Program-made: the position numbers and the translations under genes | Notes under the pieces: model-generated | Told to the model about the DNA's origin: nothing | Database searches by the model: none | Seen by the model: the letters and a program-made list of their open reading frames with translations, nothing else | Shown here: one piece after another, positions 1 to 64,000 of the stretch | Position numbering within the stretch: the first letter of the stretch is position 1 | Layout of the letters: each line of letters begins with the position of its first letter | Source of the DNA: Strigamia acuminata | Taxonomy: Eukaryota | DNA: 64,000 bases | NCBI GenBank assembly: GCA_949358305.1 | Contig: OX442314.1 | Coordinates: 18,600,001-18,664,000 of the forward strand | Direction of reading: 5' to 3'

Positions 1-3000
1 CCTCCAAACGACTTTTAAACAACCTCTAAATAACCTCAAAACGACCTTCAAATAGCCCCCAAACGATCTCCAAACGATCTCCAAACGACCTCCAAACAAC
101 CTCCAAACGACCCTCAAACGACCTCCAAACGACCCCCAAACCTACAAAAGACCCCCAAACCTACAAACGACCCCCAAACAGCCTCCAAACAACTCAAATG
201 ACCTCCAAATGACCTCAAACAACCTCCAAATGACCCCCAAACAACCTCCAAATGACCCCCAAACAACCTTCATACGGCTCTCAAACGAACCTCCAAACGA
301 CCCTCAAACGACCTCCAAATGACTCCCAAACGACCTCCAAATAACCTCCAAACAACACCCAAACGACCTCCAAACAACCTTCATATGACCTCCAAACGAC
401 TCCCAAACAACCTCCAAACGACCTTCAAATGGCCCCCAAACGACCTCCAAACAACCTCCAAACGACCCCCAAACGACCTTCAAACAACTCCCAAACAATC
501 TTCAAATGATCGCAAGCAGCTCCCAAACGACCTCTAAATGACTTCCAAACAACCCCCAAACGACCTCCAAACGACCCTCAAACGATCTCCAAATGGCCCT
601 TAAGTGGCTCCCAAACGACCTCCAAACGACTCCCAAACGACTTTTAAACAACCTCCAAATAACCTCCAAACGACCTTCAAACGGCTCCCAAACAACCTCC
701 AAACGACCCCCAAACAATCTTCATAAGACCCCTTAACAGCCTCTAAACGACTTCCAAACGACCCCCAAACAATCTTCAAATGATCCCAAACAGCTCCCAA
801 ACAACCTCTAAATGACCCCCAAACGACCTTCAAACGGCTCTCAAATGACCCATAAACAACCTCCAAACGACCCCCAAACCTACAAACGACCCCCAAACCT
901 ACAAACGATCCCCAAACAGCCTCCAAACGACTCAAATGACCTCCAAATGACCTCAAACAACCTCCAAATGACCTCAAACAACCTCCAAATGACCCGCAAA
1001 CGACTTTCATATGGCTCTCAAACGACCCACAAACAACCTCCAAACGACCCTCAAACGACCTCCAAATGGCCCCCAAACGGCTCCCAAACGACTCCCAAAC
1101 GACCTCCAAACGACTTTTAAACAACCTCTAAATAACCTCGAAACGACCTTCAAATAGCCCCCAAACGATCTCCAAACGATCTCCAAACGACCTCCAAACA
1201 ACCTCCAAACGACCCTCAAACGACCTCCAAACGACCCCCAAACCTTTAAACGACCCCCAAACCTACAAAAGACCCCCAAACCTACAAACGACCCCCAAAC
1301 AGCCTCCAAACAACTCAAATGACCTCCAAATGACCTCAAACAACCTCCAAATGACCCCCAAACAACCTTCATACGGCTCTCAAACGAACCTCCAAACGAC
1401 CCTCAAACGACCTCCAAATGACTCCCAAACGACCTCCAAATAACCTCCAAACAACACCCAAACGACCTCCAAACAACCTTCATATGACCTCCAAACGACT
1501 CCCAAACAACCTCCAAACGACCTTCAAATGGCCCCCAAACGACCTCCAAACAACCTCCAAACGACCCCCAAACCTACAAACGATCCCCAAATCCTACAAA
1601 CGACCCCCAAACAGCCTCCAAACGACTCAAATGGCCTCCAAATAACCTCAAACAACCACCAAATGACCTCAAACAACCTCCAAATGACCTTTAAATGACC
1701 TTGAAACAATCCCCAAACAACCTCCAAATGTCCCCCAAACGACCTTCAAACGACCCCCAAACGACCTCCAAACAACTCCCAAACGACCTCCAAACAACTC
1801 TCAAACGAGCTCCAAACAACCTCCAAACCTCCAAACAACCCCCAAACAACCTCCAAACAACCCCCAAACAATCCCGAAACGACCCCCAAACAATCCCGAA
1901 ACGACCCCAAAACAATCCCGAAACGACCCCAAAACAATTCCCAAACGATCCCAAAAAGACCCTCAAACAACGCCCAAACAACCTCTAAACCACCCTCAAA
2001 CGACCCCAAACAACTCTCAAACGATTCCCAAACAATCCTCAAACAACCCTTAAACGACTCCCAAACGACTCGCAAACGACCGCCAAACAATCCCCAAACA
2101 GCTCCAAAACGACCTCCAAACAATCTTCAAATGATCCCAAACGGCTCCCAAACAACTTCCAAACGGCTCCCAAACGACCCCCAAACGACCTTCAAACAAC
2201 TCCCAAACAATCTTCAAATGATCCCAAGCGGCTCTTAAACGACCTCTAAATGACTCTCAAACGACCTCCAAACGACCCTCAAACGACTTTTAAACAACCT
2301 TCAAATAACCTCCAAACGACCTTCAAACGGCTCCCAAACGACCTCCAAACGACCCCCAAACAATCTTCATAAGATCCCCTAACAGCCTCTAAACGACTCC
2401 CAAACGACCCCCAAACAATCTTCAAATGATCCCAAACAGCTCCCAAACAACCTCTAAATGACCCCCAAACGACCTTCAAACAGCTCTCAAATGACCCACA
2501 AACAACCTCCAAACGATCCCTAAACCTACAAACGATCCCCAAACAGCTTCCAAACAACTCAAATGACCTCCAAATGACCTCAAACAACCTCCAAATGACC
2601 TCAAACAACCTCCAAATAACCCGCAAACGACCTCCATATGGCTCTCAAACGACCCACAAACAACCTCCAAACGACCCTCAAACGACCTCCAAACGACCCC
2701 CAAACCTTTAAACGACCCCCAAACCTACAAAAGACCCCCAAACCTACAAACGACCCCCAAACAGCCTCCAAACGACTCAAATGACCTCCAAATGACCTCA
2801 AACAACCTCCAAATGACCCCCAAACAACCTTCATACGGCTCTCAAACGAACCTTTAAACGACCCTCAAACGACCTCCAAATGACCTCAAACAACCTCCAA
2901 ATGACCTTTAAATGACCCTGAAACAATCCCCAAACAACCTCCAAATGTCCCCCAAACGACCTTCAAACGACCCCCAAACGACCTCCAAACAACTCCCAAA

Positions 3001-4770
3001 CGACCTCCAAACAACTCTCAAACGAGCTCCAAACAACCTCCAAACCTCCAAACAACCCCCAAACAACCTCCAAACAACCCCCAAACAATCCCGAAACGAC
3101 CCCCAAACAATCCCGAAACGACCCCAAAACAATCCCGAAACGACCCCAAAACAATTCCCAAACGATCCCAAAAAGACCCTCAAACAACGCCCAAACAACC
3201 TCTAAACGACCCTCAAACGACCCCAAACAACTCTCAAACGATTCCCAAACAATCCTCAAACAACCCTTAAACGACTCCCAAACGACTCGCAAACGACCGC
3301 CAAACAATCCCCAAACAGCTCCAAAACGACCTCCAAACAATCTTCAAATGATCCCAAACGGCTCCCAAACAACTTCCAAACGGCTCCCAAACGACCCCCA
3401 AACGACCTTCAAACAACTCCCAAACAATCTTCAAATGATCCCAAGCGGCTCTTAAACGACCTCTAAATGACTCTCAAACGACCTCCAAACGACCCTCAAA
3501 CGACTTTTAAACAACCTTCAAATAACCTCCAAACGACCTTCAAACGGCTCCCAAACGACCTCCAAACGACCCCCAAACAATCTTCATAAGATCCCCTAAC
3601 AGCCTCTAAACGACTCCCAAACGACCCCCAAACAATCTTCAAATGATCCCAAACAGCTCCCAAACAACCTCTAAATGACCCCCAAACGACCTTCAAACAG
3701 CTCTCAAATGACCCACAAACAACCTCCAAACGATCCCTAAACCTACAAACGATCCCCAAACAGCTTCCAAACAACTCAAATGACCTCCAAATGACCTCAA
3801 ACAACCTCCAAATGACCTCAAACAACCTCCAAATAACCCGCAAACGACCTCCATATGGCTCTCAAACGACCCACAAACAACCTCCAAACGACCCTCAAAC
3901 GACCTCCAAATGGCCCCCAAACGGCTCCCAAACGACTCCCAAACGACCTCCAAACAACTTTTAAACAACCTCCAAATAACCTCCAAACGACCATCAAATA
4001 GCCCCCAAACGATCTCCAAACAACCTCCAAACGACCCTCAAACGACCTCCAAACGACCCCCAAACCTTTAAACGACCCCCAAACCTACAAAAGACCCCCA
4101 AACCTACAAACGACCCCCAAACAGCCTCCAAACGACTCAAATGACCTCCAAATGACCTCAAACAACCTCCAAATGACCCCCAAACAACCTTCATACGGCT
4201 CTCAAACGAACCTTTAAACGACCCTCAAACGACCTCCAAATGGCTCCCAAACGACCTCCAAATAACCTCCAAACGACCTTTAAACAACCTTCATACAACC
4301 TCCAAACGACCTTCAAATGACCCTCTAACGACCTCCAAACAACTCCCAAACAACCTCCAAACGACCTTCAAATGGCCCCCAAACGACCTCCAAACAACCC
4401 CCAAACGACCTCCAAACGACCCCCAAACCTACAAACGACCCCCAAACAGCCTCCAAACGACTCAAATGACCTCCAAATGACCTCAAACAACCACCAAATG
4501 ACCTTTAAATGACCCTGAAACGACCCCCAAACAACCTCCAAATGTCCCCCAAACGACCTTCAAACAACCCCCAAACGACCTCCAAACAACTCCCAAACGA
4601 CCTCCAAACAACCCTCAAACGAGCTCCAAACAACCCCCAAACCTCCAAACAACCTCTAAACGACCCTCGCACGACCCAAACGACTCTCAAACGACCCCAA
4701 ACGACTCTCAAACGATTCCCAAACAACCCTCAAACAACCCTTAAACGACTACCAAACGACCCCAAACGAA
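1..4770. repeat. Satellite/minisatellite array, ~11-bp monomer (consensus ~CAAACGACCTC), with higher-order duplications; runs off the left edge of the window
   Basis: Hundreds of degenerate caaacgacctc/caaacaacctc/caaatgacctc units; C/A-rich and G-poor on +. Long blocks are duplicated, e.g. ORF-track peptides 1695..1988 and 2912..3205 are identical at an offset of 1217 bp. Confidence 0.97.
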
Positions 4771-4930
4771 CGTTTTTTCGATAAAAACAAACGTTTTTTG
4801 ATAAAAATAAACATTTTTTCAATAAAACAACCTTTTTTTTTTATAAAAACTAACGTTTTTAGATAAAAATAAACATTTTTTCGATAAAACAAACGTTTTT
4901 TGACAAAAACGAACATTTTTTCGGTTAAAA
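4766..4930. repeat. Short tandem array of ~20-21 bp units (AAACGTTTTTTCGATAAAAAC-like)
   Basis: About 8 degenerate copies of aaac(g/a)tttttt(c)gataaaa directly abut the 11-bp satellite. Confidence 0.85.
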
Positions 4931-5386
4931 TGGATGTTTTACTATTATGTCAAGTTATAAACCTTTACTTGATTGTTGTTTGGCTGACAAATGACTAATG
5001 CACATGCACCAATCGCGAAAGTAAAAAGTGAAAGGAAGAAAAGTAAACGGATCGCTACCTTTGGCTAAAGTCACTTTGGCTACTTTCCTTTCAGAAATAA
5101 TGACGTTTTTGATGGCACTTCCGGTGTCGAAAGTGACGAAAGGAAAGATTCTTCTTCCCTTTCGCAAATTAAACGCACCTAATGTTTAAAAATCAACTTG
5201 AACTTTAGTTAAATCAAGTTTACCCATGTAATCAAAAGTTGTATTTAATTTATTTTTATTTTTAAAAAGTAGCCGTTGCGTTATCATTGCCATTAAAAAA
5301 AATTGTATAACCTAAATTTTGTCATTTTCTTTTCATTATTTCTAAACCTCTCCACCAGATGGTACACAATCCAATATCACACAAAA

Positions 5387-5757
5387 AAACTTCTCTTCAG
5401 TTTAGCTATTTTAAGTTTATCTACCAAATAAAATGAAAATCCATTGAGATTTAATGACATCAGTCTTGGCCCAGTCACTTGACTGGACAATGTGGTCAAC
5501 TGTCCTGCCTTGACAACAGCAGAGTCAATAGCAGGGGCTGACCCATCCGGACTTTATCATGTAGATGTAGTATTGTGAGCATGTGAGGTACAGATCCAGG
5601 GGGACATGGGGGCCATTGCCCCCCAAAATATTTTCTAGATCCATCCTTGGTCAATTGACTGACATTAGACCGGGCATATGCTGACATCATTAAATCTCAA
5701 TGAATTTTTATTTTACTTGGTAGATAAACTTAAAAGAGCTAAACTGAAGAGAAGTTT
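5387..5757. mobile_element. Fold-back/MITE-like element with ~77-bp inverted arms
   Basis: 5387-5463 (aaacttctcttcagtttagct...atttaatgacatcag) is the near reverse complement of 5681-5757 (ctgacatcattaaat...agctaaactgaagagaagttt). Confidence 0.7.
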
Positions 5758-6052
5758 GACGGACAAAGTAGAGTTTACCAATTTTGCACATATTACGGAT
5801 CAACCATGTGATCAAATGTTGTATTTAATTAATATTTTTTTAAAAAAAATAGCGATTCCATTATGTACCATTAAAAATTGTATAACCTTATTGATTTTTT
5901 CTTATGATTTCTGAATTTCTCCACCAGATGACACAATCAAATAGATAAAATTCCCTGTACTATACAGACGTACAAGAATTAAGAAGTATTATTCAAAATT
6001 CTGTGTGACGCCTATAATTAACGTAATATCACATTTCGATTAGTCATTCATC

Positions 6053-9000
6053 ATGAGGTACATAAATTTAAAAACAGAAGCAACAGACCCGTATGAAAGA
6101 ATCACTTCGTTAGGCTGTGGGCCTAATTTCATTCTCAATCGAAGAAGTGATTTTGAATCGATGATAAAGGATCAAGTAATAAACGATGTGTGTAGAAGAT
6201 TTGTATATTTTAAACATGTTTTGAATTGTTAGGGTGTGACATTTTGGTTTCGATTCTGGTTATCCTTTTGTGAAAACCCAGGATGCAAGGAACTGAGAAA
6301 GGTGCCATAAAATAAGGAACAAAGAAACAAAATAGCAATTTACAAGATAAACAATAAGATTAAAACAATTATAACTATTTAGATTCAAGAAAAATTTCCA
6401 GATATGAGCAGCTATGCTAATATTCAAATACACAAACATTTTCTAGAAAGTAAACAGCGAGTAGTGCTATGCAATATTCTGCTATTTGTACCCAAAAGAA
6501 ATGTATTTTCTAATTTTTTTTTTTATAAAAATCAGGATCTAACAAAGAAGCAACAAAATACTGTCTGGATAAAATTACTAAACTTTCAAGATACTCAAGT
6601 AAAAAAAAGTACCTTACAAATGCTTTTATCTTAATTACAAACTACAAATATTAGGTCAAAAAAATCTTTTCTATGAAAACTTTGAAGAACAAGTACAAGA
6701 TGTAGTAAGTTGTTATAAACCAGGCATATTCATTTTGATGGCATCCCCCAGTGCTAAAGTTCTGCAAAGTTACTTCCAAAAATACTTGTACATTCATCTT
6801 CAGATTCTTCACAGATGCGAAAACAAATTAGAATTTATGATAAATTTTCTTGCACTTCTGGTATTACGAGTCGATCCGAGACGGGTATAAGATTATCAGG
6901 ATAATTTTTCCTTCTCGAGTAAACCGACGACTGATGTTATCACAAAAATTTAATTCAAAATCAAAGTTTCGTAAAAACTTCTAGAACTTCAGCACTGGTG
7001 TTAGTGCCATACTGTAGTGAAGTTGACAAAATTGTAGCAGACTTCCCTTTAGTATTGGATATATTACTGAGTTAGTACTGTTTGAACCCAAGTTTTGTCA
7101 TTTGTACTCTGTTAGGAATAAAATAAACATTAAATGGGTGAAAAAACATGCTAGTTACACACGTGTATCGTGTGTTAATGTGAGTAGCCTAAGTTCACTA
7201 ATCAATTCCATTTTCATTTATTAGTTGCAGGAATGCGCCGAAATAGCTTTTGGTGCTAGAATTTGCACGCTGTTTTACACATGGTTAATTGCAAGCAAAA
7301 CCATAATTACAAACCAAAACTACTGGTCAGTACCCACCAGATACAGGAAAGATAATTTTAAACCGGGAATACTAGAAGCATTTCTGGTTGACAAATGGGA
7401 GGATAATTTGCTATCACTTTTGGACTTTGGGCACATAAAACCGAAATGGCTGAACACATTATTGAAGGAAAGTCCTCTTTCAATGGAACGCTATTTGAAA
7501 GGACAAGACATAAATGAGTTGAATAACTTAACGGAACAAATAAAAACATACAGACGCAGACGCAGACTGCAGGTTGAGGCAGCTGACGAACCCTTGAACA
7601 AAACACAGGCCGAAATTGGAAAATTAGTAAGTTAATAAGTCATTATTTTCATTTCGTGTCTAAACGGTTACGTTTTCTTATCCCAAAGCTGATGAGTAAA
7701 AATGGCAGCAAAAGTCGTAGCACAAAAAATGATTCAATTAATTCACGTAAAGCGTTAAATAAACGACAGTGCGCTTATTGTCACACGTTTGAGTACATCT
7801 ACGCAAAATTTAAAAAATGCAAAAAGTAAAGGTTTTACGACGAGACAAGTAAATTAGATTCACTAACTTTGTTAAAACACATTTTTTCAGATGTGAAATC
7901 GAAACATGGAAACACCCAAGATACTATTGCAGTGATAGTTGCCTTGGTAAATAAATTGAAGTTGAACCAGTTTGATCTAACAATCATAGTACCTCAATAT
8001 CATTTAATCGTGTTGAGTGAAGTTTGTTCATTTCATCGTCGATCATTTTGTCTCCTGGGTCGTCTAACTGAGCAGAGAGGCGAGTCCCCTGCTCAGTTTT
8101 CACCCACCATGCCTTAACTGGGCCCCATAAAGTAAAATATAGTTAAACAAATCAAACTAACAAGAATTCTGTTTTTAATGATGAAAAATAAATCCTAACT
8201 GCACAGGATAGAAACGACTCACCATGCTGTTCATACAGTTGACCAGCATGAGAACAGTCCCATCAGAAAACGTGCATTGACCATAGTCAGTCCATCCGTG
8301 GAAAAAAAAACTTCCCTTATATACCGCAGTATCACTGTATTCAAGGAAAATTTATATTTCCACCAGCGTACCTTAACCCTAGCAGTACAAACCTAAAATA
8401 AATCCCTTACTCACCCAACTCGGGTCATTTTTCACCTAAAGTCAAAAAGAAATTTCCAAAAATTTCTGAAAATGATTCTATTCTTTGACTATTTCATGTT
8501 TATGAAGAAATTTAACCAATTCGGTATTTGTCGAATGAGTGCAACAAAATAATTGAGATTGAATTAAAAAGGAATTTTGTGATATAAAAATTTTTAAATT
8601 TTTAAATCTATTATTTTTTTTATTGTTTGTTATGATGTTTAATGAAAATACCTGAATTTAAAAAAGAAAATTCCATTAGTTTCCGAGAAAACAAATAAAA
8701 TTGCCCCTTGGTTGGGGCAGGGAGGGTTAATCAGGCACGGGTAAGAAACAACTGAGATTCCCAACAGCAGTGACAGACTGACCAGGGTATCAGCTTGACG
8801 GATGGCAAGTGGGCTCTCTGGGCCCCTGATAAAGTGGGCCCCTTAAACATTAAACACTATGTTAAAAATATAGTAGAAGTTCCAATGTTATAGTTCTCGG
8901 TGGACCCTCTCTGTCTTTTGACAACCAATATTTTTATACCCAGTCTGCCACTCCCCAACAGGCCACCCATGACTCATTCAAGTACAGTTTCGATGGCAAG

Positions 9001-9377
9001 AATATCTGCCACCCACCTCCAACTGGGTCGTTTTTTGATGTTTTCCCAGTCCTCATGGAAATGCTAGGTTGGGTCCTCAGGAAATTCGTCCCACGGACTG
9101 CGCTTGCATATCCTCATAACCCTCATGGTCATGCATGAAATAATGACCGTAAGTGTAGTAAATACAAAAATGTATACAGTTAATGGGTTTAATTGTGTAC
9201 AATCACAATTTTTAGTAGATTTTTAATTAAAATTAATATTTCTCGTAATAATAAAGTTCTTTATTTCACAATTAATGATAGTTTGATTTTTCAGTGGAAC
9301 ATTGGTTTCAAGTTCACCAGCAAGAGCATAACAAATTCAATAATAACGTGACAAAAAAGTGCATTTTAGATGACTAA
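6053..9377 (+). CDS. Unknown-family protein with C-terminal MYND-like (C6H2) zinc finger, paralogue 1 (9 exons)
   Basis: Exons 6053-6175, 6233-6301, 6383-6449, 6536-6598, 6655-6704, 7225-7626, 7689-7825, 7891-7946, 9295-9377 are all GT-AG and phase-compatible. Reads MRYINLK..GCGPNFILNR..GVTFWFRFWLSFC..; finger CAYC..CKKC..YYCSDSC..HWFQVHQQEH. Confidence 0.9.
6749..6997. mobile_element. Non-autonomous DNA element (hAT-like CAG termini) in intron 5 of paralogue 1
   Basis: Imperfect TIR cagtgctaaagttct ... agaacttcagcactg; no clean TSD seen. Confidence 0.5.
8377..8726. mobile_element. Possible piggyBac-like non-autonomous element
   Basis: TTAA-CCCT at the left end and AGGG-TTAA at the right end; the TIR match beyond that is weak. 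Confidence 0.4.
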
Positions 9378-9687
9378 AGTTTTAAAAATGTTGCCTGCCA
9401 TTATTTTTTTTTATTATCTCCACTGTCTGAATTAATAATTACATTAAACTTGTGATTGACATAAACATTTCTGTTGTTATAAAATAATCTTTTTAAAAAA
9501 AAATTGAATATTTTTGAATAAAAATAAAATAAAATATGAAGTTAGACTTTCTACCAACAGGAGGAACATAAACTTTTACATAATCATGACAAAAATTTTG
9601 TGTACTTGATTCAAAGTATCAATAGCAAATAACCCCATTTCAAAATTTGTGTGGCGTATCTGAAATTCAAGAAACACGTGCTGCAAA

Positions 9688-11697
9688 ATGCGATTTATTG
9701 AGATAAAAAAGGAATTACACAAGAAGAGTCCATACGAGACAATATTACAATTTGGATGTGGGCCTAACTTTGTTCTCAATCGATGGAATTCATTTGAACA
9801 AATGATTAAAGACCAGGTCGTTTAAAATAATCAATAAATAAATTACTCCTGCTTTAAGTGTCAGCAGGCAAACTAATTTCCTCGTTCCTATCGTATTGAT
9901 TACTGTTTACCTTATAGGGTGTAACATTTTGGTTTAGATGCTGGCTAACATTCTGTTTCAACCCTGGTTGCTCCGATCTCAAAGCGGTATAAATTATATC
10001 ATCAATCATCTAACAATTTCAATGGCTTGTCTAAAACATAGGTACAAAACCAGTGGCCAGAATTAACAAGCAAAGTGTTCATAGATATCCATAACAGGTT
10101 TTTGCAAGGTATGGTTAACACGTGATTGTAATGTGTGCTATATCACCAAATTGTTTGCTTTACTTTTAGGATCTACTCAAGATGCTTGTAAATATTGTGC
10201 CCAAATTATTAGTAGAATGCGTGTGACTTCAGCAAGTACGTCCAAAATACAAACTGCTCTTTTTAAATCTACTTTTCTTTTATTTATTCAGAAAAGGAAC
10301 CAAGTGTCAAAGCGATGGACAAGTTTTCATTTTTAGAACTGGTAATGTGCAGAGTAATAAATATAGAAAAATATATTTATTTCTGTCTCTCCTTTGTAAT
10401 TCAGTTACAAGAATGTTGTGATTTGGCGTTTGGGGCTACTCTGTGTGTCGTGTTTTATAGATGGTTGGTTGCCAAAGATATGGACTCTAAAAATGAAATA
10501 TACTGGACCATTCCTAAGAAGTTTTTGGATCGATATTACAAGCTAAATACTCTCGACGAGTTTCTTGTCTGTCAATGGGGTGAAAATCTAGCCTCACTTA
10601 TGGGTGTCAACGAGCGGCGCCTGCATTGGTTGAAAAGAATGATACTGCATGGAAAAAAGGAGCTCGATTCGACGAAAAAAGATGGCAGTACAACCAAAGA
10701 CAACTTGAACGTATTTATTGAAAAAATTGCAGATGTTATGCGGATAAACAAGCGGAACTGGAAAAATGAAATCGGTTTAGTTGATGAACCGACTACTAAA
10801 CCAAAAAATTTAATCGACAAAAAGGTGAAGTGAACTGGCTTATACAAATATGTTTACAAGTCTCGTTATTTCGCAAACCTCATTTTCTGTAGAGAAATCG
10901 CCTTGAGAGTACAGTCAACACTGAAGACAGCATAACTACCAAAGAAACTGTTGCTTCAAAATTCAAAGGCAAACGCAAAAAATGCTGGTATTGCCATGTT
11001 TACGAAGGAATCCAATCAAAATTTAAAAGATGTAAACAGTAAGTAAACAAAATATAAAATCAACATTGTAAGTTTTAACTTGATGGGCCCTTCAAGGTGT
11101 ATTCACACACTGATTCGTTGTCGTACAGGTCCATTCAAAATTCAAATTTACTACTACTTAAATTACTTAAAGAAGTGAATTCTTAATTGAACACACATTG
11201 TAACGAACAAAAAACAGAAATTGTAATTCCGGAAAAAATGGCAGTTTTGAATAAGAGCCGCGGCTCTTACTTGATAAAATACGGTACACTGTTTAATCAA
11301 ATATACATTAATCATTAGTTGTGGGCAGTGTTGTTTAATTAACGTTTCTGGTGCAGTTTTTTTTTCGTTCTTTCGTTTGGTGTTTAAAATTTTTTTTTTA
11401 CATCATATCATATTTAGAGAAGTCATTCTAGACTAATAAGTTAAACTTTTGAAGATTGAATTTACTTCATTCTTAATTCATTTAATATTTCTAACAGATG
11501 TGCAGCTGAGAATTGGTCATTACCAAGATTCTATTGCAGTGATGAATGCCAAAGTATGTACAGCAAAGTGCTAATTGCATAAATGTTTAATTATCTTTTT
11601 AACTAATTTTTCAGTTGAACATTGGTTTAAATTTCATCACAATGAGCATTGTCAATATATACAAAACCATTCACCTGCAACCACCTCTACGTTTTAA
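9688..11697 (+). CDS. Unknown-family MYND-like zinc-finger protein, paralogue 2
   Basis: MRFIEIKK..GCGPNFVLNR; GVTFWFRCWLTFC; core exon ~10405-10824 (LQECCDLAFGATLCVVFYRWL..YWTIPKK); finger CWYC..CKQC..FYCSDEC..HWFKFHHNEH; stop TAA 11695-11697. Confidence 0.9.
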
Positions 11698-12104
11698 ATT
11701 TTTTTTTTTAAAGAAACTCTGCTTGGCTTCACTCGAGTATCTCATTTTTCCTTTGTCTTAATTAACCAAACTTTGTAGAAAAATAATTATATTTGTTTTC
11801 CAAATTTCGATAAATAAGAAATTAAAAATAAAAAGACAAGAGAAGTAAATTTACGTTATTTCTAAATATATTCTTGAACCTTAGCACAAGCACTGAAAAA
11901 AATTAACTATAAAACTGAAACTTTATCATACCGGTGCCGGGAGTGTTAACAATTACACAGCAGTCTGTTATAATAATCAAATCCACAACATTATTGTAAA
12001 ATTCTCGGCATAAACCAAAAGCCTACACCTTGACAAGGCTTTTAAAACTAAATTTAGAGCAAACTGTGGATGAATTAGGAGTTGTTATAAGCCAGATATT
12101 CAAA

Positions 12105-15100
12105 ATGAGATTTGTCCAGTTAAAAAAAATACAAGAGAATACTCCGTTTGACACAATACAACAATATGGCTGTGGGCCTAACTTTGTTCTGAATAGAGAG
12201 AAGCACTTTAGACTAATGATGAAAGACCAGGTAATGAGAATATACTAATTATAAGAGTTATTTTTCCATCCTAGTGAGGAATAATAACAACAGTTATAGT
12301 GAATAGTTTGTTAGTTAATTGTTTTTTATGTTAATTTTAACAGGATATGGTATTTTGGTTCAGGTTTTGGCTAACATTTTGCTTTAATCATGGCTGTCAC
12401 ATTCTGAAAGCGGTATCTAGAAAAAAATTAATTGATATCTTTACTACATTTATTTATGCGGTTCTTGAATTTGTTAAATTGCAGGTTCAAAAACAATGGC
12501 CCGAAACGACGAGTTACGCCTTTATAGGCATACATTCCCAATTTATTCAAGGTAATCGAAATGCCAAATCAACATTTAATTTATGAATAATTTTCGTTCT
12601 AAGGATCGGATCAAAGTCAGTACTGCATTGATGTAATTAAATCAATGTGTTTGAGAAACTCAAGTAAAACTGTTTGTACAATTATTATAGTACAAGCTAT
12701 CTTTGATCATGTTTTATTTTCTAGGTTCAAAAAGTCCAGTTTCAGACGCAAAAAATAGTTGCGAGTCTTTTGCATATGTGGTAAGTAGTACTACGCTTAC
12801 TGTATGAATAAGGAATAAGAAAAAAGAGGAAGTGCTCAACTGTACTTATACCCACCAAAATATTCGTCTCGTCGGGGGCTATAACTAAGTCCTGCTCAAA
12901 TGCATAAAATCGGCTTTCAAAGTTTGAAAAACCTAAAGTTTGGATCATAAGACGCACACCCCCCCCCCCCCCCCATTTTTGGTCTACTTTTCCGAGTAAA
13001 GTGTCTTATGGTCCATAAAATACACTATGTACGGAATAGGGTTACAGGAAAAAATAGTTTAAAGATGTTAGGCCGAATTCGCAATCGCCTTTCTCAGCCG
13101 TTAACCGCCTAATTCGTATCGCAGTCAATCCCACACATGGTCCGGCTGCAATGCCGTTGGGCACGTCACTGAGAGCAGTATCAGAGACCCAATTTCCACA
13201 GCTAGAGAATGAAATTGAATTTTACACTCAAAACCGTGGTAATGTATCTCCACACTGGTGCAAATAAAAAAAATTACAGGACAGGTATCTACCGTAAGCA
13301 CTTTTCCCTATTTTTCTGATTCCCCTTATTAGAGATGTGTCCGGTCTAGAGTCTACCGTGTCTTCTTTTCTAAGACAAAGAGTAATTTTTCTGTTCTAAC
13401 TACACTATACAGCTGTCTGGATAGCGCATGTCTAAACCACACAGCCTTGACTAAATAAAATTGTATATATAATAGTTTATTCATTCATTTAAAATATAGT
13501 TACAAGAGGTTGCAGAGATAGCATTTGGCGCAGCTCTGTGCGAAGTATTTTATAAGTGGCTGTTTGCCAATGAAGTTAAAGACAACACTAAAAATTACTG
13601 GACTATTCCAAAAGCGTACTTGTACCGTGATTTTCAACCAGGAATACTCGAAGCATTTCTTGTCCAGCAATGGAAAGATGACTTAATTTCATTTCTCGGT
13701 GTAAGTTTAAGACGGCTCCCGTGGTTGCTAAAATTATTACATGGAGGCAAGTTTAAAGACCACGCCGCTTGGAGGCACGATTACTACGTATTTATCGAAA
13801 AAATAACGGACGTCATGAGTAAACAAAGAGACCAAACAAGATTGGAAATTGAAATGGCTGATGAAATGTACAGTATCAAGAAGAGATGCACTGTTGGAAA
13901 ACTAGCAAGTGTAATAATTTAAAACATTAAATTTTGAATTAAATGTTGTGGTTTTTTTTTTTTTTTCAGATAATAAACCAGCAAAAATGTGATTTTTCTA
14001 TACCTAAAGAAGAACCCTCAAAAAATTGTGTTTTCCAAGTTAAAAGATCAAAACGGATATTTCACCAATGTTCCGGCTGTCTAGAATATGAAGACATCTA
14101 TACAAAATTTAAAAAGTGCAGGCGGTATACAAAACAAACAAACAACCACTAAATCTTTACTTTACTTCTGGAAGATGATGTTTTGGCAATAGTATCACGA
14201 ACCAAAATGTTCATAACCAACCAAACCGACATGTTCACAAAGAACATAGCCACTTAAATTTCACTAAACCTTGTGTTTGTAATACTACTTTAGATTCTTC
14301 ATTGAAGAAACCTAATTTTTGTTCAGTATTTAAAGAAAATTCATGGTCTACCTCTACCTCTACCTCCTGCCCCAAATGTCTAGTTGAAAGAAGCGAATTG
14401 GCTCAGACTTTGGATGAAGAATGGCTCACGGTGGCAATCACTTGTTCCCACTAGAGAAGTTAAACCTTCTGGAAATTCCTGTTGTCTAGTTCTTCATTCG
14501 ATTTAAAGTATACAGTCAAGCCTCGTGGAAATGAATCGCGAGGGACCAAACAAAATCAGTTCATTAGAACGTAAGTTTATTTAATCAAATTTTTTTTAAC
14601 ATAGTGTTCGATGGCCAACCAACCAACCAACCCATTTTTAAGTATTCTAATAACTAATTTCGTTATATCGCGGTTCGTTAGAACGAGGGTCGACTGTAGT
14701 ACTGTTTCAATGGGAAGAACATTTAACACCCACTTTCAATTGAGTTTTTTGAGGTTTCCCACTGCATGTTCCTTGCATTCCCTTAAACCAGGGGTCGGCA
14801 ACCTGCAGCTCTTTCGATGTCAGAGAACAGTGAGAATAGGTGGAGTAGAGAGTAGACAGACAGCTGACAGCCGTGTTAGTGGCTCTTTAATTGTAACTTT
14901 TGGCTCTTCCGTCTCAAAAGGTTGCCGACCCCTGCCTTAAACCCCAGACAATACATACAACCAAAACATCATCCTCCAAAGTCAATCAAGTGAACTATTG
15001 ATTTATTTTTTAAATATTTCTAAATGTCTACAACTTTTTCATGTTCTTTCTAAAGATGTGCTGCACAAAATTGGAGAGAACCAAGGTTTTATTGCGGTGA

Positions 15101-16535
15101 TTCTTGCCAATGTGAGTGTACAGTAAAGATATTCAATTTTGTAAAGAAAAATCTCTCGACAACTTGCATATTTTCCAACGAAAAATTCTGTATTTACCAT
15201 CAATTCCATGATAAGTTTTTTTTTCAGTTTAGTCTAAATTTGATATTGAAGTAAATTCAGTAAACTCCCTCAAGATTGGTCAGATGTTTAGCCCAGACAA
15301 AGCTGTCTGATAAAAAAGAAGTTCCAACTGACTTCACCTAAACTCTATCTGCTCAAAGAATCCACTAGTTCTCGATAGAGGTTTTGTGATTGCACTTTTT
15401 ATATGTATAACTTACGAGCTATAAGTTATTAGTTCATTCATTTTGCAATTTGCACTTTTTTGTAACATGTAACTTTTACATATAAAAACTAAAAGTGACA
15501 TCTGTTGTAACAATTAGGCATTAATGTGATCGCTGTTAGTGTTCCTAAATTTTTATTTCTTTTCTTTTCTTTTATTTATTCATTTATTTATTTTTATTTC
15601 TTAATAATTTCTTAATAATAGCAGCTCAAAGTATATTCCAATGTGCAACTGGGCAGGGTGGAAATTTGTACATTTATCCTGTTCCAATATTATTGTTTTG
15701 TATTATAATTGTGTGTGTGTTTGTGTTTTTTTTTCGTCCAAGCGTGCCTCATTCAAGCGTGCCTGGGCCGGGCGCGCCGCATCCAAGCGCGCACATCTAC
15801 ACTTAATCCCCACGTGTTTTGTCCCTGTAATGAACACCATGACCAGGTTTAAACCTCGATTACCACCCCGACTACCTCAAACTCCAGTCATTTCAGTTTA
15901 TAACTTTATTTACGACTATGTCTGTGTGCTATCTATCACTAAAAAAAATGTCTTAACTGGCTTTGACCAATTGACCATTGCGTACACGAAACCTATATGT
16001 ATAGGACAACGTATAGTTCTGTTCTATACGTTCATTTTTACTTATAACTTATAAACCTATAACTTATATCTATAAGTTATAAGTTGGATAAAAGTTGGGA
16101 AAAAAAATCCAATCGCAAAACCTCTATTGACTGGTTGGTTTGTCAGTATGTCGGTAATAAGGAAATGATCATCTCAGCTTTTGGAAATACATGCTAGACA
16201 ATGAGTTTTTCTTGGTTGCAGAAACTTTACTCTTCTAATGTAAGAAATAGCCAGTAGCAATTTGCCCTTTGACCAATGGGAATAAGTAGATTCGGTGTCT
16301 GCAAAAGATAACTTTTGCCTAAATAGTTTTTCTTAAAAATTAATTGCACATTGACAAGCATAAAATCTCCCAATGACCGTAGTTGTTTCTTTTAGTTCAA
16401 CATTGGTGTAAACAGCATGAACAAGAACACATCGAGTTCTTGAGTAGGAAACGGCAAAAAGAAATTTCTACTGCTGCGGAAAAACTACCTATTTACGCAC
16501 TACCGCATCCAGACATTGATGCTTATACTAGTTAA
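12105..16535 (+). CDS. Unknown-family MYND-like zinc-finger protein, paralogue 3 (introns expanded by MITEs; one likely GC-AG intron)
   Basis: MRFVQLKK..GCGPNFVLNR; DMVFWFRFWLTFC; core exon ~13500-13904; finger CSGC..CRRC..FYCGDSC..HWCKQHEQEH; stop TAA 16533-16535. Confidence 0.87.
14513..14696. mobile_element. Tc1/mariner (pogo/Tigger-type) MITE, 184 bp; same family as 49365-49548
   Basis: TA-cagtc...gactg-TA ends; internal ttttttaacatagtgttcgatggccaaccaacc..ttcgttatatcgcg is shared with the 49.4-kb copy. Confidence 0.8.
14789..14934. mobile_element. hAT-family (Charlie-like) MITE, 146 bp
   Basis: Perfect TIR CAGGGGTCGGCAACCT / AGGTTGCCGACCCCTG; perfect 8-bp TSD CCTTAAAC at 14781-14788 and 14935-14942. 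Confidence 0.92.
15376..16126. mobile_element. Non-autonomous TIR element (~750 bp) in the last intron of paralogue 3
   Basis: tagaggttttgtgattg ... caatcgcaaaacctcta inverted termini; no clear TSD. Confidence 0.6.
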
Positions 16536-17243
16536 AATATTCATTAAATTTCTATTTGTATGTGTAGGCCTACTTTTCTGTTGTACATTAAAAAAAACTA
16601 AATTTTAACATATTTCTTGCTAAATGAAGTGAAATTAACTCTATAATAAAGTATCCTCTTACCCCATTGTGTGAAATAAGTCTACTTTATTTCTTAGGCG
16701 TTTAGAGACGCATTACCCAACACACAAAGATTGATGCTCTCAATCTAACAAGTAAGTGGTAATCTATTTTAAATGGATTGTAATTTGTAAGATCCACCTA
16801 ACATCAACCAAGATTAAAGCAGCAATGTCACTTATCAAAATGCAGGTGAAGATGTAAATGCTGCCACATTGAAACAAGAATTCTAATATGTATGTAAATA
16901 AAATAATGACAATTTGTGAATCAATCTTTCCTTTTTGATTCTATCAACGCCTTTAGAATACACTTGGCAATACCCAAAGATACAAATTGAAGAAGCAATG
17001 ATTACACAAATGACAAAAAGATTTAATGAAAGAATCTAATTTAAACTGCTAAAAGTCCTACATGAAAATATAGAACTCACAGTCAAATAAGTCCTGAGAA
17101 TGCCCTCTCTTGGCATGCTTCAGATCTAAAAATTGTTAACACGTCACTATGACAACAACCTTTTTAAAATTGTAAGAGTGAAAAAAACGTACATCACCAC
17201 ATTTGCCAAAAATTTAATCCAAAGACAACCCCGTAAAAGCAAC

Positions 17244-18505
17244 ATGAGGTTTGTACGGCTGCAAAATCGGAAAAAGATTCCTCTCGAGGCAGTCCTCTAT
17301 TATAAATGTGGTCCTCAATTTGTCGCCAAACGACAGACAGTGTTTGAGTTTATGTTAAAACAACAAGTAATTCCAACATTTTACCAAATGATTAATGGTT
17401 ATGATACATAACCAATTATTTTTGTTTGTTTTTACAGAGTTTTACATTTTGGTTTAGGTTTTGGTTAACATTTGCTTGCTGTCCGGTCTACATCGAAGTT
17501 AGCGTGGTAAATATTCATCATACTACGTAATTACCACTTCAGATATTTAAAATACTTCTAATTTTAGATTAAAAACAAATGGCCAGAACTTTCAACTTAC
17601 TTAACCTTAAACATATACAGACATTTCTTGCAAGGTTTTTATTTTTATTTTTTACTGATTTCTTTCTTTTTCGCCCTTTGAAATATCCAAATGTGTCGTT
17701 TATTAGTTCCCGTGTCAGCTAGACATAGATATTGTATGAATTTGATTACGTCACTAAATATAGCATCTTCAGGTATCAATAAAACCGTATTACCCCGCTC
17801 TGGAGAGTACACCCTAAAATTGTGAGCCCGATAATTCAACTTTTATGGCATGTCAATTAGATCCCCTGAACTGGTAAAACTCGCATTTTAAGGCGTACCC
17901 TACAAAGCAGGATAATATGGTATAATTTTATATTACCATAAACCTCTGATTAAACGACCGGGCGTTTAGTCTTTTTAAGGACCGGACCAGGTCACAATTC
18001 GGAGTTTTACGGTAAATTTTCAAGAAAAATAACATACTTTATATTTTACTGCTTAACAGAAAGAGAATCGAATCTCAGAGCAAGATCTACCGAAGATTTA
18101 TTTGAGTGTTTTCATAGGAAATTGAAAGAATATTGGGAAATGGCGTTTGCAATTGCCCTTTGTGATGTTTTCCACAAATGGTTGCTCTCCAGTGATATGC
18201 ACGATAAATCTCAAACGTACTGGTTTCTTCCTAAAAAGTATTTAAGCCCGGATTTTAAGCCGGGTGTTTTAGAAGAATTTCTTACTGATGAATGGAACGA
18301 AAAACTGTTCAAACTACTCGGTGTTGACAAAAAGCAAATTCCATGGTTTCGCGATGTCGTGTTAACGAACGGATTTGTGAGACCGATTAAGATAGTCAAA
18401 AGTAACAGAGCCGATCGGTCGGCTTATATAAAATACATTCAATTGATTACGGAGATTATCATAACCCAGAGAAAAAAAATTCAAGAAGCAGAAAATACTT
18501 GTTAA
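17244..18505 (+). CDS. Unknown-family protein, paralogue 4; core only, no zinc finger
   Basis: MRFVRLQ..KCGPQFVAKR; SFTFWFRFWLTF; KWPE; the last exon (~18060-18505) reads through the core (MAFAIALCDVFHKWL..FKPGVLEEFL) to TAA. I found no downstream zinc-finger exons. Confidence 0.82.
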
Positions 18506-19219
18506 TATAAACAAATAATTGTTCACTGAGTGAAATAAGCTGTTTTTTTTTCAAGAAATAATGTATATAAAAATAATAGTGTTGCTATAATTTGCATTTT
18601 ATTTAATTTTCTTATTGCGAGTGGAAATAATTTTTCTCGGTTTTCCTTAATTTACGAGGTATATTTCATGGTCCAAAATTTACCGTTTCATGAATGAAGA
18701 AATAAAATTTTAAATTAAAAAACTGAAATTCACGAACCTCAGTGAACAAGGCGATACTCGGCTCGTGATGTCGTGAATAATTTCTGGCAGAAACGTCCTG
18801 AACTGCAACGCGTCATTTAGATTTAAGGTTTGTCACTGATACATAAAACAAAAGAAAATCCAATGGCATTATTTTCCTGAATTACAACAATTTAACCGGA
18901 CTTACACCAACTACGAGCTCCGAAAACACTTGGTCAACAAAAATGGCGTTGATGACTACGTCAGGTGGTGAAAGCGGAAGTGACACCATCACGTGACACC
19001 ATAACTTAATGTTGTAACCTGAGAAAAATGATATACTTTTTAACTTAAATTATTGAATTTATAAACCACGACAAAAGTAGAGTTGGAACACAACATAATT
19101 TCGACTTTTTATTGTTATTCATATTTACAAGTTTAACATTTTTTATTTTATTTTTTTTACATGAAGGTTCACCAGAATTCCAAACCGAAGTCTTGAAACC
19201 ATTTATAAACTACAAAAAG

Positions 19220-22200
19220 TTAATTCAGATAAGTTCCAAGGGGTTGCAAATGTCGTAAGTAACTAAACAAAATTTTCTTCCACGAATTACACGTACTTTG
19301 GTTTTGGACGGTACTGACGCTAAACTCCAAGGCTTTACAGCTAGAAATGAATTTATTTTATACCTTTGATTGAAAATCTAAAATACTAGGCGCATTCAGT
19401 AATTTTGACTAAACAGTATGTTAAACAATATATTTTCAGTCGCAGTTGGCACGAGCACGACAAAATGCGCCTACTGTTTTTGCATAGGAAAATACCGAAG
19501 GTTGGCCATATTATCAAAGAAACAAGTAGTTGCATTCAAAAGCTAAAATATTTTGTGTTTTACTTTAATTTTAAACTAAAAATGACATCATTTCCTGTTT
19601 AAACCCATGTTAAAACTTAAAATACACTAAAACTTAAAATTGTTATTTTTATTTTTGAATGCAGCTACTGCAATACTGATTTAGAACTTACTTTCTGCAC
19701 ATAACTAGATCTGGTGACGTTTTTTCTGAAGAACTGGAACCCATATGAGAACTTGCACGCTTACGAAACACAATATTAGGCGCCACCGGTATTTGACTAC
19801 ATTTCTTTTGAACGATTGCTGTACGTGGATTTCTTACATCTTTATCTTTAACTTTATCTTGAAAATAGTCTTCAAGTTTTACTTAAAAAAAAAACAGTAA
19901 AAACCAACAGAATTTCTAATTTTGTAGCCAACTTACGATCATCTCCGGTTTGTAAAATTTTATGACTACATTTCTTCTCTTTCTTTGCAGTAAGTTCAAA
20001 CTGATTTGCATTATTACCCTCGGACACAATTGCTTTTTTGAGCGCCTCCTCTGTTTGTACTCCAGCAGATATCTGCAACAATTTTATTTTATACGTTAAT
20101 TTATTACATTATAAGCGTAAAATCCCATTTTAACTAAATTGTGCTCACACTGCGTGATCTTTCACACGGCTCGGTATTCGTTTCAGCTTCGCTTACTGTC
20201 ATAGTAGATGCATCTTGTTGCTTAATTATTGACTTCAACCCAGGTGGTGTTCCAAATGGTTCCTTATACCATAATACATCACCAACCTCTCTTTTACAGA
20301 TTGGTGGACGGAGTATATTCTCAATATCAATTTTGTGATTATCCTTAACCTGGGCAAATAAACTTGTTACATTCTACACATCAGAAACTTAATTCAATTT
20401 ACTTACCGGTACTTTATTATTCTCAATATTACACTGCCAAGTTATTGATGAGTCCTCTAGTAATACATCATCGCTGGAACCATCTGCATGACACAATTAA
20501 TCATTAGCGCTTATTTATAAGTTGTATTCCAATATTTACCGCTTTCACACGTATACGTTTCCATATCGTTAGCACTGTTTATTAAGTCGGGAATAGGACT
20601 AGTGGACGGCGATGCCGATTCAGTACTTCTTTTATTTTTAATTACTTCGGACTTGCTTGGTTTTTTAAATTTTAGTCTAAAATATTCAAAATTTTAGCTA
20701 AATAAATTGACACCGTATAAATAACACATTTAGGTACCTTGACAAGCGTTTTCTTATTTTTGAACCGCCTGTACGAAGGGGTATTTTAGACTTAAAACGC
20801 AACGGTTTAAAATTAGCTGTTTCGTCTAAAACCAAAATAAAAATTCCTATTATTAGGCCTATCTCTAAACATCAATGGCCGTAAGAAACTGAACTCATCA
20901 TTTTCATGTCGTCTGTTATAAAATCGCCACTCATGATGTCCGAACTTGAATCTTTGGTACTAATGAAATCGATTGGACAATTCACGAATTTAGATGTCAC
21001 CGACCACTTGCCTTTGCTCTGAAAAGCCACACCAGGTATATTCTCATTTCAGTATGAAATTGATGTTTACTAGTACGGTAATTTTCTTTAGTGGCGCTTC
21101 ATCCGCACTCCGTATTAACATTTTCATCTCATGTAGTTTCTTTCTCATGCAACTTAAACACACTAGTTTGGAGTCGCCTCTTTTTTGGATCATGAACTTG
21201 CAGCAACCGCTATGATTAGCACTCAGTTGGGTATTATTCACAATCACAATGTGACTTTTATTTTCTTCCAAATAATTGTGCAGCGAAGGAAAACTGACCG
21301 CACTGCTGCGCGATTTCTCCAGATTGATTTGTATCCAACTAACCTGTCCCTCTTTAAGACCAAGCAGGGCAACCAATTTCATTTTCCACTTGAGTATTAA
21401 ATATTTCTCCAATGTCCCAGGTCTGAAATTCGCATCTAAATACTCGACCGGAGTGTTCCAGTATTTTTTGCAGCCGTTCGGATCATCTTCCGCTTCAAGC
21501 CACTTGTAAAACACCTCGCAAAGCGCACATCCGAAGGTCATCATGGTTAGTTCAAAAACTTCATCTGCAAACTATTAATTGCACAAAAATGCATATCAAT
21601 TTAATGTGAAATAACCGTAGGAAACATGTTTACCTGTGTTTTCGCCTTGTCTTTAAATAACGGCCCTTTTCCTAAATTAAAGAATGTAAATATTTTATTT
21701 GATGAATGTACGCGAGTCGTCAAGCGCTTATACAGTACTGTACTTGGCATGGAAACCATTGGTTTAATAATTGACTGCAAACAGAATTTAACTACATCGT
21801 CAGCCAAAGCTGCAAAAAATAATAGCAATTTATCTAATTAGGTGCTGAAAATTATAAAATACCGGCACTTATTTTTATTTATACGTCGTATCATTACCCT
21901 GCACGAACTTTCTGTGTAAATGGATAAATGCACATCGGACGGGTTCCAACCAACCATATTTCATGAGCTAAAAAATAATACATTATCTCATTTGATTTCA
22001 ACGAAGTAAACAATTTGAATTCAAACACCATATCAAGATTTCTGTTCCCAGGGTGGGAGCAAAACGTCAACCAAAATCGAAACCAAAAGGTTGTGCCCTG
22101 GAAACAAGTGCAAACGAATTATTTGTTAAATTGATCAATAATTTTTTTTACTTGCTCTTTGATCATTGAGCTGAAACTCTCTTGACGATTAACAATGTAA

Positions 22201-22280
22201 TTTGGCCCACACTTCATCTTTAGTATGAAGTCATAGGCTGTGGTTTTTATCGAATTTTTCTTCAACTGAATAAATCTCAT
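19220..22280 (-). CDS. Unknown-family protein, paralogue 5 (inverted copy with a long multi-exon Ser/Thr/Lys-rich C-terminal extension; zinc finger eroded)
   Basis: Minus strand MRFIQLKK..KCGPNYIVNR; GTTFWFRFWLTFC; core exon ~21565-21070 (FGCALCEVFYKWL..YWNTP..FRPGTLEKYL). Several further small exons run to ~19220; the 3' exon boundaries are approximate. Confidence 0.75.
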
Positions 22281-22647
22281 TGTCATTAATAATACAGAAA
22301 CAAATGTTATGGGATGTTCAATACGACTTATCCGTATTAATTTTGATTATGAATGTATATATTCCTTGAACATAAACTTGATAATTTTTGATATTGTTCT
22401 CTATGGTTACAATGGATAAACAGTGCAACAATAACTTCAGCATTTATCAATTAATGCCAACAATGCCAATAGATATTGTCTTAAGCTATTGAAAGTTGGG
22501 TAAAATTGTATGTGTTAAGTCCTACCTAAGAATCATAAAAGATTTCCCCTAAATTCTGTGTAAAAAATATTGTAATTATCACGATCGAGTCATCGGTGGA
22601 TAAGGCGCTCAAGGACCAAACCCCATTTGTCTAGAAAACCCATAAAC

Positions 22648-24447
22648 ATGAGATTTGTTAAATTGAAGAGAAAAAAAGGCAAAAGCCCCTACGATGCAAT
22701 ATTGAAATTTGGTTGTGGACCGAATTTCGTTTTGAATAGATCTGACTTATTTCGACAAATGATAAAAGAACAGGTAAAAACGAAAAAAAAATAAAATAAA
22801 TATTAAGTTGGTGCACAAATTATAAAAGTAGATATTGTAGGGTGTCACCTTCTGGTTCAGATTTTGGCTGACGTTTTGTTTACATCCGGGGTGCAGTGAT
22901 TTAAAAGCGGTATTCATTAACATTGTGGTTGGTAACTGAAAGATGCAGAGCAGCTAAACTCAAATTTCATTACAGATTCAACAGGAATGGCCGGAAATTG
23001 CGTGTTGCGTAAATGCAGGAGTGCACAAACTGTTATTACAAGGTACTTGGAAGTGCTTTTATAATTTCTTTAAAATAAAAACAACTAAAAACAAAGATTT
23101 TTAAATATTCACTGTTTATAATAATAAAATTGATTTATAAAAGCAGATTCAGTGGAAGGAGCTTGTCAATATTGCTTTGGTATAATCAGATCCATGCGCC
23201 TGCCAACAAGTAAGTGAATTCCTTCAGTTTGGTGGCCCGAATTTTTCAAGATTCCATATTATATTCTGTGCGGACTTGCCTGTTTTAATCGCGCTTTGTC
23301 GTTGATAGGACAGCCAACGTCGAAAGAGAAACAGCATTGTAAAGTGTCGTCCAAACAACTAGTAAGTATCTGTAAGTATTTAAACGGGAAATTAAAAATA
23401 AGTTGTGCAAATATGGGCCACATAGTTTAATTAAAAAATATGAAATTTACATTTGCCAGATGGGTCATAATTTTTTTCATTTTTAGTACATGTTTCTGAT
23501 TAGTTGCAGAAATTATTTATCAAGTGTACAGGAATGGCGTTTGGCTGCGCTTTATGCGAGGTGTTTTATAAATGGTTAGATGCCACAGACACGCAAGATA
23601 AACACGAAAAGTATTGGTCTATTCCAAAAAAGTATCTTGATCCAGTATTCAAACCGGGGTTATTAGAAGATTTTTTGGTTCACGAATGGCAGGATCAGTT
23701 GTTGTTACTTCTTGGTGTCACGGAGAAACAACTAGAATGGTTAGGCAATTTATTGTACGGATATGAAGACGAACTAACCGACGTGGATAAACCCAAAAGG
23801 GAATATGATTACGAGTGCGATGATTATGGAATAGACATTCAGGAGGTTATAGACTATATGACCTTAAGACGAAATCATAAACTAAAAAAAATCGAAGAAA
23901 TTGATGAAACTTGTAAGACAAGATCAAATACTAATTACACTCCCGTAGCTGCAGCAACATCTGATCATCAAGCGGTACAATTTGATGCAAAAAAAATAAT
24001 AAAAGAAAAGCCATTTTCATTTATCTTAATATTTGATTCGCAAGGTCTACAAATTACCTAAAAAAATTGATGCAGAAACACAGGTTAGTGTTGAAATAGA
24101 CAAGAAACAACCAGCACAATGTAGTTATTGTCACACAAGAAGAAAAGGTTCACAAAAATTCAAAAAATGCAAACGGTAAATAATAAATAAATAAATAAAT
24201 AAATAAATATTTTTTTTACTTGAGACATTTATTAAATTATTACTTGCAGGTGTTTAGAAGAGAATTGGCCTGAACCTAGATTCTATTGTAGTACTGTGTG
24301 CAGAAGTAAGAGTAATTGCATGTGATTTGATTATTTTCTATTCGTTTACTATATTATTTATTATTTCGTATTGCAGTTGATCACTGGTTTGAGCAGCATC
24401 ATAAAGAACATTCTCAGTACATTAAACGTATGACTAGTCTGCATTAA
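22648..24447 (+). CDS. Unknown-family MYND-like zinc-finger protein, paralogue 6
   Basis: MRFVKLKR..GCGPNFVLNR; GVTFWFRFWLTFC; core exon from 23504; finger CSYC..CKRC..FYCSTVC..HWFEQHHKEH; stop 24445-24447. Confidence 0.9.
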
Positions 24448-24892
24448 ATGTGTATCTAAATTTGCAGTTGTTTTCCCCTTTTATCTGTTCAAATCAGTGG
24501 TTTGGAAATCTCAAATTAATTAATGAGTTGAGAATCACTTTGTTTTCTTTGAACATTGCCTCCTTGTCGGAAATTGAAAAAATAGAAAATATTGTGTAAA
24601 AAAAATGAAATATTAAAAATCTGAAAAGAAAATAAAAAAATTCCAGTTTAATTCATAATTTTATACGCTTCTTTCTGAATTTCTCTAACACATTGAATTC
24701 GTTCGTGTACGTTACAGTGACAATCGCCAGCCTGCGCCTTTGTCAAGAGTCAAATTGACTCAGCCATTGTACAATAAAAATTGTTAGCTTAAGTTCTAAA
24801 TTGTAAATAGATAATACGATCAAAATTTGAGAGAAAGGTTTCATTCAACAAACAGCACTTCATTCACTAGTTAAAAGAACAAATAAACCGTT

Positions 24893-26756
24893 ATGAGATT
24901 CATTCAGTTGAACAGAAATGTGGGGAAGTCCCCGTACAATACTATTTTGGAATTTCGTTGCGAGCCTAATTTCGTTCTCAACCGATCGGAATTATTTGAT
25001 TTAATGATAAAAGAGCAGGTAAATTGGAACGATAAACTTTTCACTTATTGGCACCTAGAAACTAATGTCTTTTGCGTTAGGGAATGGCGTTTTGGTTCAG
25101 ATTTTGGTTAACATTTTGCTTTCATCCTGGCTGTCAAGATCTAATAGCGGTACTCATCTTAGAACTTTTACTCATTACGATTTATATCCGAATCAAATTT
25201 TACTTTACAGATTCAAGAACTATGGCCAGAAGTGCTCAGCTTTGTCAAAATGGGAATTCACAGACGTTTCTTACAAGGTGTATATTTTCTATACACTTTT
25301 TGGATGTCCTGTGACAAATTATAAAAAAAAATCATTGTAGATTCTCACGAAAACGTTTGCAAATATTGTTTGAATGAAGTAATTCGTCCAATGCTTTTAA
25401 TTTCGCCAGGTAATCCTACATAATGTCGTTTCCCTTTTCAAATATGTGCAATTCTTTGCAGAGAAGAATTCATTTTTTAAAAAGAAACGAGCTGAAGAGT
25501 GTACTGCAGATCAGGTATTATATTTTAAGTTTATTTTATCTGAGATTTTGGAATATTACGTCTAAAGTATGAATGCCCATAATATTCATCCAGGACATTC
25601 ATTATTGTGTTCATTAAACTGTACTTGTAAAATTGCACTTTGTTATAGTTACACGAATTAGTCTCGAAATGTTCGGCAATGGCGTTTGGTACTGCTCTTT
25701 GTGAAGTGTTCTTTAAGTGGTTAGTAGCTAATTATGTCGACGACAACTGCCAATGCTACTGGACAATCCCAGCGGATTATTTAGATTCAAAATTCAAGCC
25801 TCGTTTGTTAGAGGAATTTCTAGTAATCCAGTGGAAAGGAAATTTGTGTGCACTTTTAGGTGTAACCCAAGATCAGGTTCCGTGGGTTACAAAACTAATG
25901 AATGGAAATAAGGATCAAATATTTGGTGACGAAGAAGACAAAAATGCATATAAATATGATTCTGCAAAATTTCTTCAAGAGGTGGTTGAATTTATCCATA
26001 ATAAAAACAGAAACAGAAGAAATATGCCAGCTAATAATAATGGAGATGGAATAGCAAATTCAGAAAATACCCAAATAGTCGGAAAAATGGTAAATTTCTA
26101 AAAAAATAACAAAGTATTCAGTGTTTGGACTCAATTAATGTCGTTTCTGAAGTTGGATTTAAAACCAGCTAACTCAAATAACGTAGAAAACAAAAAGTAT
26201 CGTCAGTGTTCTTACTGTAGAGCGTACGAAGAAGGACCACGAAAGTTCAAAAAATGTAAACGGTAAATTACACTTTTCAAGCTTAACTAGGAGTACCGAC
26301 ATTAACCTCAATTAATTAGGTGTGTCGATGAAGAATGGAAAGAAACAAGATATTATTGCGACGCTGTATGTCAAAGTAAGTTTCGTGAATCTACTCAAAA
26401 CTATTCTTCAACGACCGGGTAAAAATAAACAATTGCCGGCCCGGTTTATGGACACAGAGTAGGAGCATTCATAAAGTAATTTAGACTTTGCAGCATTTTA
26501 AACAACATAATCAAAATGCTTTTAAACTGCTTGTCTCGATCTAACTTCAAAAATAATCATGAATTAGTCGTTTCCAGTCGCAATGTGCATGCACACAATA
26601 TTTAAACGTGACTCTATGAATGCGCCTAATGTTTTCCTGCGATTAATTTTAGTTTTCTCATTTTTCTGTGCAGTTGATGACTGGTATCAAGTACATCATG
26701 AAGAACATACTCGGTACAAAGAACACAATCTGGTGAAAACTAGGAATAATCGGTAA
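24893..26756 (+). CDS. Unknown-family MYND-like zinc-finger protein, paralogue 7
   Basis: MRFIQLNR..RCEPNFVLNR; GMAFWFRFWLTFC; core exon ~25649-26089; finger CSYC..CKRC..YYCDAVC..DWYQVHHEEH; stop 26754-26756. Confidence 0.9.
26461..26627. mobile_element. PIF/Harbinger (Tourist-like) MITE; related copy at ~44551-44700
   Basis: TIR agg(a/c)gcattcata ... tatgaatgcgcct; internal tttaaactgcttgtc..aacttcaaaaat..gcatgc(a/g)cac..atatttaaac is shared with the 44.6-kb copy. Confidence 0.7.
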
Positions 26757-27102
26757 AAAACATAGATTTACTTTTTAAATAATTTAAACTCGTTAAATAT
26801 TCATTACAGTGCTAAAACTGTGTAACATCTGTTATAACGTTAGAATTTATTTATCTTCTTTACTGTGCCAAAAATTTGACCCTGCAAAAACAAAGTGTAC
26901 TTATAAGCGATTAGTGAATTTTGATAAAACAATAAAAAGAGAAAATTAAACAAATAAAATAAAGTTTGAAGTTCATTCTTATTTGTTAGCATATTAGCAA
27001 CAATAATAACAAACAGCCCACATCATTCTAAACGTCTGTCTGTACAGTAACCAAAATTATCGTGTAGAATTACATATTATCCCAATTCCTAACTAATTCA
27101 CC

Positions 27103-28627
27103 ATGAGGTTTGTTCCATTAAAAATTGACAAAGGGAAAACTCCCTGCGATTCAATATTGCAATTAGGTTGTGGTCCTAATTACGTACTAAATCGACTCAA
27201 ACTGTTTGTATCGATGATAAAAGAACAGGTCTGTATTTGTCAATCAAATTTATAGCAATGTTAAAGAACATTTTTTTATAGGGCGAGGTATTTTGGTTCA
27301 GATTCTGGTTAAATTTTTGTTTCTTTCCCGGTTGTTTTGATCTGACTGCGGTATTCTCACAATTAGACATTTATTATTTGTAATTTGCAACGTAGCACAC
27401 TATGCTATAGATACACAACCAATGGCCAACTGTAACGAGTGCTGTCTACATAAATATGCACAAACAATTCTTAGAGGGTAAAAATTGTTCAATTTGATCG
27501 ATTTGATTTATTCATTAATTTCTTTCTAAGGTTCTGTTGATGAATCTATTCAATATTGTTTGGATGCAATACATTTTTTGCGCCAAGAAGTTGTTTCACC
27601 GAATAAAACAAGTGGGTAAGTTGTAAAGAATTGGTAATTTTTATCGAAATAAAATTCTTTGCAGAGAAAAGATCTTCAAAAAAACAACACTCGAGACAGC
27701 ACGAGGAAAATAAAGTTTAGTTTCGCTAAATATCGCCAATGAACTAATAAGTAATCTTCAAATTTTTATGTTTAGTTTCAAATATTGTTCGAAAAGTCTT
27801 CGAAAATTGCGTTTGGTGCGGCTCTTTGTGTTGTATTTCATGCATGGTTAAATGCTGGTTCGATTAAGAATAATATGGTTTATTGGACCCTCCCAAAAGA
27901 ATATTTACAACCGAATTTCAATCCGGGACCTTTAGAGAATTATTTAGTTGACAAATGGAAAACTAAATTGTATTTCCTTTTAAACGCTGAGGAACACAAG
28001 CTGCCGTGGATACAGGACCGATTGGATAACGACCCGCAACGTCCGAATGATAATGAGCAAGCTGACCGCAAAATAGATAATGAACTCGACCAGTGTGTTC
28101 CACAAATTTCAGAATTTATGACCATGAGAGGAGAGCAAAGAAGAAAGGCTATAAAATATGCTGATGAGAAGCCAAATAACTTGAATTTGAATGACAATAA
28201 AATGGTAAAAAGATTTTACAATGTTAAACCAAAGTATTCCAATTATTGATCTACAGTGTAGGATGCGTAAAACAAAATCAAATGTAAAGAAACCCCTGAA
28301 ATCTGAGGGGTATTTTGTTGGGAATTTTTGCCGTTGCAGCGGCATCCATCCAATTAACGCGTTTACACGGTAAGATTGAGCATGATACAGCGGTAATACG
28401 TATTAATATGTTTAATATGTATTAATATGTTTTAGTGAGAAATGGCAACAAACTAAAGTTTTCTGTAGCCCTTCTTCTATCAGTAAGATTTTAAATCCTC
28501 CCGACTCTCACTAATCTCTCACTTATTAATATCATTCTATGCAGGTAATCACTGGTTCAAACAGAATTTCAATAAGAAGATAGAAGAGAGTGACTCTAAT
28601 TCAACAATTGTTCCACGACTGTGGTAA
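27103..28627 (+). CDS. Unknown-family protein, paralogue 8; zinc finger degenerate
   Basis: MRFVPLK..GCGPNYVLNR; GEVFWFRFWLNFC; core intact. Terminal exons keep their phase but read FCRCSG..AFTREKWQQTKVFCSPSSISNHWFKQNF, with most ligands lost; stop 28625-28627. Confidence 0.85.
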
Positions 28628-29182
28628 TTTATGGCAAGTCCTTGTTTACAGACATTAAAATTTTGTCGAAATATTTACAAATACTATAAAATTTTGTGTG
28701 AATAAAATAAAAATTATTGTTTTAAAACGTAATAAGAATTTATTATGTTTATCAAGTTAAACATGTAGTGCACAAGTATGCACCAAGCAGATAAGGCAAA
28801 CAGAAATACATCAATTCAAAATAAATTAGCCGGTATAAACAAATTATCATGCATCTAACGCTAACCTATTGACCACTTAGTTGTTAGCAAATTTAAATAA
28901 CTAAATTTCTGATTGAATAAAATTGAAATAAACCCAATTAATTTAATTTAATGATTGTTGGGTTCGGAACAGCAGTCAAACGATGACTAGCGAACCAGGT
29001 AAAGCCAGGCAACGTTTAGTTTAAAAAAATAGTTTCGAATGATGCCGCTAAACTAAACATTATTCATCGGTGAGTGATGGGTAAAATAATTGCCATTGTA
29101 TCATCTATGTAAAAATTAACAAGCAAAATTTCAAGAAATCAGTTCTGTTTCATAATTCTGCACAAAACAATTTGCTAAGAAA

Positions 29183-30763
29183 ATGAGGCTAGTACAGTTG
29201 AAGAAAAAAAAAGGGACTAATACTTTTGATTCAATACTAAGTCTGGGTTGTGGTCCAAATTTTGTTCTGAATCGTTTAGAACTATTTGAAGCCATGTTAG
29301 CTGAACAGGTGAGAGTATTACATTTATTGCAAACAAATAAATTAAAAATATACAAGAGTAATTTTTCTCGTTGATAATTAGGGGTTAACATTTTGGTTTC
29401 GATTTTGGTTAACCTTTTGCTTTCAACCGGGTTGCGAAGACTTAATGGCGGTACTACAATTTCATTACAACTTCATTAAAACGTTTGTCAATATTCATTT
29501 TCCAATAGATCCAAAAGCAATGGCCTGAAATGATGATTCAAGTAAATACAGCTCTACACAGGCTTTTTATACAAAGTTACACATGGATTAAACTTCAAAT
29601 CATAGATTGGTTTTCATTTAAAGTGATTTTATTCATAGCTCCACCTCAAGATGTGTTTCAGTACTGTATAGACATTATTAAGTTGATTGGCTTGACACCA
29701 ACACCAGTTATCAAATTACCACTATTAAAGAAAACAAGATCCAGTCATAAGAAGTTGGGTTACAAAAAACCATCGAAATACTCTTTTCCACAAGCAGTTA
29801 AGTGACAGGACTATTAGTTTACAAACTAAACTTTTTACGAAAATAATAAATTAAATCTTTATTTCATTCAGTTGCAGCAAATATTCATTAAATGCACTGA
29901 AATGGCATTTGCTTGTGCCTTGTGTAACTTATTCTACGAATGGTTGGGTGCTAAAAATGTGGACGATAACACGCATGCCTATTGGGCTATTCCAAAAAGC
30001 TACTTGGATCTTAATTTTAAACCGGGAACTTTGGAACTGTTTCTAGTTAATGAGTGGAAGGATCAGTTATTACCGCTTCTCGGTGTTGCTCAGTATGAAG
30101 TACCTTGGATAAGAAAATCGATGACAAGGGATATAGATCATATCCGAATTCCTAGTACTCATAGTAAGATTAACAAGTTTGAAGATCTTAAACAGATTGC
30201 AATGTTGCTGAGCATTAAAAGAAACGAGAGAAGAAAGGCTATTCAAAACGTCGATGAAAACCTGAATAGAAGTGACACTGAGGAAGTGAGTGTGAGTAAG
30301 AATTCTTATCAGCACTGAGAGAAAGGTAATTCAATTTACATTTACAGGTTGTGAAACCTCACTGCTGTTGTAATGCCAAAGCAGAAGATAATGAAACACC
30401 AACAGAAAATAAACCGTAAGCTTCTTGCACAGAAAAAAGTGTAAAGTTGTATCTTTGTCATTTCCCTACTTCGATGTGTCTAAATTAGTCTCCGCCGATG
30501 GAAACCTATTTTAGTGTACACTTAATATTCTATTATGTATTTCTAGATGCGCAGATCAGGAATTACCTATAAAAGTCAGTAGAAGCAAATTTCTAAACAG
30601 TAAGAATAACAAAATTGATTTATTTTCTTCAAATGTGTAAGTTACAAACGATACTTTTCGCTCAGTTGACAGATGGTTTCCAAACTATCGGAAAAAAGAT
30701 GTTAAACCTCGTCCTAGATATCTCAACCGGTCACCTCGATCTGCTTCTTACATAAAAGTTTAA
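29183..30763 (+). CDS. Unknown-family protein, paralogue 9; zinc finger degenerate
   Basis: MRLVQLKK..GCGPNFVLNR; GLTFWFRFWLTFC; core exon from 29872. Terminal exons HCCCNAK..KPCADQE..DRWFPNYRKK lack the ligand pattern; stop 30761-30763. Confidence 0.85.
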
Positions 30764-31054
30764 ATTGCAAAAAAAAATTGTTTTTACATATAATAGTTTC
30801 TGTTAACTTCAATCTAATATTTTTAACTTCAAAATTTGTTTTTAAAAAAATTGTGCAAATATTAAACACTTTGTAGATCTTTTGATTTAGTAAACATATC
30901 GTAAGTCAGTTTTTAAATAATTTTCTTTATTTTTTAACAATAGAGGGCATCAATATTATTATCACGGGTAGTGATAGAAAGGAAAACAGTTTGTATAAGG
31001 CTTAAATTATTCAAAATTTAAGTGTGAGTTCAATAGTTTCAAATCAGTAGCATC

Positions 31055-33268
31055 ATGAGGCTTGTTCATTTGAGTAGAAGTAAAGATTTCAGTCCGTTTG
31101 ACGTGATATTAAGAAACGGCTGTGGACCTCATTTTGTTCTCAACCGCTTGGAACTGTTTGAATCGATGATCAAAGATCAGGTTTTGTTTGATTGGTTTAA
31201 CCAATTCTAAGTTTTAGTGTTCATTTTTTTTATTTACTATGAATTAATCGTAGGGCGTAACATTTTGGTTTAGATTTTGGTTAGACTTTTGTTACTATCC
31301 TGGTTGTGAAGACTTGGCAACTGTAAGTTCACGACATGTTTTTCTTTTAGACATATCTAGTGTTTATCTTTCTTCTAGATTAATAATGAATGGCCGGAAA
31401 TGAGAGATTATGTAAACACTGGTGTTCATACATTGTTTGTAAAAGGTGATATTTAAATTAGTTATTTTTACTAGCCGTTTAAACTGAATTTATTTTTTGC
31501 AGGATCACTTGAAGAAGCTTGTCAATACAGCTTAAACGTTATTAAGCTTATGCGTTTTAATTTGCCAGGTAAATTGATATTTAGATTTTGACATTTATGT
31601 CCAAACTCGTTATAAAAAGAGAAGAAAATTTTGTTATGATAAATCGTATTGAACTACAATGTACTCCGCACGAACCGGACATAGCACCGTCCAGATAGCT
31701 GTGTGGTCCGTGCAAGTTTGCTGGACCCAACCTATTCCCAGCAATGTTAAATTCCCTCATCCATTCAGACAGCCTCTTTGTCCGGACAACTTTCTGGGAC
31801 CCATCCTGTGTCCGGCCCGTACAGAGTACACTGTATTTAATTTAAACCTTTTTCTTTTAATATTTAGACTTAAAGACATTATTGTCTGCAACTACAGTTT
31901 ACGTTTCAAAATCTGGAAGTGGAAAAAGCAAAAAGAAAAAAAAGGACGAAACTTTTTTTGACGTGGTGAATATTTTTTCGATGCGTGAAAAGGAAATTGT
32001 TCACTCCAAATGAAATTTTTTGCAGTTACAATCAACCTTTATTAAATGTACCGGAATGGCATTTGGTGCTAATCTTTGTGTTCTTTTCTACGAATGGCTG
32101 GCAGCTCACGACGCAAATGAAACCTCAGAATATTATTGGTGTGCACCAAAAAAGTATTTTGAACAGAACTTCCAGCCAGGAGAACTAGAAATTTTCCTCG
32201 CGAATGAATGGCGAGATAAACTGGTATGGCTGCTAGGAGTTAGTTACTACCAAGTTCCATGGCTAAGAAAATTATTGACTGGGAAATTAGAGTCCCGTTC
32301 TCAAGCCAAACTCCAACATTGTAGTAAAGTATACTGTATGAAAGATATTAAAAAAGTGGCAAAATTACTAAGTATCAAAAGAAATGAGAAGAGAGTGGCA
32401 ATACAAAGAGCAGATGAAATGTCCAATATTTATGAAAATAAAATTTCGATACCTGTAGTAAGTATTGCTCATTAAATTACATCATTAATTTTTTTTAATG
32501 TTGATTTCCAACGATAGAAGAAAGATCGAAAGAGAAAAACACGAAGTAGGTCTAGAGTTACGTCACAAGAGAATTGGGAGACAGTCAGAAGTGTTGGGTC
32601 TTCAACAAAACCAAGAAATAGGTCTAAAGTCACGTCACAGGAGAATTGGGAGACTGTCAGGAGTGTTGGGTCTTCAACAAAACCAAGAAATAGGTCTAAA
32701 GTCACGTCACAGGAGAATTTGGAGACTGTCAGGAGTGTTGGGACTTCAACAAAACCAAGAAATAGGTCTAAAGTCACGTCACAGGAGAATTTGGAGACTG
32801 TCAGGAGTGTTGGGTCTTCAACAAAACCAAGAAATAGGTCTAAAGTCACGTCACAGGAGAATTGGGTGACTGTCAGGAGTGGTGGGTCTTCATCTTCACA
32901 CAAACGCCCTAAGTGTGCCCATTGCTATAAATCGATTAAACGAAGACACAATGCAGTTGTATGCAAACGGTACTTTTTTTTTTAATCTTTAAATCATGAA
33001 TTGTTTAATGTTGTGGTGTTTGAAACAACTTAGATGTGTCGATGAAAGATGGACCCAACGAAGATGCTACTGCGACGGCTTTTGTAAAGGTATTTCAGTT
33101 TTCTTTTTTCAGTTGAAACGATTTTATTTTATGATATTTTTTTTTTAAATTCCAGTTCAACATTGGTATCGGGACCATCAAAAGGAACATTATGACATCA
33201 GAAAAAATTGTTCAGAAGAATCATTCACCAAAAGTTTGCCACTTTCTGTTACAAAAACGATCACTTAA
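31055..33268 (+). CDS. Unknown-family MYND-like zinc-finger protein, paralogue 10 (24-aa repeat linker)
   Basis: MRLVHLS..GCGPHFVLNR; GVTFWFRFWLDFC; core exon from ~32026; repeat-containing exon ~32518-32969; finger CAHC..CKRC..CYCDGFC..HWYRDHQKEH; stop 33266-33268. Confidence 0.88.
31657..31833. mobile_element. Tc1/mariner-type MITE in intron 4 of paralogue 10
   Basis: TA-caatgtactccgcacgaaccggaca ... tgtccggcccgtacagagtacactg-TA: imperfect TIRs with a TA TSD. Confidence 0.75.
32547..32893 (+). repeat. Coding 72-bp tandem repeat (~4.8 copies; RSKVTSQEN(W/L)ETVRSVGSSTKPRN)
   Basis: taggtcta recurs at 32547, 32619, 32691, 32763 and 32835; in frame within paralogue 10. Confidence 0.95.
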
Positions 33269-33371
33269 AAATCATTCACCAAAAGTTTGCCACTTTCTGT
33301 TACAAAAACGATCACTTAAAAATCATTCACCAAAAGTTTGCCACTTTCTGTTACAAAAACGATCACTTAAA
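33219..33371 (+). repeat. 51-bp perfect tandem triplication spanning the stop codon of paralogue 10
   Basis: aatcattcaccaaaagtttgccactttctgttacaaaaacgatcacttaaa occurs at 33219, 33270 and 33321. Confidence 0.95.
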
Positions 33372-33775
33372 ATGTACTTTAGTTTGTGCATTCTGTTTCT
33401 CTACTTTTGAATTTAAGTTTAAAAAATTATTCATAAAAATGAGTTTGTTTACAAAGTAACAAAGCAGTAAAAGATGGAATAAAAATACCACAAGAACCGT
33501 AAATGTAAACACACAATAAAAATAATAAAAATTGAATAAAATGAATATATGCTGATAATAAAATTGAAAATGAAAATATGCTGATAATAAAGTTTGTTTG
33601 TTTTTTTTTAAATGATAAATATTCAACAACTAACCGTACATACGGTAGTGCAATTATTAACTTGGAAACGACAATTAATAACAATTCATTGCCACACAAC
33701 ACATCCTTGACAACACTAACAAAATTTGACAGAAGTATAAAATATCTTTAAAAATTAGTGCGAATTTATTCAAAT

Positions 33776-35352
33776 ATGAAGCTTATCAAGTTGGGTTCAG
33801 AGAGAACAAAATCAGCATTTAATACAATACTGGATCTTGGTTGTGGTCCGAATTTTCTTTTAAATCGCGTAGAACTTTTTGAAACAATGATAAAAGAGCA
33901 GGTAAGAATGGATAAAATCTATATGTAAATGCCAATTATAATTATATCCACGTTTTAGGGCATTACTTTCTGGTTCAGGTTTTGGCTTTCATTCTGTTTA
34001 GACCCAGGCTGCGACGATCTAAGTGCCGTACAAAGACAATGGCCAGAAATGTCAGCTTACGTCAACAGAGGCGTACACAAATTGTTCTTATCGGGTTCAC
34101 ATGAAAAGACATGTCAGTACTGTTTGGATATAATCAAACTGCTCGGTATATCCTCACCAAACAACAAACCAAGCCATGTGCTCGTGAAGAAAGCAATTCG
34201 CAAGAAAAAACAAAGAAATGTCGCGGTTAAAGTTGTGGTTGGTTATTGAGTATTCACCATGTAAATAATAATTTTAAAAATAATAATTTAATTAGTTGCA
34301 GGAACTTCTCATTAAATGTTTTCAGATGGCATATTCCTGTACTCTGTGTGTGTTATTTTACGAATGGCTTGGAGTTGGTGCCACGCTTTTTGATGAGAAT
34401 AATAGCAACGGCGTTACTTACTGGACTGTACCCAAGAGATATTTGGATCCTGATTTCAAACCCGGGTCGTTAGAAGTATTTCTGGCCAATGAATGGGAAG
34501 ATAAACTAGCAACACTGCTTGGTGTGACGTATAATCAAGCTCCATGGTTGAAGAAACTAATCAATGAGCGTTCACAATTATTGCGTGAATTGCAAGATAA
34601 GCTTGAAATGGATACTAAACTATTTTCTCTGGATACTGTCACTAAAGTTGAAGTTTTATTAAGCATACGGAGGAATGAATGCAGAAAAGCCATCAAACAA
34701 AGTGACGAAACTCCAAATGGAATTCAGTTGAAAGTAAGCAATTTTAAACTTTTTATGTTCCGTGGTTAATTTATAACGATGGAAATTCTGAACGTCAATA
34801 TTTGCTTCAAACAAACAAAAATTTGTTTACGGAATTGCTTACGTTTGTGCATCGTAATAAATTAAACATCATTTTTATATTTTTCCTCCTAGAGTTCCGA
34901 AAAAGTCTGCCTATTGAAAAAGACATCTACTCACGTTAAACCAAAACTTGAAAAAGAAAAACATATAAAAGAAGCAATAATACCTGATGGTTGCGCTTGT
35001 GCGTTTTGTGGTAACGAAATAAACAGCAAAATAAAATATTCTAAGTGTAATAGGTATAAACTAAACATGTATATGTCTGATAAACTTGAAGTATTTACAA
35101 ATGCGTATTAACAGATGTTCAAATGAAAACTGGTTAGACCAAAGATATTATTGTAGCAATACTTGTAAAGGTGAGTGAAATTTATAACTTAATTTAATTA
35201 AAGTAATAGCTTTTTAATTATTATTCTTTTTTACAGTTGAACACTGGTTTCAAGAGCATCACAAAGAGCACTATGCGGTTAAAAAGAAAACGAAAAAAAG
35301 AAGTTATTCGCCAACCTCTTTTGTTCGTAGTTTATGTCCGACAAGAACTTAA
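33776..35352 (+). CDS. Unknown-family MYND-like zinc-finger protein, paralogue 11 (exons 2-5 fused)
   Basis: MKLIKLG..GCGPNFLLNR; one exon ~33959-34237 encodes GITFWFRFWLSFC..VQRQWPEM..HKLFLSGSHEKTCQYC..; finger CAFC..CNRC..YYCSNTC..HWFQEHHKEH; stop 35350-35352. Confidence 0.9.
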
Positions 35353-36561
35353 TAATAATAATAAAGTTGTGTTATAAAGGTTCTTTTGGTTAATCTTTTA
35401 CACGAATCAGGGATGGTTGAAAAATGGGAGAAATGAATCTCCCGCCTATTATTATTAGCATTTTATTTGCTTGTGCTTCTGGTATTCAGAAGTATCCTAA
35501 ACAAAATGATCGTGTTCATATCAAACTCAATGTGCCAAATATTTATTTCAATTCCCCTTATCAACCCCTCTAACACTATAATAACATTGGCAGGTGCGAT
35601 AAATTTGATAATACCAATAAATAAAATACAAATTTCTCTCTTGAAAAATAAAAATTTATCTTTAGTCCAGCAATCACTCTCTCATCTTATTCTTTCCATT
35701 AAAGCAAAAGCAGTTTTATCCGCCAAGGTTGGGACTAGAATTTTCCGGACAAAAATTGCAAACTCAATTTTTCTTTTTAATTTATTGTCACATTATCTCT
35801 TCTTTAGCTCGTTCTTATTCTTAAGATGCACTTGCAGTATTCGTGTTTCTCTGCTCGTTTCATATTTTTTGCTTACTGTGAAACTTCCACTTCTTATCTT
35901 TATTTTCAGTCTCCGTAATTCTAAAATGTAAACAAAAATGTAATAATATAGCAGGTGAAATTAAGACAATCACACAACCAATTTGGGTGCTCGCTAGAAT
36001 ACATACGGTTTGCTAGAGCTTTTTCTATGATAAAACAGCTTTTAGTGTAATGCTAAGAATACAGATAGCTTCTTGTTCTACTTCCGGTGCATTTGCTGAT
36101 AAGAACAATCAAGCGGTATAAAACAAACAGATAAAGTTTCATTTAAAAAAATACTCAATTACGCTGAGTATTTTATTTATACTATTGGATAATTTATAAT
36201 ACCCAACTTGTTTTTCACCGCGAACGCAGTATTGTAAACATTTTATGCGTCAAACAATATTCAAAATCAATTTTTAAATAAAATTGTACGGAGTATATAT
36301 TTAAGCGATAACTTTTAATCACAAGAGAAATGTTTTTTAATTTGCATGGTCTTTTTTTCCCTTCTTGTGCGCGCTTTTAGAAAACAAAACTGAAATTGAC
36401 CTTGCTAACTGAATTTAGTTATCTTGGAGCAATGTCCACTGAAAGTGACACTTGATCATGTGAACCAAACAATTTTTGCTTTCAGATAAGCACAAATTCC
36501 ACTACACAGTAATCTTCATTTTCAGACATTCAGATCAGTTTCACTCAAGCGCCGATCAAAA

Positions 36562-39500
36562 ATGAGCTCCAACAAAGTGAAACAATTAATCGAGCAAACA
36601 TTTTCTGATCCATTTGTACCGGCTCATCAAAAAGGTATTTGTATTTAGAATTTTTATCCGAACTGTTTGGTCTAATTTAGCTATGAAAATTAGAAGCAAA
36701 ATTAAAAATCGATTAACTAATTTTCTCAAACAATATGTAGGGCCCGATTATGTTATACCGTCTGAAGAGCTTAGAACGTGGTTACCAGAAGGAGCCACAA
36801 AGATTGAATTCGTCGAAGATTCACTTGTGAAAAAACCGATTTCAATCGTCACGTTATTTCGCAACACTGTCGATGAATTTCCGGATAAGATTGCATTGAA
36901 AATTAAGAGAAATGAGAAATGGCAAGACTGGAATTACAGACAATACTGGGATCAAGTGAGAATCGCTGCTAAAGGGTTTATAAAGGTAAATAAACTCGCA
37001 TAATTCACATTGTTATCAACTTTTCTACATTAATCGAGAAAATTTTATACTCAGCTTGGACTTTTACCATTTCATGGAGTTGGCATCCTGGGATGCAATG
37101 CACCCGAGTGGTTTTTTTCCCATCTGGCTACCATATTCTCAGGGTAAATAGAAAAACAGACTCTAAACAATCCATCATGTATTGTACTCTTCATTTAAGG
37201 GGGTTTGCTGCTGGAATTTATACAACCAATTCACCTGAAGCATGTTATCATGTGCTCAATGACTGCGAAGCTAACATCGTTGTTGTAGAGAATGACTTAC
37301 AACTAGATAAAATACTCCGAGTTCGCGATAAATTACCAAACCTTAAAGCAATTGTTCAATATATTGGAACACCTAAGCACCCAGATGTTATTTCAGTAAG
37401 TTATATATCTTTATCACACAGTTTATATATGGTACATTTTTAATTTTTTCTTTTAGTGGGATGATTTATTGCAAATTGGTCTCTCTGTTTCCGATGATAT
37501 TTTAGACAAACGTATTAAAGGTTTAGCTGTAAATCAGTGTTGCACACTGATATACACTGTAAGTGATATAAAAATAGAAACTGTTCAAATATAATTTTTA
37601 AAAATGTATTTTTAGTCTGGAACCACTGGAGACCCTAAAGGAGTAATGATATCGCACGATAATGTAATTTAATGCTTCATGTGCAAGCCATATGTCCATT
37701 TGTGCAACCAGATAAACACTCTGAAAAATATCCTTGAAAGCATTTATTTTGTCTGTGGAGAGAACAGAACACATTCACTATTTAGTAAAAACTTCTGGGG
37801 CAGATTGATGCGTTCCAAATTCACCGACGGGGCTTTAAAAACCAAAATTGTGTGCTCAAGTTTGGCAATGGCATGCGCAGACATGAAATTTTTATCAATC
37901 TTTTTTTCACTCTCATTGTGTAACTAATAATTGCAGATGATATTTGAAGTGAGGTATTTTAGCCAGTTTGGATTGAGATATTCAAAGAGAGGCGAAGGCT
38001 CGTGTGTATCCTACCTACCACTAAGTCACATTGCAGCTCTAGTAATTTATATTTTCCAGCTTTATTTCCAATCCAAATGAACAATTTTAAAAGTTCCAAA
38101 TTGTCGCTTTCTCATCTAGGGTGCAGATGTGTTCACAGCAATGTACTTTGCGGCAACTGTTTTCTTCGCTCCGCCGGACGCACTCAAAGTACGACCATTA
38201 TTTTCATATAACGTGCATTTGAAAACAGAAAAAAAATACGGCAAGAGATTTGCTTTGAATGTGATTGCAAATGTTGTTTTATAATGTTTCTATTCTCAAA
38301 TGCACGCCTCCTGTAATTCAATATTGCTCAATTTTTATTGGTTCTTTAAGGGAAATCTTTTGGCAACACTCATTGAAGCAAAGCCAGTTGGATTTGTGGC
38401 TGTACCCAGAGTATTCGAAAAAATATACGAGAAAATAAGACACGAAGAACTAAATATGAATTTTATAAAACGACAAATATTTCTCTGGGCCAGGAATCAA
38501 GCTGGCAGATACCACGCATTAGGAAAATTGAAGTAAGTTATTATCTCTTTAGTCACATGCGTAAAAATACTAAAATTATATAATTATTCGCTCTATTTTA
38601 GGCCTGAGCACAAACCAGTTGCATTGGCACTGAGCAATAAATTAGTTTTTAATAAAATAAAACACATGCTCGGATTTCAGCGGGCAAAAACCATATTTTG
38701 TGGCGGTGCCCCACTTGCAAAGGAAATACATCAGTATTTCACCGAATTGGACATCACTATCATTGAAGGTTACGGCTTGAGTGAATCGTGTGGTACGAAA
38801 TACGAATTCAATTGCAAGTAGCGACAATTGGTACAATTTTTCAATCCTATATTGAAGGTATTCACATATTAAACGACTTCACTGACATCAGAATAGGCAC
38901 AGTTGGAAACGTGACAACTGCTCCAGAGTGCGAAATTAAACTTCACAACGTGGATGAAAGCGGAAGCGGAGAGGTAATAAATCCAATCTCCTGTTTTCTT
39001 AAAAATTACCGTTATCATCCTTTTGCACGTGTCCAGATCTTATTACGAGGAAGAAACGTGTGCATGGGCTATTTAAAGCTCCAAGATAAAACTGCTGAGA
39101 CCATTGATGATGAAAAGTGGTTACACACGGGAGACACAGGAACAATTGATAAGTTTGGATTCTTGCGTATCACAGGCAGAATTAAAGGTAAAGTTAATTT
39201 CATCCAGTTTTAAAAATCTATACAGTAATTTACATTTTTTTTAGAAATAATAATCACGTCTGGGGGTGAAAATATTCCACCATTAATAATTGAAGATGAA
39301 ATTAAAAGAAATCTGCCAGTTGTCAGTAATTGTGTGCTCATTGGCGATCGGAGAAAATATCTTACCATGCTGATAACTCTTAAGGTAAAAGAAAAATCCT
39401 TTTTTAAATTTTTTTTTTTTTTAAATTTTTTTTTTTTTTAAATATAAATTAAATTTTAGACTGAATTAAATTTGGACACACTTTTGCCAACTGATGTGTT

Positions 39501-39853
39501 GAGCCTTACTGCACTAAAATGGTGCAAAGAGGTTGGTAGTTCTGCCACTACAGTATCTAAGATTGTTACAGAAAATGACGCAAATATTATGTCAGCCATA
39601 CAAAGCGCTATTGATACATACAACAAGGAGAAATCAATATCTTCCGCACAAAAAATTCAAAAATGGATCATTCTGCCAATGGATTTCAGCATTCCTAATG
39701 GTGAATTAGGTATAGTATGCTAAAATTATCAAGTGTTTCTTTCATTGTACAGTGCATGTGGTTTCTCAATTTCTAGGTCCAACGGGGAAAATGAAGCGGC
39801 CATTCATAACAGAAAAATATTCAAAAGAAATTGATAAAATGTATTCAACTTAA
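36562..39853 (+). CDS. ACSBG: Long-chain-fatty-acid--CoA ligase, bubblegum/ACSBG-type
   Basis: Multi-exon. Spliced motifs: GIYTTNSPEAC, IYTSGTTGDPKGVMISHDN (AMP-binding), SYLPLSHIAA, VPRVFEK, EGYGLSES, RGRNVCMGY, WLHTGDTG, ITGRIKEIIITSGGENIPP, DFSIPNGELGPTGKMKR. Confidence 0.93.
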
Positions 39854-40619
39854 TTAGCAAAAATGTTTATATGTCGCAGAATGAATTAAATTTCGACTGT
39901 TCAATAACTGGGTCGAATCAAATCCATTCATCAGTAAAATTGTAATTCCCGTCACCTGAGTAAATAAAAAGTACACGTTACGTATACTGGGGTTCCATCA
40001 AGTCATCGACGACCTCTTGCCAGCGAACTTCCTAGCAACGCTCACTCCCGAAACTTGGCGGGAGAATCAAAAAATTCTTTGATTATATTCGAAAGTAAAT
40101 TCTATAGGTTAATCGTGACTTTATATTTCACAGCATTTGCCATCATTAATTCTGGAAGTTTGTAATAAATACTAATTCAATTAGCGTTAACAGATTAGTT
40201 TACGCTATAGGAGTTGTAGCGCGAGGTCAGATAGAGTACCAATATAACTAGAATTTGAGAGTGAGAGTGCTCTCGTCTAGCGCATGCGAGATTCTGGCGG
40301 TTGTCTCATTCATCTAAATGGGTCAGAATTTTCCATTCTTTGACAGAAAATCTAATCTGAGAGTTTCGTCTTCACTGCCCCCTAGCTGTGGATCAGTCCA
40401 CAGTGTTAATAAGGAAAAAGTGCGCCAGTGTTTGGCCTTCACTGAATGTAACGTGAACCACTTGCCACTTCCTTGTACCAATTGAGTTATTAATCAATCA
40501 CAAAATCTAAACAGCAAAGAAAAAAAATATTTCATTTCAGTAGAATGACACTAACTTCAATAAAATCGAGTTTTATATAAAAAAGAGAGTCTAATAACAG
40601 CTCTTTAAGTAACTTTTCC

Positions 40620-40910
40620 ATATTTTTTACAATATGAAAAGCATTAATGCCAATCATCCGGTGTAAGCCAAATGCGTTCCGCCGCCATAGCAAATTCGCT
40701 CATAGAAACCCATCTGGATATAGACAAAACGCCCAATGCTTGTTCAAGAGATGCAATCACAAGAATGACACTGTCTCCTTGTAACAACTCGTGAGCCGTT
40801 GAGGTCCCGAAGCTGCTGTTTTGTGGCTTGTTTCTGTGTAAATTATTCTAGGAGGTATCGGTTTATAGCGCAAAAAACCAAAAGTGAAACCAAATCAGGG
40901 TTTTCCCCAG
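40620..40910 (-). pseudogene. Degenerate duplicate of the 41.4-42.6 kb gene, with a frameshift
   Basis: Encodes VIASLEQALGVLSISRWVSMSEFAMAAERI, then an extra T (~40670) shifts the frame away from GLHRMIGINAFHIV. The intact copy reads LSISRWVTMSEFAMAAERIGLHRNIGIAVYHIV. Confidence 0.7.
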
Positions 40911-41392
40911 TCTCTCTCCATCCCCCAATGGTTTCAACTTTCTTCGAAACTACACGTAGCTAGCGCCACAAGACAACGAGTTGCAAAAGCTTTCAGAAGC
41001 AACGGGAACTGCTCGCTCGCATAGTAATGCAACTGACTGGCAATCAGGGGTTCAATTCCTCAGGACCACAGCTTATTTTTTTTCTTTCTCTGTCAAGTCT
41101 TATTGCTTTGCGAACATTACGAGAAAATCGATTCCAAAGTTTACCCACGAAAATGTCTTTTTTTTCAACAAACGTGATTTTCTCTTGAAAATGAATGATT
41201 TTTTTCTGAACATCATACCAAAAAATGTAAATATACGAACGTATATATAAAATTTCTACATAAATATATATATACGTATATACCCGGTATATAATTACAG
41301 ACACCGTATATCTACATATATTTCGATCAAATTCCTTTGCTTTCTATTCGCTTTTGAATTCAATATCAATCCTCTAACAAATAACAAATTGA

Positions 41393-42595
41393 TTAATTTT
41401 TAACGTAAAAATTGAAGTCATCAAAGAGTAAAGTCATTTTCATAAATTTTCTGCTAAATTTTTTAATTTGAATCGGGATGAAAAATGATCCAGGTTGGGT
41501 AATAGAGAATTTTTTTCGATGTGTTAAAAATGAAAAGTAGAGTATCCCTTGCGATGTAAAATCTGAGCATCCCTGACATTGGCAAAATAAAACTATAAAC
41601 TTACTACAGCAAATGAATATCAAACTTTTAAGATTTCAATTTAGTACATCAATTTTTAGACTTATACTGCCTTTAATAAGTAACAAACGATTCTTATTTT
41701 CCGTAATTCAAATAAGCAATGATAATTCTGTATAATTTTCACAAAATTACATCCACAATATGATAAACAGCAATGCCGATATTTCGGTGCAGACCAATAC
41801 GTTCCGCCGCCATAGCAAACTCGCTCATAGTAACCCATCTCGATATAGACAAAACGCTCAACGCATTATCGAGAGACTCAATCACGCCGATGACATTTTT
41901 TCCTGTTTGTCCTTCACCCATGATTGCTGGACCGTATTGCCTAGCCAATACTAATGCCTTCCTAATTGCCTTCGTGTGAACACCTGCCATCTAACAAAAA
42001 ACTGTTTACTAAATATGACACTTGTTTACAAAACTTAACACACTCACTCGTAAGCTGTTGAGGTCTAGCTATAGAATCTGGAAGAAAAGTCTCTTTTCAG
42101 TCAGACCAACAATGAATTTTCTGCGGTCAACCAGTAGAAAGAGAAACTAATTTTAACTTCGTAAAACAACACTTTGCAAAACCAAAAGTAAAACCAATGC
42201 TTGATGCAGGGTTTTCCCCTTAACAAGGACCTAGCGCCGTAGGGTGGCAGAATACAGAAACACTCCTTCAGTTCAGATTCTCTGATCCTCCATTCTCTGG
42301 GTCAACAACACTTAACCAGAGGTTGTTGCCCATAGGGAGGATAAATTTTATTTTACTTTTTCAGTTTTTCAATTTTTTTGAATTTTTCACCCTTTTTTGC
42401 TTTGTGAGTCCCAGTTACGACGACGCGAGCGCAAACGAAGCAGGAACTTGCCTCCTGCATTAACAATTCCGTTAGAAGCCCGAGTCGTCCGAGGAAAACA
42501 AAATGATCGGTGACGAAATGAACAGCCCTCATTAGTAAACCATGGTCTTCGTCTTTCCCTAGACCCAGGTGAGCAGACATGTCATTTAGCCACAT
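41393..42595 (-). CDS. Small unknown protein gene; exon structure uncertain
   Basis: The coding-like exon ~41990-41750 is supported by amino-acid-level conservation with the 40.7-kb duplicate. Candidate flanking exons are at 42595-~42390 and 41572-41393, but the joins are not fully resolved. Confidence 0.4.
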
Positions 42596-43275
42596 GGAAA
42601 ATTTTGATTTATTTATGAAAATCAGGCTACACATTAAAATTCACGACAGAATTAAGGTGTTATGGAATAAAATGTTCAGTGCAAAACAATTTATCGATGG
42701 GTATTTGGTAAGATAAAAATAATAATAAAAAAAAGATAATAAGATAATATAGATTGTACACCTCATTGCCTCGTCGGTCCGAGTCCAAGGCAAAGCCTCG
42801 GAAGTCGTAACAGCCAATCGACTACTAGAAAATGTTATTACTGCAGAAAGTTAAGAACAGCTTCTAAGCCAATCATTAAAATTCCGTTAAAACAAAAAGA
42901 CAGCAAAATCAATACAGTAATAACTTTAAAAGGAAAGAAAAAGATAAAAAAAAAAAATTCAGAAACTTGCAAAATTATAGCAGCATAATCACAAATTATA
43001 CATCAATTCAACATTCCGATAATAAAGGAGTGTTACTTTGACAACATAATCAGTAATTTCCAACTTACAAACGTGAAAACTTAGACGGCCAATATTTTTC
43101 GATCGTGACACAAATTCAGTATCGGTTGTTAATAATAATTTAACGTTTTACCAAGTTAACACCCCTCAATACACTCTTATCATTTTGACATTGAACGGAC
43201 TCGCTCCTTCCCCTCCCCATTGCGTGTATACATAACATTCTTTTTAAAACAAAACTCGTATTTCAATATAACATG

Positions 43276-45812
43276 CTAAGAAGAATATTTAGTCCAAAAG
43301 TATAAATTAAAAGCAATAAAAAAGAGAGGAAAAACGATTCTTGCTATTCTATCGATTCTTTTTGCATTTCCTCCAAAACAACATCCACTTTTGTCAACAT
43401 TTTCTCCGCTCTCGTCCTTTGATTTAATAAAAAAACAAACATACATTAAATGATGCCTGAAAGCTTACACGCACAACTTACTTTGGTTACAGGATGAACC
43501 AAATTGACCGGTTCAACATGAGATGTGGAACTTCGCAAAGCAATTGACACCAGTGAAAATTCAATCAACGAAGCAAAAACAACAAACAAGCAGAAAAACA
43601 TCCACTCGTCAAGTGCCATCGTCGTAGACACGGCCGGTAACTCACGCTGGGCCGTGCTGAAATGGGTGAACAACGTGAGCATGGATGTCAAACCAAGGGT
43701 CACTCGAGGTGCAGCACCAGTTGGATCCAACCAAAAAGATATCCAAGATAAAACTACAATTAATACACTCGGATAGAAAATGAGTAGCATAGGACGAGAA
43801 CTCAATCTTTCAACGCCTATGTCAAAGTAGCCACAGCTGCTGTGTGTATCTAATCAATAAATAATCAAACTAATTAATTTGCTTATTCTGTCTCATCTTC
43901 ATCTTACCATCGTCGAAAGAGCAATTGCTTACAGAGAGACTGTAAAGATCGATTCCAGGTGGCACATTAATTAAACTTATATTCGGTTGCCATATTGTGT
44001 AATTCATGGCTATTGGTTGAGTCTTGACTTTAAAAATTAAATAATATCGATATTTTAATTCTTTTGTTTTTCTTCCTGCAAACTTACACGCTTTAACTGC
44101 AACACTGCATACGTGTTTGTCAAACGGGTAATTTTTCATATTGAAATTGCAGACAAATGTTTCCACTCGTCTTGAATATACAAACAAAAAAAAATCTCAA
44201 TTAATCACTTCTGCTTAGCAACTGTGTAATTTGCAAAGCTAATTATGTTTTACTGCTAATTACCCACCTCACCCATGAATATAATTCAAATCTCCTGTGA
44301 TTATAAAACAATGTATCTTTTGACGGCTTGTATAATGTGCTGGAACTGCAATCTTTACAATTACCAAAACTTAGCGTTGGATACCATAATTTATTGGCTA
44401 TTTCCATTGGAAAAACTGTGTATGCAGCGGTGCTATTTTTTAAAGCTGTCATATTCAGTCTCTCATCCTTCCAACCAATGTAAAAAGCCATTTCTATTTT
44501 CATGTCCTGGAAAGTGTAAGTACTTTATAAATTAACAGATTTTTACTAGTAGGCGCATTCATAAAGTCATTTAGACTAACAGCATTCGAAACATTTAAAC
44601 TGCTTGTCAAAATATAACTTCAAAAATGGCGGCCGATTTAATCTGCTTTCATTCGCAGTGGGCATGCGCACGATATTTAAACCACATTTGTGAATGCATT
44701 TAGACATTTAGATATTTGGATTAAAATTTGTGCACAAAATTGCATGCATTTATAGACAAAAATAAACAAACATTTCATTCAAAATTCGTTAATTCTGTTA
44801 CCATTTCTTTAGGCGACAACCTTATTATGGTAATTGCAGTCATTCCACACACCACAGTAGTTAACCCTTTAACAATTCATAACAAAAAACACAAATTATT
44901 CTCCTTTTTTATTGTAGCAAGTAATCGTAAAAAGTTGCTCGAAAATTTAATTTCTGACTACAGTAGAGCATCGATTGTCCGAACTAATTGCAAGAGACAA
45001 GTGTTCAAAATCGATTAAAAAATCGATAAAAACGGATAAAAAATCAGATCACCACTGTTCAGATAACTGATCGTTCGTTTAACCGATAATTGATGTTCTA
45101 CTGTACCGATTAATAATTTTAATGCAAGAACACATTCATGCCTTGTATCATTTTTGACAGAAAATTTCGCCAAATGAGACATGCAACGGAACACATTCAA
45201 TTGCGCACACTAAAGCAATAATATAAAGGTTCTACTCTCATCTTTAGCCTGTTTCTTTATTTACAAGGTGTCACCCTTGAATTAAACTCACCTTGTTTAT
45301 CACTAATTGTCGATGGGGCGTGATGCTTGCTGTAAGAAGGCGGAAATAAACTGTCAAACAAGTCGCTCACAACTTGCTTCCTGTTTACAAATGGAAAAAA
45401 GAAAATGTAACCTTTTTGCACCTTGCGCTGACAATTTCTACTTGCATGCAGGTATAAATTATTAGCGCGAGGTAAAATTAAAATTTAAAAACACAAAAAT
45501 CAATGATTAGAAACGACCGTCCAGTTGAGCTTGCTTAACGGTATTTAAAATCAGGCTAAATAACGTTAATCAATCATCATTAAAATGGCATTTATATGCT
45601 TAAACTAAGATTGGAGAGTAAAAACAAAAAGGACAGTAAATTATTGACTTTGTGCTCTCTCATTTATATTTATGAGTTGCAGTGAATTTGTATTTTTACG
45701 AGAATAAAATAAACGACTTTACTGTTATTTAAATGAAAATGAGCTGATAGTTAACTTACTCAGATCCTGCAATACCACAAACAAAGAAAAGTACTAATAT
45801 GAAATCAGTCAT
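43276..45812 (-). CDS. Cys-loop ligand-gated ion channel subunit, anion-channel (GlyR/GluCl/pHCl-like) class, divergent
   Basis: Signal peptide MTDFILVLFFVCGIAGS; WKDERL; LWYPTLSF; Cys-loop CNFNMKNYPFDKHVC (C-x13-C); M1 YPSVLIVVLSWISFWL; M2 RVTLGLTSMLTL; M3 DEWMFFCLFVVFASLIEF; M4 IDRIARIVFPLFFIAFNLYFW; stop 43276-43278. Confidence 0.92.
44551..44700. mobile_element. PIF/Harbinger-like MITE in a channel-gene intron; same family as 26461-26627
   Basis: aggcgcattcataaagtcatttagact..tttaaactgcttgtc..aacttcaaaaat..gaatgc. Confidence 0.65.
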
Positions 45813-48285
45813 TGCTTCTTTGCACAAATTAAGATTGATAAATCCTCACTCTAACCGCTTCGGTTTGTAGTTGGCTTCAAAGCAAGCATAAATGCAAACA
45901 ACAAAATTAATCAATCGAGAAATAAAAAGATCTCGATCCGAGTCTTACATTAAATCAGAAAATTTTTGTAAAAATGTTGACATTTAATATACATCAGTGC
46001 ATTCAAATTGGTTAAGTTAACTCTTAAATTTTGCTTAAATGAAAAAAGAAATAAGTGGAATAACTGACTTGCTATTGAATGCTCTTCTCTGAAATATCAT
46101 AAATACTACTGGGCACGCTGTTCACGCAACTAAAATGTGAATGACTGGTCAAGCGAGCATGTACAAATCGCGTCATCTTTGTTAAAGATAAATACGTAAA
46201 AGAGACTAAGTGACTTAACCCATTGTTGAAAGTTAAGCACAATAAGTGAAAAAGAGTTAATCAACTTAAAACATTTAAGCAACTTTTTCTCATCCAATTT
46301 GAATAATAATAATTTTTCTGTTCGGAAAATAGTCGCAACAATTATGGATTAATAGAGCTCCATTTGCATACAGGTATAGTTGCTTATTTATATACCATAC
46401 AAGGCGGCAGGTTCAAACTACACCCAATTCTGTTTTTACACGGTAGATATGTTCCAGGAAAAAACTATGCAAAAATATTAACGGCTAAAATAAGACACTA
46501 CTCTTTCCACACTCAAAAGGCCCCCCTGGAAGCTTGGCTACCATTGGCCAAGCCATTTCACTTGTGTAGTGATACATAAAAAAGGACACCAAAAACACAA
46601 CTTTTTGAATAAGCTACTGCGTATATACTTTTTAAAAAATCCTTATAAAAACCGTGTTAAATCAAAATAAATCGTATAAAAACGGAATCGAATTCATTTT
46701 TCTAAACCGTGTTAAATCAAAATCGTGTAAAAAGTGTGTTAGATCTTAATAATCACTCATAATTGAACACTGCTTGCAAACCTTTAAGCTCTTTCAATCA
46801 AGTAAGATTCCTTAACGTGAACTCTATCCATGCATCTAATAGTGAATTTTTCCCCTTGTCTTTTGTGCCGTTGTGGTAAATTAAGCTGTTCTTATACAAA
46901 ACTTTCCACTTTCCCGTACTCAGCTAAAAACATCTCATGCAATGCATACGACACAAAAGTGAAAGAATTCATTTGGTAGATGCTGAATGCTGATTGAATA
47001 AAAAATGTACTGTCCATACGGTATTTACAATTCATAATTACATACCCGAGCAATATTGTCACAGGATAGTCACACTCGTTGGGATTAAGAGATGTGGTTC
47101 ACGTTTATGAGTGATAAATTTTTAAAGTTGTTTATTACTTGTTTGTCACGCAAACATGCGTGTGGATATGATTATTCAGCTTTACCGATACATAAAAACC
47201 CAAAAAAAGATATTATCACAAAGTAAATTTCATAATCCGTGTCGAATATAAATAATTTAAAAAAAAACATACAATTTTAAAGAAATTACTTTTCAAAATT
47301 CAAATAAAATAGCTATAGAAAGTAATTTTTTATAATGCAACACCTTTCAGAAACAGTTTCCTTTAAATTGTAAGAAACAAGGTTGATCAAGTTGGCAGGA
47401 CAACACACGGAAGAATTTACAAAAATCATTAATGTGCCAGGTAGCATATCTTGTATGCTCGATGTGCCAAGCAATCATTTTCAATGATCACTTTAGTCAT
47501 GATTTGCATTTTTCTGGATGTGACTTGTTCTGCCAACGTTGCGGACTATACTAAATACAATGTTAGGCAGAAACAACAACAACAAAAAACAAAACAAGGA
47601 ATAGAATTCATCCAGCTTACTTGAGCAGAAAAAAAATATTCTTTCTAGTTTATTTCACGCAAACTCGTAAAATATACAGTACACTGTTACATCGCAGTAT
47701 AAAGTTAAAATTAAATTTATTAAAAATTTACGAGTTAGATTAATTTCTACTTTGTAAGCAGAATTGATTCTTCCTTTAAGCTTCGCAGTTATTTCTGAAT
47801 GACACGTATTAAAAATCTGTATCAATGCGCATTCAACGAAAAACAGGATAGCAGTAAGACAAAAATTATTTTACATTTAAAATCACCATTAACCAATAAA
47901 TAATAGTTGGGAATAAATTAATTTTTAAGTTTACCTGCTATCTCGCAATGTCAAGGTGTGATGAAAAACTTTGATGCAATAATATCATACAACAAGTTTT
48001 GACCGCGAAGGTTTTCCTGACGCAAAGGGAATCTATACAGATATAAAAAGCAACAAATCAATCATATCTTGAACGATTAACTTTCTACGTGTTTCTCATC
48101 CTTTACTATTTCTACGTGACAAAAACCTTGTGGTGATCCCGAATCAGAGATCACCAAAAAGATAGAAAATAAATAATTAATCGTTCTAAAAATAGGTGTA
48201 ATTTTTATTAAGAATAAAGAATTTGGTTTCATCCTATATTAAACAGCAAATTACTTGTTTTATTCTACATACTATAACAAATTCC

Positions 48286-48742
48286 GGTCACCTCTCAGAT
48301 CATCTCCAAAATTTGGATGTAGGGGTAATCAAGAGTGGGAAATCGAATGGCGTTGACGGTTTGGGGCAAACGGAAACGGAAAACAGGAGATTAACGGCTG
48401 TAGGTTAAGCATGGAATCATGGCCGCTGGTTCCACAGTGCTAGCGGGTAGGGAGGTTGTGAAATGGCGGGGACGGGGAGTTTAGAGCCTTGCTGTCGCCA
48501 TCCGCTTCTCCCTTGATTAAAAAAAGTCAAAGCACGAGCACAACAATGCTGACAGCTAACAATGAAATTAAAAAATTGAAATAATGAGCAATATAATGGC
48601 AATCAAAAGTTGTATAACTGGTCGTTAATCTCCTGATTTCCGCTTCCAATGTTCGTTTGCCCCCAACACAGTCTATGCCATTCGATTCCCTGCCCTTGAC
48701 TACCCCTAAATCCAAATTTTGGAGGTGATCTGAGAGGTGGCC
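48286..48742. repeat. Imperfect long inverted repeat (arms ~110-120 bp, spacer ~225 bp)
   Basis: 48286-48396 (ggtcacctctcagatcatctccaaaatttggatgtagggg..) matches the reverse complement of 48623-48742 (..cccctaaatccaaattttggaggtgatctgagaggtggcc). Confidence 0.85.
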
Positions 48743-49364
48743 AGTAAAGTATAATTGTTCCCAAATTCCTAAAGAGTGACACACACTCAGTCTGTAGAAT
48801 GTTGACCCATATTCATATGACTGTCCAGTCTGATCATGTGACGAGTCTAGACAATAGAGACATCTGCATTCTATCATACATACTGCTTGAAACAGGAAGT
48901 AAAGACACTTTTTCACTACAACTCGACGACTACCGTAGCAGCATCGCAGCCTCAACTGATCAAGCCGACGTGAATACGTGACGTGATCGAGGATTGATAC
49001 CATTCGTTTAATTATTAAATTAAATCAATTGAACTATTAATGTAATTTAATTAAGTTAGAATAAAAGGTAAGTATCAAAGTTAAACCAAGCCACACCACG
49101 ACAACCTACTGCCACCTGCCTTCGAAATGGGATTTCAGTGGTTTTCAGTGGTTTTCTTGATGCAAACTCAAGGTTGGACTTCGGTTCTAAGAAATTCGAC
49201 TCACAGAATGCTTTTTTTCATGGCTTAATACACTAGACACATACGGGGGTTAGGAATATGCCAAGTTGACGGACGTGCCTCTTAACTTACCATACGTAGT
49301 ATACAACCTCTACAAATCCACATTTTGTTATTCCCAAAAAACGCAAACTCAACAATTAAGAATA

Positions 49365-49548
49365 CAGTCGAAACTCTTTATAACGAACCGCAAGGGACCC
49401 GAAAAATCGATTCGTTATAACGAGAATTCGTTATATCGAAATTTTTTAACATGGTGTTCTATGGCCAGCCAACCAAACCAGCCATTTTTAGGTATTCGTT
49501 ATATCGATAATTCGTTATATCGCGATTCGTTATAAAGAGTTTCGACTG
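49365..49548. mobile_element. Tc1/mariner (pogo/Tigger-type) MITE, 184 bp
   Basis: Perfect TIR CAGTCGAAACTCTTTATAACGA / TCGTTATAAAGAGTTTCGACTG with TA on both sides; internal ttcgttata repeats. Confidence 0.92.
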
Positions 49549-50583
49549 TATTTTAAACAAATTTTAAAAATTTAAAAATTTCAGCAGAAATAAAATATAC
49601 CGTTTTGCCATCACAGTTAAGCCTAAGTGGTTTCCGCGCCAATTTCACTTATTTCACTTACAGACAAAATAATGTAACAGCAATATACAGCACCAAAAAC
49701 AAATGCACTTCACTCGTTTAACACGAAGGTTTTCCTTACACTTTATACTTACATTCAAAAGAAACAATACCATAACCTTGTCGACAAGAGCCGGTAGAAG
49801 AAAACGAACAATTACGCATGCGCTCGTAGCACATACCGGTACTTGCACGGGCTTCCCCATACTGCATATCACGTGACCGAATGTTTCGTCAAAGTTTTTA
49901 ATTTAAAAAAATTAATAATTTTAATTACAGATTGTCCACCATCACATTCTGAGGGAAGTTACTAAAAACCGAGTACGATAGTTTCAACTTTGATCAAAAC
50001 GAGGGGGAGGTAGGTGCCAAAATATTCCGCTTTGCTGCTGGGCGCTGCATACTTTCCAGTACGCCGTTGATCACAACATGTTTCGTCCAAGATGCAAGTA
50101 TAAAAGTGTCCGGTAAGCAGTAAAAACTTCAATCATTGACAAAACTGCTTTGTTTTTATCATGTATTTAAGTACAAAACGATCTTACAAACCATTACAAA
50201 GTAATTTTGGTCTAATAAATTTTTGAAAAATCTAACCTGAATATTGAAATGTACACCATATAAAATGCTCGTGTACCATTAACAATTCACATTCAGATGG
50301 TACAGCTCACAAGTAAACTTAATTTAAAAATCATTATACTGAAAATTTCATTTTGGCAGTGTATAGTTATTATTTTGTTAGTGTTCTGTCCACTAATAAA
50401 ATTAGAAAAAATAATAAATAAAGATAAACCAGCTGGACAAAACAGTTAATGCCGTCCTCATGATGACAGTGAATAAAAAGAACCTCCTCTATAATGAAAT
50501 CTCAAGTGTGACTATTAAAATCATACACTTTTTATGAACTACCAACTTCGAAAGTTCAAAACATTAAGCACTTTAAGCTAATT

Positions 50584-53500
50584 CTATTCAGGATCCATAT
50601 CTCCTCTCCTGGTCCCACCATCTGCCAAATAAATAAATACATAATTATTTTTAACAAATAAATCTTTCATTTAAAAAAAAATAAATCTCTCATTTAAAAA
50701 AAAAAAAAATCGTTTTTACTCTTTTCTTGGCACGTGGGTCCAATCCATCCATAAGGGCAAAAACATTGTCCGTTTACGCTATCACAAAACCCTCCGTTAT
50801 GACATTCACAATTCAAGTTACAGTCGACGCCATATTTATTCTCTGGACAGTCTTCAAAGAAATATCAAACAAGATTAAAAACTAACTGAAAATATGATTT
50901 ATTACAGGATTGACAGCTTACTTTGATGACATTTTTCACCCGTAAATCCAGGTGGGCATTCACACTTGCCGGTTTCCCTGTCGCATGTAAATTCACCGCA
51001 GTCACAGGAAGAAGAACAGAAGGATCCGTAAGTGCCAATTTCACATTCTGTTCAAACAAAAACATCAAAACTCGCAGTTTATTTAATTCCACAACTCGAA
51101 AATCACCTTTTTCACACTTTGGACCCATGTACCCAGGCAAACACAAACACTGTCCCGTAATGTGGTCGCATTTGGCATTGTTTACACACTCGCATTTACG
51201 GCTGCAATATGAGCCGTACAATCCTTCGGGACATTCTTTAAAACAAGCGTCATCATGAGTTTCTTTATCTTTATATTTAATACGCAATATCAAACCGTGT
51301 TCACACAGATGACCTAAATATCCATCGTGACAATGACAACATCCGGTTTCGCCATCACAAGTTGAATTATTCTGACAAAGACATTCGTGGTTGCAATCCG
51401 CTCCAAACTTTCCCGGTGGACAAGCTGCACGACAAGATTCAAATCAACAATACACCAATTGTAGAGATGACATTATACTACCTCTTTGGCAATGAATTCC
51501 AGTCCAGCCAGCGGTGCATTGACAATCACCACTCACTTTATCGCAGTGACCACCATTTGCACATTGGCATATACCACTGCAATCTTTTCCATACTGTCCA
51601 TCGGGGCATACTGGTTGAAGTAAGAGTTTTCAGTACAAATTCGAGTAGGGAATGTCCAAACCTACCTTGTTCGCAATGTTCGCCCGTAAAACCCAATGAG
51701 CAAGTGCATTTTCCCGTTGATTTATTGCACGTGCCACCATTATAACAAGTGCAACTTGAATTGCAATTTATTCCGAAATGTGACGGTGGACAATCTGCAA
51801 TTAAAAATTATTAATTTTTTAAAATTAAAAACTAAAAACTGCAACAATAATTTACTTTGCGAGCACGTGGGACCATAGGAACCTGGTTCACATTCGCATA
51901 AACCAGTAATTGGACTGCAATAAGCATCGTTCTGACACTGACAAGTTTCTTCGCAATTCACGCCAAACAAGCCGGGAGGACAACCTACAAACGAGTAGAG
52001 CTGTGTCAAAACCTCACTACTCACACACCACTTGGTTTGCATTTAATTTGATTAAATTACCCCTTGTGCACTTTCTTCCTTTGTGCCCTGGTTTGCAATT
52101 GCATTCGCCATTGACAGGATCACAATTTGCACCTCTTGGACATTGGCAGACACTAGTGCAGTTTACTCCAAAATACCCTCTAGGACATGCTGTAAAAAAC
52201 ATCAATTATTAATAGATGACAGGTGAAATTAATATTCCGATTAGTTGTACCTTTATTACACTGACGCCCACTCGTTCCAATCGGGCAAGCGCAATGTCCT
52301 GTAACGTGATCACACGGTATAGCTGCGGGACAGCTGCATTTCTGATGACAGTTACGACCGAAGTAACCTTTGGAGCACGCTAACAGAAAAGAAATGTCGT
52401 TTGTTGAAGCAATAAAAACTCGATTAACTTAATTGCAACGTTTACGTTTATGGCATTTATGTCCGTGAAACCCGTCGGCGCAATCGCAAAGGCCAGTAAC
52501 CTTATTGCAAGTTCCGTGCTCGCAATTGCAGACTTCTGCACAATCCTTTCCGTAAAATCCTTGACGACACTCTGCAATCCAAATATTTTACACTATTTAA
52601 ATTTTTTTTTTAAAAATTAAATTGCAATAATAATTATACCATGTTCGCAGTGTTTGCCGTGAAATCCAGGCGGGCATTGACAAACACCGGTAAATCGATC
52701 GCATTCCACCTTTATTGGACACGGACAATGAAGGGCACAATTTGCACCATGGAATCCAACGGGGCAAGCTAAGAGCAATAAATATATGAGAGACTTCACG
52801 TTTGAACGTGTTTGTTACTCACGGGTGTCGCATAAATCTCCAGTCCAACCTTTCGTGCATAAACATTCACCGGAAACGTGATCACAATCCGCATCGTTGT
52901 GACACACACAGCGCTGCACACAATTCAGTCCGTAGTAATCTTTCGGACATTCTGCAAGAAAAAAATATTACAAACATTTTTTTTTTTTTTAATTTCAATA
53001 CTAAATTAATACAATTCAAAATTTTAACCTGAGGCTCATACTTTGACTGCACGTTTTCCCGGTGAATCCCGCACTGCAGACACACGCGCCCGTGACTCGA
53101 TCGCAGATGCCGCCATTTTGGCAATTGCATTCATTCTCGCAATTCGAGCCCCACAAACCCGAAGGACAAACTAAAATATGTTTTTACAAAAAAATGATAA
53201 GACATTTATTTAAAAACACAATTTCAATACAAACCATTTCTGCACTTTGGTCCAAACGTACCAGGCGCGCATTGACACGCGCCTGTAACAGGATTACACC
53301 GTGCATCCGATGCGCAATTACAACTTTTCACGCAATTAACTCCATACTGTCCACCAGGACATGGAAATTGACAGTCGTTGCCCCTCCATCCGGAAGGACA
53401 CTTACATGAGCCCGATATATGATCGCATTCTCCTTCATTTTGACAGGTGCACTTCTGTTTACACGCCGCTCCGAAAAAACCGTGTCGACAAGCTACTCAA

Positions 53501-56500
53501 ACATTTCCCACGTCAAATTGATATCCTGTCAAAAACTTATCAAACCTACCTTGATCGCAATGAGAACCGCGCCAACCCGGAGAGCAAATACAATCACCGG
53601 TTACGCGGTCGCAATCTCCTCCATTTAAACAATGGCAGAGTTTAGTACAACTGGGGCCGTAGAATCCGGCGGGACACGCTGGAACAGAATTATGGAATGT
53701 ATTTAAATCAAGCGCGCTAAATGTGTACAAATAAGGCACTCGTTACGTCTGTCACAGTGTGTTCCGGTCCAACCTGATGTGCAAGTACAATCGCCCGTTA
53801 CAGCATCACATTCGGCTTCATTTTGACACAAGCAACGCGATAAACAATCGTGTCCAAATCGACCATTAGGACAACCTAAAAAGTGATCAAATTTGTTGCT
53901 TTTTACTAATTTTTATTGCTTGCAAATACTTACGCTGATCGCAGCTCCTGCCAAAATATCCAGCCTGACATACGCATCTTCCATTCAAGGGGTTACACGT
54001 TGCACCGTTTGCACAATTGCAAGAATTCAGACAACTCTTCCCATAAAGACCACTTGGACAAGCTGAAAATAAAAATAAATTAAATTATCTTTTGTATCGG
54101 TAGAAGAAAATTCCTTATACTTATAGAACATTCTTCGCCCATGAGCCCTGCTGGACATAAACAAACTCCCGTAACGGGGTCGCATTTTCTTGTACCACAT
54201 GAACACATCAACATGCAATTATGGCCAAACGTTCCTTCATCACAAACTTAAAAAGAAAAAAAAATTAAATTAAATAAAAAAAAATTTCAATTTTTTAAAT
54301 TTTTTTTTATACCTTGATTGCATTCAGGGCCAGTAAACCCTGCAGGACATTTACGAAAACAAGCACCAGTTGCTGGATCACACTTAGCCCCATCAGCACA
54401 TTGACATGTCAGTTGACAGTTAGCACCCCAACTACCAATAGGACAAGTGGTATTACAGTTTTTCCCGGTGAACCCTGACTTACATAGACATTTACCATTC
54501 TAAATAAACAAAAAAATAATGTTATAGAAATGGGTACCATAATTTTTATCCACCATTTTCATTATAACCTTTGGTTCGCACTTTAAAGTGCCATCTGTTT
54601 CACATTCACATTTATTTCGACAATTTGGACCGTAGGAATCTGATGGGCATGGTTTGTTGCAATTAGGACCGAATAAGCCAGCGTCACATTCGCAAAATCC
54701 CCATATCCGGTCACATCTACGGCAATTGGTTGGGCAAGAACGGTCACAATGTTTTCCATAATAACCTGCCAAAAAAAAAAAAATTAAAAAATTAAAATTT
54801 CAGGCTCATTAATATTTATTCCCAAGTTTACCTGCTGGACATCCAATTTCACAATTAATGCCGGTGATTCCTTTTGGACACTGGCATTTTCCAAACACTG
54901 GATCGCATTTTCCACCGTTGCGACAACGGCACATTTGATTGCAATCGGGTCCATAAAATCCCTTATTAAAAGAAATTTATTACTCCGTAAAAATAAAAAT
55001 AAAATTTAAAATCCCAAAAAAAAATAAATAAATAAATAAAAAATATTTTTACTTGTGGACAAGTAGTATTGCAAATGAAACCCATGAATCCAGACGGACA
55101 TTCACATTTGTTTTGTCTCAAATTACACTGTCCTCCATTTTGACAATCAGTGCAGGAAAACTCACAATCATCACCAAACGTTCCAGGTGCGCACGCTGTG
55201 TAAACAAATAAATAACCTTAGCTCGTGTTTAATTAAAATATTCTCACCAAGATTACTTCAGTCTAAAGAGTATTGTCACTACTAAACCTATAAGCTGCTT
55301 ATAAAGGTTGACAGTTTAATTCAAGCGTTATTTATTTAATTTAAACAACTTTTTTTTCTTTTTTTTAAAAAATTTAAGTGACTGAAGTGACTCTCTAACT
55401 GCAGTAAACTACTATCAGGGGTCTTAGCGAACTTCTTCGAACCTTCTTTCCTCTCCGCTGCATCCAAAAATTCCAAGACATGATTGTGGTTCTCAAAAAG
55501 TGGCTCAACCGATTCAGGGGTTGGTTGAAATCGGATATGTGGGAAAATATTGTTAGTATCACTGGAACCAGGACGATAAGCTGCTCTTGTGTCTGGCAAA
55601 TCCCATCGATTTGAGACTGGATCTACCGGTATTACTGCTGAAAAATCACATGACTTTTATCAGTTCCCACAGTAATGACCCCACGCAGTTCCTAAAACTT
55701 TGAGATTAATTATTTGATAACCATCAAACTACGATCTCAATCTCACTTCACAGCAATGTTAAATGATAAATGTATTTTACACAATGGTGTAGGAGGTTTC
55801 ACTGCACCACTTTGCTCTTACTCATGCAGAATTAGTAAATAACTGAATAAATTAGTTACCATCACAGGTGAAACCGTCCACATTAAGTGTATACCCAGAA
55901 CCACAATTGCATTTATAATTTCCATCTGTGTTCTCACATTCTTGTTGACAATTGGCAATTTCCAATTTACATTCATCAATATCTGAAGAATTCGAATTAT
56001 TTCAAGGTCAAATTTATAATAATCATCACATACCATCACACGTTCTTAGGTCAGCCCTCAATTCAAAGCCTTCTTCACATGAGCAATCTGGAGATCCATC
56101 AGGTGATGCACTACATCTGTGATGACATCCGCCATTGTTTTCCAAACATGGATCAACTGGCTTAATGTCTGAACAAAAAAAAAATCATCTAACATGCCAA
56201 CGCTAATTTAAAGCTTGGGAAACAACTTTAAAAAAAAATTAAGCTGTAGTTGTTTATAAATTAATCTGCACCAAAGTTTGACTCATGAGTCATATTTCTT
56301 GTATAAATATTAAATGTTTTGCAGAGTAGCTGGTTTGACCATTCCAATGCACACCGTGACCCAATTTTACTGGATAATATTTATGACAAAATAAAAACGA
56401 AAGATATAAAACTAATAATTATCTTATCATGATGAAACTTGGTGCACTGTAATTTATATTCCGACAAATTTACTTTTGCAAGTGTGTTTATCTTCTTTGA

Positions 56501-59500
56501 GCTCATAATTCGAATCACACATGCACAAGTATGATCCCATGGTATTGTAGCATAAATGTTCACAAGGTTTGTAAATCTCGCATTCGTTAACATCTGGAAA
56601 AACAGGAACAAGAAAAAGAAAATCTAGTTAGTAAGCGCACAAATTCAACAAATCGTAGACTACAAATTACCTTCACAGATTTTTCCATTGCGTGCAAGTT
56701 TGTAACCGGGAAAACATTTGCATTTAGCCCGACCTCTGACAACTTCGCATTTATGCAAACAGCCGCCATTATTGACTTGACAAGGATTCCCTCCTATATG
56801 CAAACGAGACAAATCAAAATTGACGTGACAATGCGGAAATACGATCATTAACGATATAAATATAATTTTTTTTTTTTAAAATATATTATTTTTAAAACTC
56901 ACTACAACTACGTCCGTCTTGGTGCAACCTAAAACCAGTTCGACATTTACACACAACTCCGTTATTTGCATCTTCGCAAATATGTTGACAATTTCCGTTA
57001 TTAATGCTGCATTTAGATACCGCTAAAAATAAACATAAACAAATCAAATGACATGTTTAAACTGTCCGTCACATCCAAGCTGACTTGACTACTGATTAAC
57101 AAGTAGCTAATTTATACCGCAAGAGTAAATAAGACTACTTAGTATTTGCTCTTTAAGAATTTGGTTGGCATCCAGCCAGTTTTGAATCTGACTGGCCGAT
57201 TGCCAAACAGATTCATTCTTCTATTTTGTTTAAATTAGCGTATCCTTGTGAATGAATCAATTAATCACTCTGGAATTATTCTTCTTTTTATTTCAAATCG
57301 TATTGTGGTTGACGCGTAATTACTGTATTAAAAAAAATAATAACATACTTACAGATACAAGTTCTGCCATCCATATGCAACTTCTGACCACTTAAGCATT
57401 CGCAATGAAAACTGCCCGGAGTGTTTACACATGACTCTTGGCACCCACCATTATGAATCTGGCATTCGTCAATGTCTTTTCACGAAATAACCTAAACAGA
57501 TGTAGCAAAGGTATGTACAGGTTTAATGTACTTAATTTACCTTGGCATTGTCTCCCATCACTCGACAAAAGATAACCGCTTCTGCATTTGCAGAAGAAGC
57601 TTCCATATGTGTTGCAGCAATTCTGATCACACCCACCATTACCGCTGGCACATTCATTTACATCTGAAAATTAAGATTAAATCATTAATCTTGCAAATCA
57701 GCTTTTTGACAATTTTTACAAATGACTAAACGTCGTCAAGCGGCAATTAACATACATAATGACACAACCTTGGCATTCTAGGCGAAACTCAAACCCATAC
57801 TTCAAAGATTACAATCTAGAGTTAATTTGTAATCCCAACATTTCATTTACACTCATCGGTCGGAAATAAATTGTTGTGATAAAAGAAAAATCATCACCAT
57901 TTATCTAAAATGTCCGCTTTAAAATTGCTGTTCAGTTTCCGGAAATTATATCATTTTACACGAACGGTTAATTGTATTAGAAATTTGACGACAGGAAAAA
58001 AGATGTTGACAAAAAATAAATCAGAAAATTGGAGCAGTGTTTCATTTTTTCTCTTCTTACTGATGACTTAATCTACTTCCTAATTATAGATTAAAAAAAT
58101 ATATATTACATAATTGGGAATTAATCTTCAACTCAGCTTTAACCTTCAAATTGAAACACGTGTTGGTTAGTTTGTTTTGGATTTTTTTTTTTTAAATATT
58201 TGTGCACTCAACTTTAAACTTGCATCTTAACATTTGTTTTAACTCTCAGCATAAAAAGTAACAAACAATCGTTTTATTTATACATGTTCAAGCGGAGAAA
58301 ACGATTGAAAACTTTCAAACTATTTTAAATTCCTATAAACAAACATTTTTAGCGTGGGAAAAATAAGCCTCGATAATTTATTATTTAATTACAAACTTTC
58401 TTAGAACATTTGCAGCAGTTTTTGAATGGTTTTCTCGGTGATGACACTTTCATGAAAAAGAAAAGCTATTTTAGACACTGCTGTTATTTATTATGGTCAT
58501 AAAATAACCGAATAAACCTCTTTAAATAGGCCCTATTAGGACATCATTAGAAAAAGTTTTAACTAAAAATAATTAAAAAGCGCTACAGTTGTTGACGACA
58601 AATTCAATTCCTGTCTTGAGGATCCATTTTTAGCCGTGTGTGGTCTTCCCATAATCAATTTGTGGTTTTTACAAACAAAGCATGAAATTCATTCGGTAAA
58701 AAGGTTCGGTTCATGGCACGAATAATATTAACCTTCCAAGAAATGAATGGAAATGTTGACATTAGTTGTATGAAATACCCGAATATAATTTTATCAAAAA
58801 GGAAAAATAAAATAAAAACTAATGGCCTTTTGTTGACTTGAACTTTCAATCGAGTTAAAAGGAGACAGAACATGGGTTTGACTGGTCTAGTAATCCAGAT
58901 TGAAAGTGCTGACACATCTTGTTGTTTTGCCCACAAAGACTCGCCGTAACTGAATCGGACAATTTGGCAAGCTCGTTGACAATTTTTACATAATATTACG
59001 CGATTATTTTAGAACATTCCTAAAATACTCGCTTGTACAAAAAAAAAATAAAAGTATAAAACAAATAAAAAATAAAAAACATTTTAAAAATAATAATTCA
59101 CAAACTCAATTTGTTAAACCTCGTTCATCTTCATAAATGTCATTTTCAATAATCACAAACTCTGAGTCAATATTTAAAAAAGAAAAAAAAAGATTCATTG
59201 TACTTCTAAATTAGTCTGAAACAGTTTAAAATATATCCAAAATTTATTTAATAATAAAATTATAAAAATAAATAAATATCAACTTCCTGAGACTTTAAAA
59301 AAAAAAAAAAACGTGATATACTACAAATGGAAGTGAATTAAAAATCTGATTCCAGACACGTTTCGTCAAATAGGTTACAAAGATTATAATGATACCCTAG
59401 ACAAGGGTAAAACAGCCGTTTATAATTTTATTTAACTTTTTTTGTTTTAGCATACGATAAGTATATGGCAATTTTGTGATGTGTATGGCAGAGAAACATG

Positions 59501-61670
59501 AATTGCCTGTGTAATAAAGGGCATTTTTTTTTTCTCCATCTACGCCAATGACTTTGAAATTTTTAAACACCGTAGAGATTTAAATGCATACAAATAAACA
59601 AATTTAATGGCACTGTCATGGCAAATTTATTTACTAATAGGTGCAAACCGTTTTCTCTAAGTGTTTTTAAATGTGTACTTTGTGACCAACGTGATGCAAC
59701 TTATAATCAATTTAAATGTTTCACTTACCATACTGGCATCGTGGGCCGTGAAATCCCGCAGAACACCTACACATTCTCCCGTATGAGTTACATCTGGAGC
59801 CGTGAAAGCAAACTCCCGTTTGACATTGAGCTGCAATGAGCAAAATCAGTGTGATGTAGTAGAAATTAATCATTATTTTTGTAAAAATGGTTAAAAATGT
59901 TGTTCAAGGGCTCGGGAGTGACATGCGTGCTAATCAAACACAAGTTGAAGCTCAAGTGTCTCACTTGTCTCCTTTTATAAGCTTGCGATGCGTTTGACTA
60001 GCCAATAAACGACAAGATAACAAAGTAAAAGATAACTCAACGCCAATGAGTGAAAAGAAAAGGAAATTTTTCAAGCACAAAATACAAATATTATTGCAAA
60101 TAATGTGACTCAGAAGTAGGAAAGTTTATTATTAATTGGATTTAATTTATCAAAGAACTTTTTTTTATTTGCTTCCAAGTTACACACATTTATTTAAAAT
60201 GGTGGCAATAAAATACAAATAAAAAAAATTACTTTTTTTTTTTAAATAAAAAATTAAAAATCAGATTAAACTAAAGGTCTTTTTCAAGTGTTTTCAATAT
60301 TGAATTTAAAACTTAAAATTATCAAATTTTATCTTTCGAAACGACCAACTTATTTATTTTTAAATTCAGATGCATATCAAGAATATTTTCTTTTAAACTC
60401 AAAGAACTGGCATTGAAGTCAAACTTGAATACAAATCTAATTAAATTCAAAAAGTACAGCAACCTTTATTCAATGGTTATAAACAACCAAAAAATTCTGA
60501 TCAAATCAAACTATAATTCAGCTACGACTTATTTCCTTCCCTATTAAGCTGTAAATCGTATTTATTTTAAAATAAAAAGCACCTGTAATGCAATCTCTGC
60601 CATCTCTGGGTGTGTTTGAGGACAAGTTTTAGTTTATGAGACGAGATTTTTTTATTTTTTTTATTTTTTTTTTAAAATGTAGAAAAAGACACGTGTATTT
60701 AAATGTTTCATTTTACATTTAAAACCAGTAGCTTCTTTACCTAAGTTTGGGCAAAATTTAAATGCAAGCGTGGAATTTGAGAGGGAAAAAAAATGGAGGT
60801 TAAAGGAGAGATTAAACTCACGATACATGCATCCAGGCTCATCTCGCATTTGGATCCAACCATCACAACATCTTTTTTTCCGAACGGTTCTCGGTTCCAC
60901 TGAATCAGTGAACGTCGTGTAATACATTGTCCTGCAAAAATAACAACAATTGTTAACATTGATAGAAGCTGACACCAGAATGCAGCTGAGCTTTCTTTTT
61001 GTGAAAAAAATTGGGTACACAAATGCTCCCTAAATACAAAGCCACTCAAAACAGAAATAAATCGGTCTTTAAGGGGGACAATATTTAAAGAAAAAAGAAA
61101 AAATAAGGAAGAGAAAATAGAGAAAAAAGTGAAAAAGTTTTTTTTAAGGCACAAAAGTTGACTTTTGTTCTTTTATTTGTACTTGAAAACAAACTAAGTG
61201 CTTTTCTGGCAATAGTTTCTTTCATTCTATCGATTTTTTTCATGTAAATCTAAGATGATAAAAGAAAAAATTAAATATCTGTTTCACCATTTATGCTCAA
61301 CTCTATCGTCTCTTTCTATTTGCTATTTTTAATTCTCCTTCTGAGAACAACCTATTGAAACCTGACAAGAAAAATAACCCTACAATATAATAACCATGCC
61401 ACATCAAAAGGTCCCTGACCCTGTCTAAGCAAAGAATAAATTCGCCATATATTTCCAGGAAGAGATGTCAAGAAGAATAAAAATGAAATAAAAAAAAATA
61501 AAATGAAAAAGGTTAAGAACAAACATACCTTGCTTCTTGTCCAATGCACCAGCTTGAATTTCTCTCATCGCAATGCGGTTTCCACACCTTAACCAATTTC
61601 GTAAACGCTTTCACAGAAGGTTTTTTCACATTTACAAATCGAGTTTCATTGTATTCACAAACATGGGGCC
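50584..61670 (-). CDS. MEGF6: Multiple EGF-like domains protein, MEGF6-like (EMI domain + EGF + calcium-binding EGFs + many laminin-type EGF repeats); 5' end unresolved
   Basis: EMI-like exons PHVCEY..KVWKPHC..WCIG / [32 protein letters not shown]; cb[38 protein letters not shown]; more than 20 phase-1 exons of the CPxGxYGxxC..CDxVTGxC type. No transmembrane segment; ends ..[12 protein letters not shown]. Confidence 0.85.
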
Positions 61671-64000
61671 TGGAAAAGAATTCAAAATAAATTAACAAGA
61701 CAATAAAAAATAAAGAAAATAAAGTTAAAACGCCTCTTCAGAAGCTAATCACGCACGTGAGGTGTCGAGTCAAAGGTTAAAGAAAGGTGCCAAGTTTAAA
61801 AAATGGTCTCTACTTCGCTAAATATGCTTCGTATAGACAATGAGATTCAGTATCCCACTGTGAATGACAGAAAGTGATATCTTGCTTTTGCAATTTGTTT
61901 AATAAATTTTAATAAATTTCGTTTTTATTCCATTAATTTGCATCTAGAAACTTATTTTTTTTTATTAAAGAAAGGATTTAGCAACAAATAAATAAATAAA
62001 CCACTAAAACTCTAATAAATTTTTCAACATTTACATAGCAATTACCATAGTGCACAAACTTTCACATGACCACATATGTTCAGATTAAAATCAAGATTAT
62101 GTGTGTGTGGTCCTGTTGTTGATGAGTTGACAGTATTGTGTTCCATGACATCTACTTTTTATATTTGCTCTTGTCCAATTAATATTTTGTATATAATTAA
62201 TGCTCAGCTGAAAATATCCCATGCTAGGAGCAAAGACCAGGACATAAAACGTCAGCTCAGTATTAATTGAAATAGGGTACCGGTATTCGTATGAACCATT
62301 CTTGTGGCAATAAAGTGAGACACAATTTAAGAAACAACAGACCCATATACTTTTTCTTGATCCCAGTTTGTTCCTAAGGCCATTTTTGAACTCCCTCTGA
62401 ACACCCTCCAATATGCTTAAGGTTAGAATACAAAACTAAAAGTGGGTGGTCTTAGACACTAATTTTTCTCTTACATTAAACTGTGAAATAGTTTCATACC
62501 AAGAGATTAAAATCTATTCAAAATATTTTAAATTAATTAAAAAATAAGTTGTTTATTGTTTTTTTTTTCAAAAACTTGTTTACGTTTGTGAAATGTGGGG
62601 AAAAAATAAACTTGAACAAATTATTTTTTGTAATTAAAATTTGCTTTATACCGATTTGCATCGAGATTATATTTTAATTTCATTATTTTTTTCGAGTCTT
62701 AAATAAACGTTGTTAGAGGGAGGTTTTCTTCACCGCCCTTCACCAAGGGAGGTCGACCAAACATAAATTTTTTTTAACAAACAAGTAAACCAGTTGAAAG
62801 TTGTAAAACAATTAAATGAAACTGTAAGGAATGTTCATCCCATATACAAGCCGAAAACACAATAAATATAATTATACATACATAAATAAACGTTGAAAAA
62901 AAAAATAATAATAAATGTTGCCTCGAAAAGGTGTTAAAATATATTTGAAAAATTGAAAAACATAATTTAAAGTCGCACCTAAGTGAAAACATCCTATTAT
63001 AACTACAAAAAAGTTGTGTAACTTCAAAAAAATGCAAAACATGCAGGAAAAAAAAATATTTCAAGGTAATGATCACAGAAAATGCATTCAAGTTATCATA
63101 AACTGCACGTAATATTTAAGCAGAACTTTGGAGAAAAAAAAGCAAATTAAGAATCAAAACATTTTTACTGCACAAGAGACACATATAAAAAAAAACATCA
63201 AAATTACAATATTAATCAAATTTATATTCAATTGAATTTTATTGCATTTCATGTTAATAATACCGGTATACTTGATACTTTTTCTTTAGACCAAGGCCAA
63301 CAAGAGAAGGAAGAATGTTTCATCCGCTTAAATCTAATATCAAAGTACAAGGCCCAAGCAGAAAAGTATTAACAAATGTCCAACTATATTTATTTTCTAC
63401 CAAGTGGCCAAATTAGGTTACCTTATTTGATGTGTAATTTTACCGGTGGGAGAGTTCAAACTCATAAAAACGAACTTCATTAAGATTCATTCCACACTTT
63501 TAATCTTAAGTTGTGTCCTCCGAGAAACGGAATTTAAAAAATTTTAAAAAAATTAAAAAAAATAAAGAAAAGACCATCCAGTAGCCATGTCAACTTGTTT
63601 CACGGTCTGCCCACTCTTGGGTGTGGTTTTAGTTGGCATATCACATGGTTATTTGATACTCTGCAATTTGCTCTGGCTGTCCCTCAATGTTGAGAGGGGG
63701 GAAATTAGGTAATATAAAAATTAAAACTACTAATTATAAAATTATCTATGTCATTTTATACTTTTTTAAACCCTCGTTTCACACGACAAAAAAATCGTTG
63801 CTATTTGTACTTACATCCTATTACACGATGTCTGATTCCCATCATCTATACATTTGTAATTATATGGAATCACATATCTTACTAAGAATTTTATGTATCC
63901 ACCAAGGGTGGGCTCCTTTATGTCTGTACACAGTTAATTCACGAAAAAAGTGTGGAACTACCTTCATTGGTTTTGATTGTACATTCAGCATTTTGTCCCT

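What the first reader, a model, noticed from the sequence alone, without database searches (positions are those of the whole stretch)
6053..35352. Tandem array of 11 paralogues of an unrecognised protein family: novel core domain plus a MYND-like C6H2 finger
Seen: eleven intact-looking spliced genes in ~29 kb share one exon plan and the blocks MR(F/L)(V/I)xL..GCGPNFVLNRxxxFxxMIK(E/D)Q | GxxFWFRFWLxFCxxPGC | WPE..H..F | YC | AFGxxLCxxFYxWL..YWxxP..F.PGxLExFL..W..LLGV..PW. Linkers and introns have diverged strongly, so the motifs look selectively conserved. Knowledge: the C-terminal CxxC-CxxC-YCxxxC-(H)W-H-H pattern is a MYND/HIT-like treble-clef finger, ending in His as in the zf-C6H2 finger of MetAP1; such fingers usually mediate protein binding. 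I cannot match the ~230-aa core to the usual MYND partners (SET, SAND, NHR, Tudor, ankyrin, prolyl hydroxylase). Inference: a lineage-specific expanded adaptor or regulatory family, possibly germline or genome-defence related given its diversification and position next to a satellite. The function is unknown.
Basis: partly seen in the sequence, partly recalled or inferred. Interest (0 to 1): 0.88.

Follow-up and report, generated by a model that had tools for sequence, protein, structure and literature searches.

The report
Centipede array of novel-domain MYND adaptors
Eleven related, intact genes lie side by side in what is likely a centipede genome; all encode an undescribed protein domain predicted to be all-helical, seven add a MYND-like zinc finger, and they likely act as adaptors that link partner proteins inside the cell.

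The parts
6053..9377 (+). g1, 349 aa, core + intact finger. Exons 6053-6175, 6233-6301, 6383-6449, 6536-6598, 6655-6704, 7225-7626, 7689-7825, 7891-7946, 9295-9377
9688..11697 (+). g2, 361 aa, core + intact finger. Exons 9688-9816, 9918-9986, 10042-10108, 10170-10235, 10292-10341, 10405-10824, 10893-11038, 11498-11553, 11615-11697
12105..16535 (+). g3, 377 aa, core + intact finger; intron 6 is GC-AG. Exons 12105-12230, 12344-12412, 12485-12551, 12604-12663, 12725-12780, 13500-13904, 13970-14124, 15056-15111, 16396-16535
17244..18505 (+). g4, 256 aa, core + helix, no finger; orthologue T1JJ11 also has none. Exons 17244-17366, 17438-17506, 17568-17634, 17707-17772, 18060-18505
19692..22280 (-). 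g5, core followed by a long Ser/Lys-rich tail (545 aa over 12 modelled exons, a likely 13th at about 19857-19692; last exon unresolved), no finger. Core exons 22280-22152, 22097-22029, 21967-21898, 21809-21744, 21671-21634, 21571-21071
22648..24447 (+). g6, 368 aa, core + intact finger. Exons 22648-22773, 22841-22909, 22976-23042, 23147-23209, 23309-23361, 23504-23974, 24045-24175, 24250-24305, 24377-24447
24893..26756 (+). g7, 357 aa, core + intact finger. Exons 24893-25018, 25081-25149, 25211-25277, 25341-25409, 25462-25514, 25649-26089, 26153-26262, 26320-26375, 26674-26756
27103..28627 (+). g8, 354 aa, core + decayed finger (Trp kept, most Cys/His lost). Exons 27103-27228, 27282-27350, 27411-27477, 27531-27611, 27665-27714, 27776-28204, 28257-28369, 28436-28482, 28545-28627
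29183..30763 (+). g9, 350 aa, core + decayed finger (also decayed in the S. maritima orthologue). Exons 29183-29308, 29382-29450, 29509-29575, 29639-29796, 29872-30285, 30348-30415, 30547-30599, 30666-30763
31055..33268 (+). g10, 492 aa, core + five in-frame 24-aa repeats + intact finger. Exons 31055-31180, 31254-31322, 31379-31445, 31503-31568, 31868-31965, 32026-32457, 32518-32969, 33034-33089, 33156-33268
33776..35352 (+). g11, 391 aa, core + intact finger; introns 2-4 absent. Exons 33776-33901, 33959-34237, 34296-34733, 34893-35053, 35115-35170, 35237-35352

Best explanation
These eleven intact, purifying-selected centipede-type genes likely encode intracellular two-ended adaptors, in which a predicted all-helical core would dock on a partner or on other family members and the C-terminal MYND-type zinc finger would bind a proline-rich motif in a second protein. 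Shown: gene structure, selection, finger pattern, orthologues, absence of a signal peptide or membrane helix. Inferred: zinc binding, peptide binding through the conserved Trp, and pairing through the helix that follows the core, as in coiled-coil-MYND proteins. The four copies without a working finger keep the full core, so they would occupy the same docking site without recruiting the finger's partner and so tune the output. Variation at the finger's Gln position would give paralogues different ligands. The family arose by old tandem duplications and then stabilised.
For: Finger has eight Cys/His at fixed spacing in 7 genes and 2 S. maritima models, scores Pfam zf-MYND E 0.0024 and aligns weakly to the ZMYND10 MYND structure (E 5.9). 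It keeps the Trp that is required for PXLXP binding in BS69 (PMC4742278, passages) in 7 of 7, and the Gln in 3 of 7. Core dN/dS 0.15-0.17, finger 0.13-0.15, each far better than dN/dS=1 (2dlnL 290, 233, 81). No hydrophobic leader; highest 19-residue hydropathy 1.55; pI 8.0-9.7; basic clusters in 9 of 11. Most invariant core residues are hydrophobic or Pro/Gly, and the model is all-helical. Finger loss in g4 and g9 is shared with S. maritima while the core is kept.
Against: No binding, localisation or expression was shown. The finger scores below Pfam's cut-off (18.3 vs 22.7 bits), and the g10-type finger gave no Pfam or MYND hit at all. It ends in His and has one more residue between Trp and His than DEAF-1 (W533, H536; PMC3555993, passages). 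The Gln is replaced in 4 of 7. Only one of five models reached pLDDT 75.6; the others were 58-61. Invariant polar residues (two Cys, two Arg, a Gln, a Tyr) could mark an active site instead.
Confidence: 0.5

Rival explanations
1. The N-terminal lobe of the core is a highly diverged CARD-like death fold, so the genes are immune or cell-death signalling adaptors that assemble by like-to-like contacts, with fingerless copies acting as CARD-only decoys. This is a specific form of the adaptor reading.
Confidence: 0.2
2. Germline or genome-defence factors diversifying against transposons or satellites.
For: g11 lacks three adjacent introns, a pattern predicted by loss through reverse-transcribed mRNA, which needs germline transcription (PMC3652778, passages; the paper notes conflicting evidence). 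Proteins are basic with NLS-like clusters.
Against: Four genes have one-to-one orthologues at 71-77% identity in S. maritima, three of them in the same order; paralogues are 26-45% identical with no young copies; dN/dS about 0.15. Germline transcription is also true of housekeeping genes.
Confidence: 0.12
3. The core is an enzyme or a metal-binding domain, targeted to substrates by the finger, as SET and prolyl hydroxylase domains are in other MYND proteins.
For: Invariant Cys23, Arg31, Gln42, Arg49, Cys139 and Tyr158 in 15 of 15 sequences, near-invariant Glu176, and a Cys55/Cys60/His81/Cys96 set kept in 12-13 of 15.
Against: No enzyme fold was matched, and no known catalytic motif is recognisable.
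Confidence: 0.12
4. The array is an assembly artefact or a set of pseudogenes or transposon relics.
For: No RNA run could be examined.
Against: Open frames, conserved intron phases, dN/dS about 0.15, orthologues in a second species, even DNA depth; no transposase or viral match.
Confidence: 0.02

Closest known systems
S. maritima UniProt models T1IJB6, T1JJ11, T1ISU7, T1JEV9 (P0001, P0003, P0004, P0002)
   Same: Same family. T1IJB6 merges the orthologues of g9, g10 and g11 in order; T1JJ11 is the g4 orthologue; T1ISU7 is the C-terminal half of a g10 orthologue.
   Different: Automatic labels only (MYND-type, SAM domain, uncharacterised). T1JEV9 holds a twelfth type of core, 36-44% identical to all window copies, behind three SAM domains. 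No paper names these accessions.
Coiled-coil/oligomer + MYND co-regulators (BS69/ZMYND11, DEAF-1, ETO)
   Same: C-terminal MYND-type finger with the ligand-binding Trp, preceded by a predicted long helix.
   Different: No SAND, PHD, bromo or PWWP hit; last zinc ligand is His; longer loops; an undescribed helical core; a tandem family with fingerless members.
SMYD / arthropod SmydA families
   Same: MYND finger; reported as expanded in arthropods (search listing only).
   Different: No SET domain; the finger is C-terminal and not inserted in another domain.
CARD death-fold adaptors (ARC, BinCARD, NOD1, NLRC4 CARDs)
   Different: No sequence signal, scores below the bar, an extra 50-aa C-terminal lobe; no CARD+MYND architecture was found in one paper search.

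Membership tests
MYND finger (PF01753) | Two CxxC pairs followed by an aromatic-CxxxC and a His/Cys pair, eight zinc ligands | tested here: met
   7 of 11 genes and 2 S. maritima models, fixed 49-residue pattern
MYND finger (PF01753) | C4-C2HC, last ligand Cys | tested here: not met
   Last ligand is His in all intact copies; definition from PMC3555993
MYND finger (PF01753) | Pfam gathering score | tested here: not met
   g11 orthologue finger 18.3 bits vs 22.7; g10 orthologue finger no hit
MYND finger (PF01753) | Ligand-binding Gln and Trp after the sixth Cys | tested here: inconclusive
   Trp in 7 of 7, Gln in 3 of 7 (roles from PMC4742278)
MYND finger (PF01753) | Cross-brace beta-beta-alpha fold | not tested
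MYND finger (PF01753) | Binds PXLXP/PPPLI peptides | not testable with these tools
   Needs a binding assay
MetAP1-type zf-C6H2 | Six Cys and two His | tested here: met
MetAP1-type zf-C6H2 | Match to the Pfam zf-C6H2 profile and an attached aminopeptidase domain | tested here: not met
   Neither listed at E up to 1-10
SMYD methyltransferases | SET domain interrupted by the MYND finger | tested here: not met
   No SET hit; core model has no strands
CARD / death-fold superfamily | Six-helix Greek-key bundle | tested here: inconclusive
CARD / death-fold superfamily | Kinked helix 1 | tested here: inconclusive
   Break at residues 30-31 in a predicted model only
CARD / death-fold superfamily | Pfam CARD, Death, DED or PYD match | tested here: not met
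   None listed for P0001, P0003 or 35 of 46 rows of A5
CARD / death-fold superfamily | Like-to-like self-assembly | not tested

The most novel reading that the evidence does not exclude
A centipede family of signalling adaptors that joins a cryptic CARD-like death fold to a MYND-type C6H2 finger, kept as an old array of full-length adaptors and fingerless decoys: a death-fold network in a myriapod that sequence searches cannot see.
Probability: 0.2. Interest if true: 0.75.

Novelty: new variant of a known kind. Interest (0 to 1): 0.45.

Why it matters
It adds an undescribed ~205-aa helical domain to the short list of MYND partners, and shows at least 12 old, selected paralogue types that current annotation hides inside merged gene models. 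If the CARD likeness holds, it would reveal a hidden death-fold signalling family in myriapods. The repeated loss of the finger with the core kept gives a direct test of an adaptor-plus-decoy design. If not, it is a taxon-restricted family of modest general reach.

Full report
Observation. Six-frame motif scans and manual exon mapping gave eleven gene models between 6053 and 35352, ten on the plus strand and g5 on the minus strand. Ten are complete from ATG to stop with no internal stop; g5 is open over 545 codons but its last exons are unresolved. Of 83 modelled introns 82 are GT-AG and one is GC-AG. Four core motifs occur 11 times each in the array, never in the remaining 28.6 kb, and at most once in 50 Markov shuffles. 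A profile of the family finds no further copy in the window. Long contigs of two DNA runs from one study cover 17000-36000 at even depth (97-105x in X1) with no differing letters; these runs may be the window's own source, so they only rule out an assembly duplication.

Anatomy. Each protein has an N-terminal half of about 100 aa (exons 1-4), a variable basic linker, a C-terminal half of about 80 aa (exon 6), a less conserved helix, a second linker and, in 7 of 11, a finger split over exons 7-9. The finger is a fixed 49-residue pattern, C-x2-C-x12-C-x2-C-x11-C-x3-C-x4-W-x3-H-x3-H. In g8 and g9 the exons remain in frame but most ligands are gone; g4 stops after the helix; g5 continues into a Ser/Lys-rich tail. 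Introns 1-3, 7 and 8 keep their aligned position and phase; g11 lacks introns 2-4, g9 intron 4, g4 intron 5. Paralogues are 26-45% identical. There is no hydrophobic leader or strong membrane segment, and pI is 8.0-9.7.

Selection. A codon model gives dN/dS 0.16-0.17 (N half, 100 codons, 11 genes), 0.15-0.17 (C half, 77 codons), 0.14-0.19 (helix, 46 codons) and 0.13-0.15 (finger, 49 codons, the 7 intact genes only). Fixing dN/dS at 1 costs 2dlnL of 290, 233, 68 and 81. Third codon positions are at 0.35-0.51 identity against 0.52-0.72 for second positions, so synonymous sites are near saturation and the values are rough. No site-level test was possible.

Relatives. Three searches of 5.8 billion proteins returned four proteins in all, each from Strigamia maritima, a geophilomorph centipede. 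T1IJB6 is a merged model of three units that are one-to-one orthologues of g9, g10 and g11 in the same order; T1JJ11 matches g4; T1ISU7 is the second half of a g10 orthologue with an intact finger. Identities are 179/251, 177/229, 277/381 and 276/378, and 19 of the 24 junctions in these four genes align without a gap. The tree pairs each orthologue at 100/100 and leaves deeper forks mostly open. T1JJ11 also lacks the finger and the g9 orthologue's finger is also decayed, so these losses predate the species split. T1JEV9 holds another core, 36-44% identical to all window copies, behind three SAM domains; a merged model is likely but a real fusion is not excluded. The S. maritima models are automatic (Maker; PMC4244043, passages), so they are independent support for splicing but not proof of expression. 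I infer that the window comes from a related geophilomorph.

The finger. It scores Pfam zf-MYND at E 0.0024, 18.3 bits against a cut-off of 22.7, in the g11 orthologue, and aligns weakly to ZMYND10; the g10 orthologue's finger gave no Pfam hit and no MYND hit in the PDB. MYND is defined as C4-C2HC with cross-brace zinc sites (PMC3555993, passages). In BS69 a Gln and a Trp after the sixth Cys are needed for PXLXP binding, and a preceding coiled coil dimerises the finger and raises affinity (PMC4742278, passages). Here the Trp is kept in 7 of 7 and the Gln in 3 of 7, the last ligand is His, and one extra residue lies between Trp and His. It works like a MYND finger by pattern, but it fails strict membership. 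The MetAP1 zf-C6H2 profile was not hit.

Mechanism. The best reading is a two-ended intracellular adaptor (0.5). The core would dock on a partner or on other paralogues, the following helix might pair two chains, and the finger would recruit a proline-rich partner. Copies without a working finger keep the whole core under selection and would compete at the docking step. All binding steps are inferred. Rivals: a CARD-like signalling adaptor (0.2, a specific form of the same design), germline or genome defence (0.12), an enzyme or metal-binding core (0.12), artefact (0.02). The loss of three adjacent introns in g11 fits mRNA-mediated loss and so past germline transcription (PMC3652778, passages), but stable orthologues and low dN/dS speak against an arms race.

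Novelty and limits. Paper searches (listings only) found no description of the family. The genome paper's main text has no 'MYND' (I also read its immune section), and most of its supplements were not searched. PMC6878950 was seen as passages and did not bear on the family. The exhaustive profile search and the dimer prediction could not be run and no RNA was available, so taxon range, self-association and expression remain open. Verdict: a real, selected, undescribed domain family paired with a variant MYND finger; new variant of a known kind; interest 0.45.

Noticed in passing
window 1-4930: Satellite of an 11-bp unit, about 443 copies over 1-4769, followed by a short 20/62-bp AT-rich array.
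   Followed up: no
window 32535-32892: Five 72-bp copies (95% alike) read in frame in g10 exon 7 add a Ser/Thr/Arg-rich 24-aa repeat; the S. maritima orthologue T1ISU7 lacks it, so it is recent.
   Followed up: partly
window 33219-33372: Three identical 51-bp copies span the stop codon of g10.
   Followed up: no
window 13905-13969: Predicted GC-AG intron in g3 at the position of a GT-AG intron in the paralogues.
   Followed up: partly
window 19440-19550: A plus-strand stretch after an AG reads a CxxC like the finger's first pair in one frame; it may be a relic or alternative last exon of g4.
   Followed up: partly
window 19536-20169: This bin has several hundred times the single-copy depth in both DNA runs, so a very high-copy repeat lies near the 3' end of g5.
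   Followed up: no
window 5387-5476 and 5668-5757: A 90-bp inverted pair (88%) with a flanking direct pair (5224-5376, 5804-5943) upstream of g1, like a small non-autonomous transposon.
   Followed up: no
window about 36500-39750 (+): Spliced gene of the acyl-CoA ligase superfamily (PDB hits to CoA ligases).
   Followed up: partly
window about 43450-44500 (-): Cys-loop ligand-gated ion channel gene (Pfam Neur_chan_memb E 7e-20).
   Followed up: partly
window about 50800-61000 (-): Multi-EGF gene with many laminin-type EGF repeats, MEGF6/10-like by recall.
   Followed up: partly
P0002 (T1JEV9) residues 1-1255: S. maritima model joins a three-SAM protein (liprin-beta-like by recall) to a family core starting at residue 1041; probably two merged genes, which would place a family member at another locus.
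   Followed up: partly
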